The translations under genes and the position numbers were made by a program. This document shows, piece after piece, positions 1 to 64,000 of a DNA stretch of 64,000 nucleotides. The stretch covers positions 2,650 to 66,649 of the forward strand of contig MGJI01000006.1 in assembly GCA_001794195.1 (NCBI GenBank). Reading direction: 5' to 3'. Source of the DNA: Candidatus Yanofskybacteria bacterium RIFCSPHIGHO2_01_FULL_44_17. GTDB taxonomy: Bacteria; Patescibacteriota; Minisyncoccia; 2-02-FULL-40-12; IGHO2-01-FULL-4-A. How positions within the stretch are numbered: the stretch's first letter is position 1; every line of letters begins with the position of its first letter. Under the pieces are notes generated by a model that had not been told where the DNA came from, ran no database searches, and saw nothing but the letters and a program-made list of their open reading frames with translations.

Positions 1-564
1 CTTGTCGTTTATTTTTCCTTATTTGGTTACCAAGCCGTTAAACGCAATATTCTTTGGGGTAAGCCGATTGAATTTTTTCAGGATATTTTGAAATACGAAC
101 CGCAAAGTGCCCGGGTTAATAATAATCTTGGCAATTTGTACTTCAACCAGGGAGACAGGGCTAAGGCGCTGGAGTATTATAGGCAGTCGGCGGAAGTTGA
201 GGACATTTTCCCTCAGCCGCATTTCAATATAGGCGGCATACTGCAGACTCAAGGTGATATCTTTGGCGCCATCAAAGAATATGAGAAGGCGATAGAGATT
301 GACCCCAGTTTTCACTATTCTTATCAAAATTTGCTGGCTCTTTATGCCGGTCAAGGAAACCTAACCAAGGCGATAGAATACGCCGATATTTTGAAACAGT
401 TAAGGCCTAACGACCCGCGTGTTTACTATAACTCTGCCTTGATATATTTGGCCCTAAATGACCGCAAGGCCGTTATAGAAAATCTTAATCGCGGGCTAGA
501 GGTGGTGGGGAGAGATTCCGAGGCCGAGGAGCTCATCAAGCAGTTGCTAGAGAGGATGAAATAA
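1..564 (+). CDS. TPR-repeat protein (5' partial, frame open from window start)
   Basis: Reading frame is open from nt 1 with no stop before 562-564. Repeated 34-aa TPR-like motifs (NLGNLYFNQGDRAKALEYYRQS, IGGILQTQGDIFGAIKEYEKAIEIDP, YQNLLALYAGQGNLTKAIEYA). Confidence 0.6.
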   Translation, partial: LVVYFSLFGYQAVKRNILWGKPIEFFQDILKYEPQSARVNNNLGNLYFNQGDRAKALEYYRQSAEVEDIFPQPHFNIGGILQTQGDIFGAIKEYEKAIEIDPSFHYSYQNLLALYAGQGNLTKAIEYADILKQLRPNDPRVYYNSALIYLALNDRKAVIENLNRGLEVVGRDSEAEELIKQLLERMK

Positions 565-596
565 GGCATAATTCATTGAGGCAATCTCCTAAGATA

Positions 597-824
597 GCTC
601 GGTGGATAATGCCTTCTGTCACCACTTGCAACCCCAGCGAGAATTCTACCACAGAATTTTTTTAACGCTTCGCATGGAATCTACGCTAAAATTCTGGGTT
701 GAGCCAAGCAGTTGGTTCAACCGCCGTCAAAAGTGTGGATTCAGCTCGCAATTAGGAAATTATACTGCTCGATGACCATGCAATCCACTCTTTTGACGGT
801 GCTATAAGGCATTAATCACCGAGC
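597..824 (+). repeat. Structured palindromic intergenic repeat, copy 1 (long variant, ~228 bp)
   Basis: Ends GCTCGGTGGATAATGCCTTCTGTCACC ... GGTGCTATAAGGCATTAATCACCGAGC are inverted repeats. The core (CACTTGCAACCCCAGCGAG, GTCAAAAGTGTGGAT, AAATTATACTGCTCG, ATCCACTCTTTTGAC) is shared with copies at 35681 and 41699, and this copy carries an extra ~85-nt internal insert. Confidence 0.6.
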
Positions 825-832
825 TATGTAAA

Positions 833-1384
833 ATGAATAAACAAATAACAATTTGGGTGCTGGCTCTAGCGGCAGGGATCGGCCTAATTTGGTTTTTTAA
901 TATTTCAAGAGAGGGATCGCGTGAACCAGAGGTCAGCATCAGTGCTTCAGCTACGCCTGTTATTTCAGCTACCCCCGAACCCAGCCCAGCCGCATCCAGG
1001 AAGCCCATTGTTAGCCAGCAGCCGGAAGTTATCAATAAGTACCCTCCGGCAGAATGCACTTTGACCGGCAGCATTACATTTTTATCGCCTACGTTATACG
1101 AAAACAAAGACGCCAACATTATTTATAAAAATATTGATAGTGTCGCCCGGCACATCATTTGGGCCGTGTCCCCTGGAGAAAATCTATCCGTGGGGCCCAA
1201 TCTTTTCGCCAGTTTACCTCTGCCTGACGGCACAGAGGATGTAACCGTAACTTTGCCGGAGAATTATACATCCAAGAACTATACTCTGACCGCTAAGGTT
1301 ACCTATGGGGTAATTATTAATAGGGACTTAGTAATTAAGGAATCTTCTTGCGTCGGTCAGATTCCCGTTACTGTTAAATTCTAA
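833..1384 (+). CDS. hypothetical secreted/membrane-anchored protein (N-terminal TM, Pro/Ser-rich linker)
   Basis: ORF with hydrophobic N-terminus (IWVLALAAGIGLIWFF) followed by a low-complexity segment (ATPVISATPEPSPAAS). No recognisable domain. Confidence 0.45.
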   Translation: MNKQITIWVLALAAGIGLIWFFNISREGSREPEVSISASATPVISATPEPSPAASRKPIVSQQPEVINKYPPAECTLTGSITFLSPTLYENKDANIIYKNIDSVARHIIWAVSPGENLSVGPNLFASLPLPDGTEDVTVTLPENYTSKNYTLTAKVTYGVIINRDLVIKESSCVGQIPVTVKF

Positions 1385-1385
1385 T

Positions 1386-2687
1386 ATGCAATTAAGGCTC
1401 AAAAAAAATTATATTGTTTTGATTTTGGTGGTTTTGGGTGCGGCTGGCTATCTTTGGATAACCAATTTTCAGTTAGTCAAAAAGATTGTCGGCTATAATG
1501 TACCTCAGACTACCCAGTTGCCGGTCGGACCGGGAGTAGATTTTCTTAAAGCGCCCGAAGGATTCAGGGTATCGGTTTTTGCCGAAGGACTGGCTGGCCC
1601 GCGAGTGATCGCCTTTGATCCAAGGGGGCGGGTGCTTGCAAGTGTTCCTAAGGAAGGCAAGGTTTTAGTTTTAGAAGACCAGGACAATGACGGCTTCGCC
1701 GAGATCAAGCGCGTTGTATTACAGGGACTGCGTCTGCCGCATGGTTTGGACTTCTATACCGACCCCAAGAGCAAAATTGCTTATTTATACGTAGCCGAAA
1801 CGCATCAAGTTAGCCGTTTCGTTTATAATGTGGTTGATGGTTCGGTGCCGAGTGCCATTAGTAAAAATATTGCCAACCTGCCGGCTGACGGGAGGCATTT
1901 TTCGCGGACGATTGCTTTTGGTCCGAATTTTAGAAAAGCCCAGATTATAGCCGGAAAGAGCGAAGTTGATACTCAGGTTCCGGTTAAGTTATATATAAGC
2001 GTTGGTTCGTCTTGCGATGTCTGCGTAGAAACGGAAACCTGGAAACGGGCGGCGATATTAGAGTCTGATCCCGAGGGCAGTTTCACGGCGGAATTTGCCG
2101 GCGGATTGCGCAACAGCGTTTTTTTCACATTCCATCCCGAGACCAAAGAAATCTGGGCCACTGAAATGGGTCGGGATAATCTGGGCGATGAGTTGCCGCC
2201 GGATGAGGTGAATATCGTCAAGGTTGCCGATGAGGGCAATAAATTCGGCGCGCGCCGCTATGGTTGGCCGTTCTGTTACGGCAACCGTGTCAAAGACACG
2301 ACATTTAAATTTGATAAGATTACACGAACCGACTTGTCATCCAATTGTGTCGATACCGAGCCCGCGACCATTGAGCTGCCAGCCCACTCCGCACCCCTGG
2401 GCCTAGCCTTTATTACAAGCGATAAATGGCCCAAGGAGTGGCACAATGACCTCTTGGTGGCCTATCATGGCTCTTGGAACCGTAGCGAGCCTACAGGCTA
2501 CAAAATCGTTAGATTAGACGTAGATAAAAACGGAAAGAGTTTCGGTACTTCGGATTTTATATCTGGCTGGCTTACATCCGATGGCAAGACTCTAGGACGA
2601 CCCGTTGACCTAAAATTCGGCCCCGACGACGCCCTCTACATCTCCGACGACTCCTCTGGCACAATCTACCGAGTCGTGCCCCGGTAA
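1386..2687 (+). CDS. PQQ-dependent sugar dehydrogenase-like beta-propeller protein (soluble glucose/sorbosone dehydrogenase family)
   Basis: N-terminal TM anchor. Motifs typical of the GSDH family: EMGRDNLGDELPPDEVNIV...GNKFGARRYGWP and C-terminal GRPVDLKFGPDDALYISDDSSGTIYRV. Confidence 0.6.
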   Translation: MQLRLKKNYIVLILVVLGAAGYLWITNFQLVKKIVGYNVPQTTQLPVGPGVDFLKAPEGFRVSVFAEGLAGPRVIAFDPRGRVLASVPKEGKVLVLEDQDNDGFAEIKRVVLQGLRLPHGLDFYTDPKSKIAYLYVAETHQVSRFVYNVVDGSVPSAISKNIANLPADGRHFSRTIAFGPNFRKAQIIAGKSEVDTQVPVKLYISVGSSCDVCVETETWKRAAILESDPEGSFTAEFAGGLRNSVFFTFHPETKEIWATEMGRDNLGDELPPDEVNIVKVADEGNKFGARRYGWPFCYGNRVKDTTFKFDKITRTDLSSNCVDTEPATIELPAHSAPLGLAFITSDKWPKEWHNDLLVAYHGSWNRSEPTGYKIVRLDVDKNGKSFGTSDFISGWLTSDGKTLGRPVDLKFGPDDALYISDDSSGTIYRVVPR

Positions 2688-2775
2688 ATTGATTTTAGCT
2701 TGACCTTACATCCGCCGTTCTGCTACGGTGGAGGCACTCAAGATTTAACGTGGCGGGAGGGCCACCTAGATAGGC

Positions 2776-5559
2776 ATGCGATTATTGCAAAAGGTTTTGT
2801 TTATTACCGCGCTATTCGGCGGTGTTTTGTTATTTGGTCGTGGCGTTTATGCTGATACGCCTGTGGGCGGGTTATATTCAGCGAATCAGCACTGGACGTT
2901 GGCAGGCAGCCCATACATAGTTGAAGGTTTTGGCGAGGGAGTTGTCATACAATCCGGCGCAACCCTGACTATTGATCCGGGCGTAATCATAAAACTAAAA
3001 TCTGGTACCCAGCTTTGGGTTGATGGTACGGTTATCGCTCGCGGCACCGCAGAACGGCCAATTATTTTTACGTCCTTCTATGACGACTCCGTTGGTGGAG
3101 ATACGGATGGCCTAGGTCTGACTGCCGGTTCGCCCGGTGATTGGTGGAGAATTGGCGGTGGCCTTCCAAGCGGTAATCCGCGATTAGAATTTGACTACAC
3201 TCAGGTTCGCTTCTCCGCTCATGGTTTTGATTTGGTCTTAACAAGTTTGCCGATTACTGTAACGAACAGCGTTATTGAAAATGGCGGCTATGGTTTCCGA
3301 CTGAATCAAACCGGTAGTGATTTAATAATTGAGAATAATGTTATCCGCAACAACGGTTATGGTTTTTTCCTTAATCAAATTAACGACTCCTCTAATTTTA
3401 TAAAAAACAACATCGTTTCCGGCAACTCATTCCGCGGCGCCTACAACCAGACTCCCGGTGTCCCAGTCGATATGCGCAATAATTCATGGGGCGACCCCTC
3501 CGGCCCGCTTCATCCGACCCTGAATCCGGACGGTTTGGGCAATCAAGTTTCCGACGGCATCATCTTTGACCCATGGCTTGAGAAGGTGACAGCTCCGCCA
3601 ACAAAAACCCCGGTTATCATCGTGCCGGGGATTGCAGGAAGCGAACTCAAAGATGGCGGCGACTTAATATGGGCTGATCTAGATCAGATGTTCTTTGATA
3701 TTGGTGATCAGTTTATTACCGAAAAGTTGGGATTAGACGAAAGCGGACAGCCAGTGAACACAGAAACCCAGGTTGGGGAGGTGATCGAAAAGATTTTAGG
3801 CGGCGTGCCCATTCTCAATATTAATATTTTCGAAGCATTAACACTGCGTCTTTTCGGCACTGGTTACGTATTAAACCAAGACATATTCTTTTTCCCTTAT
3901 GATTGGCGTCTAGATATTAATGACACGGCCTCTGGCCTTGCCGATAAAATTGAGCAGGTAAAATCTCAAACCGGTGCGGAAAAAGTAGATATCATTGCTC
4001 ATAGCATGGGCGGACTCTTAACCAAGGAGTATATAAGGCAAAACGGCAAAAGCAGTATTGATAAGCTAATTTTTATCGGAACGCCACACATCGGTGCTCC
4101 TAAGGCCGGGAAAATCGTTCTTGCCGGTGACAGGATGGGCATACCCTGGTTAACGGCGGCAAGGATTAAGGAGATTGGCGAACACTCCGTTGCCGTCCAT
4201 GAACTTTTGCCCAACTCGTCGTATTTTATCGTGGCCGGGCCGTATATTAAAAATTCCGATGGCGATTTACTGGATTACGGGCAAACAAAACAACTGCTGA
4301 TTGAGCAAGGTTCAGCAACCGATGTTTTTAATGCCGCTGAAAACTTTTTTACCCATGGACTTGAAAATACTGATTTTACAGGTATTGACGCTTACAATAT
4401 TGCCGGCTGCAAAAACGAAACTCACGCCGGCTATCAAACCCGCGCAGATGGAACGATTGAGTTTATCAAATACCGCGCCGGCGATAAAACCGTGCCTTTG
4501 ATAAGCGCAAATGAGATTTCAATTCCCATTGAAAATAAATTTTATGTTACCAAGGGAACGCATGCCGAGCTTCCGAGCCGGCCGGGAATCCGTAATTTAA
4601 TCGCGGATATTTTAACGAATCAGCCGTTGACCAACTATGAGAATGTGTCTGCGGATAGCTCCGTTTGTGGCATAGAAGGACAGGAACTTATTTGGCGAAG
4701 TCCGGTTGATGTCCACATTTATGATTCGCAAGGTAGGCATACCGGGCCGATAGGCAATGATGCTATTGAGTATGGTATTCCTGAAATTGATTACGAAATT
4801 TTCGGACACGAAAAATTCATATTTGTTCCTTCCGATGCCGAAATATATCAAATTATTGCGCATGGTCTGGATGCTGGCACATTCGATCTTTCCATTCGCC
4901 AAAATGATAACGGAACTGTGACAGGGGCATCAGTTTTTAATGACATTCCGGTTACTGCCTCTTCTGAAGTTAAGCTGGTTTTAAGCGGTGGCAGCATAAT
5001 CAGCAATATCGAAGTTGACGAAGATGGAGACGGAACCTTTATTCCTGTTCCAGCCACATCATTTTTGAGCAGTCTTGAAGCAGAAGACACCACCCCGCCG
5101 GATATTGTTATTGTTTCTCCGACTTCCAAGTCATATGAGCGTTCGGAGGTTTTGCCGATAGATGTTTTGGTCAGCGATGATAATTCTGGTTTGCTTACAA
5201 CGGAGTTCATGCTAGATAACAACGTGGTTTTATATCCAAGGATTGATTTGTTTTTCTACTTTTTGGGTTCTCATTCCTTGGATGTTTCGGCGATTGATAG
5301 GGCCGGTAATACTGCAACCGCAAGTTTCAATTTTCAAATTATTGCGACCATTGATAGCACCATATCCGACATTAATCGGGCGTATGAGCTTGGTTGGATA
5401 AAAAAGAAGAGTGTTAGAAACGGCCTTATCCAAAAAATATCCGAGTTGTCGATATCCGCATTTATCAAACAGCTGGAAAGAGAGTATGCTAAGGGTAGTA
5501 TTAATGAACGGGCCTACAACTTGCTCAAAGAAGATGCGAGTTGGCTGTTAAATAAGTAA
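2776..5559 (+). CDS. large secreted multidomain protein: right-handed parallel beta-helix repeats + lipase/esterase (PGAP1/LCAT-like alpha/beta hydrolase, GHSMGG) + C-terminal Ig-like repeats
   Basis: Signal peptide (LFITALFGGVLLFGRGVYA). Repeated NNxIxxNGYGF beta-helix motifs. IIAHSMGGLLTKEYI nucleophile elbow (GxSxG). 927 aa. Confidence 0.6.
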   Translation: MRLLQKVLFITALFGGVLLFGRGVYADTPVGGLYSANQHWTLAGSPYIVEGFGEGVVIQSGATLTIDPGVIIKLKSGTQLWVDGTVIARGTAERPIIFTSFYDDSVGGDTDGLGLTAGSPGDWWRIGGGLPSGNPRLEFDYTQVRFSAHGFDLVLTSLPITVTNSVIENGGYGFRLNQTGSDLIIENNVIRNNGYGFFLNQINDSSNFIKNNIVSGNSFRGAYNQTPGVPVDMRNNSWGDPSGPLHPTLNPDGLGNQVSDGIIFDPWLEKVTAPPTKTPVIIVPGIAGSELKDGGDLIWADLDQMFFDIGDQFITEKLGLDESGQPVNTETQVGEVIEKILGGVPILNINIFEALTLRLFGTGYVLNQDIFFFPYDWRLDINDTASGLADKIEQVKSQTGAEKVDIIAHSMGGLLTKEYIRQNGKSSIDKLIFIGTPHIGAPKAGKIVLAGDRMGIPWLTAARIKEIGEHSVAVHELLPNSSYFIVAGPYIKNSDGDLLDYGQTKQLLIEQGSATDVFNAAENFFTHGLENTDFTGIDAYNIAGCKNETHAGYQTRADGTIEFIKYRAGDKTVPLISANEISIPIENKFYVTKGTHAELPSRPGIRNLIADILTNQPLTNYENVSADSSVCGIEGQELIWRSPVDVHIYDSQGRHTGPIGNDAIEYGIPEIDYEIFGHEKFIFVPSDAEIYQIIAHGLDAGTFDLSIRQNDNGTVTGASVFNDIPVTASSEVKLVLSGGSIISNIEVDEDGDGTFIPVPATSFLSSLEAEDTTPPDIVIVSPTSKSYERSEVLPIDVLVSDDNSGLLTTEFMLDNNVVLYPRIDLFFYFLGSHSLDVSAIDRAGNTATASFNFQIIATIDSTISDINRAYELGWIKKKSVRNGLIQKISELSISAFIKQLEREYAKGSINERAYNLLKEDASWLLNK

Positions 5560-5838
5560 ATGGTCAAGAAATATTTATTTGTAATTTTTGGTCCAATTGT
5601 TTTAGCCATATTAAATGGTTATGTTTCAAGTTATTATTTTTTTAGTTGGGGTTACGACAATAGAAATCAAATAAGCACCGTCCTGTTCGGCCTATCTTTA
5701 ATTGGTTCGGTGTTTGTTGTTATTAATAATGCTAAGGGTTCTAAAGAAAAAATCTGGTTCGCAGCCGCTGGCTTTATGTTGGCTATCAACCTTTTTATTA
5801 TCTACGCCATTCGTGCCCTCTCCAATTTCGGTTTCTAG
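5560..5838 (+). CDS. small integral membrane protein (paralog of 5875..6291)
   Basis: Three predicted TM segments. C-terminus ...ALSNFGF with the 15-nt string TTTCGGTTTCTAGCC shared with the next gene, including the stop codon. Confidence 0.4.
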   Translation: MVKKYLFVIFGPIVLAILNGYVSSYYFFSWGYDNRNQISTVLFGLSLIGSVFVVINNAKGSKEKIWFAAAGFMLAINLFIIYAIRALSNFGF

Positions 5839-5874
5839 CCGAACCTAAAACACCAAGGAAGCTTTCAAAAATAA

Positions 5875-6291
5875 ATGGATTTTTTCGATGCCCAACAAGT
5901 TTTATTGATTTACCGTTTACTTTTTATTGTGGGCGGCCTGTTTGTTTCTCGCATTATTCAGGTTGTTTTTAAGAGAATAAATAGGAGAACAGACGTTCAG
6001 GATCGTAAAATTTTAAGAAAAATTGTATTCACGTATTTGTTTATATTTCCGCTTCTTTGGATCGTTTTTGCTGAGTTTTTCTTGGGCATTGAGGACATTT
6101 TGATTAGAGACGGTTACAAATTTTATATACCATTTATTTTCGTATCAATGTTTTGGAGTATAATAACTTGGCTCTGGGTACCGCCACAAAGAAGGAGGAA
6201 AAAGCTCATTTATTTTCTAACATTTCTGGCGTACCTTGTGACTATCGGGGTGTTATTCAGTGCGTATAGTCTTTCTCATTTCGGTTTCTAG
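5875..6291 (+). CDS. small integral membrane protein (paralog of 5560..5838)
   Basis: Four predicted TM segments. C-terminus ...SLSHFGF. Confidence 0.4.
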   Translation: MDFFDAQQVLLIYRLLFIVGGLFVSRIIQVVFKRINRRTDVQDRKILRKIVFTYLFIFPLLWIVFAEFFLGIEDILIRDGYKFYIPFIFVSMFWSIITWLWVPPQRRRKKLIYFLTFLAYLVTIGVLFSAYSLSHFGF

Positions 6292-6453
6292 CCGGCGGAT
6301 TCTATTTTTTTCAAAAATCCTAGACCTAGACAGGGGTGGCTAGTTAATTTGAGCATGACGCGAATGCCCAATGGCACCTAAATTATTGGCCAACTGAGGG
6401 CAGCCCTCGGCAGGGATACAATTTCTTTAGAATTGATCTGAACAAATTAGTAA

Positions 6454-6717
6454 ATGAAATATAATAATTTCCATAAAAAATTGGTTAGATATTCCAAGGA
6501 CATCCTGGCTATCGTTTTAATTTTATGGGGAGTGGTCGCCTTTTTAACGCCGTTTACGCCGGGTTCTTGGCTTGTCTTTGTGGGGCTGTTCATTATTTTT
6601 GGCAGAAAGAAAACTCAAGACAGGTTGGCCCGAATAATTGGCAAGAAGTGGTTTGATAAACTTAAGGTTAAAAAGATATTCGAAGAGATACCCACAAAAC
6701 TAGACGGCAAAGCATGA
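6454..6717 (+). CDS. small membrane protein
   Basis: Two TM helices. ATGA overlap with the following gene suggests translational coupling. Confidence 0.4.
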   Translation: MKYNNFHKKLVRYSKDILAIVLILWGVVAFLTPFTPGSWLVFVGLFIIFGRKKTQDRLARIIGKKWFDKLKVKKIFEEIPTKLDGKA

Positions 6718-7508
6718 CAGAAACAATACTCGAAAAACTAGCTAGATTTGCCCAGCGTATCTGGCTTCCGAGATTCAAGAGAATCGAGGATGCGATTGGA
6801 TATAAGTTGATATTTCGGAATATTCCGAGTGATTATATAAACGGTTGGATGGCCTGTGAAATGACCAAGACCTGGAAGAAGTTTGGGCTTGACGTAGAAA
6901 GGGGCGCGAACTATTTCACCATGGGCAGTATTCACGATGGCGAATCCTCCCGATTCGACCCCGACTCAGTGAAATATCAATCTTGGCTAGGAGGATATAC
7001 CGTAAAGCTGGAGCACGAGGTGAATTGGACACCGGAAGATCATTTTAAACTTGCAGTCGCTGATCAAAACAACTGGCCGAGACACTATGGCGACCCAAGG
7101 CCTGTGACAGATATTGAAGGTTGGAATTTTGTTCCGGTAGGCGAGATCCAAATCGATCAACATTCGGGGCAGCTTTACGAATTTGGCTGTACCACGGATG
7201 ACGATGTTGGAAGTGGCTACAATACAATTAAACTCCGATTTACTTCTGCTTGGATAGCTGCTTCGTTTAATCTTTTAAATCCGGATTTAAAACTAAGAGG
7301 CGACGAATTCAAGCCACGGAAGTCTGACAAGGTGTACGGAAGAGTAAGGCTCTTGGGGTATTTTGCTATTTTTGATATCGCAGAGAGGGTGAAGGTCGTG
7401 CTTTATGGAAACGGATTTATTGACGAAAGAAAACACGTCAATACGTTTACGGTGTTAAAAGATAATCTGCTTAATGCCATAAAATTCTGCGAGATAGTCG
7501 CAGTATGA
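6714..7508 (+). CDS. hypothetical protein
   Basis: 264-aa ORF with 4-bp overlap to the upstream gene. No domain recognised. Confidence 0.45.
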   Translation: MTETILEKLARFAQRIWLPRFKRIEDAIGYKLIFRNIPSDYINGWMACEMTKTWKKFGLDVERGANYFTMGSIHDGESSRFDPDSVKYQSWLGGYTVKLEHEVNWTPEDHFKLAVADQNNWPRHYGDPRPVTDIEGWNFVPVGEIQIDQHSGQLYEFGCTTDDDVGSGYNTIKLRFTSAWIAASFNLLNPDLKLRGDEFKPRKSDKVYGRVRLLGYFAIFDIAERVKVVLYGNGFIDERKHVNTFTVLKDNLLNAIKFCEIVAV

Positions 7509-7560
7509 ATTTGGCTAAAATTACTCCAACATTCTCAAGAATGTTAGAATGTCGAGAATG

Positions 7561-9159
7561 TTATTTCGTTGTCAGTTGGAATTTTTTAATTAGTTCGAAA
7601 TTTTCGGGGGTTCTTTTTATGAAGATTGCCGTGGAGGCGTCGAGGTAGATTAGCGGCCAGTCAGGGTTTTGGGAAATATGGGACAAGAAGGTTCTGGCCC
7701 AGGGGGTCATATCTGTGTGGCCGAAAAAGATGTAGTTGATGCCATACTTCTCGGATAGCTGCTTCCATACTGCCGGGTTCTCCTGCATAGGTTTGTAGAT
7801 TTTTTCAAAAAATTCGATGCTATACGCCTCCGGCCGGCCGTCTACGAACACCTTGAAATCGGGACTTGTCCCGTTAGAAGTAGGGTCTCTTAGAGACCCG
7901 CTAGTTCTAACGGGATACAATTTCCATATTAGGAAACTGCCGATGTCAAAATTATTAAATACCGGCCCGTGAATTTTGTTTTCTTTGACAAAATTTAAAG
8001 CTGAACCTGCGCCTACTGGAATTGCCAGGCCGAATCTGTTTGGCCTGCCTGCCCAGCGCTGGAAACCGTTATTGACCGCACTCTTGATTAGGAGTAATTC
8101 TGCCAAGATTAAAATTGAGAGCAGACAGGCCTGAACGCCTCGTCTGGAAAGGATTCGTTTGGGTTGACAAGAGGCGAAGTTGAGAGTGACTATTGGTAGA
8201 AAAACCAGAGCATAGGGGCCGAAATTCCTGATCATTTTGCCGGCGAGGATTGTGAAAACGCTGGCCGCCAGAAACTCAAACACGATCTTTTTGTGGTTTT
8301 TGAAGGCAATAACAAAACTAATGATAAGCACAATCAGCGACAACTCAAATAGATAGATGTCACGCAGCTGGACGCCGTAATCAGTCAGGAAAAATATGTT
8401 CTGGTTTTCAACGATGCTGTAGCCGTAATCGCGTAAGATATTAATCGGTGCCAGCGCTCCCTTGATGAAATTGGGATTGATTAGGGTAGCGACGCAGGTG
8501 GCGATGAATATTTTTAGAACTAATCGGGCTTGTTCTTTTTGGTAGGCAAGGCGGTCAATCAGGAAAAATAAAAGAAGAGCCGGTCCCAGTGCGAAATAAA
8601 TATGCATATTGGTCCAAAATATCTGTAAGATCGGCAGGGCATAGAGCCATTTGTGCTCGTTGGAGTATTTAGCGCGCAAAATAGCAAATAAAAAGTAAGA
8701 CAAGAATAAATAACTGAATATCTCCGGCCTGACGTCGGTCCGACTTGAAAAAATAAACAGTGCCGGAATACCGGCCAGCAAAAATGGCCAACCGCCGGCA
8801 GTTTTCGGCAAGGATTTAAAAATCAAAAAGAAGGCCGCGACTATGACTCCGGCCTTGAAAACTATTAGGCCCTTAAGACCGATTAGGCCATTTAGCAAAT
8901 AAAAAACCACCTCGCTCAGCCAGTGGTGGTTTATGAAGGGATGGGCCGGTTCGGTAAAAGAAAAAAGATTGGTCTTATAGACGTTTTTTGTTTCCCAAAT
9001 AATCTGGCCCGATTTCAAATGCCGTCCGATGTCTTGGTTTATCGAGTTTAGGCTATGGACCGATAAAGCGGCGACCAGGACAAAAAATAGAATTATGGCA
9101 ATCCAGCGAAGAATCCTCATGTTTGATATTGTATCAGAAATCAGCCCACCCCTCATCAT
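7561..9159 (-). CDS. polytopic membrane protein, probable GT-C-type (ArnT/PMT-like) glycosyltransferase with C-terminal soluble domain
   Basis: About 12 predicted TM helices followed by a ~150-aa hydrophilic C-terminal domain. This architecture is typical of GT-C enzymes. Confidence 0.45.
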   Translation of the reverse strand: MMRGGLISDTISNMRILRWIAIILFFVLVAALSVHSLNSINQDIGRHLKSGQIIWETKNVYKTNLFSFTEPAHPFINHHWLSEVVFYLLNGLIGLKGLIVFKAGVIVAAFFLIFKSLPKTAGGWPFLLAGIPALFIFSSRTDVRPEIFSYLFLSYFLFAILRAKYSNEHKWLYALPILQIFWTNMHIYFALGPALLLFFLIDRLAYQKEQARLVLKIFIATCVATLINPNFIKGALAPINILRDYGYSIVENQNIFFLTDYGVQLRDIYLFELSLIVLIISFVIAFKNHKKIVFEFLAASVFTILAGKMIRNFGPYALVFLPIVTLNFASCQPKRILSRRGVQACLLSILILAELLLIKSAVNNGFQRWAGRPNRFGLAIPVGAGSALNFVKENKIHGPVFNNFDIGSFLIWKLYPVRTSGSLRDPTSNGTSPDFKVFVDGRPEAYSIEFFEKIYKPMQENPAVWKQLSEKYGINYIFFGHTDMTPWARTFLSHISQNPDWPLIYLDASTAIFIKRTPENFELIKKFQLTTK

Positions 9160-9529
9160 TTCTCGAGAACACTGCTTGTCTCCTAATTTTTCTTACAACA
9201 TCATGTCTTCCTACAAATTATGCAAAACTCGCTAAATTGTCGGACACAGACCAGTTCTCCGTTTGCCGCTTGAAAACTTCAGCTAAAGCTTCGTTTTCTG
9301 CGCGTTTTCCGACTAGTCTTAGTGTTACCCGACAATTCTTAACGCTCGCTTTGCTAATTTATCAGTCGACAGATGAATGACGAAAAATTAGAAGACTCGC
9401 TTTGTCTAAACTCTCGAAATGACGAGGAGTTTGTCTTCTCAATATCTTAGAGCTTATCTTGACCCTAGCTTTCTAATTTTTGAGGAATGCGACGGTCTAA
9501 AACCCTTATTTTACAATGACTTTTGAGGG

Positions 9530-9558
9530 TTGACTTTGCTATGATAATTTGATATAAT
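9530..9558 (+). promoter_or_regulatory. sigma70 consensus promoter (TTGACT - 17 nt - TATAAT)
   Basis: TTGACT at 9530-9535, a 17-nt spacer, and TATAAT at 9553-9558, directly upstream of a ~200-nt hairpin-rich leader and the GC-rich ORF at 9773. Confidence 0.55.
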
Positions 9559-9772
9559 TAAGAGTGTAAATTAGCTCTTTTATTTAAGATACTTGCGATT
9601 GATGAATGAAGATGAAGAAATACTGAGGGTACCAAGCCGAATGTAAGTCAGTCATAGCCAAAAGCCCTTGATTTGCCAAATGGCAGAGGAGATCTTCTGG
9701 CTATGACTGCGACTACGAAGCGGTCTAGCAGAAGCAGCGTGCCCATCAAGGGCGAGCTGCAAAGAGGATATC

Positions 9773-10435
9773 ATGAATGAATATTGGAACCTAGGTGTTG
9801 GGCCAGCTCAGAAGTTTGAGAAAGCCCTGAACCGAAACGGTTGTACCCCAGCCGAACTGGACACTTTGTCCAGTGGCAGTCTTCTTAGCCAAGTCCGGCG
9901 AGTCATCGCTGGGCAAGCCAAGATCGTCCCAGTCGAACCGCAGATGGACCGCTGGGTTACCATCAACTCCACGACCATCGCCGTTAACCTCGGCGCCACG
10001 CCGAGACTACCTTTCGATGGAGCCCGAGTCGAGAGCCACATCGGTAATGGCTGGGCCATCGTCGAGAGGCGGGCGGACGGATTGTATGTGAATGACCACA
10101 AAGTCATCCTGCATCTGTCCAAGCGTCAAATAGTCGGTAGTAAGTTCGTCCGAGGCTACGAACTCCGCAGAGAGCTGACGGGCAAGCCCGTCCTCAACGC
10201 GAACATTCTGGATGCCCTCTACGACAATCCCCACCTCATTCCCGAGGACTGGAAGAAAGATGAGCATGACAACATCCGCTACATCTTCTTCTGGGGCAGC
10301 ATCTATTGCGATGTTGACGGCCGCCTGTGTGTCCGCGCCCTCTGCTTCCGCAGCAGTGCGTGGGGCCGGAGCTGCAACTGGCTCGTCGACGACTGGCTCG
10401 GCCCCGACCTGGCGGCTTCGCTCGCAAGTGTCTGA
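9773..10435 (+). CDS. hypothetical protein encoded in a GC-rich (foreign-composition) island
   Basis: Complete 220-aa ORF with strong G/C third-codon-position bias (gtc atc ctg cat ctg tcc ... ccc gtc ctc aac gcg) in an otherwise AT-rich genome. Spurious ORFs appear in several other frames because of the GC content. No domain recognised. Confidence 0.6.
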   Translation: MNEYWNLGVGPAQKFEKALNRNGCTPAELDTLSSGSLLSQVRRVIAGQAKIVPVEPQMDRWVTINSTTIAVNLGATPRLPFDGARVESHIGNGWAIVERRADGLYVNDHKVILHLSKRQIVGSKFVRGYELRRELTGKPVLNANILDALYDNPHLIPEDWKKDEHDNIRYIFFWGSIYCDVDGRLCVRALCFRSSAWGRSCNWLVDDWLGPDLAASLASV

Positions 10436-10493
10436 ACTTGGGGCTTAGCCCCTCTGATCTTTTTGACCCTTGGGATTTTATCCTTGGGGTCCT

Positions 10494-10525
10494 GCCCGCA
10501 CGGTAACGTGCGGGCGTTTCTTTTT
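10494..10525 (+). terminator. Rho-independent terminator
   Basis: GCCCGCACG-GTAA-CGTGCGGGC stem-loop followed by GTTTCTTTTT. A smaller GGGGCT-T-AGCCCC hairpin plus T-run lies at 10440-10465. Confidence 0.7.
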
Positions 10526-10586
10526 CAAAAATTCATGATAAGATCACCCTGGTAGTAGGAATATGTATACAAATTGGAAAATAAAA

Positions 10587-11843
10587 TTAGAGAATAGCTT
10601 CAATTTGTTCAAGCATGCGGCGGAGGATGAATTTGTGGAGGACGGTTTGGTGGGCTTGGATGCCGAGTTCGCGGCGGAGAGTTTCGTCTCCGACGAGTTT
10701 GTTTATGGCTTTAGCAAGAGCTTGTGGATTGGCCGGCGGCACGATGAGGCCGTTCTTGCCCAGCACCACTTCGCCTGGTGGCGAAGTGGTGCTGGGTGAA
10801 CCATTTTCAATTACTTCAGGATTGGCGCCGACAGCGGTGACTACAACGGGTAGTTTGGCAGACATCGCTTCAAGTACCGCCCAGGGAAAGCCTTCTTTAA
10901 CTGACGGCAAGACAAAAATATCGAAAGCCTTGAGGTATCTATAGGCATCAACGATCTTTCCTGCAAGAAAAATTTTATTTTCTAATTTTAGATTATTAAT
11001 TCTAGATTCTAGATTCTGTCTTTCTGGACCATCGCCGATTATAACTAGGTTGTAGGTGTTGGGCTTTAGGTTATAGGTTAAAATCCGGAAAGCGTTGATT
11101 AAATACCCTAAACCTTTGGTTGGGTAAAAGTTGGCGATGGTGCCGATAAGCAGACCGGAGTGCAAAAAGTTTGCGTGCTTCTGTGACGATGGCAAGTTCT
11201 CATATAGGCGGATTTTAGCTTCGTCTTTTTCTAAAAACTCAAGTTTGTACGGGTCTATGCCGTTGTGAACTAGAATTATCTTTTCGCGCGGTTTGATGCC
11301 GAATTTAATTGCTTGGTCGTAATCGTGCTTATTGTTGACAATAATGTAGTCTTTCCACGATGCGCTGATTTTCTCTAACCAGCGGTAAGCCAGTCGTTTC
11401 CACCATGGCCATGGGTCGTTGAATGTCCAGCCGCCGATTCTATAGATAGTTTTTAGGTTGTAGGTTGTGGGTTGTAGTAGTTTGGCGGCGAGAGAGCCGA
11501 TAAAGCCGGCCTTGGAGCTGTTTAGAAATAGCGTATCGGGCTCGAAATCCTTAATGAGTCTTTTGATTTCAAAAACAGCGGTGATGTCACTGAAAACATT
11601 GGGGTTCCGACGCAAGTGTTTGGCGGTCAGATATTTTATACCCGCGGGCAGTATAGCCGCGATTTCCTTGTTACCGTCGGTTCCACCGGCCACGGCCAGT
11701 TCAAAACGATTGGGATCAAGATGGCCTGCCAACTGTGCCAGAAACATCTGAGCTCCGCCCAATTCCGACTGGGTAATTATAAATAAAACCCTCTTTTTTG
11801 GGTTGTTGGTCTGCTGGTTTATGTGGTTGCTTATGCTATCCAT
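10587..11843 (-). CDS. GT4-family glycosyltransferase carrying an in-frame 46-bp palindromic insertion
   Basis: GT-B/GT4 C-terminal motif EGFPWAVLEAMSAKLPVVVTAVGANPEVIENG...GLIVPP. The NG/GLIV core is interrupted by SPSTTSPPGEVVLGK, which is encoded by a perfect hairpin. Confidence 0.8.
   Translation of the reverse strand: MDSISNHINQQTNNPKKRVLFIITQSELGGAQMFLAQLAGHLDPNRFELAVAGGTDGNKEIAAILPAGIKYLTAKHLRRNPNVFSDITAVFEIKRLIKDFEPDTLFLNSSKAGFIGSLAAKLLQPTTYNLKTIYRIGGWTFNDPWPWWKRLAYRWLEKISASWKDYIIVNNKHDYDQAIKFGIKPREKIILVHNGIDPYKLEFLEKDEAKIRLYENLPSSQKHANFLHSGLLIGTIANFYPTKGLGYLINAFRILTYNLKPNTYNLVIIGDGPERQNLESRINNLKLENKIFLAGKIVDAYRYLKAFDIFVLPSVKEGFPWAVLEAMSAKLPVVVTAVGANPEVIENGSPSTTSPPGEVVLGKNGLIVPPANPQALAKAINKLVGDETLRRELGIQAHQTVLHKFILRRMLEQIEAIL
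10755..10800 (-). repeat. 46-bp palindromic insertion element (copy A) inside the GT4 coding sequence
   Basis: On the coding strand: TTCACCCAGCACCACTTCGCCACCAGGCGAAGTGGTGCTGGGCAAG. The stem is 17 bp with a 4-nt loop. It is flanked by AATGG / AACGG. Confidence 0.75.
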
Positions 11844-11866
11844 TTATGGCAATATAATATAGTAAA

Positions 11867-13045
11867 ATGGAGGGAAAAGCAACACAAAGAATTTTGGTAT
11901 TTGCGACTAATTATCTGCCCCATATTGGAGGAGCAGAATTGGCATTCCATGAAGTTGCGATACGTATTCCCGAAGTAACTTTTGACCTCATCACCTCTCG
12001 CCTTAAAGACCCGTTCGATCCCAAGAAACTTTTGCCTTCCGAGGAAAAGTTCAAAAACGTGAACATTTACAGAGTAGGTTCGGGTTTTAATCTGGCCAAG
12101 CTAGTGCTACCTAAAAGCTTGTATCCCATAGCCGCCTACAACAAGGCCACGGAACTATACAAAAAATTCGGCCCGTATAAAAAGATTTATGCCCTGCAGG
12201 CTTCGCAGGGCGGCGGAGCGGCCTGGTTGTTTAAGATTTTTAATCCGGAGGTCACGCTCATATTAAACTTACAGGAAGGCAAGGATTTTAAAAAACAAGG
12301 GTCGCTGATTAATTTTTTCCGGAGCTTAATTATAAAAAAAGCAGACGCTATTGTTGCCATAAGTAGTTATCTTAAGGAGTACGCCAAAAAAATTAACAAG
12401 AAATCCAAAATTCACGTAATACCCAACGGAGTAGATATCGGACACTTTTCAACCGAGTACAGCTATGGGGAGCTATCGGGATTGTCCGATCAGCTTGGGA
12501 TTAAGCCAGGCGATAAGGTTATTGTCAGCGTCTCACGCCTGGTTCCCAAAAATGGCATCGATATTTTGGTAGAGGCGTTTGCCGAGGTATGTAAACTTAA
12601 AAATAAAAGTTATAAACTTCTGTTACTTGGCGATGGGCCGGAAAAGGAAAATCTCAAATCTCAAATCGCAAGCCTCAAACTTGAAAATCAGGTTATTTTT
12701 GCGGGGACCGTTGGGCATGCCGAGCTACCTAAATATTTGAAGATCTCTGATGTTTTTGTCAGATCGTCTCGATCGGAGGGTTTGGGTAGTTCATTCTTGG
12801 AAGCTATGTCGGCCGGTGTGCCGGTAATAGGAACCAGGGTTGGTGGAATCCCAGACTTTCTAAAAGATCGCGAAACGGGTCTTTTTTGCAAAACTGATAA
12901 TCCTGTTGATTTGTCCAAGCAAATCTCTCGTATTTTAACTGACGAAGAATTGCGTGCTAAGGTGATTAAGAATGGGCGCAGTCTGGTTGTCGAAAATTAT
13001 GATTGGGACAAGATAACCAAAAGCTTCAAAGAGCTTTATTTATGA
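11867..13045 (+). CDS. GT4-family glycosyltransferase
   Basis: GT4 signature RSSRSEGLGSSFLEAMSAGVPVIGTRVGGIPDFLKDRETGLF. Divergently arranged with the gene at 10587. Confidence 0.8.
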   Translation: MEGKATQRILVFATNYLPHIGGAELAFHEVAIRIPEVTFDLITSRLKDPFDPKKLLPSEEKFKNVNIYRVGSGFNLAKLVLPKSLYPIAAYNKATELYKKFGPYKKIYALQASQGGGAAWLFKIFNPEVTLILNLQEGKDFKKQGSLINFFRSLIIKKADAIVAISSYLKEYAKKINKKSKIHVIPNGVDIGHFSTEYSYGELSGLSDQLGIKPGDKVIVSVSRLVPKNGIDILVEAFAEVCKLKNKSYKLLLLGDGPEKENLKSQIASLKLENQVIFAGTVGHAELPKYLKISDVFVRSSRSEGLGSSFLEAMSAGVPVIGTRVGGIPDFLKDRETGLFCKTDNPVDLSKQISRILTDEELRAKVIKNGRSLVVENYDWDKITKSFKELYL

Positions 13046-14106
13046 CCTCTATTTTAATAGCCGAATACACAAGGCGTTCAAACGAAATAGGCAGGCCGTC
13101 TTACGGCCAGATTTTGTCGCAGGGACTTTCCAGCGACTTTAAAATCTATTCTTCCGGTAGTTTTTTAAAGATATTAAGCTTGGCGGGCGAGGTAGATACT
13201 ATTTTTGCTACCACCCCGGTGGGCTCAGGTTATGCTGCCTATTTGGCGGCAAAGTTGCGGAAGAAAAGTTTTTTGTTAAGAGTTGACGACGATTATGCCT
13301 GGAGATCAGCAATTGAGAGCGGCAAGACATATCTTTTGGCTAGTGACTTCCAGAAATTTCCAAAAAAAGGGCATGCCTCTGGCACATTCAAACGACAGGC
13401 TCGGATTTGTGCGCAGGCAGATGTTATTATCGTGCCGTCTAAATTTATGTCAGAAATCGTAAGCGGCTGGGGGGTGATGGCGGAGAAAATAAAAATAATA
13501 GCCGACCCTATTAATTACGGGCTGACCGATATAAGCAAAGAGGAGGCAAGGAAAAAAATTGGTATTCCCGGTAATTTGCTGATATCTGTCGGGCCGCTTG
13601 TTCCATGGAAGGGCTTCCGCATGTTGGTTAAACTGATGCCTCAGCTCGCCGCAATCAACCAGTTTTTTCGTCTGGTTATAGTGGGTGATGGGCCGGAACT
13701 AAAAATTCTCAAGCCGATGATCAAAAATCTAGGTCTTGATAAAAAGATTTATTTGATGGGCAGAAAGAGCGAAGAAGAATTGGCTCTGCTTTTGGCGGCT
13801 TCAGACGTGTTTATTTTGAACAGCGGTCACGAGGCTTTCCCCAGCGAAACGATAAGGGCTATGATGGCTGGTCTGCCGGTTATCACAACGGCCGTCGGCG
13901 CAAATCCGGAGGTTATTGAACAAGGGGAGAACGGATTTATGATTAAGTACAATGATGAATTCAATTTAGTAGAAGCCATTAAAACGGTATGGCAGACTCC
14001 GCTACTGCGGGAGAGGTTTATTGAAGAAGGAAAGAAGACGGCGCAGCGGTTTAGTCTGGAAAAAACGATGGAAGAAATTAAAAAAGTTATAGGTTATAAG
14101 CCATAA
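13042..14106 (+). CDS. GT4-family glycosyltransferase (start placed at the ATGA overlap; ORF-track start 13003 is probably spurious)
   Basis: Motif ...AMMAGLPVITTAVGANPEVIEQGENGFMIKY. It shares TAVGANPEVIE with the 10587 gene but lacks the palindromic insert. Confidence 0.75.
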   Translation: MTSILIAEYTRRSNEIGRPSYGQILSQGLSSDFKIYSSGSFLKILSLAGEVDTIFATTPVGSGYAAYLAAKLRKKSFLLRVDDDYAWRSAIESGKTYLLASDFQKFPKKGHASGTFKRQARICAQADVIIVPSKFMSEIVSGWGVMAEKIKIIADPINYGLTDISKEEARKKIGIPGNLLISVGPLVPWKGFRMLVKLMPQLAAINQFFRLVIVGDGPELKILKPMIKNLGLDKKIYLMGRKSEEELALLLAASDVFILNSGHEAFPSETIRAMMAGLPVITTAVGANPEVIEQGENGFMIKYNDEFNLVEAIKTVWQTPLLRERFIEEGKKTAQRFSLEKTMEEIKKVIGYKP

Positions 14107-14111
14107 GCAAT

Positions 14112-15287
14112 ATGCGACTTCTAATGATATCAGGTGCGGGCGCGAGTTCTTTGGTCCAAGGCAAGCGGGGCGCGTTTTATAGTACCCTTGAAGAGTTCCA
14201 TAAGTATTGGGAGCGGATTGATGTAATATGCCCCGCTGTCACAACTATCAACTACCAACTACCAACGACCAACTACTTTGGCAATGTTTTTATCCATCCG
14301 TCGCCACGGCCGTTAATAATGCAGCCATTGTGGATTTTGAAGAAAGGCCGCGAATTGTACCGTGAACACAAATTTGACTTAATAACCGTCCACGAGTTCC
14401 CCCCGTTTTATAACGGAATCGGCGCGAGGTTACTTTGGAATAAAATCCATGTTCCGTATGTTTTGGAAATTCATCATGTTCCCGGATACCCTAAGGCTGC
14501 AGGGCTTAAGGAGCGGCTGTATAAAATTGCGATGCAACGGTTCATAAAATACGATGTTGCCAAGGCAAGGGCTGTGCGTGTGGTCAATCAGCATCAGGTT
14601 CCTGATTTTTTGACCAATGCTGGGGTTCCGGCCGAAAAAATAAAATATATCCCCTCGGCCTATATTGATCTAGAGACATTTAGGCCGATGCCAGAAGTTG
14701 AGAAGAAATATGATTTAGTTTTTGCGGCCAGGCTTGAAAAAAATAAAGGCGTGGGCTTATTATTGGATGCGGTTGCCAGCCTTAAGATCCAAGTCCCCAG
14801 TCTTAACCTACTGATTATCGGCGATGGTCCGGAAAGACAGAATTTGGAAGAAAGAATAGAGGCCCTAGGGTTAGAAAACAATGTCATTTTGACCGGCTGG
14901 TTGCCAACAGTCGGTGATGTGGCGCGAGCCTATAATAGCGCCAGGATTTTTATCAACCCCTCTTTAAATGAGGGCGGACCCAGAGTGGCGCTGGAAGCTA
15001 TGGCTTGTGGTTTGCCCGTAATTACAACGCCAGTAGGGTTGATGATTGATGTAATAAAAAACGGTTCACCCAGCACCACTTTGCAAGATAGCAAAGTGGT
15101 GCTGGGCAAGAACGGCCTGATTACCAATTGGGAGCCGGAAGATATGGCCAATAAAATCTTGTATTTGCTTAATGACAGACAGCTGCAAGTACGGTTTTCC
15201 GCTGCCAGCTTAGAATTGGTCAAACAATTTGAAAAACAGTCAGTAATTAGAAACTACGCTCTAAAATTACGCGGCCCCGTAACCTAA
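14112..15287 (+). CDS. GT4-family glycosyltransferase carrying an in-frame 46-bp palindromic insertion
   Basis: NEGGPRVALEAMACGLPVITTPVGLMIDVIKNG-[SPSTTLQDSKVVLGK]-NGLITN. Imperfect AACTACC heptamer repeats at 14243-14277 encode TINYQLPTTNY. Confidence 0.75.
   Translation: MRLLMISGAGASSLVQGKRGAFYSTLEEFHKYWERIDVICPAVTTINYQLPTTNYFGNVFIHPSPRPLIMQPLWILKKGRELYREHKFDLITVHEFPPFYNGIGARLLWNKIHVPYVLEIHHVPGYPKAAGLKERLYKIAMQRFIKYDVAKARAVRVVNQHQVPDFLTNAGVPAEKIKYIPSAYIDLETFRPMPEVEKKYDLVFAARLEKNKGVGLLLDAVASLKIQVPSLNLLIIGDGPERQNLEERIEALGLENNVILTGWLPTVGDVARAYNSARIFINPSLNEGGPRVALEAMACGLPVITTPVGLMIDVIKNGSPSTTLQDSKVVLGKNGLITNWEPEDMANKILYLLNDRQLQVRFSAASLELVKQFEKQSVIRNYALKLRGPVT
15065..15110 (+). repeat. 46-bp palindromic insertion element (copy B) inside the GT4 coding sequence
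   Basis: TTCACCCAGCACCACTTTGCAAGATAGCAAAGTGGTGCTGGGCAAG. The 16-bp stem is CCCAGCACCACTTTGC/GCAAAGTGGTGCTGGG with loop AAGATA. It is flanked by an AACGG direct repeat (15060-15064 and 15111-15115). Confidence 0.75.
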
Positions 15288-15435
15288 AAGTTATCCACAG
15301 AAAAGTGGGCATAGTCAAGTCAGCGGAGGTATAATTAATACATAATATATACCATCTGCTAATACTACGGTCTTTTGGACAGTAGCACTTCTTTACGTAT
15401 AAGACGATTTTGCCAGACGGTAGGTTTTAATCAAA

Positions 15436-17118
15436 ATGGGAACAAGTTTTATTTTGCCTAAGGCACGGTCAGTTTTTATAATTTGGTCTGCGCTTGTTAT
15501 TATCGCTTTGATGGCGGTATTTTTTATGTTTTCAAATAAGGCAAGTGCGGCAGATGCCGGTGAATTCGTATTTTTCAGGATTGATAGCGAAATCGATACT
15601 TTGATAGCTGATAAAGGTACGTTGTCTCTTAGATTTTCATGCGGTGGCGCTACGGCGGCCGCTTACGTTGAAGATGGTACGGCTTCTGAAAGTACTAATT
15701 CAGCAGATGGTATTATAAAACTTGCATCGGCTTCTAAAGAAATGACAGATGCCAGTTGTACTGTTTTGGGCAGTCAATGGGATGGTAGTAAAACTATTCG
15801 CGCCTCGATTTCTATAGATGGTTGGGTGGCAAGAACTTGGGAGGTCGTTCTTCTGGCATCTACTACTGCCGAATTTGTCACCAGAGCAAGTGTGGACTAT
15901 ACCATTTTGGTTAATGGCGTAGATGATGAGTTAGGTACTGCTATCACGCTTGATGGTACTTCGGCCTCGGCTTCTTATAGCGGAACGGTTGCTTCACAGT
16001 CATACAGCAATTACAGTGGCTCATACAAGAAATATATTGCCGGTTCAACCAGTAGTGGTACGGTTAAGGGTGGTGCCAACGGCTATGTTAACAGAACCTC
16101 CGCCGCTCTGACGATTTCCCCCACGGCTTCACAGTCCGTTGACTTCGGCGTAGAAACAGACAGCGGTTTGGACGAAAGCGGATTGGACTTCGGCCACAAA
16201 GTAAGAGTGTATGAATCCGGAGGAAGTTTTGCGGATAACAAATTTACCACTGGTGCAGTAACAGCCGGAGATAGTTTTAGCACGACTTGTACAAATAATA
16301 GTGACGGAAACTGGTATTGTCCCGTGCCTATTGCCAATACAGAAACATCCGCGAAATTTATTTTGACAGGATTTGTAACTTCGACGGGAACATATACCGA
16401 CCGAACTGCTGGATCAAGCGCTTCCGATAGCATTGATATTACACCAGTTAGGACTACCCCTAGCGGTGGTGGTGGAACACCCACGCCCACGCCGACCCCG
16501 ACTCCTACCCCAAGTCCTACGCCTGGCGTATCTGTTTCGCCAACCCCAACTCCAGGAGTTTCACCAACGCCCACGCCAACTGTTGGAGTAAAACTATATC
16601 GCAAGGTAAGCGACCCCAAGGTTTATGTTTTAGGCGCAGATGGAATGTTGACCTGGGTTAGGACGTTGGAAGAGTTTAATGCCGCTGGCTATAAGTGGTC
16701 TGATGTCCAGTTAATATCCGGTCCGGAATTCGCAAAATTTAAACAAGCCTCAGTTTCTGGTGCCAAATTGTTGCGTCAGGAAAATAACCCTAAGGTCTAT
16801 GCCCAAGGTAATGATGGAATTTTCCGATGGGTGAAAACTGCACAGGAATTTAATGGCAAGGGATATAAGTGGGAAGAGATCCAACTTGTTTCTGCGGGGG
16901 AACTTGCTGGATACGTGATTGGCGGCAGAATCAAGGTGGTTGGCGGAATTGCTTTCTTGCGTGTTCGTGAAAATCCAAGCACTAAGAGTAAGATTCTTGG
17001 GCAGGTCCTTACCGGACAGGAGTTTGATTTTTCCGATCTTGAGAACGGTTGGTACAGAATTAGAAAAGACGGCAAAGATTGGGGATGGGTGTTCGCGGGA
17101 TACGCCAACGAGATCTAA
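15436..17118 (+). CDS. cell-surface protein: signal anchor, Thr/Ser-rich region, (PT)n linker, two ~55-aa repeats and a C-terminal bacterial SH3 (SH3b) domain
   Basis: TPTPTPTPTPTPSPTPGVSVSPTPTPGVSPTPTPT linker. Duplicated KVYxxGxDGxxxWVxTxxEFNxxGYKW motif. SH3_3-like C-terminus GWYRIRKDGKDWGWVFAGY. Confidence 0.6.
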   Translation: MGTSFILPKARSVFIIWSALVIIALMAVFFMFSNKASAADAGEFVFFRIDSEIDTLIADKGTLSLRFSCGGATAAAYVEDGTASESTNSADGIIKLASASKEMTDASCTVLGSQWDGSKTIRASISIDGWVARTWEVVLLASTTAEFVTRASVDYTILVNGVDDELGTAITLDGTSASASYSGTVASQSYSNYSGSYKKYIAGSTSSGTVKGGANGYVNRTSAALTISPTASQSVDFGVETDSGLDESGLDFGHKVRVYESGGSFADNKFTTGAVTAGDSFSTTCTNNSDGNWYCPVPIANTETSAKFILTGFVTSTGTYTDRTAGSSASDSIDITPVRTTPSGGGGTPTPTPTPTPTPSPTPGVSVSPTPTPGVSPTPTPTVGVKLYRKVSDPKVYVLGADGMLTWVRTLEEFNAAGYKWSDVQLISGPEFAKFKQASVSGAKLLRQENNPKVYAQGNDGIFRWVKTAQEFNGKGYKWEEIQLVSAGELAGYVIGGRIKVVGGIAFLRVRENPSTKSKILGQVLTGQEFDFSDLENGWYRIRKDGKDWGWVFAGYANEI

Positions 17119-17134
17119 AATTTAGGATAAAACT

Positions 17135-17168
17135 AAAACCCCCTTCGACAAACTCAGGGGGTTTTATG
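17135..17168 (+). terminator. Rho-independent terminator
   Basis: AAAACCCCC-TTCGACAAACTCA-GGGGGTTTT followed by ATGTT. Confidence 0.7.
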
Positions 17169-17204
17169 TTGAATAGGCTAAATTTTTCATATATTGTATG
17201 ATAA

Positions 17205-18266
17205 ATGCCTAATTTACTCATAATCACCCAAAAAGTTGATTCAAATGACGATGTCCTCGGCTTTTTTCACGAGTGGATTCGCGAATTTTCCAAGAAATGC
17301 GGCAAGGTGACTGTTATTTGCCTGAAGCTTGGCCAGTACGATTTGCCGTCAAATGTTAAGGTTATGTCCCTTGGCAAAGAGAGAGGGTTGGGCAAGCTTC
17401 GGTATTTGTTAAATTTTTACAAATATATTTGGCAGGAACGCAAGAATTATGATGCTGTTTTTGCGCATATGAATCCGCAATATATTCCCTTGGGATGGCC
17501 GGTATGGAAACTGCTAGGCAAAAAAATGTCGCTCTGGTATGCACATGGGCACGTGCCGCCGATGCTTAAAATTGCAGATCACCTGACGGACATTGCTTTT
17601 GCGTCTACGCCAGAGGGTTACCGCTTGCCCAGCAAGAAACTAAAAATCGTGGGGCAGGGGATTGATGTTAATAAATTTAGGCCCGCAGAAGGTAAGGCGA
17701 TAAAAGAGTTTTTTAAAATTGTTTCGGTCGGCAGGATTTCGCCATCAAAGGACTACGAAACGCTGATAGGGGCTATCGAATTATTATCGCCTAGCGGTAA
17801 ATTTAAAATAGAAATTGCTGGTAGTCCGGCCAATCCCAGCGACAAAGATTATTTAGAAAATTTAAAACGACTGGTCAGTGAAAAAGCGCTTAGCGTCATA
17901 GTCGAGTTCATCGGTCCGATTGCCAACAAAAATCTTCCGCCATTTTTACAATCTGCGGACCTGTTCGTGAACATGGGCCATACGGGCAGTTTGGATAAGG
18001 CTAATCTCGAGGCTATGGCTTGCGGTTTGCCGCTCCTAACCTGTAATGAGGCTTACGAAAACATTCTGGGAGAGTACAAAAGTATGCTCATGTACCCCAA
18101 GAGGGACGTCCGGTCTTTATCAGAAAAAATCGGTATGATTATTAATTTAAACCAACAAGAAAGAGAAAAAATAAGTCACTATTTGAGACAGATTGTCGTT
18201 CGAGATCATAATTTGGAAGAATTGGTAAACAAAATTAGCGCGATTTTATTTAGCCAAAACCAATGA
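17205..18266 (+). CDS. GT-B glycosyltransferase (GT4-like)
   Basis: C-terminal motif GSLDKANLEAMACGLPLLTCNEAYENILGE. 4-bp ATGA overlap with the next gene. Confidence 0.65.
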   Translation: MPNLLIITQKVDSNDDVLGFFHEWIREFSKKCGKVTVICLKLGQYDLPSNVKVMSLGKERGLGKLRYLLNFYKYIWQERKNYDAVFAHMNPQYIPLGWPVWKLLGKKMSLWYAHGHVPPMLKIADHLTDIAFASTPEGYRLPSKKLKIVGQGIDVNKFRPAEGKAIKEFFKIVSVGRISPSKDYETLIGAIELLSPSGKFKIEIAGSPANPSDKDYLENLKRLVSEKALSVIVEFIGPIANKNLPPFLQSADLFVNMGHTGSLDKANLEAMACGLPLLTCNEAYENILGEYKSMLMYPKRDVRSLSEKIGMIINLNQQEREKISHYLRQIVVRDHNLEELVNKISAILFSQNQ

Positions 18267-19459
18267 ATTTAAAGCCCATAGTTATAACTGGCCACCCCTA
18301 TGCATTTCCTTATTATTTTAAAGTTTTTGAATACGCAGAAAATAAAGATGACTTGATCTTTGCCTTGCCCAAGCTGTGGTTAGCTAAAAAGGGCAAGGTT
18401 AAGATTAAACTTGAGCAAAGGCCAGGCCTTAAAATTTACGGTCTGCACGCCGTATCTTATGGTGGTCGCGGTATTGCGGGCCTATTTAAGGGCTGGCTAC
18501 CGGGCATGATTTTTTTGTTACCGTATTTAAAAATTAAATATAAAAGTAAAGTTTTGTACTCCTGCTCGGAGTCCTACCTTTTGACCACCTTATGTAACGG
18601 CTTAGCGGCTAAGCTCTGCGGGATGAAGTATATTTTTTTTACATGGCAGAATGTTGAGCCGCAAAAATATATGAGCGGGCTAAAATTAAAATTGTATACT
18701 GCTCTGATACGAATGAATTTGCGCCTTGCAGATGGCGTGATCTGCGGCAATAAAAAAGCTGAGTTGATTATAAAAAAACTTAATCATAATAAGGCAACCA
18801 TGATTTGCCCGATAAGCGGTGTTGATATTGAAAAATTCCGTCCCAATATCCAAGGTGACTGGCGAGAAAAACTAAACATAAAACCCGAAGAAAAACTAAT
18901 TTTATTTTATGGTGCCCTGGATAAGCGCAAGGGACTGAACATTTTGATAGAAGCTATCAAAATGTTAATTTTCAATTTTCAATTTTCAATTTTCAAACTA
19001 GTGATTGTTGGCACGGGGCCAGAAGAAGAAAGTTTAAAGTTGCAAGTTAAAAGTTTAAAGTTGGAAGCTAGAGTAACTTTTCTTGATTGGCTGCCAAATG
19101 ATCAATTACCAGCGCTACTGAATGCCGCTGACGTCTTTGTTTATCCAAGCGTGCCATCTGGAGGATGGGAGGAACAATTTGGCTATGCAATGGCCGAAGC
19201 CAGCGCTTGCGGTGTGCCTGTGGTGGCAACGAGGACGGGTTCTATTGATGAAGTTGTTGTGGACGGCGAATCCGGCCTGTTGGTTGAGCCGAATAACCCA
19301 GAGCAATTGGCTGAGGCGATTTCAAGGACTTTGAATAACCCAAGCACGGCCAAGCAGATGGGTGAATCGGGTAGGGAATATATAGTCAAAACCCTCGCCC
19401 ATCGTATAGTCGTCAGAAAACTTATAAGTTTTCTGACGACTATCGGCGAGAGCAATTAA
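18263..19459 (+). CDS. GT4-family glycosyltransferase containing an (AATTTTC)4 heptanucleotide tandem repeat
   Basis: EEQFGYAMAEASACGVPVVATRTGSIDEVVVDGESGLLVEPNNPEQL. The repeat at 18967-18994 encodes FNFQFSIF. Confidence 0.8.
   Translation: MNLKPIVITGHPYAFPYYFKVFEYAENKDDLIFALPKLWLAKKGKVKIKLEQRPGLKIYGLHAVSYGGRGIAGLFKGWLPGMIFLLPYLKIKYKSKVLYSCSESYLLTTLCNGLAAKLCGMKYIFFTWQNVEPQKYMSGLKLKLYTALIRMNLRLADGVICGNKKAELIIKKLNHNKATMICPISGVDIEKFRPNIQGDWREKLNIKPEEKLILFYGALDKRKGLNILIEAIKMLIFNFQFSIFKLVIVGTGPEEESLKLQVKSLKLEARVTFLDWLPNDQLPALLNAADVFVYPSVPSGGWEEQFGYAMAEASACGVPVVATRTGSIDEVVVDGESGLLVEPNNPEQLAEAISRTLNNPSTAKQMGESGREYIVKTLAHRIVVRKLISFLTTIGESN
18967..18994 (+). repeat. perfect heptanucleotide tandem repeat (AATTTTC)x4 inside a coding sequence
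   Basis: Direct reading of AATTTTCAATTTTCAATTTTCAATTTTC. Confidence 0.8.
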
Positions 19460-19479
19460 AAACAGCACGGAGTGCTGTT

Positions 19480-20283
19480 CTAATTTGGATAGCCGGGCAT
19501 GATCGTCGCGCGAAGATCTTGTGCTGTTTTGCCGATTTCTGCGAGCATGCCATTAATTCGACGCTGTTTACTTTCAAGCTTTTTTCTTTGCAGTTCTGTC
19601 CGTTCAGACTGGACTTCAATTTTTCCTTGTGCTGATACTTCGAGTACGGCTAGTACCGGCCGTTTATGATATTCCCGCATCTTTAACAGAGGTATGAATT
19701 CACCAACGCCGGCGTTACTTTCTCCGTAATGATCGGCACATCTTGGTTTTATGTCGTGCGGATCAAAGCCACCAACTTCAGTAAGCGCCTTAATATCCCA
19801 CAGAGCGAGCGTGTTCATTATACTGCCTTCGCGAACAAATTCAGCTATTTCTGGTAGAGCAACTCCAACCGCAAGAGCGCCACTTCTTACTGCCGCACGC
19901 ATCTTTTTTAGCAGGATGGCATCAACATACGAAGCTGCTTCCCAAGAGAGAATCAATGAATGGGTAAGGCCGCGGGCGTATTGAAGAGCAATGCCATCGT
20001 TGAGCACAGAGACGAACAGATCCCCGTCTATTGTTTCGTGAGCCCGCGTATTAGAAAAAATACGTAACCCATTGATCATCTCACACAAAGCATTGTAGGT
20101 TCGTCCGCAATCGCTAGCCGGGTTGTCTAGGTTGGCCCAAACGCCAATCTGTACGTCATGAATGCCGGCATTGTTGAGTTTTTGTATCGCACTGGCCAAG
20201 CCTTTTAATAAGACATCAATTCCTTCTGTTTTGGGAGAGTAAGCTCTCAACAGGCCACCTATCTTTATGCCACTTGAATTCAT
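19480..20283 (-). CDS. hypothetical protein (possible TIM-barrel/glycosidase-like fold; not recognised)
   Basis: 267-aa ORF with no confident motif. Confidence 0.4.
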   Translation of the reverse strand: MNSSGIKIGGLLRAYSPKTEGIDVLLKGLASAIQKLNNAGIHDVQIGVWANLDNPASDCGRTYNALCEMINGLRIFSNTRAHETIDGDLFVSVLNDGIALQYARGLTHSLILSWEAASYVDAILLKKMRAAVRSGALAVGVALPEIAEFVREGSIMNTLALWDIKALTEVGGFDPHDIKPRCADHYGESNAGVGEFIPLLKMREYHKRPVLAVLEVSAQGKIEVQSERTELQRKKLESKQRRINGMLAEIGKTAQDLRATIMPGYPN

Positions 20284-20385
20284 TTCGCACCCAGCTTTCT
20301 AAATGTTCTACCAAAAAATTAATACATTTCAGCCATTATGTCAATACTTTTAGGATGCCCCCTTTTTTGTTAATTTCAAGTAATC

Positions 20386-21432
20386 ATGAAAATAGCAGTT
20401 GTTGGCGGGGGAATATTCGGGGTTACCGTAGCGGTTAAACTGGCGAGGGTCGGTTTTGGTGTGGATCTTTTTGAAAAAGAAAAAGATATTTTGATGGCTG
20501 CATCGGGTATTAATCAATTCCGTTTGCATCGAGGCTATCATTATCCGCGAAGTGCGGAGACTATCAGAGACTGCATACGCGCGGAGGCAAGCTTTGTAAA
20601 AGAATATGGTGGGGCGGTAATTGCCGGCGATGATCATCACTACTGTATCGCTAAAGAGGGTAGTCTGATACACCACAATGATTTTGTTAAAGTCTGCAAG
20701 AATTTTGGCCTTGGGTATGTGGAGGTGAGACCCGCAATGGTCAACCATGATAGGATCGGCCTTTCGGTTAAGGGGTATGAAAGCAGGATCGATCCAGATA
20801 AATTGAGACAACTGTGCTGGCAAAAACTAAAATTTGCTAAGGTTAATCTAAAATTAAAAACAGCAGTCACTGTCATGCAACTTAAAAAATACGATTTCAG
20901 GGTAATTGCTACATATGCCAGATTGAATGATTTTGTACCGTCAGCCAAACAGCGTAATTATCAATTTGAACTATGCGAGAAGCCGGTTGTTAAACTGCCG
21001 CGCGAGTTTAATAAGCAATGCCTCGTAGTTATGGACGGACCGTTTATGTGTATTGATCCTCTCGGACGAACGGGTAGTTTTCTGCTCGGTAATGTGGTGC
21101 ATGCTATTCATCAAACCAACATCGGCAAAAAACCGGAATTCGATAAAAAATTTAAACCCCTGCTAAATAGGGGAATTATCCGCAATCCGCCGGTGACTAA
21201 CTTCAGGAAATTTATTGAATCAGGGGCGGAGTTTATTCCTGGCTTAGTCAGGGCTAAGCACATAGGATCCATGTTTACTTTCAGGACGGTTTTACCTCGG
21301 CTTGAAAAAACCGATGCCCGCCCTACTGTTGTTACCAAAATTGATTCCAAAACAGCAACTATTTTCTCTGGCAAAATCGGCAATTGTGTTGAGGCGGCCG
21401 ATGAGGTACTAGCGTTAGTAAAAGAAATTTAA
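20386..21432 (+). CDS. FAD/NAD(P)-binding oxidoreductase
   Basis: N-terminal dinucleotide-binding motif MKIAVVGGGIFGVTVAVKLARVGFGVDLFEKE (GxGxxG). Confidence 0.65.
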   Translation: MKIAVVGGGIFGVTVAVKLARVGFGVDLFEKEKDILMAASGINQFRLHRGYHYPRSAETIRDCIRAEASFVKEYGGAVIAGDDHHYCIAKEGSLIHHNDFVKVCKNFGLGYVEVRPAMVNHDRIGLSVKGYESRIDPDKLRQLCWQKLKFAKVNLKLKTAVTVMQLKKYDFRVIATYARLNDFVPSAKQRNYQFELCEKPVVKLPREFNKQCLVVMDGPFMCIDPLGRTGSFLLGNVVHAIHQTNIGKKPEFDKKFKPLLNRGIIRNPPVTNFRKFIESGAEFIPGLVRAKHIGSMFTFRTVLPRLEKTDARPTVVTKIDSKTATIFSGKIGNCVEAADEVLALVKEI

Positions 21433-22215
21433 TTATTTCAAGGTTCAACCTTGAAATGGTTTTGAAGGGTTAATAAGGCGTCGGTTGCTCTGGTTTAAAT
21501 TCAAGCCAGCCTACGATTTCATTTATGAAATCAGCTTGTTTTTCAAAGTAGCGTGGGAATTGTCCAGGTGTCAAAATGGCCGATTCCGACCTTTTTATTT
21601 TTAAGTAATCTGGGAAGCTAGAATGCCGATAATTTTTTAAATGTTCTTTTGCCCGGTTCATATTTTTCACACCTTTATTTTTCCAATCCGGCTCAATGTG
21701 TGAAACCGGATTAAGGTGAATATATGAGTATAAATATTTCAAATAATTATCGCTATCTACATGCCGAGCTCGAAAGCGACCTTCAAATAAACTTCCTGAT
21801 CTTTGGTTTCGAATGTTAAAATACATAGTATATGCGGTCGTCAGTTTTTGCATAAATTGACTAACCCCGCCGCCTATGAGTTCGCGAACAAGTAAATGAA
21901 AATGGCTACCCATTAAACAATAGGCGCCAATGGCTGCTAGAGCTTTACCGCGCTCAATTTTATAAATAGGTATGCCTGAAAATATCTCGCGCACCGTGCT
22001 TAAATGTACTGCTTCGGTGCCGTTGCATAAATATAGAAGTTTTTGAAAACGGTTCCTGTCATTAGAATTAGTAAAAACGAGCCGTTTTTCAACGCCCCGG
22101 TTAAACACGTGGTAATATTCTCCTTCAGAAAAAGAAAACGGTCGAGACATGAGTTTATGACATGTTAACTCAATATTATCCCCATTTCAAGGTTGAACCT
22201 TGAAATGGGGATACA
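21433..22215 (-). mobile_element. IS200/IS605-family (HUH Y1 transposase) insertion element with subterminal hairpins
   Basis: Near-identical palindromes flank the transposase gene: ATTTCAAGGTTCAACCTTGAAAT (21435-21457) and ATCCCCATTTCAAGGTTGAACCTTGAAATGGGGAT (22178-22212). Confidence 0.7.
21470..22150 (-). CDS. Y1 HUH transposase, IS200-like / REP-associated tyrosine transposase-like
   Basis: YHVFNRGVEKRLVF; HUH motif in YCLMGSHFHLLV; C-terminal RFRARHVDSDNYLKYLYSYIHLNPV (catalytic Tyr region). Confidence 0.8.
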   Translation of the reverse strand: MSRPFSFSEGEYYHVFNRGVEKRLVFTNSNDRNRFQKLLYLCNGTEAVHLSTVREIFSGIPIYKIERGKALAAIGAYCLMGSHFHLLVRELIGGGVSQFMQKLTTAYTMYFNIRNQRSGSLFEGRFRARHVDSDNYLKYLYSYIHLNPVSHIEPDWKNKGVKNMNRAKEHLKNYRHSSFPDYLKIKRSESAILTPGQFPRYFEKQADFINEIVGWLEFKPEQPTPY

Positions 22216-22290
22216 ACCACTGCTTCTGGCAAAATTGGTAACCGTGTTGAAGCCGCGGAAGAGGTGCTGGAAATGGCAAAATTAGTTTAA
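22213..22290 (+). pseudogene. diverged duplicate fragment of the 3' end of the FAD-oxidoreductase gene
   Basis: Encodes TTTASGKIGNRVEAAEEVLEMAKLV*, compared with the genuine C-terminus SKTATIFSGKIGNCVEAADEVLALVKEI* at 21350-21432. It lies immediately outside the IS hairpin. Confidence 0.5.
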
Positions 22291-23216
22291 ATCTTAGAGA
22301 GTACCCTTACGACCCCAAGGCCAAAGCCGCCATCGGTGTGCGGTTTTTTGTTTCTGGTTATGCATTTGATAAATTCGGTGCATTCGATTTCAAGGGGAGT
22401 TTTTGTGCTTTGGTAAATCAGCTTGAAGGCGGCGCTTTTTTTGTCTAGCTTGAGTAGCCTGTCATTTTCCCAGAGGTAGACATTTTTATTCGTGGCCAGA
22501 GTTATGGTTTTGTTTTTGAAATTAGAAACCCTATTTATGTATATTGTGCAGGAGCGACTATTTTTAAAACCAAGACGTATATAAATTATGTCCGAATCAG
22601 TCACCATGCCGCTATTTTCAATTGTCTTAATGCTTGTGGGCTTGTCCAGCACCAGTTTATTGGGCGCTAAACTGGTGCTGGATGAACCAAACAGATCCAG
22701 TGCCATGGCAACGTCATGTGAGGCGAGGTTAAAAACCAGCTCCTCATTGAATGTGCCAAGCTTATTCCAGACGAATGAGGCATGTTTAAACGGCTCAACG
22801 TCGTTGAGCCGTTTAATTTTGGCCCAAACCGGGTGATAGGAGAAAATATGGCCGACGAATAAAATACGCTTTTTTTTTGCGGCTAGCCTAACTAGTTCTT
22901 GGGCCTGCTTGACATTGTCTGTAATTGGTTTTTCTACAAAAACATGTTTGCCGGCGAGCAGGGCTTTTTTGGCTAGTTCGTAATGCGCTTTTATCGGTGT
23001 AGCGATAATAACGGCGTCAATAGATTGATCATGCAGTATTTGGTCAAAAGATGCGGCGGTTTTGATCCCCGGGTAGTTTTTTTTGAGCCATTTTTTAGTT
23101 TCTGGGCTACCTTTATAAAAACACCACTCCACGAGGGCTACTCTATCAAACTCCCTCAATAAATTCTTGCCCCATCGGCCGATGCCGACTACGGCTAAAC
23201 ATTTTTTACTGGGCAT
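22287..23216 (-). CDS. Gfo/Idh/MocA-family NAD(P)-dependent oxidoreductase (start likely at MPSKK..., ORF-track start 23255)
   Basis: CLAVVGIGRWGKNLLREF...AVIIATPIKAHYELAKKALLAGKHVFVEKP. Confidence 0.75.
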   Translation of the reverse strand: MPSKKCLAVVGIGRWGKNLLREFDRVALVEWCFYKGSPETKKWLKKNYPGIKTAASFDQILHDQSIDAVIIATPIKAHYELAKKALLAGKHVFVEKPITDNVKQAQELVRLAAKKKRILFVGHIFSYHPVWAKIKRLNDVEPFKHASFVWNKLGTFNEELVFNLASHDVAMALDLFGSSSTSLAPNKLVLDKPTSIKTIENSGMVTDSDIIYIRLGFKNSRSCTIYINRVSNFKNKTITLATNKNVYLWENDRLLKLDKKSAAFKLIYQSTKTPLEIECTEFIKCITRNKKPHTDGGFGLGVVRVLSKI

Positions 23217-23239
23217 GGTAACATCAACGATATAGTAAA

Positions 23240-24397
23240 ATGTCAAAAAAATCAATAAAAATCATATTGGCTACGGGCATATTCTATCCCGACGTCGGCG
23301 GGCCGGCGATTCATGTGCGCAAAATCGCCGAGGCTTTGACGCAAAACGGTTTTCGGCCGGTGGTCATCGCTTATGGTGACTACGACGGACAAGAGAATTT
23401 CCCGTTTCGGGTTATTAGGATTTCAAACAAGCTCAACCCGATTTTAAGGCGTGCAAAATATACACTGACCGTATTGCGAGAATCATTGGCAGCCAAGGCA
23501 CTTTATGCCTTTAATCTCGCAACAGCCGGACTGCCCGTTTTCATTGCCGGCAAGTTATTTAGTAAAAAAATCCTAATTCGAGTTCCCGGCGATCCGATCT
23601 GGGAAAGGATAGTTGAAAACGGTAGGCGTTCTGTGTCTTTTGTTAATTATTATAAACAAGGGCTTCACACAGTCGACCGGCCGTGGCTCTTCAGGGTCAT
23701 AAAATTTGTATTATCAAGGTTCGACCACGTCGTGTTTTACAGTCCGTTTCTGTCAGAAATTTATAAAAAATATTATGCTATACCGGCAAACAAGGTGAGC
23801 ATTATTCTGAATCCGGTTTCGCGTCGGGAGATGCTACCGGTAGAGATAGCCAGTGAGCCGACGGTTCTCTTTGCCGGACGCTTTGTGGCTTACAAAAATC
23901 TTGAGCTGGTTATTAGGGTCTTTGATCGTGTACGGCGTAAGATTGGCAGCGGTAAATTAATCCTAATGGGGGATGGCCCAGACAGGGAAAAGCTGGAACG
24001 GCTAGCGAGCGGGATGTCGTCGGCGTCCAATATTAGGATAACTAGCAAGGTTTACCAAGAAAAACTCTTTGAACACGTTTGTTCATCAACGCTTGGAATT
24101 GGTCCCGCTCTTACCGAGTTCAACCCTAATTTTATTCTCGAGTGCCTTTCTTTTGGCAAACCGGTTTTGCTTAGCCGTGAAAACGGTCTTTCGGTCAAAC
24201 TGCCGGAAGAGTTTCTGTTTGATCCATCAGATGAAAATGAACTCGAGGCTAAATTAGTTAAATTTTTCGATGAAGATTTTTACAAATCTGCCCAGGGAAA
24301 AGTTAGTCGCATGGACATGAATCAAACATGGGATAAGGTGACAGGCGGACATTTAGAATTATTACATAAAATTACCAGTGGCTATGCGCATGTTTAA
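23240..24397 (+). CDS. GT-B glycosyltransferase (GT4-like)
   Basis: IKIILATGIFYPDVGGPAIHVRKIAEAL at the N-terminus. C-terminal ILECLSFGKPVLLSRENG. Confidence 0.6.
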   Translation: MSKKSIKIILATGIFYPDVGGPAIHVRKIAEALTQNGFRPVVIAYGDYDGQENFPFRVIRISNKLNPILRRAKYTLTVLRESLAAKALYAFNLATAGLPVFIAGKLFSKKILIRVPGDPIWERIVENGRRSVSFVNYYKQGLHTVDRPWLFRVIKFVLSRFDHVVFYSPFLSEIYKKYYAIPANKVSIILNPVSRREMLPVEIASEPTVLFAGRFVAYKNLELVIRVFDRVRRKIGSGKLILMGDGPDREKLERLASGMSSASNIRITSKVYQEKLFEHVCSSTLGIGPALTEFNPNFILECLSFGKPVLLSRENGLSVKLPEEFLFDPSDENELEAKLVKFFDEDFYKSAQGKVSRMDMNQTWDKVTGGHLELLHKITSGYAHV

Positions 24398-26069
24398 TTT
24401 TTTTAAGAATAAAAAGGCTGTTTTTTTAAGTATTCTGTTCCTGTTTTTGGTGTTGAGATTGCCAGGCTTGCATTTGCCATACCATCAGGATGAACGCAAG
24501 GCCGTAGTCGGCTACAGTTCGTTGTCTTCCGGCACTCCGCACCCGCCCCTCACTAGGGCTATTTTTACTTTGGATGCGACGATATTCGGGCGCGATAATT
24601 TTCGGGCCATGCCCCTGGTTTTCGGCGTCGCAAATCTTTTTTTGCTTTTTTATTTTGTTAGGCGACGATTTGGTTACGGAGCCGCCGTTTGGTCATCACT
24701 ATTTTTTTCTTTGTCTTTTTATTCGGTGTTAGGCTCTTTGGTTACCGAGATGGACGGTCAAGTTTTGCCATTTTTCTTTTTACTCTCGCTCGTCGCTTAT
24801 TTTAACTGGAAGGAGGCGCCTAGTCCTAGAAAAAAAACAATTTGGGGGGTGTTTCTGGCCTTCTCGCTTATTCTGGGATTCCTAACTAAACTCAATTTTA
24901 TTATTGCCGTAGGCGCGATTATTCTCGACTTTTTAATCGAAAACAGAAAGTCTTTTGTAAATAAAAAATTACTAATCAAATATGGTCTTGCCGTATTGGG
25001 TTTTTTGGCTTTGTTGGCCGTGGCATTGTTTAATGCCAAGCTATTTTTTAGGTCTTATGATCTTTCTATGACCTTGGGTCATGTAAACGACTTTATTAAA
25101 CTATCCGGCAGGGCGTATCTCCAGGTAATTATTCAGGTCGCTAAGGCCATAATGTATGTTTCACCGCTTTTATTAGTACCGATTTTTTTTGTAAACAAGG
25201 GCGACTGGAAAAAGTTTAGAATATTTTGGCTCTTTCTCCTTTTGGGTGCTATTTTTTACCTGATTATTTTTGATTTTTCCAGGTCTGCCCTGGATAAATA
25301 TTTGGCATTTATAATTGTGCCATTGTCTATAATTGCCGGGACAATTATGGCGGATGCTTGGAAGAAAAGCGAAGCCAAACTTTTAATTCCAACAGGTGAA
25401 CTTATTTTTTCAGGTTTGGTTTTGGCGTCAATCATTTTTTCCGTGCAGTTCTTGCCGCATTTTACGCCGCCGCTTTATCCAAAAGAAGAATGGATAAGTC
25501 GGATAATTAAATTAAGATGGAATTTCGTTTTTCCTTTTACCGGAGGCTCCGGTCCTCTTGGCTTTTACGTTTCGTGGCTGTTTATTGCCTTAAGCTGGAG
25601 CATATCCATATTGTTAGCGCTTGCGGCATTATTTAAAAAAGAGCTGCGCAAACTCGCAATGTGCGGAATTATTGTTGTCGGCCTATTTTATAATTTGGCA
25701 TTTGCGGAAGAGTACTTATTAGGTAGAATTAACGGTAGCCCGAACGCTTTACTCAAAAAAGCGATTAGTTTTATTGAAAATAATTCGGCCATAGGCAGGG
25801 TGATAAGCTATAATGATATCGGTGCCTACGAATTCATAAAAATTGACAAATACGAGAGGCGTCTTTATGCTGCGCCTAAATTTGAAGCCGCGTATGCTGA
25901 TATATTACAAAATTTCCAGGGGCACTATTTGGTAATTGACATTCCGCACCTAAGCTCAGAAAGTCCTTACGCCAAACATTTCATGACTTGTGATACTATT
26001 TACGAAGATCGTTCCGGTAAAATTTCAGCCAAGGTTTATAACTGTAAAAATGTCCCAACCACACGATAA
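24378..26069 (+). CDS. GT-C-family membrane glycosyltransferase (ArnT/PMT-like)
   Basis: More than 10 TM helices. First-loop acidic motif LPYHQDERKAVVGY (DE motif). Confidence 0.6.
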   Translation: MAMRMFNFFKNKKAVFLSILFLFLVLRLPGLHLPYHQDERKAVVGYSSLSSGTPHPPLTRAIFTLDATIFGRDNFRAMPLVFGVANLFLLFYFVRRRFGYGAAVWSSLFFSLSFYSVLGSLVTEMDGQVLPFFFLLSLVAYFNWKEAPSPRKKTIWGVFLAFSLILGFLTKLNFIIAVGAIILDFLIENRKSFVNKKLLIKYGLAVLGFLALLAVALFNAKLFFRSYDLSMTLGHVNDFIKLSGRAYLQVIIQVAKAIMYVSPLLLVPIFFVNKGDWKKFRIFWLFLLLGAIFYLIIFDFSRSALDKYLAFIIVPLSIIAGTIMADAWKKSEAKLLIPTGELIFSGLVLASIIFSVQFLPHFTPPLYPKEEWISRIIKLRWNFVFPFTGGSGPLGFYVSWLFIALSWSISILLALAALFKKELRKLAMCGIIVVGLFYNLAFAEEYLLGRINGSPNALLKKAISFIENNSAIGRVISYNDIGAYEFIKIDKYERRLYAAPKFEAAYADILQNFQGHYLVIDIPHLSSESPYAKHFMTCDTIYEDRSGKISAKVYNCKNVPTTR

Positions 26070-26490
26070 GGTTTTTTCTAAATTTGAATGGTTTGCTATC
26101 GGCTTTTTGTGTTTCCTTTTTGTTCTGACTTATGTGCTGACGCTGACCGATGTTTTTGTTATTTTCCCGTTAACGGACATTCCTTTACATTTTCTAGGCG
26201 GATTTTTTGTTGCATTGTTTTTTATCGGTTATCTGCACCGTGCGCTTGGGGCGACTAACTCTTTTGTGGGAGATATTACGATTATCGTGGGAGTATCTTT
26301 GCTTGTGGGCGTGGGCTGGGAGATTTTCGAGTTTGTTTTAGATAAAGTTTTACCAGCCGGTATAAGTCTTTTCCGTGGTGGCGATCTTTTCGATACCTTA
26401 AAAGATTTGGTTGTGGATTCGGCCGGAGCGGCAGCAATGTTTTTGCTGGTGCGAAGCCGATATCGCAAATCGGTTATGTTCAATGGATAA
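26050..26490 (+). CDS. VanZ-like membrane protein
   Basis: VGWEIFEFVLDKV...DLFDTLKDLVVDSAGAAA. Start placed at the internal Met (MSQPHDK). Confidence 0.5.
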   Translation: MSQPHDKVFSKFEWFAIGFLCFLFVLTYVLTLTDVFVIFPLTDIPLHFLGGFFVALFFIGYLHRALGATNSFVGDITIIVGVSLLVGVGWEIFEFVLDKVLPAGISLFRGGDLFDTLKDLVVDSAGAAAMFLLVRSRYRKSVMFNG

Positions 26491-27895
26491 GAATTCACTC
26501 AAAAAATTCTTTAACGAAATAGCCCCCAGGCGTGATCGTTGGAAGAAGAAAAACGGCTATTACTATGAATATATAGAAGACAAACTTCTGCCGTTTTTGA
26601 TTCCTCCGGCTAAAAGTGTTCTGGAAATCGGCTGTGGTACCGGAGATCTTCTGGCTAAGCTTAAGCCAGCGCGTGGTTTGGGTATTGATATAAGCGAAGT
26701 AATGGTTGGGTTGGCCAATAAAAAACACACCAATTCAACGCTGGAATTTAAGGTGGCGGACGTGAGCGACTTAGATGAGAAGTTTGATTTTGTTGTTATG
26801 TCTGATCTCGTTGGATACCTGGACGATGTTCAGGGTCTGTTTGCGAAATTACAAGACGTAACACACCCCAGGAGTCGTATAGTTATAACCCAATATAATC
26901 AGCTTTGGGAACCGATTCTTGAACTGGGCTCCAAACTAAAAATCAGAATGCCGTCTATGCACCAGAACTGGCTTTCGGAAATAGATATTGAAAACCTGCT
27001 TTACTTAGCCGGTTTCGAAGTGATTAAAAAAGGCAAGAAAATGATCTTACCGAAAAAGGTTCCGCTTATTTCCAAGTTTTGTAATAATTTCTTGGCAAAT
27101 ATTTGGCCGTTTAACCGCCTGGCGTTGATAGATTATATAGTGGCGAGACCCTTTCCTATTGGGGGTGGTGGGCCGGCATCTGTTTCAATTGTTGTGGCCG
27201 CAAGAAATGAAGCTGGGATGATAAAGAAAATTATTAATGAACTGCCTGATCTTGGCAGTGGAACGGAACTTATTTTTGTTGAGGGCGGCTCGAGTGATAA
27301 CACGTTTGACGCGATAAAAAGAGAGACAATGGAATATAAGGGTAATAAAATTATCAAGTTTGCTAAGCAGGACGGCAAGGGTAAGGGCGACGCCGTGCGC
27401 AAGGGTTTTGATATGGCTACGGGCGATATTCTGATGATTTACGATGCTGATATGACGGTACCGTCGGAGGAACTTCACAAATTTTATAACGCCATGGTAA
27501 GCGGCAGAGGAGAGTTCGTTAACGGTTCCAGGCTCGTTTACCCTATGGAAAAAGAGTCTATGCGCTTCCTGAATTATTTAGGTAATAAATTTTTCAGTGC
27601 TGCATTTAGCTGGCTTTTGGGCCAAAAGATTAAAGACACTCTGTGCGGCACTAAGGTGCTGTGGCGTACTGATTATGAAGACATAAAAAGAGGCCGTCAC
27701 TTCTTTGGCGACTTTGATCCGTTCGGGGATTTCGATCTACTTTTCGGTGCCGCCAAGCTTAATCATAAAATAATCGACCTGCCGGTTCACTACAAAGAAA
27801 GGACGTACGGTACGACTAACATTAGCCGATGGAGTCACGGGTGGTTGCTGTTGAAGATGGTTGTATTTGCGATGAAAAAGATTAAGTTCATATGA
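26483..27895 (+). CDS. bifunctional SAM-dependent methyltransferase / GT2 polyprenyl-phosphate glycosyltransferase fusion
   Basis: Methyltransferase motif I VLEIGCGTGDLLAKL. GT2 core VSIVVAARNEAGMIKKII...ELIFVEGGSSDNT...YDADMTVPSEEL (DxD). ATGGATAA start/stop overlap with the previous gene. Confidence 0.75.
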   Translation: MDKNSLKKFFNEIAPRRDRWKKKNGYYYEYIEDKLLPFLIPPAKSVLEIGCGTGDLLAKLKPARGLGIDISEVMVGLANKKHTNSTLEFKVADVSDLDEKFDFVVMSDLVGYLDDVQGLFAKLQDVTHPRSRIVITQYNQLWEPILELGSKLKIRMPSMHQNWLSEIDIENLLYLAGFEVIKKGKKMILPKKVPLISKFCNNFLANIWPFNRLALIDYIVARPFPIGGGGPASVSIVVAARNEAGMIKKIINELPDLGSGTELIFVEGGSSDNTFDAIKRETMEYKGNKIIKFAKQDGKGKGDAVRKGFDMATGDILMIYDADMTVPSEELHKFYNAMVSGRGEFVNGSRLVYPMEKESMRFLNYLGNKFFSAAFSWLLGQKIKDTLCGTKVLWRTDYEDIKRGRHFFGDFDPFGDFDLLFGAAKLNHKIIDLPVHYKERTYGTTNISRWSHGWLLLKMVVFAMKKIKFI

Positions 27896-29352
27896 GCATG
27901 TTGAAAGAGAAGCCCTGGATTCTGGTGGCGATTTTTTTGGCTGTTTTTTTTATTTCCACTTATAAGCTGACCGAGTCACCGCGAACCTGGTACGACGACG
28001 GGCTTTTTATGCAGGTTGCCAGGAACGTCGTGCACTTCAATACTTTTGGAGTCCAGTCGGCTCCGGGAGAGATTGACCGTTCTATAGCTTCGTACGTTAC
28101 GACTGGTCCATCGGTTACGTATCCGATAGCCATTATTTACAAGTTTTTTGGCGTGGGTCTGTTGCAGGCCAGACTTTTAATGGTAGTTTTTTTGCTGATG
28201 CTGGTTGCCGCTAGTTTTTGGTTAATATATGAAGTTTTCGGTTATAAAGAAGCGGTTATTTCAACATTGTTACTGGTAAGTTTTGCGCCGCTTTATGGTA
28301 ATGGCAAAATCGTGCTGGGAGAAATTCCTGGCTTGTTATTTCTGGTTTTATTTTTATTAGCTCTAAATAAGCTAGAAGATAGCGGTTACAAAAATCATTT
28401 TTGGAGCGTTTGGGCCGGGCTGGGAATGGGCTTAGCCATAGTTGCCAAGCCAATCTTTATCTTGCTGTTACCCGCTGTTGTAATTTGGGTTTTGTGGAAA
28501 AGGAAGACAATTCGTCTAGACGCAGGTAGCGCTTTGCGCTTTTTTATTTTCTTTTTGGCACCAGTTTTTTTATTTTATTTGACGTATTTCGGCAAGGAAA
28601 ATTCAGTTTTTGGCGTCCTGTCATTTTACGGTAATAACTATAGCGCCGGATTGAAAGATATTCTGGTTTCCGTGATTAACAATATTCGCAAGCTTTTTAA
28701 CGAATCCACTCCGATTTACTTTTCTGCCACAATGATTGTTTGGATTTGGTTTTATTGGTTTAGATCAAGGCGCAATATAATTATCAAATCAGCCGAAAGC
28801 GTGGCCATTCTATTTTCAATTTTAATTGGTTTGGCATATTTGAAGACCCCCGGTTGGTATAGATATTTTTTTCCAGGCCACATATTGGCGTTGATGTTTT
28901 TCCCGGTTGCTTTTGCGAGTTTTGCCAAATTTGTAAGCCAACGCTTGTTAAAAGATAAGTTGCCCCATTTTTTGCCGTTTGCTGCGCTGGGGTTAATAAT
29001 AATTTTTCAATTTTATCAGGTTGGTTTTAGTTCCTGGGTAGCCGGTGATTATCATAGCACCAGATCAAAGGAGTTGGGCGAGTATTTAAAAAATCTGGAT
29101 ATGGATAAAAGCATTTTTGTATATCAAGCCGCCGAAGCGGTAACCTTTTTACCGCACGACAACTACTATCAGTATTTTCATATAACCGGCGATAGATTTT
29201 TGGGCGACAGGCAGGCGCTCATTTCGGGCATTCCCGATGAGGTGATAGTGGCGAGCAAATCAATGAATTTAGCACGCGAATATCTTGGAAGGTATAAATT
29301 AAAAACTAAACTTTACCGGGATCTTTATCTTGTTTTTGAGAAGAAACAGTAA
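27892..29352 (+). CDS. GT-C-family membrane glycosyltransferase (ArnT-like)
   Basis: More than 10 TM segments. Loop-1 motif PRTWYDDGLFMQVARN. ATGA overlap with the upstream GT2. Confidence 0.6.
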   Translation: MSMLKEKPWILVAIFLAVFFISTYKLTESPRTWYDDGLFMQVARNVVHFNTFGVQSAPGEIDRSIASYVTTGPSVTYPIAIIYKFFGVGLLQARLLMVVFLLMLVAASFWLIYEVFGYKEAVISTLLLVSFAPLYGNGKIVLGEIPGLLFLVLFLLALNKLEDSGYKNHFWSVWAGLGMGLAIVAKPIFILLLPAVVIWVLWKRKTIRLDAGSALRFFIFFLAPVFLFYLTYFGKENSVFGVLSFYGNNYSAGLKDILVSVINNIRKLFNESTPIYFSATMIVWIWFYWFRSRRNIIIKSAESVAILFSILIGLAYLKTPGWYRYFFPGHILALMFFPVAFASFAKFVSQRLLKDKLPHFLPFAALGLIIIFQFYQVGFSSWVAGDYHSTRSKELGEYLKNLDMDKSIFVYQAAEAVTFLPHDNYYQYFHITGDRFLGDRQALISGIPDEVIVASKSMNLAREYLGRYKLKTKLYRDLYLVFEKKQ

Positions 29353-29393
29353 CGTTTGGTAAATTTAAAACCGGCTAAGCAGGCCGGTTCGGT

Positions 29394-31175
29394 CTAGAGA
29401 TTTAAAATTTCAAGTGTTTTGCCAGTATCTACCAGCCCCCTAATTTTTAGGAACGTCTCATTCGGAATGTCGCTGAAATTAAGAGGTTCGCCATCGGGTC
29501 CCTCTAGGACCTTGGTCGCATCATCTAGGGCAAGACAGTACTGATGGAACGCCTCATTACAGAGCGGTTCGTGAGTCATGGGATCAAAACTCAGGCCAAA
29601 TATCCTTGTAAGCTCATGTCGTACTTTGGGGTGGTGGATTATTTCAGTTCCTGGATACCAGGTAAGGGTAAACATTTTTTTATTTACTGCTTCTGGCCGG
29701 ACACCATATGGGGCATAAAATTGTTCCTGCCAGGCCATAAAGGCAACTGTTTCCTTTAGATCTTCCAAGGTTTCGTTGGGATTTCCTTTTATCCATGTGC
29801 AATTGACGTGTATGTCGACGTCCTGGCAGTTTTTGATCCCATATTTCATAGATCGAGGGAACTGATACATTTTGCCAAAAACCTTTGTAGCCTCAAAGCC
29901 GTTAGAAAGAGTGAAGCCACCCTTACCTAGCGTTTCTATGGTTTTGGCGCATGCGCTTTCCGGGCCGGCGCCGATATAAGTGCATCCCGATTTAGCCATA
30001 AGTGCGACCCTTAGCGGATCCTCGAAAAAGTATTCACCCGGACGATTCGGCCTTGGCTTAAGTCCCGCAGCTTCGTCTAGCCTGGTGTGTGTACCCCATT
30101 TGATTCCGAGTGGTCCAAGGAGTGGCACCAAGTCCTGAATCCTGCCATAGGTTACAGCAAAGTTGTCATCCGGAAATCCGTGAAAATCTATGCCGTACCG
30201 TTCTTTATAATGAACCAGTTGGTTGTGTATGTGCTGAGCGGAACGTACTGCCCATTGTCTTTCTCCCTGCGTCCCGCGGTAGCAGTATTTACAGCCATAA
30301 GGACAACCGCGGCTTGAAACTGAGGTCGTGCTGCGTGTCATTGTAAACGGTGCCGCGGAACTATTATTTGCACTAACACCCCAAACAGCACTAGCGAGAT
30401 AAGATGGAACTAGTTTATAGTCGCAACCGAAGACACGCTTAAAAATGATGTCATTGTCGGAAAGAATGTCGATATCGGCGTAGGGCAGTGCATCTAAATC
30501 TCGTGGTCTATTGCCCTCATACATCAACCTCGGCTTATTACTAATTTCGCCAAGATAATAAGGGTTGAGCGAGCCTGATTCTATCGCGCGACGTAACCCC
30601 TTTTCTTTTATGGTCTTGGCGTCTTGGCAAATTTTAATAATTGTATCATCGCCTTCTGAGTGAGCAACGGCATCAAGCTCTGGGATATAATTGAAAAGTC
30701 CGATTTTTAATTCTGTTGCCAGGCCGCCACCAGATACCAGAAAAACATGGGGTAGAATTTGTCGGACCATTTTCGCTATTGTTTCCTGCCACCGTAAAGT
30801 CGTGATTTTACCAGAAAATGCGACTAGATCAGGAGTTCCGTAATAAGAAAAATGTTCTACCAAAAACCTATATACCTCTCTTTCGCTAAAATGTCTGCCG
30901 TTTGGCAAGCCGCGTTTTTCAGCCAACGCGTCCTTGATTCTATAGCCGTTGAAGTCAATTACTCGTGCCGGCAGGTCATAATGTTTTCTCAATCTAGTCG
31001 CCATCAGTAAAGGCCCTTCTGGCGTGGTATTGGGTACGGCAGTTTCCCGTAGCGGCATATTGATAAAAACAACATTTAGTCCAGCTACGTCTTTATAACT
31101 GATATCTTTTATGATATCTGCCGGATGCGGTGGTTTTTTGGTATGCACCGGCTGAAGTATAGGAAGGGTTGCCAT
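29394..31175 (-). CDS. B12-binding domain radical SAM protein
   Basis: CPYGCKYC (Cx3Cx2C) radical SAM cluster motif. N-terminal Rossmann-like B12-binding-type region. 593 aa. Confidence 0.7.
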   Translation of the reverse strand: MATLPILQPVHTKKPPHPADIIKDISYKDVAGLNVVFINMPLRETAVPNTTPEGPLLMATRLRKHYDLPARVIDFNGYRIKDALAEKRGLPNGRHFSEREVYRFLVEHFSYYGTPDLVAFSGKITTLRWQETIAKMVRQILPHVFLVSGGGLATELKIGLFNYIPELDAVAHSEGDDTIIKICQDAKTIKEKGLRRAIESGSLNPYYLGEISNKPRLMYEGNRPRDLDALPYADIDILSDNDIIFKRVFGCDYKLVPSYLASAVWGVSANNSSAAPFTMTRSTTSVSSRGCPYGCKYCYRGTQGERQWAVRSAQHIHNQLVHYKERYGIDFHGFPDDNFAVTYGRIQDLVPLLGPLGIKWGTHTRLDEAAGLKPRPNRPGEYFFEDPLRVALMAKSGCTYIGAGPESACAKTIETLGKGGFTLSNGFEATKVFGKMYQFPRSMKYGIKNCQDVDIHVNCTWIKGNPNETLEDLKETVAFMAWQEQFYAPYGVRPEAVNKKMFTLTWYPGTEIIHHPKVRHELTRIFGLSFDPMTHEPLCNEAFHQYCLALDDATKVLEGPDGEPLNFSDIPNETFLKIRGLVDTGKTLEILNL

Positions 31176-31302
31176 TGCTTGCCTCAGGACTAATTTTAAA
31201 ACAGCTTTATTTTGATGCTACAGCATTTTTTTAAAATTGACAAGTTGGTTTTTTAATTCTAAATTAATATGGTTAAATCGTGTACCTTAAAAAAGGAGAA
31301 GT

Positions 31303-31896
31303 ATGAAAAATAAGGTTTTGGACCTGCTTAAAGCAAGGGCGCTTCTTTATAAAAACCTTGAGGAAAATAGTCGGTTTGTTGAGCAGATAGTTCTTGCCGC
31401 AGAACTTATAAAGAAAACTGTTGATTCCGGAGGCAAGATATTAATTTTCGGCAATGGTGGTTCGGCGACGGATGCTCAGCACCTTGCCGCAGAGCTTGTT
31501 TGTAAGTTTGAAAAGGTGCGCAAGCCGATTGCCGCCCTAGCCCTAACTGCGGATAGCGCGATACTTACTGCACAGAGCAATGACTTTGGATTCGAAACGG
31601 TATTCTCCAGACAGATAGAAGCATTTGCTCGACCAGGAGATACGGTTATCGGCTTTACAACAAGTAACCCATGCTTTAAAAGTATTCAATCCAGGAACAT
31701 TCAGTTAGCGTTTGATATGGCAAAGAGTATTAACGGGCTTAAAAGAGTAGGGTTCTTTAGCTCCAGAACTAAATATCTTTTGGGGCAAGTTGATGTTGCT
31801 ATTGTTGTGCCCAGTGAAAGTACCGCTATCACGCAGGAGGTTCATCAATTTGTGATACATGCGCTTTGCGGTTTGATTGAAGAGGGCCTTTCATAA
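31303..31896 (+). CDS. gmhA: SIS-domain sugar-phosphate isomerase, phosphoheptose isomerase (GmhA)-like
   Basis: KILIFGNGGSATDAQHLAAELV...GDTVIGFTTS SIS motifs. Confidence 0.65.
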   Translation: MKNKVLDLLKARALLYKNLEENSRFVEQIVLAAELIKKTVDSGGKILIFGNGGSATDAQHLAAELVCKFEKVRKPIAALALTADSAILTAQSNDFGFETVFSRQIEAFARPGDTVIGFTTSNPCFKSIQSRNIQLAFDMAKSINGLKRVGFFSSRTKYLLGQVDVAIVVPSESTAITQEVHQFVIHALCGLIEEGLS

Positions 31897-31937
31897 CTTA
31901 AATAGTTTGCTCTAATTTTTTTTGGTTTGAATATTTT

Positions 31938-31962
31938 ACCAGCCCAGAGGTGCTGGTTTTTT
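31938..31962 (+). terminator. Rho-independent terminator
   Basis: ACCAGC-CCAGAGGT-GCTGGT followed by TTTTTT. Confidence 0.65.
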
Positions 31963-32158
31963 AATGCAATACTTTTTTTTAAGTGGTCAATATTGATTTT
32001 AGTTTTATGCTTTGTTTTAATTTATTTATGCAACCAGATCATATTCTTTGCGTCTTATTTTATTTAGTAGGTTATCCGGGGGCGCTTAAACACATTGCAC
32101 AAAAGTAAAAGAAATAAGCAAATTTCGTAATAATTGTTAAAAGACGCTTAAGCTACAT

Positions 32159-33037
32159 ATGGACCTACAAATAGGCGGTAAAAATATAGGATATAATCAT
32201 AGTCATTTTGTTGTTGCTGAAATCGGCATCAATCATAATGGTGATATCAATATTGCCAAACAAATTATTGACGCAGCGGTAATGTATGGTTGTGATGCCG
32301 TCAAGTTTCAGAAAAGAACCGTGGATGTGGTGTATACTCCGGAAGAACTGGCCAGGCCCAGAGAGAACCCATTTGGTCCTACAAACGGTCACTTAAAGCA
32401 TGGTCTTGAATTTGGTAAGGAGCAATATGATGAGATAGACAGATATTGTAAAAGCAAGGGAATTTTATGGTTTGCCTCGCCCTGGGATGAGCAAAGCGTA
32501 GATTTTCTAGAGCAATATAACCCCCCATGTTATAAAATAGCTTCAGCTTGTAATCACGATAAAGAATTGATGGCCCATATAAAATCTAAGGGCCGGCCGA
32601 TGATAGTTTCTACAGGAATGACTGATGATGCGGGCATAGATCGTATTGTTGACTTTTTGGGCGAAGACAGGCTTACTATTTTACATTGTGTATCTACCTA
32701 TCCTGCCAAGGATCATGAGCTTCACTTGGCCAATATACCGCGCATGATTAAAAAATACCCCAAGGCTCATATCGGTTATTCGGGGCACGAAGTCGGTTTA
32801 TTTGCTTCTTTGTTTGCTGCGGCACTGGGTGCCTGTATGATCGAACGGCATATTACGCTAGATAGATCTATGTGGGGATCTGATCAGGCGGCCAGTTTAG
32901 AAGTGGGGGGCTTGGCGAAATTAGTAAAGGAGTTGCGTAGCTTAAAGAGGGACTATATCGGTGAAGATGTCAAATTAGTTTTGGAATCAGAAAAACCGAT
33001 TGAGGCGAAGTTAAGGCGAAAAGCAACGCTCGCATAA
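32159..33037 (+). CDS. NeuB-family nonulosonic/ulosonic acid synthase (N-acylneuraminate-type), lacking the C-terminal SAF domain
   Basis: FVVAEIGINHNGDINIAKQIIDAAVMYGCDAVKFQKRT...ISTGMTD...CVSTYPA. 292 aa. Confidence 0.7.
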   Translation: MDLQIGGKNIGYNHSHFVVAEIGINHNGDINIAKQIIDAAVMYGCDAVKFQKRTVDVVYTPEELARPRENPFGPTNGHLKHGLEFGKEQYDEIDRYCKSKGILWFASPWDEQSVDFLEQYNPPCYKIASACNHDKELMAHIKSKGRPMIVSTGMTDDAGIDRIVDFLGEDRLTILHCVSTYPAKDHELHLANIPRMIKKYPKAHIGYSGHEVGLFASLFAAALGACMIERHITLDRSMWGSDQAASLEVGGLAKLVKELRSLKRDYIGEDVKLVLESEKPIEAKLRRKATLA

Positions 33038-33056
33038 GTTTAAAATAAGTTAAACC

Positions 33057-33080
33057 AAACCGCCAAGCAGGCGGTTTTTT
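33057..33080 (+). terminator. Rho-independent terminator
   Basis: AAACCGCC-AAGCAG-GCGGTTTTTT. Confidence 0.7.
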
Positions 33081-33151
33081 GACAAGCCTTCATTTTCGTG
33101 CTATCCTAATTTTAGCTAAGCAGTTTTTTAACAATCTAAAAAGGAGAGTTA

Positions 33152-34075
33152 ATGGATCCGAGAGCTCTTTTGCTTATTGCTGGTTTTTGTGTTTCTGAGG
33201 CACTCTATAATAACTTCATAGGACTTCAATCAAAAAAGAATCCTGACTTCCGAAACCATACTGCTTTGTTTACGAGCATAATTGGTTGCATTGCGGTTTC
33301 TATGCTGTTTGTGACAAGCTATTTTAGCGGCGGTATGCAGTTAACGCCAGGCTGGTGGAAACCGGTACTTATTACCGGCGGGCTAATCGGTTTTTATTTA
33401 TATGCCGAAGTAAAAGCTTTTTCAATTGGAGATGTATCTCTGGTTGCTCCCATAGCCTCTACAACGCCCGCCAGTATTGTCGTAGCTAGCATGATAATTC
33501 TTGGAGAGACGCCTTCTCGAATTGGTTGGCTTGGAATCTACCTCGTTGTGATGGGCACGTATATAGTAAACATACAAGGATATTTTGAGCAGAGAAAAAA
33601 AGATGGGCAGGCCCTAAGGTTTAAAGATTGGTTTGCTCCGCTTCTTATGTTAAAGAAAAATATGGCGATAAGATATGCATATTTATGTGTGATCATTGCA
33701 ACTATTGCCATTAATTATGAAGCTATGGCAGTAAGAAAGGCAAATGTGGCATTTGCTACAGCTTGTATTTTCGGCATAGGAACAATTCTCAATTGTGCTG
33801 TTGCATATAAAAAAGGAATTACTAGAAGCTCTCTGGGTAGTTTGATGAATAGGTACACTCTGGTTGTGGCCGTATGCCTCTTTTTTAGTGTTTGGTTGCC
33901 TAATCTAGCCTTTCGATATGAAATCGTTCCGTATGTTGGTACCTTGAAAAGATTTCAAATTTTGTTAACCATTGTTCTAGCTTATTTTATCCTTGGTGAA
34001 AAAAAGAATTTTAGAACGCGATTTGTTGGGGCGAGTATTATGCTAGCTGGCCTTACGTTGATTGTCTCCGGATAG
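33152..34075 (+). CDS. 10-TM membrane protein, DMT/EamA-like transporter
   Basis: Two five-helix repeats of hydrophobic segments. No sharper assignment. Confidence 0.45.
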   Translation: MDPRALLLIAGFCVSEALYNNFIGLQSKKNPDFRNHTALFTSIIGCIAVSMLFVTSYFSGGMQLTPGWWKPVLITGGLIGFYLYAEVKAFSIGDVSLVAPIASTTPASIVVASMIILGETPSRIGWLGIYLVVMGTYIVNIQGYFEQRKKDGQALRFKDWFAPLLMLKKNMAIRYAYLCVIIATIAINYEAMAVRKANVAFATACIFGIGTILNCAVAYKKGITRSSLGSLMNRYTLVVAVCLFFSVWLPNLAFRYEIVPYVGTLKRFQILLTIVLAYFILGEKKNFRTRFVGASIMLAGLTLIVSG

Positions 34076-34192
34076 AGTCACTTAGATTGCGTTGCTATTG
34101 ACTAGATAGCGACGATTTGTTAATTTAATAAACAGCCACTGATGATAGGTGGTTTTTGTTTAAGTTTTTTTACAAAAAAGAGGAGGCTGCAG

Positions 34193-35266
34193 ATGGCAGG
34201 AAAAGGCTTGATTTGGGCCGTTTGTAAGGATCCTGGCGGAACCAATGGGGTTCTGCCGGTAGTTGATGAATTAAGGAAAATTGGCTATGAAGTTTTGTTA
34301 ATTGCCAATGGCAATGCGCTTGAGCGTTTGCCGACCATGAATATTCCGTTCCTTACCCTTGAAGAAGCACTGGCCAAGTCCACCATTCCTGATATATTTT
34401 TAACAAGTATGTGCTATCAGGGAGGAGTTGGCAGAAACCTTATTCCGCTAATGCGTAGTGCGGGTGTACCAGTAATTACTCTTCAGGATTTTTGGGGTGC
34501 TCAATTGAAGCCGGAGTGGGAAGATAGAAAGTTTCGACCCAGGTTCGTTTGTGCAAACGATGAAGTGGGTGCGGATATTATTCAAAGAGCTTGGCCAGGG
34601 TTTCATAGATCGTGTATCGAAATAACCGGATTCCCGGCAATGGATAAATATGCCAGCTTAGATGTTGGCGGAACCTCAAAGAAAGTTAGAGAGGGTTTGG
34701 GCATACCGGCTGATGGCAAGGTGGTATTATATTGTGATCAAATAGACTACGCAGGCGAGGTGCTTACGGAATTGGTAGAATCCCTGAATTCGTTAGGTAG
34801 AAACGATATTTATTTTATTCCCAGGATGCATCCGAGGTTGCCGAAAGATAATCCCGACGGATTCCCTAAGTTTCAAGAAGCCATGAAGCTGTTTAGGGCC
34901 GGCACACTGATAGCCGATTCTTCCAGGTTTACGACCTCGGAAGTAATTACTGCTGCCACGGTTGTACTGTCGATGTACTCTACCGTGAACATCGAAGCTT
35001 CCTGTATTCGCAAACAGAATATTTCCATGCTTTATCCTGATTACGGTATGGGCCTGTTTCTTAAGGGTGCCAACGGTATAATGGATGAATTTCCGCTTGT
35101 ATCGCTTGGTTGCTCTACCAAGGTGACCAATAGACAAGAGCTGGTTGCGGCACTGACCGAATCTCTAGGCAGTGGCCTTGGGCTTGTGTCGGCTCAAGAA
35201 AAAGCATTTCAGCTCGATGGCAAGAACGCCTTTAGGGTCGCCAACTTAGTTAAACATGCGTGCTAA
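34193..35266 (+). CDS. GT-B-fold glycosyltransferase-like protein with HP motif (KpsS/sialyltransferase/TagF-like)
   Basis: Strong RBS AAGAGGAGG before ATG 34193. Motif YFIPRMHPRLPKDNP. Assignment is weak. Confidence 0.4.
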   Translation: MAGKGLIWAVCKDPGGTNGVLPVVDELRKIGYEVLLIANGNALERLPTMNIPFLTLEEALAKSTIPDIFLTSMCYQGGVGRNLIPLMRSAGVPVITLQDFWGAQLKPEWEDRKFRPRFVCANDEVGADIIQRAWPGFHRSCIEITGFPAMDKYASLDVGGTSKKVREGLGIPADGKVVLYCDQIDYAGEVLTELVESLNSLGRNDIYFIPRMHPRLPKDNPDGFPKFQEAMKLFRAGTLIADSSRFTTSEVITAATVVLSMYSTVNIEASCIRKQNISMLYPDYGMGLFLKGANGIMDEFPLVSLGCSTKVTNRQELVAALTESLGSGLGLVSAQEKAFQLDGKNAFRVANLVKHAC

Positions 35267-35276
35267 TTAAACCGCT

Positions 35277-35669
35277 TTATGCGGTTTTGTTTTTGAAAAC
35301 AAATTCTTTTTGTAAGAGAAATGTTAAAAGGGAGAGGGGCGGTAGCAATATTGCTCCAGCGATGTAATTGCTTATTTCAAAGATGTTGAAAATTTTCAGG
35401 CCGGCTAAGTACAGGCCGTATATTAAAATATAAACCGCAAAGAAGCGGCCGATAAGTTTATGATCATTATTATTGAAGACCACCTTGCCGGTGGTTTTGA
35501 AATTAAACAAAACTCCGAGAATTAGTTGGAGCAGAGAGGCGAGCGTATAGTGGAGGTTAATAAATATAAAAAAAGCAAAAACCCCGTAAGCAAAAAGTGT
35601 GTTTATTATGCCCACGAGTACAAACAATATAAATTGTTTGGTCAGGAATTTTTGAAGTAACCTTTTCAA
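35277..35669 (-). CDS. GtrA-family membrane protein (polyprenyl-phosphate sugar flippase-like)
   Basis: 130 aa with 4 TM helices. FILFVLVGIINTLFAYGVFAFF typical GtrA N-terminus. Confidence 0.65.
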   Translation of the reverse strand: MKRLLQKFLTKQFILFVLVGIINTLFAYGVFAFFIFINLHYTLASLLQLILGVLFNFKTTGKVVFNNNDHKLIGRFFAVYILIYGLYLAGLKIFNIFEISNYIAGAILLPPLSLLTFLLQKEFVFKNKTA

Positions 35670-35680
35670 GTTAGTTATTT

Positions 35681-35850
35681 GAGCTTGGCCGAATAATGCC
35701 TTCTATCACCTCTAGCAACCCCAGCGAGGTTGCTGCGCTCCGTTGAAACTGTGGATTTTCCTCGCAGTGAAAAATTATACTGCTCGGAACCGTGCAGATC
35801 ACACAGTTTCAGCGGTGCTATAAGGCATTATTCGGCCAAGCTCTATTTTT
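35681..35850 (+). repeat. Structured palindromic intergenic repeat, copy 2
   Basis: GAGCTTGGCCGAATAATGCCTTCTATCACC ... GGTGCTATAAGGCATTATTCGGCCAAGCTC (a 30-nt inverted terminus). Shared core CAACCCCAGCGAG, AAATTATACTGCTCG. It fills the whole intergenic gap between two minus-strand genes. Confidence 0.65.
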
Positions 35851-37039
35851 CCAACGCTTTTTTTAATTTTTTCATTCCCTCAACTATGTTTTTCTGGGAG
35901 CTGGCATAAACTAGGCGAACATAGCCTTTTCCGTGCCTGCCGAAATTAGTGCCTGGCAATAAGACAACGCCTGCTTTTTCAAGGGCGAAGCGGCTGAATT
36001 CTTCGCTGGTCATTCCAGTTCCGGTAATATTTGGAAAAACATAAAACGCTCCGTCGGGTTTGAGGCAGTGTACGCCGGGCATTTCGTTGAGAAGCCCGAC
36101 CATAATGTCGCGCCGTTGGCGGTATTCAGCCACGCTTTTTTTCACGAATGCCTGGTCGCCGGTCAGAGCGGCGATACCAGCCCTTTGAATAAATGGCGGA
36201 ACCGCGGAAATCAATGTTTCAACCATCAGCCCCATTTTTTTAACGATATGCTCGGGTGCTACGGCCCAGCCCAGACGCCAACCGGTCATGGCGTAGGTTT
36301 TAGAAAAACTGTTTAGAATAATTATATTTTTTTTACATTTATCAAAGATAGCCGGTGAGTTATGTTTTTGGCCGTACGTCATCTTTGAGTAGGCTTCGTC
36401 AGTGAGAAGATAGATTTTATTTTTTGATGCTATTTTAGCAACTTCTAACATCTCTTTTTGGGTCATAACTGCTCCTGTTGGATTATGCGGAGAGTTTATA
36501 ATAATTAGGCGTGTTTTTGGTGTGATGCTTCTGCGAATATCAGCCGGAGACATGCGAAAGTTATTTTTTTCAAGAAGCGGGATTCCGACACATTTTGCTC
36601 CGATGAAATCGAATGCGGAATAGTAGGAGGCAAAACCGGGATCGGGTACGATAACCTCTTCGCCCGGATTAACTACGCAGCGAGTAACGAAGTAAATAAA
36701 AGAAATGGCCGGGGCAACTATAATCTGCTCAATGTCTGGTTTAAAACCGTTTATTCGCTTAGTTTCAAACCGTATGGCTTCGCGCAATTCGCGCATTCCC
36801 ATAGAACTGACATAGTGCGTTTCGCCACTCTCTATGGCTTTGATGGCTGCCTTATTTATGTGTGCTGGCGTATCGAAATCGGGATCGCCGATTTCAAAGT
36901 GATATATTTTTTTTCCTTGTCGTTCAAGGGCTTGGGCTTTGGCGAGAAATTGAAACATCGGACTGCCTGAAAGTTTCTGAGCGGACCGAGATAAATAAAG
37001 ATTCGGGGTATTTTTTTTAATTTTGTTTATTTTGTTCAT
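35843..37039 (-). CDS. class I/II PLP-dependent aminotransferase
   Basis: SFSKTYAMTGWRLGW (PLP-lysine motif) and NPTG motif. Confidence 0.8.
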   Translation of the reverse strand: MNKINKIKKNTPNLYLSRSAQKLSGSPMFQFLAKAQALERQGKKIYHFEIGDPDFDTPAHINKAAIKAIESGETHYVSSMGMRELREAIRFETKRINGFKPDIEQIIVAPAISFIYFVTRCVVNPGEEVIVPDPGFASYYSAFDFIGAKCVGIPLLEKNNFRMSPADIRRSITPKTRLIIINSPHNPTGAVMTQKEMLEVAKIASKNKIYLLTDEAYSKMTYGQKHNSPAIFDKCKKNIIILNSFSKTYAMTGWRLGWAVAPEHIVKKMGLMVETLISAVPPFIQRAGIAALTGDQAFVKKSVAEYRQRRDIMVGLLNEMPGVHCLKPDGAFYVFPNITGTGMTSEEFSRFALEKAGVVLLPGTNFGRHGKGYVRLVYASSQKNIVEGMKKLKKALEK

Positions 37040-37139
37040 CCCGTACGAAGTAGCTGCTGCGCAGCCATCAGTATAAGTTACGTGTGCAGAACTTATGTTG
37101 TTATATATTCAATACCCCTTTTTGTTTTACCCGTTAGGG

Positions 37140-38198
37140 CTACTTCGTACGGGATTCATACCACTTTTTTAGTCTAACAAGTCCGGTCTCAAGATTAATT
37201 TTGGGTTTGTAGCCAAGCTTTGATATTTTTTTTATTGAGGGCGTTGTTTTTTGCGGCGTTCCTTTAAGGTGAGGTATGTTTTTGTCGTAAGCCCTCCGTA
37301 CTTTAGTTTTTTTAGCAGACATTTTTACGAATAGTTTTGCCAAGCTAAGTATGCTGATTTCTTTATCGGATCCTATATTGTAGGCTTCGCCAGTCTTGCC
37401 TATAAGTAATATCCGCCACATACCTTCGATGGCATCAGAAACATAAGCAAAAGTTCGTATAGAAGTACCAGCATTTATGATTTGGAGATTTTGCCCTGTG
37501 AATATTCTTTTCATAAATTCTGGAATAATACGTCCGTCATCCAGCGGTAGGCGAGGGCCATAAATGTGGAAAAGACGTGCTATTTTTACTGGAACGTCGT
37601 AGATTTTATTGTAATAGTAACATAGGGTCTCAGCCATTCTTTTTGATTCTTGCAGTGCTGCTCTGGGACCGAGAGTATTGACGTTGCCCAGGTAATCTTC
37701 AGTTATGGGTATGTGTTTTTGATCTGGATCACCATATGTTTCGCCTGTGCTGACAAATAGAAAGCCTCTTACTTTATTTTTTGCCGCATATTCCAGTAAT
37801 GATTTGGTGCCGAGGATATTAGCGTAAATCGTATCAAGCGGATTAGCAGTGTAATCTCTGGGCGAGGCTTTGGATGCGGCATGTATTACGAAATCTATAC
37901 CGCTAGGCAGTTTTAGAGGCTTGGTAACATCCTGGGTTATAAATTTGACGTATCGGTTTTTGAGGCAGTGGCCGAGTCGGTCTCTCGGGCTTACTTTTCT
38001 GCGGGTCAACAGCAGCAGGCGAGCCGGCCTTTTGATCAGTAGGGTTTCGTTTAGGGCAAGGACTGTATCCGCAAAATATGAGGGGACAAAGCCGTTGGCC
38101 CCAGTAATTAAAATAGTTTTACCGGCAAGTTGTTCAAAGTGTTTACCAACGGCTTTGATTATTCTGGTCAGATCTTCTTTTATAATAGAATCGATCAT
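37140..38198 (-). CDS. NAD-dependent epimerase/dehydratase (extended SDR, UDP-glucuronate decarboxylase-like)
   Basis: GKTILITGANGFVPSYF Rossmann motif and a catalytic YxxxK region. Start placed at the internal Met to avoid overlap. Confidence 0.7.
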   Translation of the reverse strand: MIDSIIKEDLTRIIKAVGKHFEQLAGKTILITGANGFVPSYFADTVLALNETLLIKRPARLLLLTRRKVSPRDRLGHCLKNRYVKFITQDVTKPLKLPSGIDFVIHAASKASPRDYTANPLDTIYANILGTKSLLEYAAKNKVRGFLFVSTGETYGDPDQKHIPITEDYLGNVNTLGPRAALQESKRMAETLCYYYNKIYDVPVKIARLFHIYGPRLPLDDGRIIPEFMKRIFTGQNLQIINAGTSIRTFAYVSDAIEGMWRILLIGKTGEAYNIGSDKEISILSLAKLFVKMSAKKTKVRRAYDKNIPHLKGTPQKTTPSIKKISKLGYKPKINLETGLVRLKKWYESRTK

Positions 38199-38202
38199 TA
38201 TT

Positions 38203-39210
38203 TTATTCACCCAGCTTATCTCTGTGCTTACTCGGATCATTGATTATTTCTCGGATAACGTATTTGGGCCGTTGTTTGGCTTCTATGAATATGCGTCCGA
38301 CGTATTCGGCTATTACTGCTAAAATCAAAAACTGAATTGAAGCCAGAATCATTGGAATTATCAAAAGCGTTAGGAACCCTTTGGGCGCCGAATAAAATAT
38401 GGCCAGCACTATGTAAGCGGCTATTGCCATCAATGTAAGGCAAGTCATTACTATTGCCAACATGGTTATAAGTTCGATGGGGAAGTGAGAAAATGAAAAA
38501 ATGCCTCTTTTTGCCTCACGAATATAAATTGCGAGTCCGCTTGCCGACTGGCCTGAAAAACGCTGATCCCGATCGTACGGAATACCGACGCTTTTGAATC
38601 CAGCCCATGCCCGAAGGCCCCTTAGGAAGCGATCAGTTTCCGGTAGACTGTTGAGAACGTCAATTACCTTCCTGTCCATTAAGCCGTAGTTGCCAGAATC
38701 AAGGGGTATGTTGATATAAGACATTTTTTTCAGAATTCGGTAGTAGGCCTTGTAGCCGATTCTTTTTAGTAAACCCTCTTTCCTTTTTTTTCTGACGCCG
38801 TAGACCACCTCATAACCTTCAAGCCACTTTTTTACGAATTCTGGAAATAATTCTGGCGGATCCTGAATGTCGCCATCAAGAAGTATGGCTGCATCTCCGG
38901 TGCACACTGCCAGTCCGGAGGTATATGAAATGTCTGCTCCAAAATTTCGGGCATGGTCAACCACCACAAACCTAGAGTCGCGGGTCGCCTTTTCTCGGAG
39001 AACTTCAATCGCATTATCTGGACTGGAATCGTTTACATAGATAATTTCGTAGTTAGGCGTTATCTGTGCCATTACAGCTGTAACTCGACGGTACATATCG
39101 TCTACCGAACCGGCATCATTATAGCAAGCGACAATTACGGAGATTTTTTTATTAGTCAACATAAGCCAGACTTTAGCAAATAAAAACGCCGGTTTATAGT
39201 TGACAAGCAT
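38203..39210 (-). CDS. GT2 polyprenyl-phosphate glycosyltransferase (GtrB/ArnC-like) with C-terminal TM helices
   Basis: ISVIVACYNDAGSVDDMYRRV...EIIYVNDSSPDNAIEVL...LDGDIQDPPELF. Two C-terminal TM segments. Confidence 0.8.
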   Translation of the reverse strand: MLVNYKPAFLFAKVWLMLTNKKISVIVACYNDAGSVDDMYRRVTAVMAQITPNYEIIYVNDSSPDNAIEVLREKATRDSRFVVVDHARNFGADISYTSGLAVCTGDAAILLDGDIQDPPELFPEFVKKWLEGYEVVYGVRKKRKEGLLKRIGYKAYYRILKKMSYINIPLDSGNYGLMDRKVIDVLNSLPETDRFLRGLRAWAGFKSVGIPYDRDQRFSGQSASGLAIYIREAKRGIFSFSHFPIELITMLAIVMTCLTLMAIAAYIVLAIFYSAPKGFLTLLIIPMILASIQFLILAVIAEYVGRIFIEAKQRPKYVIREIINDPSKHRDKLGE

Positions 39211-39265
39211 TTTTTATTATGCTTATTATATCTAGGCAGTAGATCTTTGAATTCGGGGCGCGATA

Positions 39266-39805
39266 ATGTTGACGAATCTGGAAGAGCAACAGATGATCGA
39301 TTTGGCCAAAAAAATGGGCAGTCAATGGACGCCCGGACTTTACAACGCTTTGGCTCCTAAATTTGCTTTAACCGCGATCGAAACAGTATTTTTGAGAATG
39401 AAAGAGGATGGTTCTGCGGAGGTAGAGGTTTTATTGGCTAGGCGTCTGCACAGCGACGCTCATTATCCGAATCAATGGCACTCTCCGGGCACGATGTTGC
39501 GAGCCGTTGATGTTCCAGAAGAGACTGAGATGTATCTCGGGATTCCTGAGTTAAATGGTTTCAGAAAGGCCCTAGATAGATTAGTAAATAGCGAGCTCGG
39601 ATTAAGATTTAAAGGAGAACCCCGGCAGGTTAAATCAATTCTGCATTTTACACCCCGTGGCCCGGAGGTAGCTCTGATTTTTCTTTGCGAACTTGATGGC
39701 GAACCTAAGTTTGGGGAGTTTTTCAGTGTTAATCAATTGCCTAGTGATCTCATAGAGCATCACTATCGGATTATCAAGGTTGCGGTAGATAATTTCAAGG
39801 AATAG
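39266..39805 (+). CDS. hypothetical protein
   Basis: 179-aa ORF with no recognisable motif. Followed by the hairpin GGCATCAC-TTAT-GTGGTGCC plus T-rich tract. Confidence 0.45.
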   Translation: MLTNLEEQQMIDLAKKMGSQWTPGLYNALAPKFALTAIETVFLRMKEDGSAEVEVLLARRLHSDAHYPNQWHSPGTMLRAVDVPEETEMYLGIPELNGFRKALDRLVNSELGLRFKGEPRQVKSILHFTPRGPEVALIFLCELDGEPKFGEFFSVNQLPSDLIEHHYRIIKVAVDNFKE

Positions 39806-39866
39806 TTTTTCTTGTGTACCTCTTAGCTGTCTTTCTAAAAACTAGGCATCACTTATGTGGTGCCGT

Positions 39867-41693
39867 TTAATTTATTTCTGACGATTTTTTCTTGCCATCA
39901 TCGTCAAGCGGAGCTACCACCATGTTGGCATGAAATTCTTCTCGCGGCAGGAGGGGAATCATGTCTTCGATGGGCTTGCTTATGTATCGGCCATCGGGAG
40001 TTTTGACTGCTACCAGTTTCGGGATCAGTTTTTGTGATTCGTCTAAAATAACATCGCACACGACCGGGCCGGTGGCATTCAGAACTTTTTTAATTTTGGC
40101 TGCCAACTCGCCATGGTTTCTGATGGTTTCTGTTTTAATACCATAAGCCTTGGCGATTTTGAGAAAATTTGGCGCGGAATAGCCGGTTTCTTTTGCTGTG
40201 GCTTCGTACCTGGCGCCGAAGTAAACCTCTTGAAACTGTTTAATTATGCCGTAGGAGCGATTGTTCATTATAAAAATTTTAATAGGCAGCTTATTGTGTT
40301 TTATGGTTTGGAGTTCTTGTATATTCAACTGGAAGCCGCCATCTCCGTCTAAACAGATTATCGGGCACTTTCTATTGGCAAATGCGGCACCGATTGATGC
40401 CGGCAGGGAGTAACCCATTGGGGAGTTACCAAAAGCAGAAAATAATTGTTGGCCTCTTTTAATTCCGAACGCCTGTATCGTCCAGGTAAGATTCCCGCCC
40501 TGATCGGCGACCACAATGGCTTTGCTTGGTAGTTTTTCAGAGAGAGCCTTAACAAATACATAGGAGTTAACTGATCCTTTTTGTTCATGATATTCGGGCA
40601 GGACCGTTGGATATTTTTGTTTCCAAGCGTGACAACGTTTGAGCCAGTCTTTGTTGTATTGAATCTTTTTTGAAACAAGCGAACTGTTTATTTCGCTCAG
40701 AAAATCCTTAACATCGGCATGAACCGGAATATCGGCCACGACCCACTGTTTATCAAGCTCTGCCTTATCAATGTCCACTGTAATTTTGAATGCTTCTCTG
40801 GCAAAGGTTTTGGGTTGGCCGCCAGTTTGGCGAGTATCCAAACGTGATCCTAGGCTAATAAGGAGATCTGAATTTTGAACTGTAAAATTAGCCGCTCTGT
40901 TGCCGTAAACTCCGAACTGGCCGATGTATAGCGGATGATTGTGGGGTAATATATCTATTCCGCTCCAAGTTGAGACGACGGGCGCCCCTAGTTTTTTTAT
41001 AAAAGTTGCGAACTCTTTTTTGGCTTTGCCAAGTTTTATGCCCGCGCCGGCAATTATTACCGGTCTCGTAGCTTTTCCTATTGCTGAAATTACCTTTTTG
41101 ATTGTAGCCGAAGAAATTGTCTTAACGGGCTCCTTCAATTCGGACGGTTGGAAGCCTTTTAATTTTTTCGGATCTATTTCGGCGTGCTGGACGTTCATGG
41201 GAATATCTAGCCAAACGGGTCCAGGTCTACCAGATTTTGCCAGATAGAATGCTTTGTCCAGATAGTATTTTATTTGTTCTGGATCTTTGATTATAGCAGC
41301 AAATTTGGTTATCGGTTTGACGATTTCTATGATGTCGGTTTCCTGAAAACCAAGTTGGCGTATTTTGCGTTCACCCTTAGTTTCCCACAGATTAACTTGG
41401 CCGGTAATAAGTAACATCGGTATGGAGTCAAAATAACCGCAACAAACTCCGGTAATCAGATTTGTTGCTCCCGGACCGGAGGTGGCGACGGCGACACCTA
41501 TGTTTTGAGTGACTCTGGAATAAGCTTCGGCGGCCATGGCCGCTGCTTGTTCGTGTTGCATGCAGACGTAAGATATTTTTTTGTTTTTCCCCAAGGAATC
41601 AACTATGTGGGCGCAGGCCCCGCCCGTGATTAAAAAGACGTCTTTAACGCCACGGTCAACGAGATATTGAGCTAGGTAATCTGTTAGTTTCAT
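39867..41693 (-). CDS. thiamine-pyrophosphate enzyme of the acetolactate-synthase large-subunit family (possibly a YerE-like sugar two-carbon branching enzyme)
   Basis: 608 aa. N-terminal TPP_enzyme_N region (VFLITGGACAHIVDSL...QHEQAAAMAAEAYS), a central domain and a C-terminal TPP-binding GDGGFQLNIQEL motif. Confidence 0.75.
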   Translation of the reverse strand: MKLTDYLAQYLVDRGVKDVFLITGGACAHIVDSLGKNKKISYVCMQHEQAAAMAAEAYSRVTQNIGVAVATSGPGATNLITGVCCGYFDSIPMLLITGQVNLWETKGERKIRQLGFQETDIIEIVKPITKFAAIIKDPEQIKYYLDKAFYLAKSGRPGPVWLDIPMNVQHAEIDPKKLKGFQPSELKEPVKTISSATIKKVISAIGKATRPVIIAGAGIKLGKAKKEFATFIKKLGAPVVSTWSGIDILPHNHPLYIGQFGVYGNRAANFTVQNSDLLISLGSRLDTRQTGGQPKTFAREAFKITVDIDKAELDKQWVVADIPVHADVKDFLSEINSSLVSKKIQYNKDWLKRCHAWKQKYPTVLPEYHEQKGSVNSYVFVKALSEKLPSKAIVVADQGGNLTWTIQAFGIKRGQQLFSAFGNSPMGYSLPASIGAAFANRKCPIICLDGDGGFQLNIQELQTIKHNKLPIKIFIMNNRSYGIIKQFQEVYFGARYEATAKETGYSAPNFLKIAKAYGIKTETIRNHGELAAKIKKVLNATGPVVCDVILDESQKLIPKLVAVKTPDGRYISKPIEDMIPLLPREEFHANMVVAPLDDDGKKKSSEIN

Positions 41694-41698
41694 AGTGA

Positions 41699-41861
41699 TG
41701 AGTCTGTTGAATAATGCCTTCTATCACCACTTGCAACCCCAGCGAGGCTGCTGCATTTCGTCAAAAGCGTGGATTCTGCTCGCAGTTAGTAAATTATACT
41801 GCTCGCAAACCGTGCAACCCACTCTTTTGACGATGCTATAAGGCATTATTCAACAGGCTCA
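41699..41861 (+). repeat. Structured palindromic intergenic repeat, copy 3
   Basis: TGAGTCTGTTGAATAATGCCTTCTATCACC ... GATGCTATAAGGCATTATTCAACAGGCTCA. The core is near-identical to copy 1. It directly abuts the stop codon of the DegT gene. Confidence 0.65.
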
Positions 41862-41862
41862 G

Positions 41863-43101
41863 CTAGGCTGATCTAACTTGAGGTTGCTCCACGTTTTTAA
41901 TATATTCTGAGAAAATCTTTTCCATGTAATTAATCATTCCATCGGTCATTCCGTGATGGCAACCGATGAGGAAGCCGTGTTTCATTATGTAATCCGCGTT
42001 TGAAAGTTCTGCATGAATTCTGCAATCAATGTTCATATATGCCGGATGGCGCAAAATGTTGCCGGCAAATATCGTTCTAGTTTGGATTTTATTTTCCTCA
42101 AGGTAGGTCAGTAATTCTTTGCGTACAATAGGTGATTCTGGCTTAATCGTCAATGGAAAGGCCAGGAAGTATGCTTCGGCTTGTTTGTGGACATTGGGCA
42201 GGAAGAAATGACGCTCATATTTGCTGAAAAAATTACAGAGCCTTTTAAAGTTGTGGGTTCTTGTGGCGTTAAATTTGGGCAATTTTTTCAGTTGCTCAAG
42301 ACCGAACGCGGCCTGGATCTCAACGGCCTTGAAATTAAAAGTCTGTCTGACATAGGTAAACTTACCATCAAAGTCGACATCTCCGACTTGTGATGCGAAC
42401 CTTGCTTCAATGTTGGTGTCGTGAGTGCCAGGTAGTTTGCGGCCCCAGTCGTTGAGCATACGGGCTTCTTCAATTAAGGCCGGATCGTTAACCATGACCA
42501 TGCCGCCTCCCCCGGCTGCCGTAATATTGTGAGCGGCGTAGAAACTGGTGGTGGTAATGTCGGAGTATTTGCCGGTTGGTTGTCCTTTGAAGCGGCAGCC
42601 TATGGTATCACAGGCATCTTCTATAAAAATAAGATTATTTTTTTTGCAGATTCTGCTCAAGCTGGCCATGTCATTAACGTTACCGATAGCGTGAGAAATG
42701 AATATAGCTTTAGTTTTTTTAGAAATGGCTTTTTGCACTCCCGCTATATCAATATTATAAGTGCCGATATTCGAGTCAACAAAAACAGGGGTTAGACCTT
42801 TTTGGACTATTGGGGCCAGTGTTGCAGGGAATGTGCAGGCCTGGGTTATCACTTCAGAACTGGGCGGCAGGTTGGCCAATTCCATTGCCAGTACATTCGC
42901 AGAAGTGCCCGAATTAACAAACAGGCCATATTTTTTACCGAATAAATTAGAAACTTTATTCTCAAATTCCTGTGTGTATTTGCCTGCTCCAAGCCAACCT
43001 TCTTCTAGGGCTTTTTGTACAGCTTTTATTTCTTGCTTGCCGAAAATTGCTTTAGTATAAAAAACCCTGTCTACGCCAGGCTTGAATCTTTTTGAATTCA
43101 T
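41863..43101 (-). CDS. DegT/DnrJ/EryC1/StrS-family PLP-dependent sugar aminotransferase/dehydratase
   Basis: LGAGKYTQEFENKVSNLFGKKYGLFVNSGTSANVLAM...FISHAIGN. 412 aa. Confidence 0.85.
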   Translation of the reverse strand: MNSKRFKPGVDRVFYTKAIFGKQEIKAVQKALEEGWLGAGKYTQEFENKVSNLFGKKYGLFVNSGTSANVLAMELANLPPSSEVITQACTFPATLAPIVQKGLTPVFVDSNIGTYNIDIAGVQKAISKKTKAIFISHAIGNVNDMASLSRICKKNNLIFIEDACDTIGCRFKGQPTGKYSDITTTSFYAAHNITAAGGGGMVMVNDPALIEEARMLNDWGRKLPGTHDTNIEARFASQVGDVDFDGKFTYVRQTFNFKAVEIQAAFGLEQLKKLPKFNATRTHNFKRLCNFFSKYERHFFLPNVHKQAEAYFLAFPLTIKPESPIVRKELLTYLEENKIQTRTIFAGNILRHPAYMNIDCRIHAELSNADYIMKHGFLIGCHHGMTDGMINYMEKIFSEYIKNVEQPQVRSA

Positions 43102-43174
43102 AAAATCGTTTTTAAATTAACATACTAGCCCAAAGGCCGTAAATCTTGACATTGCCCCAATATCTATTTGTGGC

Positions 43175-44827
43175 CTATCTTTTTAGTTTAATTCTTTTGT
43201 AGATAATAACTTCCTGGTCAGGGGCATATTCCTCTTTTATTATTTCCACGGCTTTAAAATTATTTTTTACATACTCTTCTATGTAAAGATAGACAGCATT
43301 GCTGTTAGTTTCTTTGATCCAATCAAGGTTTGGATAGTCTGGCAGTTTGTATGCTATGTCAACTTTATTAATTTTTTCGCTAAGCGATTTTAAATGTTCT
43401 TCTCCATAGATTTTTGATGGAGAAAAAAGATAAACGTCGGTCAAGTAACCGCCAAACGGTTTATAGCCGGCTAGACGGGCGACAACTGGGTACGCACCCA
43501 ACACCAATACAGGATTTTCCTTTGTGAGGCCGGCGTTTATCAGGCCTTGTGCTATTTTCTCTGGGAGTTTAGCCGCCGATTTATGGTTGTAAGATTTTTG
43601 CATTATCACTCTTTCTTCTCTGGTAAAGCGATAAAGATTTGGCAGTATAAATATAATCAAAAAAAACAAATAAGCAGGAGTACGTTTATACTTTTTAAAA
43701 TTAAAATTAGCGATTAAAAATGCCAGGACCAGGGCGTACAAAGTAAAAAACGGTGCTTGATGATTAGTACCGCCAAAGCCAGTGGTCATCGTCGTGGTGA
43801 TACTCAAGATAAATGAAGCGATAATTAGCTCAATAGCTAGCCTATTCTCATCGTATATTTTTTTTAACGACATTTTCAGTCCGAGACCCGAGGCTACAAA
43901 GTTTTTATAGAAATAGGGGATAGCCAAAACATAAATGAGCCAAAAAAGCGGCAAATAAACATATCTTAATTCTGCCAATCCAGTATGGAAGGTGGCGACT
44001 ATTTTTCTTGCGATGCCAAGGATCGGATGGGAGCTAAGATAAAGCAGCTTGGGTATTTCAAAAAGCCAAATGCGAGCTTGATTTAATAAGTCATGGCCCG
44101 GCATGTAAAAAAGTTTTAACAGTACGATGGCAGCAACCACGGAGCCAACGAAGAACGGTAGTGCCAGTTTCAGCGCCAACCTACCCGCGTGGCCAAAACC
44201 ATTTTTATAAACATTGAATAATAAATATCCCAGAATTAAAATCGGCGGCAAGACGTGTACTTGGCGGCCGACAAATACCAATCCGAACAAAATACCTGAC
44301 AAAATCAATGCGGTGCCATGCCTTTGTATCGAGTAGTTGCCATGCCGCTCTGACCAAGCTGTTTTTAGCAGAATAAAAACGCTTATTAGCTCCAGCGTGT
44401 GATAAAAAAGTGGTACCTCCATTTCGCGGCCGGGATCAAATTGTCTGGATGATATGGATAAAAAAGTTATTATTGCCACTAGCGCCGACTTCTTGGGCGA
44501 CTTGCTTATAAAGAGCGATAAAAAATAAATGGTTAATGTGTAAAGAGAATATAAAAAAACCGACGCCAAATAGCGATTAGCAAAATCGCTTAAGCCTAGT
44601 TTGTACACAATTGAAAATAAAAGTGGGAAAACCGGAACTCTGTAGTCAAAAAAATCAACGAGGAATTTGTGGCCGCTGGATAAGAGGTACGATATGTCCA
44701 AATAAAAAGAGACGTCCCCGCCTATTATTGAGAATTTGTCAAAATAAAACACGCCTGCTATCAGGGCTATGATAATCAATAAAAAGAAACTATTTCTTGA
44801 GTAGTGATGCAAAAAAGACATAGGCAC
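43175..44827 (-). CDS. polytopic membrane protein, probable GT-C-type glycosyltransferase
   Basis: More than 12 TM helices plus a C-terminal soluble domain. Overlaps the upstream SDR gene by ~30 nt. Confidence 0.5.
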   Translation of the reverse strand: MPMSFLHHYSRNSFFLLIIIALIAGVFYFDKFSIIGGDVSFYLDISYLLSSGHKFLVDFFDYRVPVFPLLFSIVYKLGLSDFANRYLASVFLYSLYTLTIYFLSLFISKSPKKSALVAIITFLSISSRQFDPGREMEVPLFYHTLELISVFILLKTAWSERHGNYSIQRHGTALILSGILFGLVFVGRQVHVLPPILILGYLLFNVYKNGFGHAGRLALKLALPFFVGSVVAAIVLLKLFYMPGHDLLNQARIWLFEIPKLLYLSSHPILGIARKIVATFHTGLAELRYVYLPLFWLIYVLAIPYFYKNFVASGLGLKMSLKKIYDENRLAIELIIASFILSITTTMTTGFGGTNHQAPFFTLYALVLAFLIANFNFKKYKRTPAYLFFLIIFILPNLYRFTREERVIMQKSYNHKSAAKLPEKIAQGLINAGLTKENPVLVLGAYPVVARLAGYKPFGGYLTDVYLFSPSKIYGEEHLKSLSEKINKVDIAYKLPDYPNLDWIKETNSNAVYLYIEEYVKNNFKAVEIIKEEYAPDQEVIIYKRIKLKR

Positions 44828-45542
44828 TGTCGGGTAGCAGGCTAGTTAGTCGCATGAATGCGGTTGATATAAAAGGGAAGAAATATGAACCAGATCTTTT
44901 CTCAAAAACTGAAACTATAAAACGCGCTGCGTCTTCTGGCGACGATACCAAAGAAATTTTTTTGCCCCACCACATGTCGGTGGCGATGGGTCCGAAATGA
45001 ACAGTTGAAAACCTGATGCCGGTTTGGATGAAACTGACTCTTAATCCCCGGAATGCCATGCTTAGAGCTGCTTTTGTGGCAGCATAAGATACGGTGCCTT
45101 TGTGTGGGCGATAGGCTGCCGTAGAGGAAATACCCACAAATAGTCCGCCCTGCTTTTTCAGAAAATCAGGTAAAAACTCAGAAATCCAAAATAATGGTCC
45201 GTCCAAGTTGGTTTTTACGGTTAAGTGAGCTTCGTTGAAAAGCAGGCCATTATTTACATCCCTTTGATGTACTGCCGCATTAAGTACGACAACATCAGGA
45301 ATGAAATTTGCCTCGCGCATCAGCTTGGCCGTATTGCGCATTTCTTCGATATCGGAAAGATCACAGGCGGAAATTGTAAGTTTGGGCCCGAGTTCCTGTT
45401 TCAGTTTTTCCAACAAATCTTTTCGGCGCGCCAACCCCCAAACTTCGTAGCCTGACTTTACCAGTTGGGTGGCAAGGACCCGGCCGATACCCGCAGAAAT
45501 TCCCGTAATAAAAATCTTTTTGTTGGTGCCTTCTATTTCCAT
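44790..45542 (-). CDS. short-chain dehydrogenase/reductase (SDR)
   Basis: KIFITGISAGIGRVLATQLVKSGYEV (TGxxxGIG motif). Confidence 0.7.
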   Translation of the reverse strand: MEIEGTNKKIFITGISAGIGRVLATQLVKSGYEVWGLARRKDLLEKLKQELGPKLTISACDLSDIEEMRNTAKLMREANFIPDVVVLNAAVHQRDVNNGLLFNEAHLTVKTNLDGPLFWISEFLPDFLKKQGGLFVGISSTAAYRPHKGTVSYAATKAALSMAFRGLRVSFIQTGIRFSTVHFGPIATDMWWGKKISLVSSPEDAARFIVSVFEKRSGSYFFPFISTAFMRLTSLLPDSAYVFFASLLKK

Positions 45543-46789
45543 TAAATTATTTTAACCTCAGGTAACGGAATAATAAACTTAGTCCCGGATTTAATAAGAT
45601 CTTTTTCGCGCTCCATGAATCCGCCGATGAAGCTATAGGGCAGAGCAAGCAAATAGTCAGGTTTTGCGGAGCGCATTGCCGCCTCGTCTTTTATTGGAAT
45701 GTCAGCGCCGATTATATATTTATCAAATTTAAAAGAATTGGAATCAGCGGCCGCTTCAATCAGATCATTGCCTATTCCGCAGTACTGAAGAATTGTATTG
45801 CCTTTGGTGGAGGCGCCGTAAATCCACACTTTCTTTTCTTGTGATTTCAACCTTTTGCATAGTGTTAACAGGTCATCGCGAGTTTTTTCTATGCGTTTGG
45901 TAAAATTTGTGTAAGTCGTTGGATTGTAGATTCCTATTTTTTCTTCATTTTTTAGTTCCTGACGATAGCGGGCGGTTTGGGGATATTTGTGGTTGCCTTT
46001 CTTTTTCACGAACAATCGGAAACTGCCCCCGTAAACGTCGTTTAAGGTTACGTCGAATATTTCCAGGCCCACCTTTTCCATAATCCACCTCACGTGGTCC
46101 GTGCCATAATATCCGACATGCTCGTGAACAATATTGTCGTACATGTTTGTCTTGATCATGGCCGGCAGGTGAGCCATCTGAATTACCCAAATGCCGTCTT
46201 CGGCCAAGCAGGAGGCGACATCTTTTGAAAATTGAACTGGATCTGATAGGTGATAAAACATCGCGATGCTTAAGACGAGCTTAGCCTTTTTGTCTGTCGC
46301 TGATTTATAAGTGCGCTCATTAAAAAAATCATTTACCGTTTTAAATCTGTCTGAGCTAAAAACAGGTTTTATATTTTTGGCGGCGTCAATGCACAAGAGG
46401 TCGCACGTCGTGTCTTTCAAATAAGACAAGAGGGTACCATCGTTCCCACCGATATCAAGCACTAGGTCGTTATCTTTTAAGCTGACATATTCGAGGGCGC
46501 TATCAAGAACATTTTTTAGAATTTTGGGCATTGAGGAATTCGTTGAGCTGGTGAACGGATACTCCTCATACATTTTTGACATATCCAAGGAGTGGCCCAG
46601 CTGTAAAACGCCGCAGGTGTCTGCTTTTTTTTCACACAGAACCAAATCTAAGGGATGTTTCCTTAAGTTTTGGCGGTAATTAAGATCCCGCGGAAAAATA
46701 GAGGACAAGTATTGTTCTCCCAGATCAATGCAGGGGATTAAAGAAGTATTGTCGCAGAAGCGACATTTGGTTATTTTTACACTGTGCAT
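45542..46789 (-). CDS. NDP-sugar C-methyltransferase (TylCIII/Methyltransf_13-14 architecture)
   Basis: N-terminal Zn-ribbon-like CRFCDNTSLIPCIDLG. Class-I SAM methyltransferase core LDIGGNDGTLLSYL. C-methyltransferase C-terminal domain. Confidence 0.7.
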   Translation of the reverse strand: MHSVKITKCRFCDNTSLIPCIDLGEQYLSSIFPRDLNYRQNLRKHPLDLVLCEKKADTCGVLQLGHSLDMSKMYEEYPFTSSTNSSMPKILKNVLDSALEYVSLKDNDLVLDIGGNDGTLLSYLKDTTCDLLCIDAAKNIKPVFSSDRFKTVNDFFNERTYKSATDKKAKLVLSIAMFYHLSDPVQFSKDVASCLAEDGIWVIQMAHLPAMIKTNMYDNIVHEHVGYYGTDHVRWIMEKVGLEIFDVTLNDVYGGSFRLFVKKKGNHKYPQTARYRQELKNEEKIGIYNPTTYTNFTKRIEKTRDDLLTLCKRLKSQEKKVWIYGASTKGNTILQYCGIGNDLIEAAADSNSFKFDKYIIGADIPIKDEAAMRSAKPDYLLALPYSFIGGFMEREKDLIKSGTKFIIPLPEVKII

Positions 46790-46799
46790 ATTATCGTAA

Positions 46800-47498
46800 T
46801 TAAATTTTTCCCCTCATTTCATCCAAATATTTAAACACCTTTTTTGCGTCTGGGAAATCAGGGTCAGGACTTTGAATTTCTTGTATTTCAGGTGATCCCT
46901 CGAATTCGCTTGGGGTTTTGAGGTAGTCGGCTATTTCGCGTATGCTGATGGTATTTCTGGCGCCAACTTCTTTTATTCCGCCTAGATCTAGATGAGAGGC
47001 GATATAGTCTCCGATAAAATCAGTGCTGGCGAATGGATATCTGCTTTCTCCTGCAACATGCGTTTTCTGACCTTTTAGTATGTCAATTAAAACACCCTTT
47101 TTCAGCCCATCTCCGAACATTGAACTAAGGCGTATAACAAGATTGTCGCCGTGGTTACATAATGTTTCCGCGAGCAGTTTGTGCCTTCCGTAAATTGTGT
47201 CCGGCTGATACCTGACTGATACGGTGCTTATTTGAACAAATTTATCGAAGGTGCAGCCGTATAGTATGTTGGCAGTTTTCTGGACGGTTTCAACAAAGTC
47301 TTTATCCGGATTATTATTTGCCCAAAATCTTGCCCCCGGCATGGCTGCGTTTATTACTATGTTGTAAAACTTGCCGATGCTCGAAGGGTAATTATCGCGG
47401 GTAACAGGAATAACCCGGTATTTTCCGGCTGTAAGTAGGGACGAGTAAATTTTACTTCCAACGAATCCGTTGGCACCGAATACCGCCACCGTCAGCAT
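46800..47498 (-). CDS. NAD(P)-binding Rossmann protein, sugar-nucleotide reductase/epimerase-like
   Basis: MLTVAVFGANGFVGSKIY. Confidence 0.5.
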   Translation of the reverse strand: MLTVAVFGANGFVGSKIYSSLLTAGKYRVIPVTRDNYPSSIGKFYNIVINAAMPGARFWANNNPDKDFVETVQKTANILYGCTFDKFVQISTVSVRYQPDTIYGRHKLLAETLCNHGDNLVIRLSSMFGDGLKKGVLIDILKGQKTHVAGESRYPFASTDFIGDYIASHLDLGGIKEVGARNTISIREIADYLKTPSEFEGSPEIQEIQSPDPDFPDAKKVFKYLDEMRGKI

Positions 47499-47499
47499 G

Positions 47500-47973
47500 T
47501 TATTTTATTAGTAAGCCCTTTTTAGATAATTTTTTAGATTTTTTGTCCTCAAATATACTTTCCCTGACGATAGGAACCTTGCAGTCGTCCCAGGGCTTGG
47601 TAAGCAGTGCGATTACGGTCATATTGGTAATGGCATAAATCGCGTGAGTAATTCCTGGTGGAGTTCTGACACAAGAGCCTTTACTAAGATGAATTATCCT
47701 CTCTTCCTTGCTTTTTTTGTCGCGGGTAACGGCGATTCCTTGGCCCTCAACTATTAGAGAATATTCTACGAATTCTGGATGATAGTGATTACCTCGTGTT
47801 GCTCCGGGAGTAAAATATAATAAATTAAACTCTTTGATAGCGTCTTGCGGAACCCAAGTAAAAATACCCCCTCGGCCATCTTTGACCGTGTCTACGTTAC
47901 AGGTCGGGAAGAAAGCCTCCATTTTTTCATTGGAGAGTTTAATTATTTTGGCCTTTTTAGGCATTTTAATCAT
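47500..47973 (-). CDS. cupin-fold sugar 3,4-ketoisomerase (FdtA/WxcM-like)
   Basis: GATRGNHYHPEFVEYSLIVEGQG...PPGITHAIYAI cupin motifs. 157 aa. First gene of the minus-strand operon. Confidence 0.55.
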   Translation of the reverse strand: MIKMPKKAKIIKLSNEKMEAFFPTCNVDTVKDGRGGIFTWVPQDAIKEFNLLYFTPGATRGNHYHPEFVEYSLIVEGQGIAVTRDKKSKEERIIHLSKGSCVRTPPGITHAIYAITNMTVIALLTKPWDDCKVPIVRESIFEDKKSKKLSKKGLLIK

Positions 47974-48051
47974 GTAATGAAGTATAAATCTTTTTCAGCC
48001 ATAAATACAAGCCAGTGTTGTTTTTTGGCATAAGGCTGTTAATCTTAAGAA

Positions 48052-49782
48052 GTGCGTGAAAAAACAAGCGGTTTTTCTTCTTTGGCCGAAGAAACAAAAG
48101 GAAAAATATCGGAGCGTCAGCGTCTATTTAGTTTTGCTGTGGCAATTTTTTTATTTGCTCTAACAATAAGATTAGTATACATAAATTTTGGGCTTTCAGT
48201 CGAAAATCTTATAAGCGATGAATATTACGGCCATCGTTTTGTAACAACCGTTGCTTCAGGTGAAAACCCTTTTGACCGCATGATAAGTTATTATCCTGGC
48301 GGTTCTGTTTTGTTCGAGTCGCCGTTTTTAATTTTATCCGGTTTGTACGCGGTACTCGATTCGAAGTCTCTAAATACGGAGATTCTTAAAAAGTACATTC
48401 TGACTGAAAGTCCGGGATTGTTTATTTTAGCATCACGGGTAGCGTCCGCGGTGGCTGGTGCGGGCATTGCAGTACTTGCATTTTTTATAGCATTTATCCT
48501 TCTTGGAAAAAGAAAAGAGTCTCTTCTTGTGGCAAGCTTCGTTGCAATTGATGTACTGGGCGTTAGTTACAGCCATTGGGCCAAGCCGCATATTGTCATG
48601 AACTTTTTGGGTTTGGGTGCCCTGCTGTTGTCAATAATTTTCGACCAAACTAAGAAAACAAAATTTCTTTGGTGGTCGGCTTTTCTCGCCGCGGCAGGTC
48701 TCGGTACCCATATGCCGGGGTTGCCCTATTTATTTTTCCCTGTTTTGGCATGGTTCCGTAACCGTAGTTGGGTGCCAGCCAGAACCGTCCTCTCCGTATT
48801 AGGACTAGGCACGCTTACCACGCTCTCTTTTTATGCTTTTAATGCTCCGGGAACTATTCAAATGCTCCGCAACTCACTTGCAGGATTCCGTGACGTGGGG
48901 GCGCTCGCAGAGGCCGCTCCGGCTATGGGCCTCGAGCGATTCTTTTTTCCTTTTACAAATCTTTGGGAACTTGAGCCGTCTCTTGTTGTTTTGAGTCTGT
49001 TGGCGGTTGTTTTACTTGTCATTTCCAAACCATTCAAAATCAACTACTTCTTTTATGTTTTAGTAGGCACTGCAATCTCATACACCGAGCTCATCACCGT
49101 TGCCGCAATGCCTCATGTTTCCCGCTGGCTTATTCCATGGTCGCTTTTTCTTACTTTATTTTCTATTATCGTCATTCTTAGGAGGGCTAGAGACGCTAGT
49201 AAGATTGTCCGTGCTGCCCTTTATTCGGTAGTTGCTCTTGCATTATTGTGGAACGGTATCCAAACCGGACGCTGGCTCACGCTTCTAAAAACAACCACTT
49301 TTGAAGAGGCGAGAGTGTGGGTTATGGAACAGCGTTCCGAAACTAGAATTTTGGGTACGGAACTTGATCTTAATCTACCGCTAACGCAACAAACAGCCAG
49401 GTTGCTGATTAAAAAATACATCGATAGCAGCAATTCTCCGCGGAAAGATTTTAGTTTCTATGTTTCCGAGCCGCAAGGCAAAGAAGCCCGCTTTAACTAT
49501 GTATTCAATCAGTATCAAGATGCCCCGGAAATTCTTTGTGATTCTTCCGAGTCGATTCTAAAATTTGATTACATAATTTTCCCTTACGTGACATTGGAAG
49601 AAAGAGAGGCGCTGATTAATTGTATTAAAAAGCAAGCCCCCAAGGCATATCTTGTAAAAAACTTTGGTCCGCCGGATGATCAATTGCCGGTGCTGAGAGA
49701 GTTTGACAACCCCACTTCGTGGCGTTCGTGGTGGCAAGTAGGAGTATTTGGTAAAAAAATTGCTGTGATTGCGCCTCATTAA
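48052..49782 (+). CDS. polytopic membrane protein, probable GT-C-type glycosyltransferase
   Basis: More than 10 TM helices plus a C-terminal soluble domain. Immediately followed by a Dpm1-like GT2. Confidence 0.5.
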   Translation: MREKTSGFSSLAEETKGKISERQRLFSFAVAIFLFALTIRLVYINFGLSVENLISDEYYGHRFVTTVASGENPFDRMISYYPGGSVLFESPFLILSGLYAVLDSKSLNTEILKKYILTESPGLFILASRVASAVAGAGIAVLAFFIAFILLGKRKESLLVASFVAIDVLGVSYSHWAKPHIVMNFLGLGALLLSIIFDQTKKTKFLWWSAFLAAAGLGTHMPGLPYLFFPVLAWFRNRSWVPARTVLSVLGLGTLTTLSFYAFNAPGTIQMLRNSLAGFRDVGALAEAAPAMGLERFFFPFTNLWELEPSLVVLSLLAVVLLVISKPFKINYFFYVLVGTAISYTELITVAAMPHVSRWLIPWSLFLTLFSIIVILRRARDASKIVRAALYSVVALALLWNGIQTGRWLTLLKTTTFEEARVWVMEQRSETRILGTELDLNLPLTQQTARLLIKKYIDSSNSPRKDFSFYVSEPQGKEARFNYVFNQYQDAPEILCDSSESILKFDYIIFPYVTLEEREALINCIKKQAPKAYLVKNFGPPDDQLPVLREFDNPTSWRSWWQVGVFGKKIAVIAPH

Positions 49783-49784
49783 TC

Positions 49785-50516
49785 ATGGAAAGAGATATTT
49801 ATTCAAAACTCATTGCTATTGTGCCGACATACAATGAACGGCAGACGATAGGCCTTTTGGTCAGAGCTTTTTTTGACGTTCTGCCGTCGGCTTCTATGCT
49901 TGTGGTGGATGATAATTCTCCGGACAAAACAACGGAAGAGGTTGCCAGCTTGAAAAATGAGTTTCCTCGACTGGATTTTTTACTAAGAACTAGCGATAGG
50001 GGATTTGGCAGGTCTTACCGAGATGCTTTGATTAAACTCGTTGGCGACGATCGTTACGATACAGTAGTCATGATGGATGCCGATTTTTCACACGATCCGA
50101 AATATATTCCGGGTATGTTTGATAAGTTGTCGCAATGCAAATGCAAGGTTGTAACTGGTTCAAGATATGTAAGTGGTGGAGGAGCTGAGGGCTGGGGCTG
50201 GAAGAGGGTTTTGTTGAGTCATTTAGCAAGTTTCTATCTCCGCTTAATACTCGGCGTGCCGGTGAGGGATGTAACTTCCGGTTTTTTTGTTTTTAATAAG
50301 AGCGTATTGGCCTCGATAGATTTAGTCTCGCTTCATTCAATGGGCACAGCCATTTTGGTGGAACTAAAATACAAACTTTTCAAAGCTGGCCACAAGATTT
50401 ATGAATATCCGATTGTTGTTGTTGATAGGACGCAAGGCCAGTCTAAAATATCCAAGAAACTTATTTGGGAATCTCTCAAGCTACCACTTAAATTAAGATT
50501 TTCACGTCTTAAGTAA
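49785..50516 (+). CDS. GT2 polyprenyl-phosphate mannose/hexose synthase (Dpm1-like)
   Basis: IAIVPTYNERQTIGLLV...VVDDNSPDKT...DADFSHDPKYIP (DAD motif). Confidence 0.8.
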   Translation: MERDIYSKLIAIVPTYNERQTIGLLVRAFFDVLPSASMLVVDDNSPDKTTEEVASLKNEFPRLDFLLRTSDRGFGRSYRDALIKLVGDDRYDTVVMMDADFSHDPKYIPGMFDKLSQCKCKVVTGSRYVSGGGAEGWGWKRVLLSHLASFYLRLILGVPVRDVTSGFFVFNKSVLASIDLVSLHSMGTAILVELKYKLFKAGHKIYEYPIVVVDRTQGQSKISKKLIWESLKLPLKLRFSRLK

Positions 50517-50574
50517 AAGTTAAATAATTCTTGACTTTTTTAATGAGCCACAGTAATGTTTTTGTAACAATCGT

Positions 50575-51327
50575 ATGGAAATTTATTCACTAATACAGGC
50601 CCGAGGCGGATCCAAGGGTGTTCCTAAAAAAAACCTTAAGCTTTTGGGTGGTTACCCGTTGATCGCATATTCTGTTATGGCCTCTAAGCTTAGCAAGCAC
50701 ATCAAAAGAACCATAGTTTCTACTGATTCGCCGGAAATAGCGGAAGTAGCTAAGAAATACGGTGCTGAAATACCATTTTTGCGTCCGGCAGAATTTGCCC
50801 AAGATCGTTCAACTGATCTTGACGTTTTTGCTCATACTGTTGAGTGGTTAGATAAAAAAGAGGGCAAGCTTCCAGATTTTTTAGTTCAATTTAGACCCAC
50901 GACACCGTTGCGAGAGCCTGTGTTAATCGACGAGGCCATCGAAAAAATTATGGCTAACCCCGGAGCAACCTCTTTACGCTCAGCGCATAAGTTGGCTGAA
51001 CCGCCGCATAAAATGTTACAAATTAGCACTGCCGGTTTTTGGACGGGATTCTTTCCAAATGATCCACGGCCCGAGTATTATAACTTGCCGCGTCAGACGT
51101 TCCCCGATGCCTACCACCCGAATGGTTACGTTGATATTGTAAGGCCGGATTTTATTAAAAATAATCCTGGCTTATTTCTTGGTTCTGTGGTTTTGGCATT
51201 CAATACCCCGTTTACTGTAGAGATTGACCGTCCGGAAGATTTTGAATATTTGGAATATAGTTTTCAAAAACAGCCAAGTCCGTTGCACGAGCATCTTATA
51301 AAAAACTTTCCGAAAGAAAAAGAGTAG
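50575..51327 (+). CDS. CMP-nonulosonate/CMP-ulosonate cytidylyltransferase (NeuA/KdsB-family)
   Basis: YSLIQARGGSKGVPKKNLKLLGGYPLIAYSV...RPTTPLR. Confidence 0.75.
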   Translation: MEIYSLIQARGGSKGVPKKNLKLLGGYPLIAYSVMASKLSKHIKRTIVSTDSPEIAEVAKKYGAEIPFLRPAEFAQDRSTDLDVFAHTVEWLDKKEGKLPDFLVQFRPTTPLREPVLIDEAIEKIMANPGATSLRSAHKLAEPPHKMLQISTAGFWTGFFPNDPRPEYYNLPRQTFPDAYHPNGYVDIVRPDFIKNNPGLFLGSVVLAFNTPFTVEIDRPEDFEYLEYSFQKQPSPLHEHLIKNFPKEKE

Positions 51328-51395
51328 CCGCAACAAATTTTTAGTTATCTGCTAGTGTCTAGTCTAGCAATTTTAAAAATAAAGGAATACAAATT

Positions 51396-52403
51396 ATGCC
51401 ATTACTAAACTGGCTCTGGCCTATTTCATCCGGGGCTTGCGATGCATCTGCCCGTATTGCAATTAAAAAAACCGACGCCCATGGGCTTGTACTTAACGGG
51501 ATTGGGTTATTGATTGGTTTCCCGGTTTTTCTTGTTTGGCTTTGGATTGTCGGAATGCCAGAAATAAAACCACAATTTTGGAATGCCGTAATTTGGCATG
51601 TTCCGATGTATGTTGCCATCCTGATTTGTACCGTTGAAGCTCATAGAGCGGGTACAATGCTAAAGACAATGCCGTTTGCAAGCCTGACTCCTGTTTTTTT
51701 GCTAATTACCAGTCCGATGATGGGGGGCGGCAACCCAACTTTTTGGGGAGCGATTGGGATTGCGATCACGGTTGTTGGGTTATACAGTTTGAATATAGAA
51801 AGGGGACAAAAAAATATTTTCGTTCCCCTTAAGCTTATATTTACCGAACGAGCCGCTCAATTTATGTTCGGCGCAACTCTAATTGCCGCATTAAGTGCGA
51901 ATCTCGATAAAACAGCCATATTGAATTCAAGTCCTGCGTTTTATCTTCTCATTGACCACACGGCGGTAGCTTTCATTTTGATAGCACTGATCTTTTTGCG
52001 CTTAGCTATTTCTGGCCAACTTACCTACAAAAACTCAAGATCTGAAATTGTTACCGTTGGATATTCAGATGTGAAAAAACAGATTTTTTCTTTAAAGGAA
52101 TATAACGCTTTTGTTTGGTACGGATTATTTAATGTTTTTACCGGATTGTTTCACAGCATCGGATTGACTTTTCTGCCGCACGTTCCTTATTTTATAACTG
52201 GCAAAAGGGTTGGGGCTATCATTTTTGCTCTTATTTTCGGGTTATCTATGTGGTATTGGGAAAGAGTCGGCAATATCGATCCGAGCAAAAGAAGATTTAG
52301 CCGCGAGGCGGATAATCTTAGTTGGAGATTGGCTGGGACTTTTCTGGTTGTGGTGGGCATGTCAATCGTGATTCTTTACGGCAAAGCCGAGAGTGCTTTA
52401 TAA
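51396..52403 (+). CDS. polytopic membrane protein (DMT-like transporter?)
   Basis: About 10 hydrophobic segments. Confidence 0.4.
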   Translation: MPLLNWLWPISSGACDASARIAIKKTDAHGLVLNGIGLLIGFPVFLVWLWIVGMPEIKPQFWNAVIWHVPMYVAILICTVEAHRAGTMLKTMPFASLTPVFLLITSPMMGGGNPTFWGAIGIAITVVGLYSLNIERGQKNIFVPLKLIFTERAAQFMFGATLIAALSANLDKTAILNSSPAFYLLIDHTAVAFILIALIFLRLAISGQLTYKNSRSEIVTVGYSDVKKQIFSLKEYNAFVWYGLFNVFTGLFHSIGLTFLPHVPYFITGKRVGAIIFALIFGLSMWYWERVGNIDPSKRRFSREADNLSWRLAGTFLVVVGMSIVILYGKAESAL

Positions 52404-52475
52404 ATAATAGAGCGTCAATTGTGGCGCTTTTTTGTTAGAGTTTACATAATTTTATTTTTAATGTAGTCTTATTCC

Positions 52476-53882
52476 ATGTCGAGCTATCAATTCCATCTTA
52501 CACCTCAAAAAGTCCCACACGTTAAAACAAAGTTTAGGACCATAAAGACAAAAATTCCTGCTCCGGAGACCCTCAGTCTTATTCAGGAAACCAAAAAATA
52601 TGGTCCGAACTTAATGCACGGACAGTTACCGGTTGCCTGGAATAAGGCTATTGATTTTAATGTTTTTGATAAAGCAGGCAATAAATGGATAGATTTTACT
52701 TCAACCATCTTTGTGGCTAATGCCGGTCACGCCAACCCAAGAATTAAGAAGGCCATAAAGGACCAGCTTGATAGTGACCTGCTGCACTCTTACAATTATC
52801 CAACGGAACCGAGAGTAAAATTTTTAAAAAAGCTTCTGCAGATGTCGCCCTCTTTTTGTGAGAAGGGTCTTTTATTTTCTGCCGGAACTGAATCAACAGA
52901 GGCTGCGATTCAGCTAATGAAGATGTACGGACAGCACAAGTTAAAAGACAAAGCCAGAATAGATATTATTTCATTTCAGGGTAATATGCACGGAATTACT
53001 ATGGGAGCGGAAATGATGAAGGGCAACCCCAAAATTTTGGAGGTCTACGGTTTTTCCGATCCACATGTTTATAGATTGCTGTTTCCTTATCCGTGGGAAA
53101 GCGGGGGAGATAAAAAATACGATTGGAAGGCCAGGTTTTATAAAGACATCGAAAACTTGAAGAAAAAAGGAATGAGAATTAATAAGGTATGCGGTTTTAT
53201 GATTGAGGCATATCAAGGCTGGGGCGCCTTATTTTATCCGAAAACCTATATTCAGGAATTAGAAAAATTTGCCAAAAAGAACAAAATTTTAATTACGATT
53301 GATGAAATTCAAGGTTGTTGCGGCCGTACCGGAAAAATGTTCGTTTTTGAACATTACGGTATCAAGCCGGACCTTCTGTGCGTGGGCAAGGGGTTGAGCA
53401 GTAGTTTGCCACTCTCGGCCGTTATCGGCAGAAAGGACATATTAAATCTTCCGGAAATATCCGGTTCTTGGCACAGCACTCATTCCGGAAATCCCGTGTG
53501 TTGCGCTGCGGGACTGGCTAATCTGGAAGAAATTGAGGCCAGAAATTTAGTAAAAGAATCAGCAAGAAAGGGGAAAATACTTTTCGGCGGTCTCGATGAC
53601 ATGAAAAAGAAATATCCTAAATTGATTTCTCACATTTTTGGAAGTGGTTTACTGGCAGCAATTTTATTTAAACATCCTAAAACTGGCCAACCCGAAAGTG
53701 AATTTCCTACTAGAGTTTGTGAGTTAGCCATGCAAAAAGGATTATTGATGGTTCACACTGGTCGTGAATCAATCAAAATCGCTCCGCCTCTTACAATTCA
53801 CGATGCGGCGTTAAGGGAGGGCTTAAAAGTTTTAGAGGAGTCCATAGAAGAAATTATACAAGAAGAAAGTAGCTACCGATAA
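52476..53882 (+). CDS. class III PLP-dependent aminotransferase
   Basis: DEIQGCCGRTGKMFVFEHYGIKPDLLCVGKGLSS (PLP-lysine region) and GTESTEAAIQL. Confidence 0.8.
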   Translation: MSSYQFHLTPQKVPHVKTKFRTIKTKIPAPETLSLIQETKKYGPNLMHGQLPVAWNKAIDFNVFDKAGNKWIDFTSTIFVANAGHANPRIKKAIKDQLDSDLLHSYNYPTEPRVKFLKKLLQMSPSFCEKGLLFSAGTESTEAAIQLMKMYGQHKLKDKARIDIISFQGNMHGITMGAEMMKGNPKILEVYGFSDPHVYRLLFPYPWESGGDKKYDWKARFYKDIENLKKKGMRINKVCGFMIEAYQGWGALFYPKTYIQELEKFAKKNKILITIDEIQGCCGRTGKMFVFEHYGIKPDLLCVGKGLSSSLPLSAVIGRKDILNLPEISGSWHSTHSGNPVCCAAGLANLEEIEARNLVKESARKGKILFGGLDDMKKKYPKLISHIFGSGLLAAILFKHPKTGQPESEFPTRVCELAMQKGLLMVHTGRESIKIAPPLTIHDAALREGLKVLEESIEEIIQEESSYR

Positions 53883-53885
53883 AAA

Positions 53886-54824
53886 ATGATTTATTCAAAA
53901 CTGGGTATGACAAATTTAAAAGTTTCGCGTCTTGGTCTTGGTACGGCCGAGATTGGTTTTGCTTATGGTATCGGACCGCGATCTTTGCCTTCGGAAGATG
54001 AGGCCATTAAACTTCTTAACAGCGCGGTTGAACTGGGTATAACATATTTTGATACCGCTAGCCTGTATGGTCTTGCTGAAGAACGGATAGGAAGATCGGG
54101 CATACTTAAAAACCGTGGCGTTGTGGTGGGCACTAAGTGTGGTAACTTTTTAGATAAAAAATTAGATCTATCTCCTGAAGAAATGAAAAAAACCATCGGG
54201 CAAGAGATAGGGGCAAGCTTAAAAAACCTAAAAACCGATCATCTTCAACTGTTGTTATTTCATGGCGGTACCCCAGAGCTTATAATAAATTCTGGTTTAA
54301 TGGACTTTATGCAAAAAATGAAAACCGATGGTACTATCGGGTACATTGGCATTAGCACGCGCGGCGAAGAAGCGCCGATAAAGGCAATTGAAAGTGGCGT
54401 CTTCGATGTCGTCCAGACGGCGTATAGCATTTTAGACCAAAGAATGAGAGAGAATGTTTTGTCTGCGGCAGAGAAAAAAGGCGTAGGCATAATAAATAGA
54501 TCGGTTCTGCTAAAAGGTAGCTTGACCCAGGCTGTTAAATATTTGCCAGCTGGCCTAGAGCTACTTATGCAAAATTCTGCCAAAGCGGAGACTATTGCCG
54601 TAAAAAACGGAATGGATCTGCCAACCTTGGCGATAAGATTTGCGATTTCAAATAGTTCAATTTCAACGTCTCTAGTCGGTACAAACCGGTTGGATAATTT
54701 GAGTAAGTCTGTGGCAGCCGTTGAATCTGGGGCGCTTTCAAATGAAATATTGGCCGAACTTTATGGATTAGGCATTTCTGACCCAAAACAAGTTGACCCC
54801 GCCCTTTGGCCGCCACTCTTGTAA
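53886..54824 (+). CDS. aldo/keto reductase
   Basis: GLGTAEIGFAYG...YFDTASLYG. Confidence 0.8.
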   Translation: MIYSKLGMTNLKVSRLGLGTAEIGFAYGIGPRSLPSEDEAIKLLNSAVELGITYFDTASLYGLAEERIGRSGILKNRGVVVGTKCGNFLDKKLDLSPEEMKKTIGQEIGASLKNLKTDHLQLLLFHGGTPELIINSGLMDFMQKMKTDGTIGYIGISTRGEEAPIKAIESGVFDVVQTAYSILDQRMRENVLSAAEKKGVGIINRSVLLKGSLTQAVKYLPAGLELLMQNSAKAETIAVKNGMDLPTLAIRFAISNSSISTSLVGTNRLDNLSKSVAAVESGALSNEILAELYGLGISDPKQVDPALWPPLL

Positions 54825-54935
54825 TAAGCAATACCCGAATAGACCACGGTTTATTGCTGGCTATTGACAATAGCGCTCCCGAATGCCATCTTTTTGATAT
54901 TGTTGTTTTGAAAATTTTAATTTTGGAGGTAGAAA

Positions 54936-55517
54936 GTGGAACAAATAAGTCTGAGCAATTTAGCATGGGGAATTAAGGCGGTTATTTCTGACGTTGATGG
55001 CGTATTTACTGACAATCGTGTTCTTGAAGGGGCGCCCTATAAAGCTAAGTGGCGGAGTTATTACGATGGTCAGGGCGTCTCATTACTTAGGGCTATTGGC
55101 ATTCGTGTTTGCCTGATTACTAATGAGAAAGGTGACTCCGCAAAACACATTGTGGATGTGGTAGAAAAATGGAATAATCTTCCGTCTTCGGAAAAAACTC
55201 CTGGCGATGGCGGTTGGCATCATGTGAAACTATATCCTGGTATGGGCGGAATAAAGAAAGTAATTGCGGCCGAAGAGTGGCTCAAAGAAATTGGGATATC
55301 GTTCGAACACTGCGCTTTCATGGGCGATGATTTAGTAGACGCCCCTCTTTTGCAGAAAGTATCCTTGCGTGCCGCGCCAATTAGTGGTGATCCGGCAATA
55401 AAAAGAATGGCTCATTTTGTATCTGAAAGAGTCGGTGGCATGGGAGCTTTCCGTGATTTCGCTAACTTCATTCTAGAGGCTCGAGGAATTGATCCGCTAT
55501 CCTTGTCGCCGCAATAA
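54936..55517 (+). CDS. HAD-IIIA phosphatase, KdsC/YrbI-like (ulosonate-phosphate phosphatase family); GTG start
   Basis: IKAVISDVDGVFTDNRV motif I. GGAGGT RBS 8 nt upstream of GTG 54936. Confidence 0.7.
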   Translation: MEQISLSNLAWGIKAVISDVDGVFTDNRVLEGAPYKAKWRSYYDGQGVSLLRAIGIRVCLITNEKGDSAKHIVDVVEKWNNLPSSEKTPGDGGWHHVKLYPGMGGIKKVIAAEEWLKEIGISFEHCAFMGDDLVDAPLLQKVSLRAAPISGDPAIKRMAHFVSERVGGMGAFRDFANFILEARGIDPLSLSPQ

Positions 55518-55522
55518 AATTA

Positions 55523-55552
55523 AAAACCCTGGGTTTCAGGGTTTTGTTTTTT
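55523..55552 (+). terminator. Rho-independent (bidirectional) terminator
   Basis: AAAACCCTG-GGTTT-CAGGGTTTT followed by GTTTTTT. Sits between convergent genes. Confidence 0.75.
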
Positions 55553-56285
55553 ATAATTTGCATGCTTGATTCAGTATCATTACTGCCTCATCCGATCTTC
55601 TTTGGTGCTCTTCGGTGCCAATCGGCATTTCTCCTCGTAGAAATAATAATATCTCTTGGCGTTGTTTTTCTAGCGCATGAGGTGATTCGTCAGACGTATT
55701 TATGTAAAGAGGCGTGTAGTGAACGGGCGGAATCTCTATTTGTTTGGCGCCGCGCAGAAAGCCTTCAGAATCAAATACACTGGCATTAGATTTATTTCCG
55801 GAGACTTCTAATTCGCGTAGGCGATATTGGATTCTTCGTCTCACAGTTTCTAGGTTACAGTAAAGGTAAATACAGCGAAAATCTATTTTTATGGATTGCT
55901 TAGATGGTGGCAGGTCATCCCTGTTGGCCTCCTCTTTCTCGATAGTTTGCAAATACCAATTTGCGCTGTCGATCATTTCAACGAATGGTTTTTGGTGGGC
56001 CTCTCTGGTAAGCATTACCGATTCAAGAAACATGGCCGGTGGCCGTTCAATAATCAGCCTCCTTTTTACTTCAAATCTTGTTGCCTCATTCTTAAAAATA
56101 TGTTCGGTTTTTGTAATGTCAGTATCGCTCTTGTTTCCCCAAAGAAGTTTGCGGATGTCGTCCATGGCTACCGTTTGGGCATTTTGGAATTCAGAAAGAC
56201 CCATTGCCCAATTTCTGAAAAAAGATTTACCGCTAAAAACCAGTCCCGAAAAAACCACAACCAATAAGCGGTTGTTACCTTCCAT
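55551..56285 (-). CDS. P-loop kinase, deoxynucleoside/NMP-kinase-like (paralog A, 244 aa)
   Basis: Walker A VVVFSGLVFSGKSF. Arg-rich lid ETVRRRIQYRLRELE. C-terminal INTSDESPHALEKQRQEIL typical of small-molecule P-loop kinases. Confidence 0.5.
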   Translation of the reverse strand: MEGNNRLLVVVFSGLVFSGKSFFRNWAMGLSEFQNAQTVAMDDIRKLLWGNKSDTDITKTEHIFKNEATRFEVKRRLIIERPPAMFLESVMLTREAHQKPFVEMIDSANWYLQTIEKEEANRDDLPPSKQSIKIDFRCIYLYCNLETVRRRIQYRLRELEVSGNKSNASVFDSEGFLRGAKQIEIPPVHYTPLYINTSDESPHALEKQRQEILLFLRGEMPIGTEEHQRRSDEAVMILNQACKL

Positions 56286-57020
56286 CTACTGCCTCCTTTT
56301 GCGTGTTAAGATATAGGATCTAATGACCTGCTCACGCGCAAAATCTGCTTGTGGAGATTCGTCCGAGGTATCTATTTTTACAAAAGGATAGTAATTACCC
56401 GGTGGCTCAAATCCATGTTGTCCTTTGCGAAATTCAGAAATCGTAACCAAACCTCCCCCGGTTTGATCTAAGCCCTTCCTGCGACTTGTCAGGCGTTTAA
56501 TACTGGTGGCTTCATCGCAGGTCATCCAGAACACGCTTAAATTGATATTGACCAGCTTAAATTCAATAGCTTCCAGTGGTATTCTTGATTGACGCGCTTT
56601 TTGTTCGCGCAACTTTCTGCACATAAGAAGTTCGGTTTCCGAAATCATGCGCATGAACGGTAGTTGATGGGCACTTTGTGTAAGCATGGTCATATTGGCT
56701 ATCACGACATCGACACCGTTAATTATGAATTGTTTTTTGATTTCTAGTAGAGTTATTTCGTTCTTAAGCAGATGATCGGCATCAGTCATATCTTCACTTT
56801 TGCCCCAATATTGCTTGCGGGCCTGAGAGATACCAATGAAAACAACTTTTTGGCTGGGACGTTCGGATCTGTATATCTCTGCTACCTTGTTAGCCCAAAA
56901 GTCCTTTCCGCTAGTACCAAGTCCGCAAAAAAGAACCACTTGTTTCATCGGCCCAGCTCCTCCCAAGTTTTCAAATAACCGATTTGCGTATATAATAGAT
57001 GAGTTAAGGGCACATGTCAA
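56286..57020 (-). CDS. P-loop kinase, deoxynucleoside/NMP-kinase-like (paralog B, 244 aa)
   Basis: Walker A-like VVLFCGLGTSGKDF. Lid SIKRLTSRRKGLD. C-terminal IDTSDESPQADFAREQVI. Its stop codon directly abuts the start of paralog A. Confidence 0.5.
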   Translation of the reverse strand: MTCALNSSIIYANRLFENLGGAGPMKQVVLFCGLGTSGKDFWANKVAEIYRSERPSQKVVFIGISQARKQYWGKSEDMTDADHLLKNEITLLEIKKQFIINGVDVVIANMTMLTQSAHQLPFMRMISETELLMCRKLREQKARQSRIPLEAIEFKLVNINLSVFWMTCDEATSIKRLTSRRKGLDQTGGGLVTISEFRKGQHGFEPPGNYYPFVKIDTSDESPQADFAREQVIRSYILTRKRRQ

Positions 57021-57072
57021 CTGGTCAACTGTTTCCTTGACTTCCGGTAGTATTTTCCTCTACAGTAAAATT

Positions 57073-57591
57073 ATGCAAAAATTATCATTTAAGGTTTCAG
57101 AAAAGCTAAAATATATCAGGTTAATCGCTTTTGACTTTGATGGGGTTTTCACAAATGGATTATTTATGTTGAGTCAAGATGGCACGGAAAGCATTATTTG
57201 CAATCGAAGAGATAGCTGGGGCCTTAATGAGATGAAACGGTTGGGTATTAAAATGGTTGTAATTAACAAGGGGCTTGATCCTGCCGTGAGTAAGCGTTGT
57301 CAAAAACTGAAACTTGAGTATAAGTACGATGCGACCAAGGATAAACTTTCAATTCTAAAAGATGTGCTGGTACGAGAACAAGTAAAACCAGAATCAGTTC
57401 TTTACGTTGGCGACGACACGATTGATTTGCCGTGTTTAAAATATGCAGGTTTAGCAGTTACCGTGGCTGACGGAGCGTCTGAATGTAAAAAGGCCGCTGA
57501 TTATATCACTGAGAAAAACGGAGGCCAGGGAGCCGTGAGGGAACTTTGTGAATTGATTGTGGTGGCCAAGGGAGGTCTTAGCCGAACATAA
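57073..57591 (+). CDS. HAD-IIIA phosphatase, KdsC-like (start at the internal Met; the ORF-track N-terminal extension overlaps the divergent gene)
   Basis: IRLIAFDFDGVFTNGLF motif I. GDDTIDLP motif III. Confidence 0.7.
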   Translation: MQKLSFKVSEKLKYIRLIAFDFDGVFTNGLFMLSQDGTESIICNRRDSWGLNEMKRLGIKMVVINKGLDPAVSKRCQKLKLEYKYDATKDKLSILKDVLVREQVKPESVLYVGDDTIDLPCLKYAGLAVTVADGASECKKAADYITEKNGGQGAVRELCELIVVAKGGLSRT

Positions 57592-57595
57592 AACC

Positions 57596-58147
57596 ATGAA
57601 AATTTCAAAAAAAAAACTTTTTGAAAAACTCCGTAGTCTAAGATTAATAGGATTTGATTTTGATGGTATTTTTACTGATGCAAAAGTAATTCTTAGCGAG
57701 AACGGCCTTGAGAGTGTTGTTTGCAGTCGACGGGACGGGTTGGGTATAAATGAGCTCCAGCGTCTAGGTATTAAATTAGTCGTTATATCAAAAGAGCCAA
57801 ATAAAATCGTGGCTACCCGCTGCGCTAAATTAAAAATCGAGTGCGCTCACGGGGTTGATCACAAGCTGTCATTATTTAAAAAAATCCTTGACCGAGAGAA
57901 AATTAAACCCAAATACGCGGCTTTTATGGGGGATGACTTTAATGATCTAGAATGTATGCGCTATGCCGGGGTTGCCCTAACAGTCGCTGATGCTTACCAT
58001 TTGAATAAAAAAGTATCCCACTATATTACTCAAAAAAACGGTGGTCACCACGCCATAAGAGAGGTGGCGGATATGGTTGTAGAAGCGCGAGAAGGAAAGA
58101 GGAATCAAAAAGCCGCTTTTAATGCGGCCACACCTCTCATTTTATAA
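57596..58147 (+). CDS. HAD-IIIA phosphatase, KdsC-like (tandem paralog)
   Basis: LRLIGFDFDGIFTDAKV. GDDFNDLE. RBS AAGGGAGG upstream of ATG 57596. Confidence 0.7.
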   Translation: MKISKKKLFEKLRSLRLIGFDFDGIFTDAKVILSENGLESVVCSRRDGLGINELQRLGIKLVVISKEPNKIVATRCAKLKIECAHGVDHKLSLFKKILDREKIKPKYAAFMGDDFNDLECMRYAGVALTVADAYHLNKKVSHYITQKNGGHHAIREVADMVVEAREGKRNQKAAFNAATPLIL

Positions 58148-58171
58148 ACTCGGTAGGGACTTTACTAATTA

Positions 58172-59344
58172 CTACCTCCCTCTGGATAATGTTTTTTGCC
58201 ATGCAGTAGTAAGACCCGCTATCTCATCTGCCGTTGAAGCGAATCGTAGAGCGCGGAGGTGCTCTTTTTTAAAATAAGAACCGAATATCTTCTGACACGC
58301 CTTGAGATTATTGGGAGCAAAACTCTCGTGAGCAATAATAAGTTTTTGGCGTTGTAGACTTGGAAATCCCTTTTTTACTAAATCTTTGTTAATGTGCATA
58401 ACCCTGTGGAATACAGTAAGGAACTTGGCTTGGGTCCCCAGTCCTCCCTGGAAAAACACGGCGACATCAAGGTCTTCACATGATTGAGCATTTCTAGCCT
58501 CAAAACGTCCCGGAAATGTTTTCAGTATGGTTGTTTTGGTTTGTTCAGTAGTTCTCCCTGGCATAAAAGTATAAGCACATGAGACGGCATCTGGCTTTTG
58601 TTCTCGGGCCCTGTGTACTCCTATGGCCGCAGCTTCAGGAACACCATTGGGCCCACCGTTTGTCATAATGGTATGGCCCTGAAGAGCCAAAAGGCATGCT
58701 GTCTCTTGAGCAATTCTTCGCACTTCTTCAGTTGCTTGCTCGCCAGTGCCAGTAATTAGGATGTTTAGCCGCCTTGTGGTTTCGGGTCGGGCGGCGTTTT
58801 GTTTGGCTGTCACTATAAGATCGCAAACCTCACGTACGGCTCCTTCTCCCCCCCCCTTTTGAGTTACATAGCTGGCAATCTTTTTAATATCTTCGATCCC
58901 GTCAGCAACGCATACCGGAACGCCGACGATGTTCATAACGCCAAAGTCACTCATGTCGTCACCGACAAAGCAGACTTCCTGAAGGCTAATTTCCGGAGAT
59001 TCTTTTTGAAGCCACTCTGTCAAACTCATCACCTTGTCTTTAGTCTGAAGGCAGGGAATATTCATCTTTGAGCATCTTGCTTGTACATAGCCGCTTCTTT
59101 GGCCTGTTATCATCACGACCTTCAAATCAATTTCTGGCTTTCTTACCAAATCTATGCCTTGGCCGTCCCTGTGGGAAAAGCGTGCAATTTCTACAACTGA
59201 ATTATGCGGCCTACCCTCATATTGTTGCGAAGATTTAGGGTCCATAATAACGCCGGTTTCAATGTAGGCAGGCGTAAGAACCCCGTCGCAATCTAGGGCT
59301 AGCAACCTAACTCTCCTAAACTTATCCAATAGTTTTTCGTCCAT
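58172..59344 (-). CDS. fusion protein: N-terminal KdsC-like HAD phosphatase + C-terminal LOG/TIGR00730-like Rossmann domain
   Basis: N-terminus LLALDCDGVLTPAYI...VGDDMSDF. C-terminus TNGGPNGVPEAAAIG and FFQGGLGTQAKF resemble the LOG-family GGxGxMEA / PGGxGTxEE motifs. Confidence 0.5.
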   Translation of the reverse strand: MDEKLLDKFRRVRLLALDCDGVLTPAYIETGVIMDPKSSQQYEGRPHNSVVEIARFSHRDGQGIDLVRKPEIDLKVVMITGQRSGYVQARCSKMNIPCLQTKDKVMSLTEWLQKESPEISLQEVCFVGDDMSDFGVMNIVGVPVCVADGIEDIKKIASYVTQKGGGEGAVREVCDLIVTAKQNAARPETTRRLNILITGTGEQATEEVRRIAQETACLLALQGHTIMTNGGPNGVPEAAAIGVHRAREQKPDAVSCAYTFMPGRTTEQTKTTILKTFPGRFEARNAQSCEDLDVAVFFQGGLGTQAKFLTVFHRVMHINKDLVKKGFPSLQRQKLIIAHESFAPNNLKACQKIFGSYFKKEHLRALRFASTADEIAGLTTAWQKTLSRGR

Positions 59345-59501
59345 ATTTTTACTTTTCCTTGAAATTTACAAAAATACCCAAGCCTATAATACATATAACA
59401 ATTATGCTTAAACAAATCAAGATCTTGGTCGGCCATTGCCAAATATGTTCCTTAGTGTATTATTCAATTTGTTAGCACACAAAGTCAAATGAAAACGTTT
59501 T

Positions 59502-60353
59502 GTGTCAACGCACAGAAATAATATGAATAAAAATACGCTAAAACAGTTTGACTTACAGAAACAGATATGTGTTATAACCGGTGGGGCAGGGTTTCTTGGT
59601 GTGCAGCATGCTGAAGCGTTGTTAGATGGCAATGGCAGAGTTGTTCTGATTGACGTAAACCAAGCCAGACTTCAAGAAAAAGTTGTTCAGCTCAAAAAAG
59701 GGTATCCCCGCAGAGTTTGGGGTTATCAGCTGGATATTACTGATGAGGCCGCAGTTAAAAAAGTGGTCAATAAAATTGAAAAAGAAGTCAGGCCGATTGG
59801 AGTTTTAATTAATAATGCTGCCAATAATCCGCAGGTTGGCCAGGGTCAGAAGGATTTTTCTCGACTTGAACTTTTTCCAAAAGATGTTTGGCAAAAGGAT
59901 TTTGACGTTGGCGTTACCGGAGCATTTCTTATGAGTAAATATATAGGTCCCTTAATGGCTGAAAGGGGAGTGGGTGTTATTCTCAACGTTGCTTCAGATT
60001 TGGGTGTAATCGCGCCCGACCAGAGACTTTACAAAAAGGATGGACTCAAAGCGAGCCAGCAGCCGGTAAAGCCGATTACCTATTCTGTTACCAAGCACGC
60101 TCTGATCGGTTTAACCAAATACTTGGCTACTTATTGGGCGGATATGGGCGTTAGAGTAAATTCTATTTCGCCGGGCGGGGTTTATAACAACACTCCAGAG
60201 GATTTTGTTAAAAAACTGACCACTTTGATACCTTTGGGCCGTATGGCCCAAGCGGATGAGTATAAGGCCGCAATTTTATTTTTGTGTTCCGATGCCTCAT
60301 CTTATATGACCGGGGCTAACCTTGTAATTGATGGAGGCAGAACGTGTTGGTAA
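59502..60353 (+). CDS. short-chain dehydrogenase/reductase (SDR)
   Basis: VITGGAGFLGVQHAEAL...NNAA...YSVTKHAL. Confidence 0.8.
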   Translation: MSTHRNNMNKNTLKQFDLQKQICVITGGAGFLGVQHAEALLDGNGRVVLIDVNQARLQEKVVQLKKGYPRRVWGYQLDITDEAAVKKVVNKIEKEVRPIGVLINNAANNPQVGQGQKDFSRLELFPKDVWQKDFDVGVTGAFLMSKYIGPLMAERGVGVILNVASDLGVIAPDQRLYKKDGLKASQQPVKPITYSVTKHALIGLTKYLATYWADMGVRVNSISPGGVYNNTPEDFVKKLTTLIPLGRMAQADEYKAAILFLCSDASSYMTGANLVIDGGRTCW

Positions 60354-60357
60354 GAAA

Positions 60358-61206
60358 ATGAACAAAAAACATTCAACCGGTATAATGCAAGGCAGACTGA
60401 CCCCGCCAAAAGGCAGGGGAATTCAGTTTTTTCCTTTTGATGGTTGGCAGAGTGAGTTCGAAAAAGCCCAAGGCCTGGGCCTAAATGATATAGAATTTAT
60501 TTTTGATCTAGACCAATACGAGAGCAATCCTCTCTGGACAGACGGCGGTGTGTCCGAGATCCAAAGCTTGATTAATAAGAGCGGCGTATTAGTTAATAAT
60601 ATTTGTGGCGACTTCTTTATGCGTCGCCCGTTTTTTAGAGTCGAGGAAAATGTACGAAAAGAAAATGTAGAAGTTTTAAAAAAACTAATTGTTAGCGCGT
60701 CAAATATAGGTGCCAGAAATGTCGAGATACCGATTTTAGACAATTCGTCTCTGAAAACCAAAGAGGAAGAGGACATATTAGTAAGATCCTTAACGGAATG
60801 TTTAGAGACCGCTCGATCTAATAATATTATTCTGTCTGTTGAGGCTGATTTGCCACCGGTAAAACTTCTGAATCTTTTAAAAAAGTTTCCTGGCCATCAA
60901 GTCAAGGTGGTTTATGACAGTGGCAATAGTTCTGGCCTTGGCTATGATCCTTACGAGGAAGTTACTACGCTTGGCGATTTCATAATCAATGCTCACATAA
61001 AGGATAGAGTTTTAGGCGGTGGCACGGTTTCACTGGGCACGGGTTCCGCTGATTTTGATAAATTGTTTACTGGGTTAAAAAAAATAAATTATCAAGGAGC
61101 TTTTACTCTTCAGGCGGCTAGGGGTTCCGATGGTAATGAATCAGAAACCACAAACACATACCTAAACTTTTTGGCGCCATATCTGGCCGGGTTAAGATCC
61201 TACTGA
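60358..61206 (+). CDS. sugar-phosphate isomerase/epimerase, xylose-isomerase-like TIM barrel
   Basis: About 280 aa with alternating beta/alpha pattern, metal-ligand-like E/D/H positions, IINAHIKD. Assignment is moderate. Confidence 0.55.
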   Translation: MNKKHSTGIMQGRLTPPKGRGIQFFPFDGWQSEFEKAQGLGLNDIEFIFDLDQYESNPLWTDGGVSEIQSLINKSGVLVNNICGDFFMRRPFFRVEENVRKENVEVLKKLIVSASNIGARNVEIPILDNSSLKTKEEEDILVRSLTECLETARSNNIILSVEADLPPVKLLNLLKKFPGHQVKVVYDSGNSSGLGYDPYEEVTTLGDFIINAHIKDRVLGGGTVSLGTGSADFDKLFTGLKKINYQGAFTLQAARGSDGNESETTNTYLNFLAPYLAGLRSY

Positions 61207-61237
61207 TTTGTCAGATATTACCAGAAATGATACTTTT

Positions 61238-61261
61238 AAAAGGCACGCAGGTGCCTTTTTT
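61238..61261 (+). terminator. Rho-independent terminator
   Basis: AAAAGGCAC-GCAG-GTGCCTTTTTTT. Confidence 0.75.
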
Positions 61262-61307
61262 GCATACATTTTTGTAATATATTCGTCATACACTAATAGC
61301 CAATTTC

Positions 61308-62108
61308 ATGGTAATTTTAAAAACTGCGTTTAGAAACTGGAATAACTTTCTTTTAAAAAGTAATTTTGTTCGTAGGCTAATATTTGCCCAGCATAAGTTA
61401 TTGCCAATGCCGCTTGGGGTTTTTGATGTTATTTTCCGTTCAGGTTTGCTACGCCGACTTTTTAATTTTTACGGATCGCATGTTGCAAATTTCTCCTACC
61501 TAAGAAGGGGTGGTGACCAGTTAAAATTCTGGTTAAGCAAGGAATCCCTGTATTGGCATTTCTGGCGACAGACGGATACAAACGACGAGATTTTTAAAGA
61601 GATTTTTTCTATAGAACCGATTAAAAACATTTTTAGTAACGGGGGGGGGCTTACGGCCGTGGAACTCGGTTTTGGTATCGGCAAGAATTACGACAAGTTT
61701 TTAAGGCAAAAAAAGTTTACAAAATATATTGCCGTTGAACCCAATCAGTATCTTTGCCACTATGTTGCCAAAAAATTCAGGTCTGATAAAAATTTAGAAG
61801 TTGTTAATCTTTCAGTGGGTGACTTTCTAAGACAAAATAATCGCTTTGACGTTTTGTTTTGTTCCGGTGGAGTTTTTATGTATCTAGACCAGGGAGTAGT
61901 TGATGAACTTTTCAAGCGTATTGGCAGGGCCGGAGTTAGGGCAGTTATAATTTTTAATGAGGGAACGCCCCGCAACGATATTATTAGAGATGACGGGACA
62001 GCCATGTTTAATTTTAAGAACCGTTTGATAGCTGCAGGTTGTGGGAATAAACTGTTTATCGAAAAAGAAAAAGAAGGAGGTATATATAGCTATTTTATTA
62101 TGTGTTAG
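61308..62108 (+). CDS. class I SAM-dependent methyltransferase-like protein
   Basis: Motif I-like TAVELGFGIGKNYDKF. Acidic residue after beta-2 (VEPN). Confidence 0.45.
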   Translation: MVILKTAFRNWNNFLLKSNFVRRLIFAQHKLLPMPLGVFDVIFRSGLLRRLFNFYGSHVANFSYLRRGGDQLKFWLSKESLYWHFWRQTDTNDEIFKEIFSIEPIKNIFSNGGGLTAVELGFGIGKNYDKFLRQKKFTKYIAVEPNQYLCHYVAKKFRSDKNLEVVNLSVGDFLRQNNRFDVLFCSGGVFMYLDQGVVDELFKRIGRAGVRAVIIFNEGTPRNDIIRDDGTAMFNFKNRLIAAGCGNKLFIEKEKEGGIYSYFIMC

Positions 62109-62117
62109 CAGCAAACC

Positions 62118-63299
62118 ATGAGCCATATTTTCCAACCACAAGTTAATAATAAAAAAGACAACATTTTTCGGGTTAAATTGCCCTTCCATTTGCTTGGTGA
62201 TAATACAAGTGAGAATAAAAACACGATTATTTTTTGGGGCGCGGATTTTAAATTTTTGCCGCCGGGGATTCCGGAGGATAAGTTTATTGAACTATCTAAT
62301 AGTTGTCTTGATTTTATTCGTAAGAACTGTCCGGGCTATGAGTTGATATATAAGCTTCATCCGGCAGAAACCGACGAGTATACAAAATTAAATCTGGATG
62401 GGTTTAGCGTAGTTGGCACTGACAATATCGGCGAATTTTATCTTCTCAAAAATATTAATCGGATAAAGTATACCTTTTCGGCGATATCCGGCGCCTGTGT
62501 GTCGGCCCATAAGATGGGCATTCCTTCTTATGTCTTTGTGTCATTATTTGAGCCGCTTTTCAGGCCGGAAACCCTAAAGGGATACAGGGAGTATTTTTCT
62601 CAGTTGCCGAGCGAGTCATTTATTTCCAATTTTGCCGACGGATTTCGAGATTACAAAACAGCCGTAGACATAGACGAGACTTTAAAAAATAATTTTGTGA
62701 GATTATTGAAGGAAAGTCCTGGCAAAGTTTTTTTTATTGCCGATACGCCCGGGTCGTTGGCGGAATTGATTTCCCTGACCAAACTTATAAAAAGTATTTC
62801 TCCCCAACGTCCAGTTGGTCTTTTGGTTTGTCGTCATCATCGCTGGGACGTTATGAATTTTGATGATCTTAAGGCGCATTTCGATTCTATTGATATTTTT
62901 TCAAGAACTTTTTATTCATTAAGGCCCAACAAATTAATAAAAGCCCTGAAAATCGCGCGAGATATCAAAAAGTTTCCGATTAAAAACGGAGATATTTTAA
63001 TCGGCACCACCCACACTTCTTTTGTAGAGGTTTGTTTTATGTCTTATCATAAACATGCCAAGATGTTATGTGTTTTGAGCGAGGTTTCTTTTGATACTGT
63101 ATACGGCCAGCGCGGCAAAAAAATGCTTGCCGAAATACACTATGAAACGCCCCCGTCCAGCCATTTTTATAATTTAATATTTGAACCGCTGCTAGGACTT
63201 TATCGGACAAAATACATGAACGATCCGGGCAAGGTTATGAACTTCCGCTGTTACCAGGAGCCGGTAAATGATATTTATGATCAAATCTATCTCATATAA
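62118..63299 (+). CDS. GT-B-like transferase with HP motif (sialyl/ulosonate-transferase or capsule-synthesis KpsS-like candidate)
   Basis: YELIYKLHPAETDEYTK motif. About 390 aa. Weak assignment. Confidence 0.35.
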   Translation: MSHIFQPQVNNKKDNIFRVKLPFHLLGDNTSENKNTIIFWGADFKFLPPGIPEDKFIELSNSCLDFIRKNCPGYELIYKLHPAETDEYTKLNLDGFSVVGTDNIGEFYLLKNINRIKYTFSAISGACVSAHKMGIPSYVFVSLFEPLFRPETLKGYREYFSQLPSESFISNFADGFRDYKTAVDIDETLKNNFVRLLKESPGKVFFIADTPGSLAELISLTKLIKSISPQRPVGLLVCRHHRWDVMNFDDLKAHFDSIDIFSRTFYSLRPNKLIKALKIARDIKKFPIKNGDILIGTTHTSFVEVCFMSYHKHAKMLCVLSEVSFDTVYGQRGKKMLAEIHYETPPSSHFYNLIFEPLLGLYRTKYMNDPGKVMNFRCYQEPVNDIYDQIYLI

Positions 63300-63301
63300 G
63301 A

Positions 63302-64000
63302 ATGTTTAATGGTATAAAAAAAATAATACGGGCCTACGGTATTTTTAAGCAGGCCTATTCAAAACATAAAAACAAGGTCATTTTGATGACTCTGCTTGGT
63401 TTTGGCAGCGGTTTGATGGGCGGTATCGGTATCGGTGCGATAATCCCTCTTTTTTCCTTTGTAATTAAGGATCGCCCCGAAAATCTGGACCCGATTTCCA
63501 AGATGATCGGCGGCCTTTTTTCTTTGGTCGGGATACAATACCGCCTTCGCTATCTGATAATTTTTATCGGCCTGCTTTTTTTGGTTAAGGCTGTTTTTTC
63601 TTTTTGGGCCAACTACCTCAATTACCGCGCTTCAATTGATTATGAAAGAGAAACGCGCCAGGAAATTTTTGAACACGCAATGAGAGCCGATTGGCCACAC
63701 CTTTTGAAACAAAAAGTCGGCCACCTCTCAATGGTAGTCATGGATAATATTAGTTCAGCGTCCTCTTTGTTGACCAATATCAGCATGATGATTCTCTTCC
63801 TAACAAGCTTGATAATGTACGCAGTTATTGCCCTGAATATTTCACCTAAAATAACCTTGCTTACTTTCGCAATCGGTTTTTTGCTTTTCATTTTCCTGCG
63901 GCCGCTTTTTAAAAGAATACGGCAGGTTTCATATGAGAGTGTTGGTGTATCTAAAGATGCCACGCATTATCTCAACCAGCATATTATTGGAGCCAAAACG
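63302..64000 (+). CDS. ABC exporter, transmembrane domain (3' partial, runs off the window)
   Basis: ATG at 63302 immediately after the upstream stop. Six-helix type-I exporter TMD pattern (MsbA-like). No stop before the window end. Confidence 0.65.
   Translation, partial: MFNGIKKIIRAYGIFKQAYSKHKNKVILMTLLGFGSGLMGGIGIGAIIPLFSFVIKDRPENLDPISKMIGGLFSLVGIQYRLRYLIIFIGLLFLVKAVFSFWANYLNYRASIDYERETRQEIFEHAMRADWPHLLKQKVGHLSMVVMDNISSASSLLTNISMMILFLTSLIMYAVIALNISPKITLLTFAIGFLLFIFLRPLFKRIRQVSYESVGVSKDATHYLNQHIIGAKT

Follow-up and report, generated by a model that had tools for sequence, protein, structure and literature searches.

The question raised by this locus is what kind of element is represented by three related intergenic segments in a window of 64 kb, the whole stretch of DNA that was analyzed. 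The first-pass annotation had described them as copies of one structured element, and every sequence that it quoted is present. The window was scanned with a covariance model trained on 78 relatives, which returned exactly those three copies. The three lie on the + strand, and refinement of the closing-stem limits places them at 594-827, 35681-35843 and 41699-41861. The model matches span 588-842, 35675-35858 and 41693-41876 with 131, 160 and 161 bits, respectively (E 1e-29 to 1e-37), and the reverse strand scores only 21-31 bits. Each core block occurs three times, against approximately 0.1-0.2 occurrences expected by chance, and the folds are stable, with z from -7.8 to -12.0. Groundwater Patescibacteria harbor a large and uncatalogued family of non-coding elements to which the three segments belong; its members conserve the folded shape and not the sequence of the stems. 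The family is therefore a selfish repeat that depends on its structure, or else a structured RNA of a new kind. The best reading, to which we give somewhat less than an even chance, is a non-autonomous, structure-dependent interspersed repeat of Patescibacteria that acts as a folded single strand.

Architecture of the three copies

The fold is a branched hairpin in which a closing stem of 20-35 bp (P1) is followed by a junction, a side hairpin (P2) and a rod (P3-P4-P5). Either strand folds into the near-perfect duplex of P1 (fold z -12.0 and -10.8). The loop of P2 is CCAGCGAG throughout the family. Along the rod there are a symmetric UC/UC internal loop, a bulge that is always ACCRUGCAA, and the loop AUUAUAC. 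Approximately 45 bases in loops, bulge and junction are invariant. Copy 2 (35681-35843, + strand) represents the standard form, with a fold of -89.4 kcal/mol, z -12.0, and a match of 160.3 bits (E 5e-37). Its P1 5' arm at 35681-35702 forms 22 consecutive pairs with 35822-35843 in both the minimum-energy and the centroid folds, the 3' arm being placed by the fold of copy 2 together with family covariation. P2 is located at 35713-35735, with the stem AGCAACC/GGUUGCU and the invariant loop CCAGCGA. The rod occupies 35737-35818, as judged from invariant columns in the 78-sequence alignment and from pairing in helices 4-7; within it, GUGGAUU, the CUCGCAGU...ACUGCUCG helix together with the UC/UC internal loop, the terminal loop (...AUUAUAC) and the 3' bulge ACCGUGCA do not vary. 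Copy 3 (41699-41861, + strand) is also of the standard form (-67.4 kcal/mol, z -8.0; 161.2 bits, E 3e-37).

Copy 1 (594-827, + strand) is a long form (-89.2 kcal/mol, z -7.8), matched over 588-842 with 130.6 bits (E 1.4e-29). Here, the closing stem ATAGCTCGGT.../...ACCGAGCTAT encloses the junction, P2, an optional module and the P3-P5 rod. The module at 650-722 (+ strand) consists of two hairpins, namely CACAGAAUUU...AAAAUUCUG around a small hairpin, followed by GGUUGAGCCAA-GCAG-UUGGUUCAACC. The extra segment noted earlier in copy 1 is thus real, but it is not private to that copy, being shared with at least nine others (L009, L024, L050, L073, L076, L077, L082, L092 and L109). Compensatory changes can be observed within it, for example CAGAAUUU/AAAUUCUG versus CAGGAUUU/AAAUCCUG and GGUUGAGCC/GGCUCAACC versus GGUGAAGCC/GGCUUCACC. 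Across the family, optional hairpin modules are inserted at fixed sites, giving up to four hairpin domains on one junction.

The copies take up their respective intergenic gaps almost completely and abut stop codons, much as had been proposed. Copy 2 extends by its final base into the stop codon of a minus-strand aminotransferase gene (35843-37039). Copy 3 lies between the start side of a TPP-enzyme gene (39867-41693) and the stop side of a minus-strand DegT-type aminotransferase gene (41863-43101), the stop of which is 2 nt away; the same element is found at this site in contigs of other samples.

Covariation across the family

Pattern scans yielded more than 100 distinct relatives, and at least 117 stretches were obtained in the metagenome scan. 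All named sources are Patescibacteria, and most relatives are located on groundwater metagenome contigs. The elements are 165-330 nt in length and have no coding capacity. According to the covariance model their density, three per 64 kb in the window, reaches three per 9-14 kb elsewhere. A comparison with Rfam, suggested by the first-pass annotation, gave no family matching the element; phages and plasmids gave no match either, and no sequence similarity to catalogued repeats was found.

Pairing was assessed in 108 distinct sequences over 49 model pairs, comprising 5174 cells, with slid partners and 500 shuffles as controls. The proportion of paired cells was 92.2%, compared with 34-42% with slid partners, and double compensatory changes were present in 46 of the 49 pairs. 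The covariation score of 0.628 was reached in none of the 500 shuffles, and the slid controls gave 0.07-0.11. All 22 model pairs of P1 (helices 1 and 2) display double compensatory changes, and helices 4-7, which also contain double changes, are 96-99% paired. RNAalifold, as an independent test, found 40 of the 49 pairs compensated. Mutual information recovered every helix and further nested pairs, including two additional closing pairs on P2; it gave no sign of a pseudoknot or of other tertiary covariation. The P2 stem covaries freely (GCAACC, GAAUUC, CAAUU, GUCCGC, AAAAA and others) around its unchanged loop, and the three variable pairs of P4 take many complementary forms. These results agree well with the copy-specific outer stems and covarying inner stem described initially and, on a much larger sample, strongly support their interpretation as the mark of a selected single-strand structure.

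That the copies resemble each other by chance, or stem from recent segmental duplication free of structural constraint, was considered and rejected as having a negligible probability. Apart from the presence of only three copies in the window, nothing speaks for it; the flanks are unrelated, the family spans many genomes with more than 100 relatives outside the window, and both the E values given above and a covariation far beyond both controls contradict it.

The principal rival is a structured non-coding RNA of a new class, and about a third of our expectation lies there. It could be a ribozyme, a scaffold that binds proteins, or the RNA component of a mobile or defence system not yet recognised. 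The + strand transcript would be functional, P1 would merely close the fold, and selection would maintain the multiple paralogs. The element has the classical signature of such a molecule, with five to seven helices that covary, loops, a bulge and a junction that do not vary, and optional stems of variable length at fixed positions. Furthermore, the family signal is strongly strand-specific, with covariance-model scores of 131-186 bits that fall to 15-31 for the reverse strand. The absence of tertiary covariation and of an Rfam match, in contrast, weighs against it.

Strand, placement and turnover

Whether the element acts as RNA or as hairpin DNA had been left undecided in the first-pass annotation. 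A single-strand structure is upheld, and the tests lean slightly away from RNA of one strand. Among the 5174 cells, G-U is no commoner than A-C (120 versus 149), and in P1 the relation is reversed (71 versus 123), whereas in the core helices alone G-U predominates (49 versus 26), which favors the RNA. Single-stranded DNA, or a hairpin of either strand, appears a slightly likelier acting form than an RNA of one strand. Flanking GC skew on the element strand leans the same way, being positive at 57 of 84 loci (p = 0.0014), and also over the whole window, the block of minus-strand genes included. At third codon positions, however, the bias is gone (50 to 49), so that it may only reflect a mild excess of sense copies.

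The copies are intergenic and occur in both orientations relative to genes, with 29 sense, 17 antisense, 5 divergent and 5 convergent. The proposal that all share one strand whatever the gene orientation therefore holds in the window but not in the family. In the 92 copies with distinct flanks, an ORF overlap was found for 13 (ORFs of at least 90 aa by a crude call), and the distance to the upstream ORF had a median of 11 nt. In nearly all cases the element fills the spacer between co-directional genes of one operon. The mild sense excess would suit a structured RNA, but over a third of all copies lie antisense to their operon, and gene gaps of 0-20 nt are too short to hold a promoter of the element's own. 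Moreover, the gene neighborhood is not conserved: no recurring protein family was found within 3 kb of the copies, nor a common function of the flanking genes. A terminator signature was also lacking, as a T-run follows P1 in 13 copies against 10 in the control; like the missing promoter space, this leans towards DNA or a hairpin of either strand.

This placement raises a further possibility, a host-domesticated cis element in operon transcripts, which would serve for processing, stability or insulation, with the P1 duplex working either way round. The nearly constant position within operons, a near-perfect duplex of 20-35 bp on both strands, and sites such as grpE-dnaK filled in four species are in accordance with it, and ERIC repeats in transcripts have been reported to alter mRNA decay (PMC3184786). 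Nevertheless, we regard it as improbable. A stem that works in either orientation leaves the invariant strand-specific loops, the bulge and the branched core unexplained, the flanking genes share no function, a terminator signature is lacking, and the same spacers are empty in related genomes.

Neither a target-site duplication nor conserved terminal bases nor a flank consensus was found, in line with the earlier argument against a classical MITE. Empty sites lack both P1 arms, and solo palindromes of the outer-stem kind number 1 in the loci against approximately 1.6 expected. The outer stem is therefore part of the element, drifting with compensation, and not target sequence. Orthologous sites are filled in L069, in L119, L007 and L122, and in L024, and empty in L097, L097 and L099, respectively; in L089 only the 3' 45 nt are retained at a site filled in L064. 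Individual copies are thus dispensable, a further point against the structured RNA. Persistence can also be observed, which counts in favor of the RNA: orthologous copies are intact across species despite flanks only 70-85% identical. Orthologous copies differ by 7-21 double-compensated pairs. Copies are mosaics that exchange modules, as L090 and L042 have P1 in common (93%) and different P2, P3 and P4 modules.

Partner enzyme, known repeats and mode of spread

A cognate transposase or recombinase had been suggested as an object of search. The window contains one IS200-like Y1 gene (RAYT-like, Y1_Tnp) at 21470-22147, with an HUH-like motif SHFHLL and, C-terminally, the motif YIHLNP, which contains a tyrosine as would be expected for the catalytic residue. 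Hairpins flank it on both sides, and its homologues occupy syntenic positions, like domesticated RAYTs. These features, together with the inverted-repeat ends, small size, many copies and intergenic location of the element, would suit a MITE of the usual type, or a REPIN that this transposase mobilises. We nevertheless consider that very unlikely. The Y1 hairpins (ATTTCAAGGTTSAACCTTGAAAT) have nothing in common with the element, occurring only twice in the window and in none of 125 element loci, and the product scores 32.6 against NCBIfam RAYT, below the cut-off of 80. No element copy was found by the covariance model in 140 kb around nine Y1 homologue loci, and the 650 kb of element loci contained no Y1 homologue. 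Neither a parent element nor an associated protein gene near the copies was found.

Comparison with known systems is informative here. REPINs and RAYTs are inherited vertically and long-lived, the partner being a single-copy gene elsewhere in the genome, as described in 10.1101/2022.05.22.493013 and PMC3116915. The element resembles them as a hairpin-forming extragenic repeat at orthologous positions across species, with a RAYT-like gene in the window, but it is no symmetric doublet of 20-35-nt palindromes and has no conserved 5' tetranucleotide. Repeats of the ERIC, Correia, RUP and bcr type share with the element their occurrence in both orientations, variants with internal insertions at fixed sites and, in some families, compensatory changes; Correia repeats also carry a flanking TA and, like ERIC, have a processing or stability role in transcripts. 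ERIC/IRU, Correia (NEMIS), RUP and bcr (Bacillus cereus group) repeats, 100-200 nt in length and usually filed as MITEs, are like the element non-coding, multicopy, intergenic and often located just after genes, and ERIC-type repeats have a flanking TA and are co-transcribed as a long hairpin (PMC3184786). The element differs in its lack of a target-site duplication, in termini that drift rather than being conserved, in its branching with invariant unpaired bases and several hairpin domains, and in its hosts. HEARO/IscB omega RNA and IS605-orfB motifs are ornate, covarying, 150-300 nt long and present in several copies per genome, sometimes without an adjacent gene. The element is similarly ornate, strongly covarying and multicopy, but their Rfam models do not match it, no nuclease or transposase gene is adjacent, and it has no free variable segment to serve as a guide, since its variable outer parts pair together. 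Integron attC sites, such as Vibrio VCRs, are imperfect palindromes next to stop codons that function as single DNA strands in folded form and conserve structure more than sequence, and the element would be alike in these respects. In the element, however, the center is conserved and the base variable, the reverse of attC; its ends lack RYYYAAC/GTTRRRY core sites, there is neither cassette array nor integrase, and copies stand 6-35 kb apart between housekeeping genes in both orientations.

The structural constraint, the multicopy dispersal, the presence, absence and decay at orthologous sites, the mosaicism, the lack of coding capacity and the lack of a nearby partner gene are direct observations, whereas spread of the family as a mobile element is an inference. 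In the interspersed-repeat reading, a non-autonomous element would multiply and persist in the intergenic spacers, which are very short in these genomes, its recognition target being the folded single strand and not duplex sequence. The recogniser would be a putative trans-acting enzyme, or selection. Recognition of the folded strand could explain that stems may change while pairing is kept, and that the bases of loops, bulge and junction stay fixed. Copies would swap modules via recombination and could be removed by deletion. Operon transcription would pass through them in either orientation, and in the resulting read-through transcripts the P1 duplex, long and perfect, might be a site of RNase III-type processing or of stability, by analogy with ERIC and Correia repeats. 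Several observations run counter to this repeat: no transposition signature was found at the termini or flanks, its branching, invariant unpaired bases and fixed-site optional hairpins are commoner in functional RNAs than in known bacterial hairpin repeats, G-U exceeds A-C in the core helices, and the parent element and cognate enzyme were not found. Furthermore, the long persistence of intact structure at orthologous sites could mean that the element benefits its host, and not that it spreads selfishly.

Window copies and their covarying fold

Three related intergenic segments with nested stems had been proposed in the first-pass annotation, and all three were recovered in the form described, together with each block and stem that was quoted. 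Each core block occurs three times in the window, against 0.06-0.22 occurrences in dinucleotide-preserving shuffles, and the copies fold with z-scores of -7.8 to -12.0 relative to shuffled controls, on either strand. A covariance model built from 78 relatives matched exactly these three copies in the 64 kb, with scores of 131-161 bits (E 1e-29 to 1e-37). All three matches lie on the + strand, while the reverse strand yielded only shadows of 21-31 bits. The limits of the closing stem (P1) were refined to 594-827 for copy 1, 35681-35843 for copy 2 and 41699-41861 for copy 3, each on the + strand. The copies are spaced 6-35 kb apart among glycan-biosynthesis genes. The window, from a genome of Rifle groundwater origin, is given to surface-glycan biosynthesis, with many glycosyltransferases, sugar aminotransferases, epimerases and NeuB, and contains no tRNA. 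Copy 3 adjoins the gene of a 608-aa TPP enzyme, which matches without any difference a protein of Candidatus Yanofskybacteria RIFCSPHIGHO2_01_FULL from Rifle groundwater. In a search for close relatives of the window genome that might show exact insertion junctions, the nearest homologue of this enzyme was just 73% identical.

The fold was derived from a first alignment of 78 distinct copies (MAFFT and RNAalifold), giving a consensus of 49 pairs, 40 of them with compensatory changes. Pair statistics were taken from a model alignment of 115 matches (108 distinct), with partners slid by 1-3 columns and 500 column shuffles serving as controls. Paired cells reached 92.2%, compared with 34-42% after sliding and 65.9% in the shuffles; double changes were observed in 46 of the 49 pairs, compared with 31-39 and 37.6, respectively; the covariation score was 0.628, compared with 0.07-0.11 and 0.17. 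None of the 500 shuffles attained the observed covariation value, and the compensatory changes in nested helices first read from three copies are thus upheld on 108 distinct sequences. A mutual-information scan recovered all helices and gave three additional pairs, two nested ones closing P2 and another closing the P2 loop; it yielded no pseudoknot. Pairing of the P2 loop (GCGAG) with CUCGC as a pseudoknot was rejected, since natural variants did not covary and mutual information gave nothing non-nested.

It can be observed that P1, of 20-35 bp, provides inverted-repeat arms in every full copy, and that a short helix, CACC/GGUG, leads to the junction. There the side hairpin P2 combines a variable stem (GCAACC, GAAUUC, CAAUU, GUCCGC, AAAAA and others) with a fixed loop, CCAGCGAG. 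The rod begins with P3, typically GUCAAAAGCGUGGAU / AUCCACYCUUUUGAC, and includes P4, three pairs at which any complementary sequence is accepted, a symmetric UC/UC internal loop within GCUCGC...GCUCG, and P5 (GCAGU/ACUGC), closing a loop that ends in invariant AUUAUAC. A one-sided bulge of invariant ACCRUGCAA is located on the 3' strand. Optional hairpins occupy fixed sites within the P5 loop, exactly within the P2 loop between CCAG and CGAG, and between P2 and P3. The last is the 73-nt module of copy 1; the insert previously ascribed to that copy is indeed present, yet is not private to it, since nine or more further copies have it too, and the module covaries in its own right. Long forms of up to ~330 nt carry four hairpin domains on one junction. 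The overall fold is branched and lacks symmetry: its junction is three-way or larger, the bulge lies on one side only and the loops are specific to one strand.

Two further features of the hairpins were recorded. About one third of the copies (loci L056, L039, L046, L061, L074, L110, L118, L014, L045, L066 and L087) have a second symmetric internal loop of GCUCGC/GCUCGC type in outer P1, its motif matching that of the invariant UC/UC loop in the core; farther out there are additional pairs specific to a copy or subfamily, for example CUCAAAAAUUAUYC.../...GAAUAAUUUUUGAG. In addition, a 28-nt perfect palindrome, CCCYCACACYYATGCATRRGTGTGRGGG, occurs in six cases (L050:6831-6858, L087:5220-5247, L100:7649-7676, L036:2542-2569, L012:8866-8893 and L087:6795-6822), four of them at the conserved CTCG/CGAG loop motifs of the structured element and two outside it. 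The same tetranucleotide stands on both sides in five of the six (CGAG...CGAG, or CTCG...CTCG in L050), which looks like a 4-bp target duplication, and the palindrome may be a separate tiny mobile hairpin.

Distribution, gain and loss of the element

When one genome per species was scanned for the exact pattern, five copies were returned from four Patescibacteria assemblies, two labelled Yanofskybacteria, one Paceibacterota and one Saccharibacteria. The core of the copy in the Saccharibacteria-labelled assembly (L007/L122) is ~95% identical, by eye, to window copy 2 (35681-35843), with only distant similarity in the closing stem; possible reasons are subfamilies that predate the species, horizontal transfer or wrong labelling of the bin. 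The scan of metagenome contigs gave at least 117 stretches. Among the matches listed, many derive from Hainich groundwater, two contigs come from JGI metagenome 3300002502, to which the contig of the window also belongs, and five are false positives in coding DNA. Applied to the fetched loci, the covariance model detected further, more diverged copies, up to three per 9-14 kb. The viral contigs, phage records and plasmid records searched gave zero matches.

Comparison with Rfam, which had been recommended earlier, revealed no family resembling any form of the element. At gathering thresholds, Rfam 15 had zero matches in the window and only tRNAs in five other loci, and permissive scans of copy 1, copy 2 and one long form returned eukaryotic miRNA/snoRNA noise far below threshold. 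The unmatched classes include hairpin, hammerhead, twister, HEARO, IS605-orfB, 6S and group I/II introns. A literature search for a Patescibacteria repeat or RNA of such a kind also found none described, so that the family appears undescribed in Rfam and in the literature searched.

Distinct flanks are available for 92 copies; a crude ORF call places 13 of these over an ORF of 90 aa or more, and the upstream ORF lies at a median distance of 11 nt. No coding signal was detected in the element; no reading frame could accommodate its indels and stem swaps. Flanking genes are co-directional in sense (29) or antisense (17), divergent (5) or convergent (5). The shared strand emphasized in the first-pass annotation holds for the three window copies but not family-wide, where both orientations occur. 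No nearby protein family recurs; neighbours seen more than once are orthologues with housekeeping roles (GrpE, DnaK, a Mur ligase and ABC ATPases). A riboswitch or cis-regulatory leader was rejected, given the two gene orientations and neighbours without a common function.

Many copies are found at orthologous sites, where flanks are 70-85% identical between genomes; the grpE-dnaK spacer, for instance, is filled in four species. Presence/absence polymorphism exists between related genomes, with empty orthologous sites in L097 (relative to L069, and to L119/L007/L122) and in L099 (relative to L024). Decay was also seen: of the element that fills one site in L064, just the final 45 nt survive in L089. 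Orthologous copies are 7-21 double-compensated pairs apart. L090 and L042 share P1 (93%) but not their P2, P3 and P4 modules, and copies therefore exchange segments. The outer stem, previously described as extending into copy-specific sequence, is complementary in each copy as claimed, yet it is an integral part of the element, drifting under a constraint to stay paired, because empty sites have neither arm and solo palindromes of this kind are missing from the data. Insertion into existing palindromes or terminators, as a source of the locus-specific outer stems, was discarded accordingly: empty sites lack either arm, there is no family of solo CTCG-centred palindromes, and the outer stem is homologous among orthologous copies, drifting with compensation.

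Comparison with known mobile and structured elements

Regarding MITEs, the P1 arms constitute terminal inverted repeats, although conservation is lowest in their outermost bases. No consistent direct repeat flanks the 104 distinct copies, and the earlier argument against a classical MITE target-site duplication is borne out. A TA duplication fits only a handful of these 104 copies, and TA or CTCG as target site was dismissed as inconsistent across copies. No conserved terminus or flank consensus was found, and no duplication is visible between filled and empty sites, the sequences being too diverged to reveal one. The element thus differs from a classical MITE, failing its defining test because it has no target-site duplication. 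As regards a parent insertion sequence with the same ends and a transposase gene, no split or ORF-containing version and no recurrent neighbour protein appeared in ~714 kb (the window plus 125 loci).

An integron attC site was rejected, the conserved and variable parts being reversed, with no array and no integrase family in Pfam scans of the window ORFs. The core sites R''/R' are absent, element ends reading AGCTTGG.../...CCAAGCT or variants, and a cassette array in one orientation disagrees with both orientations occurring family-wide. T-runs (at least 4 within 12 nt downstream) follow 13 of 104 copies, against 10 in a control of T-runs upstream or A-runs downstream; for lack of this enrichment after P1, a Rho-independent terminator was discounted. 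The same result, together with no room for a promoter, argues against an independent small-RNA gene with its own terminator. On the minus strand the invariant ATTATAC becomes GTATAAT, for which no -35 box stands at workable spacing, as judged by reading the sequence. Nor does an IS200/IS605 PATE or omega-RNA locus apply, with no recurrent adjacent gene and no match to the Rfam omega-RNA models.

The search for a cognate transposase or recombinase suggested earlier led to one candidate, a 225-aa IS200-like Y1 (HUH) protein encoded at 21470-22147 on the - strand. It scores 26.4 for Pfam Y1_Tnp (cut-off 23) and 32.6 for the NCBIfam REP-associated tyrosine transposase (cut-off 80). The gene lies between near-identical perfect hairpins, ATTTCAAGGTT(C/G)AACCTTGAAAT, at 21435-21457 and 22184-22206, forming a compact IS200-like unit (21435-22206). 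These ATTTCAAGGTTSAACCTTGAAAT hairpins bear no relation to the element and are absent from the rest of the data. As the sole Y1 unit in the window has different ends, derivation of the element from IS200/IS605 ends was also rejected. In other Patescibacteria the homologues are found in syntenic places, flanked by hairpins particular to each lineage (L126, L131), and the unit resembles domesticated RAYT-type genes. The covariance model had no match around nine Y1 homologue loci (140 kb), and 650 kb of element loci contained no Y1 homologue. A link between Y1 and the element is therefore unsupported but conceivable: no physical or sequence tie was found, although a single-copy trans-acting gene would be expected only rarely in such samples. 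Beside the unit, ~70 nt encoding the C-terminus of gene 20386-21432 (...GKIGNCVEAADEVLALVKEI*; window 21340-21432) have a diverged repeat (...GKIGNRVEAAEEVLEMAKLV*) right after the unit, at 22207-22290; it looks as if the unit inserted near the 3' end of that gene, with one copy of that end duplicated or carried along.

REPIN-type repeats are described as long-lived hairpin repeats (10.1101/2022.05.22.493013, PMC3116915). Like them, the element is extragenic, multicopy and persistent at orthologous sites. It fails the defining test because it is not a REP palindrome or inverted doublet and has no cognate RAYT gene flanked by the same repeat family. In its behaviour it resembles ERIC, Correia and REPIN elements, all of which lie between genes as non-coding, multicopy repeats that transcription reads through, that are gained and lost and that recombine (PMC3184786). 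In contrast to these, its fold is branched and modular, with a frozen set of unpaired bases.

Acting molecule and significance of the family

The element is tentatively regarded as a structure-dependent repeat, a reading given slightly less than an even chance. That it is a functional RNA is possible, if somewhat doubtful; its branched modular fold would suit a new structured RNA equally well. At the sequence level the signal depends strongly on the strand, but the wobble test shows no such preference. Over all pairs, G-U (120) is no commoner than A-C (149); in P1 the ratio is reversed (71 and 123), and only the core helices show the expected direction (49 and 26). Many mismatches are common to subfamilies, and these counts are therefore not independent events. 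UNCG/GNRA tetraloops were set aside as a strand indicator, the sample being too small and the outcome ambiguous.

Flanking GC skew on the strand of the element is positive in 57 of 84 loci (p = 0.0014). Within the window, all 8-kb bins have positive + strand skew (0.035-0.108), even those at 36-48 kb, where minus-strand genes surround copies 2 and 3. This would fit a process linked to the replication strand, the whole window probably lying on one replichore with + as the leading-strand sequence. At third codon positions the bias across loci is gone (50 vs 49), and it may therefore mirror just the mild excess of sense-oriented copies. Taken together, there is a slight lean away from a one-strand RNA as the acting molecule. 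A more specific proposal, which is less likely than not, is an undescribed, ornate, Patescibacteria-specific RNA class of 165-330 nt with a multi-way junction and ~45 invariant unpaired nt, which might act as a self-processing ribozyme or as partner RNA of unknown mobile or defence machinery, with the copies as footprints of RNA- or single-strand-mediated spread.

It should be noted that Patescibacteria have tiny, tightly packed genomes missing much standard machinery. An element that takes a sizeable share of scarce intergenic DNA and keeps an elaborate fold across species requires explanation. Absent from Rfam, the family would be missed or mis-annotated in Patescibacteria genomes, and as a repeat it may, we suppose, break metagenomic assemblies. 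If it is an RNA, it would be a new large structured class of more than 100 members with excellent covariation, ready for biochemical tests. If it is a selfish single-strand hairpin, it would extend the long-lived replicators of REPIN/ERIC type to a new phylum, with a far more elaborate recognition structure that would imply a structure-specific enzyme.

Follow-up and report, generated by a model that had tools for sequence, protein, structure and literature searches.

The window, i.e., the whole 64-kb stretch of DNA that was analyzed, contains a GC-rich gene that encodes a 220-amino acid protein and is bordered by its own regulatory sequences (Table 1). This ORF had first been noted for its G/C-biased third codon positions, and comparison of GC and GC3 confirmed that it is the composition outlier of the window. 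The ORF has a GC content of 0.579 and a GC3 of 0.706, compared with a GC content of 0.427 for the whole window; GC along the ORF ranges from 0.53 to 0.63 (200-nt windows) and is approximately 0.33–0.45 on both flanks, and the GC3 of the 17 other genes is 0.39–0.53, such that none reaches the value of the target gene. C, A, and T occupy 0.48, 0.12, and 0.18 of its third positions, as opposed to 0.24, 0.24, and 0.31 in the other genes. The TTGACT-17-TATAAT promoter proposed by the initial annotation matches the consensus at 11 of 12 positions and has in addition the TG of an extended −10 element. With this promoter, a long structured 5′ UTR, and a terminator, the gene is indeed the self-contained unit it had been taken for, and the data support its description as an accessory transcription unit from a retroelement cassette of patchy distribution. 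A convergent glycosyltransferase gene adjoins the 3′ remains of the unit.

Table 1. Features of the DGR target-gene unit (positions are those of the window)
Feature	Positions	Strand	Description
Sigma-70-type promoter	9530–9558	+	TTGACT, 17-nt spacer, TGaTATAAT (extended −10)
Structured 5′ UTR (predicted)	9565–9772	+	~208 nt; predicted transcription start
Leader motif	9587–9598	+	AGATACTTGCGA; complementary to 10422–10433 (VR 3′ end and first base of the stop codon)
Conserved leader helix	9648–9710	+	17 bp; arms 9648–9664 and 9694–9710; apical part variable
Second leader hairpin	9734–9760	+	In MFE and centroid fold; directly 5′ of the Shine-Dalgarno sequence
Shine-Dalgarno sequence	9763–9768	+	AGAGGA
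DGR target (variable-protein) gene	9773–10435	+	220 aa; homology to genes ending in a verified VR
Parts of the protein			Residues 1–60, variable helical N-terminus; 61–177, conserved β-rich core; ~178–219, VR
Variable repeat (VR) without template	10306–10430	+	Aligns with VRs and TRs of relatives
3′ UTR with CUU(U)RG repeats	10436–10492	+	ACTTGG, CTTAG, CCTTGG, CCTTGG; four CTTRG
GC-rich hairpin and T tract	10493–10526	+	Stem GCCCGCACG, loop GTAA; intrinsic terminator, candidate DGR target-site hairpin
Stub of TR-RNA gene	10536–10570	+	Extended −10 TGATAAGAT at 10536–10544; first ~20 nt GGTAGTAGGAATATGTATAC at 10551–10570

The protein is OGN05634.1 (locus tag A2831_00420). No domain had been recognized in it, and it has no match in Pfam, NCBIfam, PHROG, or PADLOC (0 families of the PADLOC defence models at E ≤ 1). 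A homology search resulted in 143 homologs at E ≤ 1e-3, and the family comprises 3,373 clusters at 50% identity. The initial annotation had pointed to high-GC phages or Actinobacteria as a source of homologs, but all of the homologs come from Patescibacteria-type MAGs, which is the lineage of the window itself, and 2.9 million viral contigs contain merely two distant relatives of the protein. A repeat of the gene's final ~125 nt lies 300–450 bp downstream in 27 of 75 related loci, and 433 of the 467 differences between the copies in these loci are located at adenines of the downstream copy. RT and/or Avd were identified by tblastn in 26 loci, and ORFs downstream of the target in one locus (L001) matched RVT_1 (E = 1.2e-22) and bAvd (E = 7.7e-11). 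The repeat pairs are the VR (gene end) and template repeat (TR, downstream copy) of a diversity-generating retroelement (DGR), in which error-prone reverse transcription rewrites one end of a bacterial gene. The window protein is 36–64% identical to proteins of the loci with VR/TR pairs. Intact relatives have the cassette order target, ~215-nt structured RNA, TR, avd (on the opposite strand), and RT, and the RNA that precedes the TR has its own extended −10 promoter and 53 predicted pairs, 41 of which show compensatory changes. Within sibling protein clusters, variation is almost confined to the last ~40 residues. Solo copies are common: of the 56 family loci in which the sequence extends 1.5 kb or more past the gene, 35 are without TR, RT, or Avd inside the ~3 kb fetched downstream. 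A single TR shared by the solo copies L028, L043, and L064 of one Doudnabacteria MAG was considered and rejected, as the non-A divergence is too great.

The family shares its lineage with the targets of the Patescibacteria/CPR DGRs (clade 2, Roux et al. 2021, PMC8144416; architecture B3, Wu et al. 2018, PMC5758913). Clade 2 is confined to Patescibacteria and its targets have no known domains (PMC8144416); like the window protein, clade 2/B3 targets are small, without a recognizable domain or transmembrane segment, and have their VR at the extreme C-terminus. The cassettes of the homologs, with the gene order given above and A-specific VR/TR mismatches, are a further likeness. Unlike these cassettes, the window copy is without TR, avd, and RT, retains only the ~35-nt stub, and has a VR that is invariant across assemblies. 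In an AF2 model of the protein (pLDDT 89.4), the VR forms the C-terminal β strands E185–193, E196–203, and E212–217 of a compact α/β domain, and the VR is likewise placed in C-terminal β strands in the DGR variable proteins with a C-type lectin fold (Mtd, 1YU0; TvpA, 2Y3C). A Foldseek search of the PDB and BFVD with the model gave no significant match, and a sequence profile search of the PDB gave a chance match only.

The richness in Cys and Trp that had been remarked on at the C-terminus of the window protein is real and corresponds to the DGR variable region. The VR contains 12 adenines in 125 nt, compared with about 29–36 in most of the relatives' TRs, and the majority of its codons have C in the third position; the Cys-rich C-terminus is a consequence of this A-poor and NNC-codon-rich sequence. 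Aligned with heterologous TRs, the window VR differs at 60% of the TR-adenine sites and at 13% of the other sites, a pattern that reads as the footprint of past adenine mutagenesis. The sequence from 9530 to 10530 was searched against the 64-kb window for a cognate TR by blastn (word size 7) without finding a second copy, and the L001 RT and Avd, used as tblastn queries, gave only chance matches in the window (E > 3). A pattern scan of metagenome contigs for the cognate TR recovered nothing and missed the VR itself as well, so this collection does not include the sample and the scan carries no weight for or against a TR. The protein sequence is identical on 12 contigs (at least five assemblies), with 0–1 SNP per 6.6 kb, and the VR-restricted variants that sibling clusters do have are absent among these contigs at the assembly level; as the contigs may have been assembled repeatedly from related samples and represent one clonal population, this invariance is weaker evidence than it appears.

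Beyond the terminator, the window retains the start of an adjoining TR-RNA gene, which indicates that this copy formerly had its own cassette. The stub aligns with the promoter and the start of the ~215-nt pre-TR domain of intact cassettes (alignment A2), and the pattern GGTANTAGGN{0,2}AATAYG occurs once in the window (10551–10565) and in none of 100 window shuffles. No copy of the TR-upstream RNA domain beyond the stub was found in the window. Longer 3′-truncated remnants of the domain are present in five other solo loci (L004, L019, L009, L011, and L050).

Together, the gene's homology to verified DGR targets, the A-specific differences between VR and TR in the relatives, the stub, and the invariant VR make it probable that its product is the variable protein of a Patescibacteria-type DGR that has lost its TR, avd, and RT, and whose VR no longer appears to be diversified. 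Given the absence of TR, RT, and Avd, the stub, and the A-poor VR identical on 12 contigs, the window copy is a solo DGR target and probably a frozen one. In the intact relatives, the RT would copy the TR RNA with misincorporation opposite adenines, and the cDNA would take the place of the 3′-terminal ~125 nt of the gene, rewriting ~40 residues at the C-terminal end of a presumed ligand-binding domain. In the window, TR, avd, and RT would have been removed by deletion; the strong promoter, structured leader, 3′ UTR repeats, and terminator hairpin persist with the target gene, as does the stub of the TR-RNA gene. The gene may still be expressed as a binding protein of fixed specificity, and the leader helix and 3′ elements may contribute to mRNA stability or translation and/or may in the past have aided retrohoming. 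Against a frozen state, the ORF, promoter, VR 3′ end, and hairpin have remained intact, as they would in a still-usable target.

The same elements could be expected if the gene were a still-active remote target, with a DGR elsewhere in the genome providing TR RNA, RT, and Avd in trans. DGR targets that are not adjacent to a cassette have been documented (PMC5758913), the frequency of solo copies in the family leaves room for such service, and the preserved elements include the 3′ boundary of the VR (CTCGCAAGT) and the downstream GC hairpin. We consider this explanation unlikely, as siblings with intact cassettes from similar samples vary in the VR only, whereas the window protein is identical on all of its contigs, and as the stub is a trace of a cassette that belonged to the window copy itself. 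In addition, inside the VR/TR homology region the window departs from the family at two scaffold residues with at least 90% conservation, as consensus R179 is C and consensus P213 is L. The codon for consensus R179 is without adenine in the relatives' TRs that were read, so homing would restore the first of these residues.

Near-consensus promoters of the form TTGAC(A/T)-N16–18-TA(T/C)A(A/T)T are located 5′ of the target gene in 38 loci, including the window, and are followed by leaders of 34–214 nt. The leaders of relatives have a common layout, with a 5′ CTCTTT... motif and an ACTTGCG motif followed by a long helix, another hairpin, the Shine-Dalgarno sequence, and ATG; in most relatives, the hairpin at the position of the second leader hairpin is directly 5′ of AAGGAG. 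For the window, folding of 9565–9785 gave an MFE of −67.8 kcal/mol (z = −3.92), and none of 200 shuffles was as stable. Of the two long hairpins that the initial annotation had placed in the leader, the one formed by GTCAGTCATAGCC.../...GGCTATGACTG is real (arms 9649–9664 and 9694–9709, 94% complementary). The 17-bp helix at this position is conserved: in an alignment of 23 loci (A3), 94.6% of the cells are paired compared with 79.6% in shuffles (0 of 500 reach the observed value), compensatory changes are seen in 12 of the 17 pairs, and slid controls pair at 38–57%. The many G–U pairs indicate that the structure belongs to the sense-strand RNA. The other proposed hairpin, a long-range pairing of GCCCTTGAT with ATCAAGGGC, is used in neither the MFE nor the centroid fold, where its 3′ copy sits in the local second hairpin; the probability of a 9-mer complement within 200 nt by chance was estimated at ~8%.

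The leader may also contact the end of the gene. The leader motif and the VR end form an inverted repeat (I4) that matches at 13 of 15 positions, and RNAduplex predicts 12 stacked pairs between them (−19.2 kcal/mol), with the cognate end being the best of 33. Across the family, a leader (CTA)ACTTGCG is found opposite CGCAAGT(TAG), and cognate pairs score above non-cognate ones with permutation P values of 0.03 and 0.08, statistics that rest on 15–33 loci. This pairing is suggestive only.

The suggestion that the leader is a riboswitch or attenuator, which would tune expression of the target gene by ligand or translation, has in its favor a long conserved 5′ UTR, a covarying helix, and a second hairpin that touches the Shine-Dalgarno sequence; moreover, the 3′ arm of the second hairpin recurs just before the ATG in several relatives, such that alternative pairings are possible. 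Strongly structured as it is, the leader belongs to no Rfam family: the Rfam 15 covariance models gave no match near the gathering score and none at E ≤ 10 for the window leader, and for the leader and TR-upstream domain of relatives there was none in 20 loci at the gathering threshold and none in five loci at E ≤ 0.1. Its main feature is a single long helix with a variable apex, without the conserved internal loops or junction of a ligand pocket, and there is no terminator in the interval between leader and ORF. Regulation of this kind is therefore decidedly improbable.

The sequence downstream of the solo target is likewise structured (3′ UTR folding z = −6.73) and contains repeats found throughout the family. 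Among 71 loci, CTTRG occurs at a mean density of 1.58 per 65 nt, compared with 0.13 on the opposite strand and 0.11 in the background, and CTTAG, CTTTG, and CTTGG are enriched 10–34 fold in the 3′ UTRs. Pairing of the CCTTGG repeats with the two GAYYAMGGUU hairpin loops of the TR-upstream RNA was rejected for want of covariation, as loci in which both loops read ...ACGG... keep their CTTGG/CTTAG repeats. The GC-clamp terminator that had been described, with its GTAA loop and T tract, was borne out: the stem-loop at 10493–10516 has 10 pairs (8 GC) followed by TTTCTTTTTC, making it an intrinsic (Rho-independent) terminator, and relatives have a similar CCCGCAC...GTGCGGG hairpin in the same place. 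The second small 3′ hairpin described alongside it exists in the window (10440–10452) but is not a conserved feature of the family.

In the BPP-1 model, a GC hairpin downstream of the VR is required (PMC3240598). The window resembles the BPP-1 mtd target site (IMH and GC hairpin/cruciform; Guo et al. 2011, PMC3240598) in having its VR at the 3′ end of the gene, a TR/VR homology that ends in a GC-rich stretch beside the stop codon, and a downstream GC-rich hairpin with a 9–10 bp stem and a 4-nt loop. It differs in that the hairpin is 58 nt past the stop codon, compared with 4–34 bp in phage DGRs (PMC3240598), in that the loop is GTAA and not GRNA (PMC3240598), loops being unconserved among the relatives, and in the CUU(U)RG tract between VR and hairpin; the T tract also makes the hairpin look like an ordinary terminator. 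The BPP-1 DGR RNA consists of 20 nt of avd, the TR, and a 140-nt spacer (Handa et al., bioRxiv 10.1101/2023.10.23.563531). As in this RNA, the TR of the relatives lies within a structured non-coding RNA, with a stem-loop after it. Unlike in BPP-1, the large structured domain of the relatives is 5′ of the TR and has its own promoter, the TR is followed only by a short terminator-like hairpin, and avd is antisense; the ~215-nt domain is absent from Rfam and is represented in the window by the stub only.

The covarying leader helix, the complementarity of leader motif and VR end, the CUU(U)RG repeats, and the uncatalogued ~215-nt RNA are family-wide features that are possibly new. We tentatively suggest that clade-2 B3-type patescibacterial DGRs use RNA parts unlike those of the Bordetella phage model, with the 5′ ~215-nt domain replacing the downstream spacer and cis elements of the target aiding recognition or the coupling of expression to retrohoming; these lineage-specific elements would be the covarying 17-bp 5′ UTR helix, the leader motif that pairs with the stop codon and VR end, and the tandem CUU(U)RG repeats between VR and hairpin. 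If this is true, the solo gene in the window would be a fossil in which the target-side elements survive; another possibility is that it has been exapted and constitutively produces a binding protein of fixed specificity. The RNA features outside Rfam near the cassettes provide testable handles on target recognition and cDNA priming in the least-studied major DGR lineage, and frozen VRs are natural snapshots of selected binding specificities. Because 35 of 56 loci have no TR, RT, or Avd nearby, RT-anchored surveys overlook solo targets, and the DGR-shaped repertoire of ultra-small bacteria exceeds the catalogues. An unannotated hypothetical-protein island thereby becomes interpretable as a DGR variable protein stranded by the loss of its retroelement.

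The initial annotation proposed that a single foreign gene (a moron, toxin, or anti-defence gene) had recently been acquired as a module and owes its high GC to a high-GC donor. This reading could draw on the outlying GC3 (0.71), the unit's own promoter and terminator, and the protein without a recognized domain, but is highly implausible, as the homologs are all from Patescibacteria-type MAGs with only two distant viral relatives, the PADLOC and PHROG searches are both without matches, no flanking direct repeats, tRNA, integrase, or mobility genes were found around the unit, and the GC excess is family-wide and limited to the target gene. Apart from its atypical composition, the target gene does not have the hallmarks of a horizontally acquired island or phage moron. 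In 63 of 71 relatives, the part of the gene outside the VR is richer in GC than the flanking sequence, and it correlates with host GC (r = 0.57), so the excess is no evidence of recent foreign acquisition. Mean GC in intact cassettes is 0.535 for the target, 0.40 for Avd, 0.39 for RT, and 0.46 for the upstream flanks, and since RT and avd are AT-rich, high GC was rejected as a trait of a horizontally moving cassette. Codon bias due to high expression was also rejected, as rplK and nusG, the neighbors of the target in L004, have GC3 values of 0.33–0.39 compared with 0.545 for the target. High GC3 is restricted to target genes. A local GC3 spike in a low-GC Patescibacteria genome can signal a DGR target gene instead of horizontal transfer. 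Candidate causes of the target-specific C excess in third positions include homing-associated biased gene conversion or a constraint passed down from NNC-rich templates. Avoidance of adenine is not supported as the source of the high GC, since T is depleted in the third position as well and the excess is chiefly of C.

The 220-aa ORF, its GC and GC3 peak, the promoter, the structured leader and the terminator hairpin described in the initial annotation are all present. The gene has a GC content of 0.579 and a GC3 of 0.706, compared with 0.427 GC for the window and GC3 values of 0.39–0.53 in 17 other window genes. Third-position C (0.48 versus 0.24 in the other window genes) makes up the main part of this excess, and GC in 200-nt windows is 0.53–0.63 over the gene and ~0.33–0.45 in its flanks. 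The protein had no match in Pfam, NCBIfam, PHROGs or PADLOC, and its exact sequence is on record as a "hypothetical protein" of a Candidatus Yanofskybacteria MAG. All 143 homologues at E <= 1e-3 are unnamed or labelled hypothetical, and a profile search expanded the family to 3,373 clusters at 50% identity. In the alignment, the N-terminus is variable and helical, the core (residues ~65–175) is well conserved, and in the C-terminus hypervariable positions alternate with conserved Trp, Leu, Val and Arg residues.

Coordinates of features at the window locus and, where named, in related loci (L numbers)
Feature	Position	Strand	Detail
Promoter TTGACT-17-TATAAT	9530-9558	+	11/12 consensus positions, TG extension
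Conserved leader motif AGATACTTGCGA	9587-9598	+	complementary to TCGCAAGTGTCT, 10422-10433
Leader main hairpin, conserved 17-bp helix	9648-9664 with 9694-9710	+	covariation
Target ORF	9773-10435	+	220 aa
Variable repeat (VR)	10306-10430	+	12 A in 125 nt
GC hairpin and T tract	10493-10526	+	10-pair stem, loop GTAA
Stub, extended -10	10536-10544	+	TGATAAGAT, directly after terminator
Stub, RNA-domain start	10551-10570	+	GGTAGTAGGAATATGTATAC
RNA domain upstream of template repeat	L001 3806-4021; L003 3780-3999; L005 3738-3958		examples, 26 loci in all; window stub 10536-10570

The C-terminal alternation of conserved and hypervariable positions led us to search 75 related genomic loci for repeats. 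In 28 of these, the final ~125 nt of the gene recur 300–450 bp downstream with 80–94% identity, and 433 of the 467 differences in the 27 repeat pairs analysed fall on adenines of the downstream copy. In one locus, L001, the genes further downstream encode an RVT_1 reverse transcriptase (RT) and, in opposite orientation, a bAvd-like accessory protein (Avd). Together with these genes, the adenine specificity identifies the repeats as genuine VR and template repeat (TR) pairs of diversity-generating retroelements (DGRs). The order target, TR, avd (opposite strand) and RT marks CPR-type cassettes; architecture B3 comprises 90% of CPR DGRs (Wu et al., PMC5758913). The relatives' cassettes fit DGR clade 2, which is restricted to Patescibacteria and has targets without recognisable domains (PMC8144416). 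We consider the window gene very likely to be a previously unannotated target gene of a Patescibacterial DGR, left orphaned when its cassette was deleted. Elsewhere in the family, tandem copies of the VR-bearing domain form adjacent genes (630-792, 1060-1239 and 1862-2024 of the viral IMG/VR contig L076) or occur within single long proteins (P0150, 481 aa with three matched stretches; P0154, 804 aa with four).

The 64-kb window contains no second copy of the 3' end of the gene and no RT or Avd, and it also lacks a copy of the RNA domain found ahead of the TR in relatives. What is present is a stub that aligns with the extended -10 promoter and first nucleotides of this domain in intact cassettes; the motif occurs once in the window and was matched in 0 of 100 window shuffles. 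A convergent glycosyltransferase gene ends at 10587, from which we infer that a deletion removed the remainder of the cassette. Similar decay, with the domain truncated at model positions 54–126, is seen in five relatives (L004, L019, L009, L011 and L050), and among the 56 loci for which 1.5 kb or more of downstream sequence was available, 35 lack a TR, RT or Avd in the roughly 3 kb fetched.

Compared with heterologous TRs, the window VR differs at 60% of TR adenine sites and 13% of other sites, indicating past diversification. Two scaffold residues with at least 90% conservation across the family are altered (consensus R179 to C and consensus P213 to L); because the arginine codon contains no adenine in those TRs of relatives that were read, homing would normally be expected to reinstate it. 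A single protein sequence was found on 12 contigs, which differ by 0–1 SNP per 6.6 kb and come from at least five assemblies that may not be independent; within five sibling clusters, by contrast, variation is almost entirely limited to the final ~40 residues. The gene is probably a solo target whose VR is frozen; less probably, a DGR at another site in the genome serves it in trans.

The GC excess was initially read as the sign of a foreign single-gene module such as a moron, toxin or anti-defence gene. This reading is only partly right: every homologue with a named organism is from a Patescibacteria-type MAG, and the excess is not a mark of recent transfer, as target genes without their VR exceed their flanks in 63 of 71 loci (mean +0.066) and their GC follows that of the host (r = 0.57). 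Nor is it a property of the whole cassette, since mean GC in intact cassettes is 0.535 for the target, 0.40 for Avd, 0.39 for RT and 0.46 for upstream flanks. The trait, family-wide and confined to the target, thus belongs to the target genes. Codon bias of highly expressed genes was rejected (GC3 of 0.33–0.39 for rplK and nusG in L004 versus 0.545 for the target). Simple adenine avoidance is not supported, given that T3 is depleted as well. Within the VR (70% GC), loss of adenines adds to the excess locally. C3-rich codon usage spans the whole gene, VR and beyond (9773-10305 in the window; all target genes of L001–L074), in contrast to the AT-rich avd and RT of the same cassette and nearby rplK and nusG. 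None of the explanations tried accounts for this gene-wide C3 excess, and the target-specific GC3 bias merits follow-up.

Target genes of 38 loci, the window among them, have a near-consensus promoter followed by a long leader. The ~208-nt leader has no Rfam match and folds better than 200 of 200 shuffles (z = -3.92). In its 17-bp helix, 94.6% of alignment cells are paired versus 79.6% in shuffles (0/500 reach 94.6%) and 38–57% in slid controls; 12 of the 17 pairs show compensatory changes, and frequent G-U pairs indicate a sense-strand RNA. A second hairpin abuts the Shine-Dalgarno sequence. In leaders of L001, L004, L036, L038, L042, L030 and L031, its 3' arm (e.g. GAACGTGTC or ACACGT), some 50 nt ahead of the ATG, recurs directly in front of the start codon (...ACGTGTCATG); as read from the sequences, alternative pairings could mask or expose the start region. 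Strand-specific CUU(U)RG repeats lie between the stop codon and terminator hairpin, with four copies of CTTRG in the window and a family mean of 1.58 per 65 nt versus 0.11 in background (individual 5-mers enriched 10–34 fold). Pairing of these repeats with hairpin loops of the TR-upstream RNA was rejected for lack of covariation. The terminator hairpin resembles the GC hairpin required by BPP-1 (PMC3240598), but is further from the VR, has no GRNA loop and could pass for a normal terminator. We infer, as a best guess, that the leader and 3' elements affect translation or the stability of the mRNA, and they may also have a role in retrohoming.

The leader motif can form 12 stacked pairs (-19.2 kcal/mol) with TCGCAAGTGTCT, which comprises the 3' boundary of the VR plus the initial base of the stop codon. 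Throughout the family, (CTA)ACTTGCG lies opposite CGCAAGT(TAG), with apparent co-changes in L055 (stop TGA with TCA) and L010 (stop TAA with TTA). Cognate pairs are modestly better than non-cognate pairs (P = 0.03 and P = 0.08), making a family-wide interaction suggestive. This complementarity is VR-specific, since the TR terminates in GCAACT instead of GCAAGT.

Immediately upstream of the TR, 26 loci carry a ~215-nt element that has an extended -10 promoter of its own. RNAalifold predicts 53 pairs, 41 with compensatory changes; two hairpin loops carry GAYYAMGGUU, accompanied by an invariant ACUUGGU, and Rfam gave no match at the gathering threshold or E <= 0.1. In the Bordetella model, by contrast, a large structured RNA lies downstream of the TR (bioRxiv 10.1101/2023.10.23.563531), suggesting that this lineage may use a permuted arrangement in which the upstream RNA may replace the downstream spacer RNA. 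These conserved RNA features around the Patescibacterial DGR lineage merit follow-up. In L002 (3755-4100), a complete domain follows the target gene, and the A-rich TR-like sequence next to it mismatches the adjacent VR; the TR may have been swapped, or the cassette may serve a different target.

Upstream of the target are genes for a 264-aa protein (6714-7508, +) and a 532-aa protein (7561-9159, -), with no Pfam family on record; long hydrophobic stretches suggest that the latter is a multi-pass membrane protein. The downstream run of glycosyltransferase genes (10587-15287) places the solo target in a cell-envelope glycosylation neighbourhood. Within the first of these coding sequences (10587-11843, -) lies a near-perfect 43-nt palindrome (10756-10798, TTGCCCAGCACCACTTCGCC-TGG-TGGCGAAGTGGTGCTGGGTG), which contributes a GSPSTTSPPGEVVLG-like segment and raises local GC to a second peak (0.55–0.57 at 10600-10900). 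Its arms occur nowhere else in the window, and a small hairpin element may have inserted here.

Follow-up and report, generated by a model that had tools for sequence, protein, structure and literature searches.

Insertions within two GT4 glycosyltransferase genes and an oxidoreductase gene

The window analysed here is a 64,000-nt stretch of DNA from Candidatus Yanofskybacteria bacterium RIFCSPHIGHO2_01_FULL_44_17 (GCA_001794195.1 MGJI01000006.1:2650-66649), an ultra-small groundwater bacterium. It encodes two GT4 glycosyltransferases (genes 1 and 2, Pfam Glycos_transf_1), each of which carries a perfect 38-nt hairpin in frame at the same codon (Table 1). The pattern CCCAGCACCAC-N-GTGGTGCTGGG occurs exactly twice in the window, at these two positions, and was not matched in 100 dinucleotide-preserving shuffles. 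The stems are perfect, with 17 bp and a 4-nt loop in copy 1 and 16 bp and a 6-nt loop in copy 2, and as single-stranded DNA the hairpins fold at −24.6 and −21.0 kcal/mol (z = −8.9 and −8.1), respectively. The two genes share 28% protein and 44% nucleotide identity overall, whereas around the hairpin 20 of 21 nt and 23 of 23 nt are identical. The inner stems differ by a compensatory change and the loops are different, as stated in the original prediction. A neighbouring GT4 paralog has the uninterrupted sequence EQGENGFMI and serves as an internal control.

Table 1. Positions of the insertions, their host genes and neighbouring features in the window.
Feature	Position	Strand	38-nt hairpin	Sequence	Encoded peptide
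Copy 1, 42-nt unit in GT4 gene 1	10759..10800	-	10759-10796	TTCA plus CCCAGCACCACTTCGCC-ACCA-GGCGAAGTGGTGCTGGG	SPSTTSPPGEVVLG
Copy 2, 42-nt unit in GT4 gene 2	15065..15106	+	15069-15106	TTCA plus CCCAGCACCACTTTGC-AAGATA-GCAAAGTGGTGCTGGG	SPSTTLQDSKVVLG
Copy 3, 42-nt unit in oxidoreductase gene	22645..22686	-	22645-22682	TTCA plus TCCAGCACCAGTTTA-GCGCCCAA-TAAACTGGTGCTGGA	SSSTSLAPNKLVLD
GT4 glycosyltransferase gene 1	10587..11843	-
GT4 paralog, empty site	13003..14106	+			EVIEQGENGFMI
GT4 glycosyltransferase gene 2	14112..15287	+
Y1_Tnp gene, bracketed by a different hairpin	21470..22150			ATTTCAAGGTT[C/G]AACCTTGAAAT
Gfo/Idh/MocA-family oxidoreductase gene	22287..23255	-
Palindrome without length change	22786-22816

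The observation underlying the original prediction was thus confirmed, although several details needed correction. Only 38 nt are palindromic; the 46-bp palindrome described initially is this hairpin plus the non-palindromic TTCA and CAAG. The insertion is 42 nt (14 aa and not 17 aa) and lies between G and KNG. The sequence AAYGG...AACGG, proposed to be a 5-bp target-site duplication, is native, since empty-site orthologs keep both copies; for instance, the empty ortholog at locus L127 (loci carrying homologous DNA are numbered with L) reads GAG AAT GAA AAA AAC GGC. Finally, a third, related copy had been missed, which lies in the unrelated Gfo/Idh/MocA gene.

The window holds 11 perfect stems of at least 10 bp, compared to 0–3 in shuffled sequences. 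A palindrome in the oxidoreductase gene (last row of Table 1) replaces five codons without a change in length, and its left arm is the reverse complement of native downstream sequence.

Presence and absence of the insertion among orthologs

To determine whether the segment is ancestral, a possibility that the original prediction had named as its refutation, homologs of the three host proteins were aligned. For GT4 gene 1, the 14 residues are present in 4 of 120 homologs (P0001, P0002, P0003 and P0006), while 113 of 120 show a 14-aa gap; they are absent from P0004 (72% identity) and more than 110 others. For GT4 gene 2, only the window protein carries the insertion, and the 119 other homologs listed lack it. 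For the oxidoreductase, 4 of 59 homologs carry it and it is absent from P0244 (72% identity) and P0246. The presence/absence pattern shows insertion rather than ancestry.

Comparison of filled and empty DNA yielded the boundaries of the unit. In the oxidoreductase gene the empty site reads TTC GGC AAG CCC and the filled site TTC GG[T TCA TCC...CTG GA]C AAG CCC; in the GT4 genes the filled site reads GG[TTCA CCCAGC...GCTGGG]C AAG. The 4-nt TTCA prefix and the target hexamer GG^CAAG are the same in the two unrelated gene families, and the hairpins are related but not identical. A decayed palindrome is present at the same GT4 codon in a 51%-identical homolog (L253), and a 9-nt remnant was found in L128.

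In the product of gene 1 the insert lies in the turn between ...PEVIENG and KNGLIV of the C-terminal Rossmann domain. The AlphaFold2 model of this protein has a mean pLDDT of 90.4, which falls to 59 in the residue block 351-360 and below 50 at residues 350-353, that is, a confidently predicted fold with a low-confidence loop at the insert.

Distribution of the hairpin family

The hairpin belongs to a family with arms CCAGCACCACTT(T). A scan of public genomes gave at least about 26 perfect-stem copies of the CCAGCACCACTT type, of which at least 22 are in records named Patescibacteria, across many lineages of this group; a scan of metagenomes gave at least 120 loci. Named carriers are almost all Patescibacteria. 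In total, at least 152 distinct copies of 28–42 nt were collected, with arms of 12–19 nt (consensus CCAGCACCACTTTT / AAAAGTGGTGCTGG) around a short variable centre and, in many loci, a 4–6-nt motif (TTTAC, TTCAC, TTGAC or TAAAT) on both sides. In 53 of 150 copies at least 5 of 6 flanking bases match as direct repeats (chance expectation about 0.5%); these flanks are nearly always the same few motifs, and the three window copies have no such repeat. Other 42-nt in-frame insertions occur in a UvrD-like helicase gene (L122) and a histidine-phosphatase-like gene (L063).

Most family copies lie outside long ORFs. The commonest neighbours are pilins (29 loci), PilT/B (18 loci) and PilC (14 loci), and copies concentrate in the leader-coding 5' end of type IV pilin genes, with about 30 copies at the cleavage motif ...KSGAG|FTLIE. 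A search of Rfam returned no match.

Association with a GIY-YIG nuclease gene in related loci

Clustering of 1152 ORFs neighbouring the family copies gave no transposase cluster; the only gene found between the arms encodes a single-domain GIY-YIG nuclease. ORFs of 81–82 aa match PF01541 over nearly the full domain (E = 4e-16 to 2e-18), and 19 hits were found in 17 family loci. Arms lie within 50 nt on both sides of the gene in at least 7 loci (L029, L132, L138/L224, L182, L188 and L194) and within about 100 nt in an eighth (L191); in L088 and L182 the gene lies between a left and a right arm. No GIY-YIG gene is present in the 64-kb window. The best solved relative of the nuclease is the UPF0213 protein 1ZG2, with an E-value of 0.017 only, followed by SLX1, and NCBIfam gave only generic GIY-YIG hits below cut-off. 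Any assignment to the Ssn clade (cd10448) would be by analogy only.

Origin of the insertions

The data are best explained, with moderate confidence, by ORF-less solo copies of a short palindromic repeat element, similar to the nuclease/hairpin elements of the Ssn type, that is spread across the Patescibacteria (CPR bacteria). In this view, a 42-nt unit was inserted at GG^CAAG in two GT4 genes and one oxidoreductase gene; this unit is exactly the segment that lies between two ^TTYA sites in the pilin-type arrangement. Because the unit is a multiple of three, has no stop codon in any frame and lands in a surface turn, it survives as a 14-aa loop. The insertion itself, the family membership, the shared target hexamer, the nuclease association in other genomes and the tolerance of the loop follow from the analysis. 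By contrast, it is inferred that the GIY-YIG nuclease recognizes and mobilizes the hairpin as single-stranded DNA and cleaves it upstream of the hairpin, how the excised unit is re-joined, and that such a nuclease exists in this genome. The inserted unit begins 4 nt upstream of the 38-nt hairpin, which is indirectly compatible with such cleavage. However, the window copies lack the flanking direct repeat seen in about half of the family, their right flank is CAAG rather than TTCA, and the insertion chemistry may therefore differ or be imprecise. Moreover, GIY-YIG nucleases are hydrolytic and have no known strand-transfer activity, so that integration would need host ligation or repair, and the nuclease gene and the hairpins might merely share a preferred site in pilin leaders.

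The interpretation offered in the original prediction was partly supported. An inserted, dispersed palindromic element was correctly proposed, and the comparison with in-frame Rickettsia palindromic elements is fair as an analogy. The target-site duplication and the 17-aa size did not hold, nothing in our data favours a role in ribosome pausing or attenuation, and the closest known system is neither the Rickettsia element nor a DDE-type MITE. The pairing with a small GIY-YIG nuclease and the prevalence in pilin leaders had not been noticed.

In principle, the copy in gene 2 could have arisen by gene conversion, with a single true insertion in gene 1 that was pasted into gene 2 by ectopic recombination across the conserved (E/D)VI.NG / KNGL motif. 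This remains possible, though we consider it less likely. Identity extends beyond the hairpin, through GC AAG AAC GGC CT downstream and 14 of 18 nt upstream, and the K codon after the insert and 12 nt downstream are identical to gene 1, whereas gene 2 orthologs mostly have E, D or Q at this position. The insert in gene 2 is unique to this lineage while that of gene 1 is shared with three other orthologs, and the inner stem of gene 2 (TTTGC) matches those of the gene 1 orthologs L124-L126. On the other hand, the same unit lies at the same hexamer in the oxidoreductase gene, where conversion from a GT4 gene is impossible, and the palindrome in L253 indicates that the site is a recurrent target. 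The loops differ completely, and the flanking identity covers conserved residues; we estimate the chance of the synonymous matches at only about 1 in 24.

Mobilization as single-stranded DNA by a Y1 (HUH) transposase, as in REP/RAYT-type or IS200/IS605-type systems, with insertion 3' of a specific tetranucleotide and no target duplication, appears unlikely. The Y1_Tnp gene in the window lies 0.5 kb from copy 3, and a homolog lies directly next to the filled GT4 ortholog in L125. Read on the opposite strand, all three window copies are CTTG|hairpin-TGAA|CC, a constant 5' tetranucleotide and a constant element end without duplication, as for IS608-type insertion (see also PMC11893778). Both Y1 genes are, however, bracketed by their own, different hairpins (ATTTCAAGGTT.. 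in the window and ATCTCTGGT..ACCAGAGAT in L125), Y1 homologs occur in only 1 of about 144 family loci, against 17 with GIY-YIG, and a GTAG or CGTC head as in classical REPs is absent.

It is improbable that the hairpin is kept because it works within the host gene, either in the mRNA (pausing, stability, processing) or as a 14-aa loop in the enzymes. The outer stem is identical at every synonymous site in four orthologs whose proteins differ by about 30%, the inner stem differs only by paired changes, and all window copies are in the same frame and orientation. However, the same sequence occurs in unrelated genes, in pilin leaders and mostly outside long ORFs, and filled orthologs do not form a clade, so the identity may reflect recent independent insertions rather than constraint. 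Most orthologs lack the insert, remnants show that it is being lost, the loop residues vary freely and the loop is predicted to be disordered. Local origin by template switching, in which each palindrome arose in place when replication copied one arm from the other, as appears to have happened at the palindrome without length change, is contradicted because the GT4 and oxidoreductase copies add 42 nt and share arms with more than 150 loci in many lineages, although it may still help to keep the arms perfect.

Comparison with known systems

The closest parallel is that of the Ssn nucleases, which bind hairpin repeats in single-stranded DNA and cut just upstream of them (SsnA with NTS/dRS3 in Neisseria; Ssn-related motifs, SRM, in other bacteria; Chenal et al., Nat Commun 2025, PMC11893778). 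Shared are a single-domain GIY-YIG protein of about 80–95 aa (about 94 aa in Neisseria), a gene bracketed by 20–50-nt hairpin-forming repeats that are also dispersed in many copies (here units of 28–42 nt with stems of 12–19 bp, three of them in the window), a non-palindromic flank that gives the repeat an orientation, a link to type IV pilus and DNA-uptake biology, and carriers that are symbiotic bacteria with small genomes. The arms do not resemble the NTS/SRM consensus (CGTCATTCCC..., with a CGTC head and an ATTCCC..GGGAAT core, CGTCATTCCCGCG..GCGGGAATC), although diverse specificities are reported across the family. NTS is intragenic in only 2% of cases, whereas the present family repeatedly lies in frame in ORFs and in pilin leaders. 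The published study does not mention Patescibacteria, and insertion polymorphism, a defined target hexamer and nuclease-prepilin fusion ORFs are seen here and were not reported there.

REP elements with their RAYT, and the IS200/IS605 family, likewise have short (20–40 nt) hairpin repeats recognized as single-stranded DNA and an enzyme gene bracketed by the repeats, and insertion next to a short specific sequence without a classical duplication is possible. The associated gene here encodes a GIY-YIG nuclease and not a Y1/HUH enzyme, and the flanks (TTTAC, TTCAC, TTGAC or TAAAT) lack the GTAG or CGTC tetranucleotide at the 5' foot of the hairpin (PMC3733652). Classical REPs are extragenic and specific to a species, while these arms are shared across a superphylum.

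Rickettsia palindromic elements are about 100–150 bp and have an unrelated sequence and host range, but they are also inserted in frame into protein-coding genes and tolerated as extra peptide segments on the protein surface. Compared to bacterial MITEs (for example Correia, Nezha and the Coxiella MITEs, PMC5896051), the unit is smaller than those known to us, no DDE transposase relative was found among the neighbouring ORFs, and the window copies have no target duplication; shared with MITEs are terminal inverted repeats with little or nothing between them, non-autonomous copies that outnumber a gene-carrying form, and short flanking direct repeats in many copies.

Hairpins within two GT4 genes and an oxidoreductase gene

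The occurrence of the palindrome in the window was assessed by a pattern search, a census of perfect stems and single-stranded DNA folding. The pattern CCCAGCACCAC-N(4-20)-GTGGTGCTGGG was found twice, and no match appeared in 100 shuffled sequences. Both matches are perfect hairpins, the first with a 17-bp stem and a 4-nt loop and the second with a 16-bp stem and a 6-nt loop, and as single-stranded DNA they fold at -24.6 and -21.0 kcal/mol, respectively (z about -8 to -9). They lie in frame in two Pfam-confirmed GT4 genes, designated gene 1 and gene 2, which share 28% protein and 44% nucleotide identity, whereas the identity is almost complete over the hairpin arms and 12 nt downstream. The observation on which the original prediction rested is thus real. 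The census of perfect stems of at least 10 bp yielded 11 in the window against 0-3 in shuffled sequences, and among these was a third, related hairpin (TCCAGCACCAGTTTA-8 nt-TAAACTGGTGCTGGA), in frame in an unrelated Gfo/Idh/MocA oxidoreductase gene. No further copies were found in the window, also when degenerate copies with 4 or fewer mismatches were allowed, and the window contains no pilin genes. The GC skew is positive across the whole window and the units lie on both strands (two minus, one plus), so that no strand bias relative to replication is evident. A search of Rfam over positions 9000-24500 (E ≤ 1) did not reveal a known RNA family.

Other palindromes were observed in the window. 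A perfect palindrome (15 + 1 + 15) in the oxidoreductase gene adds no length; five codons (QIASK or QLVRK in orthologs) are replaced by RLNDV, which makes the left arm the reverse complement of the native GAG CCG TTT AAA, and this looks like a template-switch event. Another GT4 gene carries a 38-bp perfect palindrome without a loop in its last 18 codons, and a 13 + 3 + 13 hairpin in a region that does not look like an insertion. An imperfect palindrome (22-nt arms, 82% complementary) lies in frame in a large membrane-protein-like ORF. The coordinates are summarized in the table.

Coordinates of the hairpins and of associated features in the window and in related loci (L numbers denote loci from public genomes and metagenomes).
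Feature	Sequence	Position	Strand
GT4 gene 1	window	10587..11843	minus
Hairpin in GT4 gene 1	window	10759-10796	
GT4 gene 2	window	14112..15287	plus
Hairpin in GT4 gene 2	window	15069-15106	
Gfo/Idh/MocA oxidoreductase gene	window	22287..23255	
Hairpin in oxidoreductase gene	window	22645-22682	
Palindrome without added length in oxidoreductase gene	window	22786-22816	
Y1 transposase gene with its own hairpins, whole unit	window	21435-22213	
Y1 transposase gene	window	21470..22150	minus
Hairpins bracketing the Y1 transposase gene	window	21435-21457 and 22177-22213	
Further GT4 gene	window	18263..19459	
38-bp palindrome in further GT4 gene	window	19406-19443	
13 + 3 + 13 hairpin in further GT4 gene	window	18938-18966	
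Membrane-protein-like ORF	window	7561..9159	
Imperfect palindrome in membrane-protein-like ORF	window	7869-7915	
Unannotated 220-aa ORF	window	9773..10435	
Y1 homolog next to GT4 ortholog	L125	2978..3688	
RVT_1 gene	L124	4252-5316	
RVT_1 gene	L127	2009-2986	
Double hairpin in a GT4 gene	L128	665-712	
Different palindromic element at a GFT-type site	L101	1-100	
GIY-YIG-prepilin ORF	L088	1510-1752	
GIY-YIG-prepilin ORF	L132		
GIY-YIG-prepilin ORF	L182	838-1074	
GIY-YIG-prepilin ORF	L191		
GIY-YIG-prepilin ORF	L193	6326-	
GIY-YIG-prepilin ORF	L194	3523-3762	
GIY-YIG-prepilin ORF	L213		
GIY-YIG-prepilin ORF	L235		

Insertion of a 42-nt unit at one target hexamer

To distinguish insertion from ancestry, the three proteins were aligned with their homologs. 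For GT4 gene 1, 4 of 120 homologs (the proteins P0001, P0002, P0003 and P0006) contain the 14-aa segment, whereas P0004 (72% identity) and more than 110 others read IIEN-xKNGL; two homologs have 3-aa remnants and one distant homolog has a decayed insert. For GT4 gene 2, the segment is present in only 1 of 120 homologs, namely the window protein. For the oxidoreductase, 4 of 59 homologs contain the segment, and the closest empty ones read LFG-KPTSIK. The insert is therefore 14 aa, and not 17 aa as originally proposed. Three loci (L001-L003) are 99.99-100% identical to the window and were not informative on strain-level polymorphism.

The boundaries were fixed from the DNA of the orthologs. In the oxidoreductase gene, the empty TTC GGC AAG CCC becomes TTC GG[T TCA TCCAGC...GCTGGA]C AAG CCC, and in the GT4 genes the arrangement is GG[TTCA CCCAGC...GCTGGG]C AAG. 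The unit is therefore TTCA plus a 38-nt hairpin, placed at GG^CAAG in unrelated genes. The original prediction likened the flanking AAYGG elements to a 5-bp target-site duplication, but the empty GT4 ortholog in locus L127 (GAG AAT GAA AAA AAC GGC) keeps both elements, which are thus native sequence. The ortholog in L128 keeps a 9-nt remnant, consistent with a 33-nt internal deletion, and in L253 a different, decayed palindrome is present at the very same codon. The GT4 site is thus a recurrent target, and copies are also lost. The orthologs of gene 1 are star-like (64-75% identity) and the filled ones do not cluster, and one old gain with losses cannot be told apart from several gains; the perfect identity of the outer stem at synonymous sites in four orthologs may therefore reflect recent insertions rather than constraint. 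An AlphaFold2 model of gene 1 is confident overall (mean pLDDT 90.4), but the confidence falls to 59 in the residue block 351-360 and below 50 at residues 350-353, within the insert (residues 348-361), which fits a tolerated surface loop.

In the neighbourhood of these orthologs, a double hairpin (ACTTAGTGGTT[G/C]AACCACTAAGT repeated twice) lies inside a GT4 gene next to the remnant-bearing ortholog of L128. Reverse-transcriptase (RVT_1) genes of about 325-354 aa lie directly downstream of the gene 1 orthologs in L124 and L127; at the corresponding position the window has the unannotated 220-aa ORF.

A dispersed hairpin family

The distribution of the hairpin was assessed by scanning one genome per species with CCAGCACCA-N(16-20)-TGGTGCTGG. 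Most of the hits were chance matches with 9-11-bp stems in GC-rich taxa, but at least about 26 had long perfect stems of the type CCAGCACCACTTT. At least 22 of those are in records named Patescibacteria, Parcubacteria, Saccharibacteria, Jorgensen-, Komeili-, Magasanikbacteria or Paceibacterota. A stricter pattern with 24 fixed bases matched at least 120 loci in metagenomes and none in viral contigs, the latter arguing against phage origin or carriage. The records of L029, L113 and L112, titled Gammaproteobacteria or Spirochaetes, also carry typical copies, but these records are probably mislabelled or mis-binned; the GIY-YIG protein of L029 is named Daviesbacteria in NCBI.

Together, the scans yielded at least 152 distinct copies of 28-42 nt, with stems of 12-19 bp and inner stems that are highly variable but remain paired. 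In 53 of 150 copies, at least 5 of 6 flanking bases match as direct repeats, which are almost always GTTTAC, GTAAAC, GTTGAC, GTCAAC, GTTCAC or ATAAAT. Clean 42-nt in-frame insertions with duplicated TTTAC or ATAAA occur in a UvrD-like helicase (L122) and a phosphatase-like gene (L063), although most copies lie outside long ORFs. Several copies (L139, L146, L183 and L184) share the left flank GGACTATA(T/C)C-TTCAY but have different right flanks, which hints at another recurrent target or a longer conserved unit.

Association with prepilin leaders and a GIY-YIG nuclease

Clustering of the 1152 neighbouring ORFs showed that the commonest neighbours are type IV pilins (29 loci), PilT/B (18 loci) and PilC (14 loci); no transposase cluster appeared. 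About 30 copies lie in the prepilin leader, so that the 3' arm and flank encode KSGAG|FT(L)IE, and some leaders carry two or three nested copies, for example that of L109. In L101, a different palindromic element is flanked by GGGTTTACCCTG at a GFT-type site, and the pilin leader site may attract more than one hairpin family.

Upstream of many of these copies lies a GIY-YIG gene of 81-82 aa (PF01541, E = 4e-16 to 2e-18). A profile search yielded 19 hits in 17 loci and none in the window. The start codon lies 2-8 nt after a left arm in seven loci. In L088 and L182 a right arm follows the domain by 13-16 nt, so that the gene lies in the loop of a hairpin, and in L188, L191 and L194 complete hairpins flank the gene. 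In L088, the two arms carry a matching 1-nt deletion. In eight loci, a single ORF joins a complete GIY-YIG domain to a type IV prepilin (PF01541 plus N_methyl PF07963) through a hairpin-encoded linker ending in KSGAG|FT, and public gene callers also call these as single proteins. Cleavage by prepilin peptidase would release both parts.

Proposed mechanism

Overall, the feature is real and non-ancestral, and the interpretation given in the original prediction is partly supported, its core idea holding with corrections. Repeated insertion and loss, the unit and its target, the association with the nuclease in other genomes and the tolerance of the loop follow from the analysis itself. The remainder is inferred. 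In this view, the nuclease cuts single-stranded DNA at ^TTYA upstream of hairpins, and a segment between two such cuts (TTYA plus the hairpin, 42 nt in the in-frame cases) is re-joined at another nick by host functions. Only copies that are multiples of three and lie in loops, leaders or spacers would survive, and the arms would stay perfect through recency, nuclease recognition and possibly template switching, of which the length-neutral palindrome in the oxidoreductase gene appears to be an independent case. For gene 2, gene conversion from gene 1 remains a live alternative, given the near-complete identity of the two genes over the arms and 12 nt downstream.

A more far-reaching reading is not excluded, but we consider it tentative and rather unlikely. 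The hairpin arms could be the ends of a previously undescribed kind of mobile cassette in Patescibacteria, which holds a GIY-YIG nuclease gene of about 250 bp in the loop of the hairpin. The cassette would insert at the G|FT codons of type IV prepilin genes and be translated as an N-terminal fusion to the pilin, after which the prepilin peptidase would release both the nuclease and an intact pilin. This would be a way to parasitise a gene without breaking it, and it would need no splicing. ORF-less 42-nt units cut out between two nuclease sites would then hop, as single-stranded DNA, into other genes at a short specific sequence such as GG^CAAG.

Units of only 42 bp can remodel enzymes in frame, which affects gene calling and protein-family alignments in these genomes. 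The concentration in pilin leaders and the nuclease-prepilin fusion ORFs point to a testable link between single-stranded DNA nucleases and the pilus and competence machinery on which these episymbionts depend. In practical terms, a conserved hairpin paired with a tiny nuclease would add a candidate site-specific single-stranded DNA nuclease with a new specificity.

Comparison with known systems

Literature searches for palindromic or in-frame repeats in CPR bacteria, and for Patescibacteria with RAYT, returned nothing relevant. A REP/RAYT-type system is a weaker alternative. The IS200-like Y1 transposase of the window is bracketed by its own hairpins (ATTTCAAGGTT[C/G]AACCTTGAAAT), whose two loops are complementary; this looks like a REP/RAYT-like unit unrelated in sequence to the family described here. 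Its homolog next to the GT4 ortholog in L125 carries yet other hairpins, and Y1 homologs are almost absent from the family loci. Even so, the constant CTTG|hairpin-TGAA|CC layout of the window copies is what an IS200/IS605-like rule would give. A DDE-type MITE was rejected, as no transposase was found among the neighbouring ORFs, and Rickettsia palindromic elements share the in-frame habit only.

The architecture, a small single-domain GIY-YIG gene bracketed by dispersed 20-50-nt hairpin repeats, matches that of the Ssn family described in 2025 (PMC11893778). SsnA binds its repeat only as single-stranded DNA and cuts a few nucleotides upstream. The authors note the IS-like layout but show no insertion events, report only 2% of copies inside genes and do not mention Patescibacteria. 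The present hairpin sequence differs from their motif. We therefore say that the element works like an Ssn/repeat pair, by analogy of architecture, and that it is probably a divergent member of this family, not a proven one. If this reading holds, the recently described pairing of a nuclease with hairpin repeats extends to the Patescibacteria, a large and poorly understood part of bacterial diversity. To the published work our data add direct sequence evidence that such hairpins are inserted and lost, with a defined unit (4 nt plus a 38-nt hairpin) and a defined target hexamer. Compared with the nuclease-associated hairpin repeats known so far, the element is best regarded as a variant with a sequence of its own, an unusually clear insertion anatomy and an unexpected tie to prepilin leaders.
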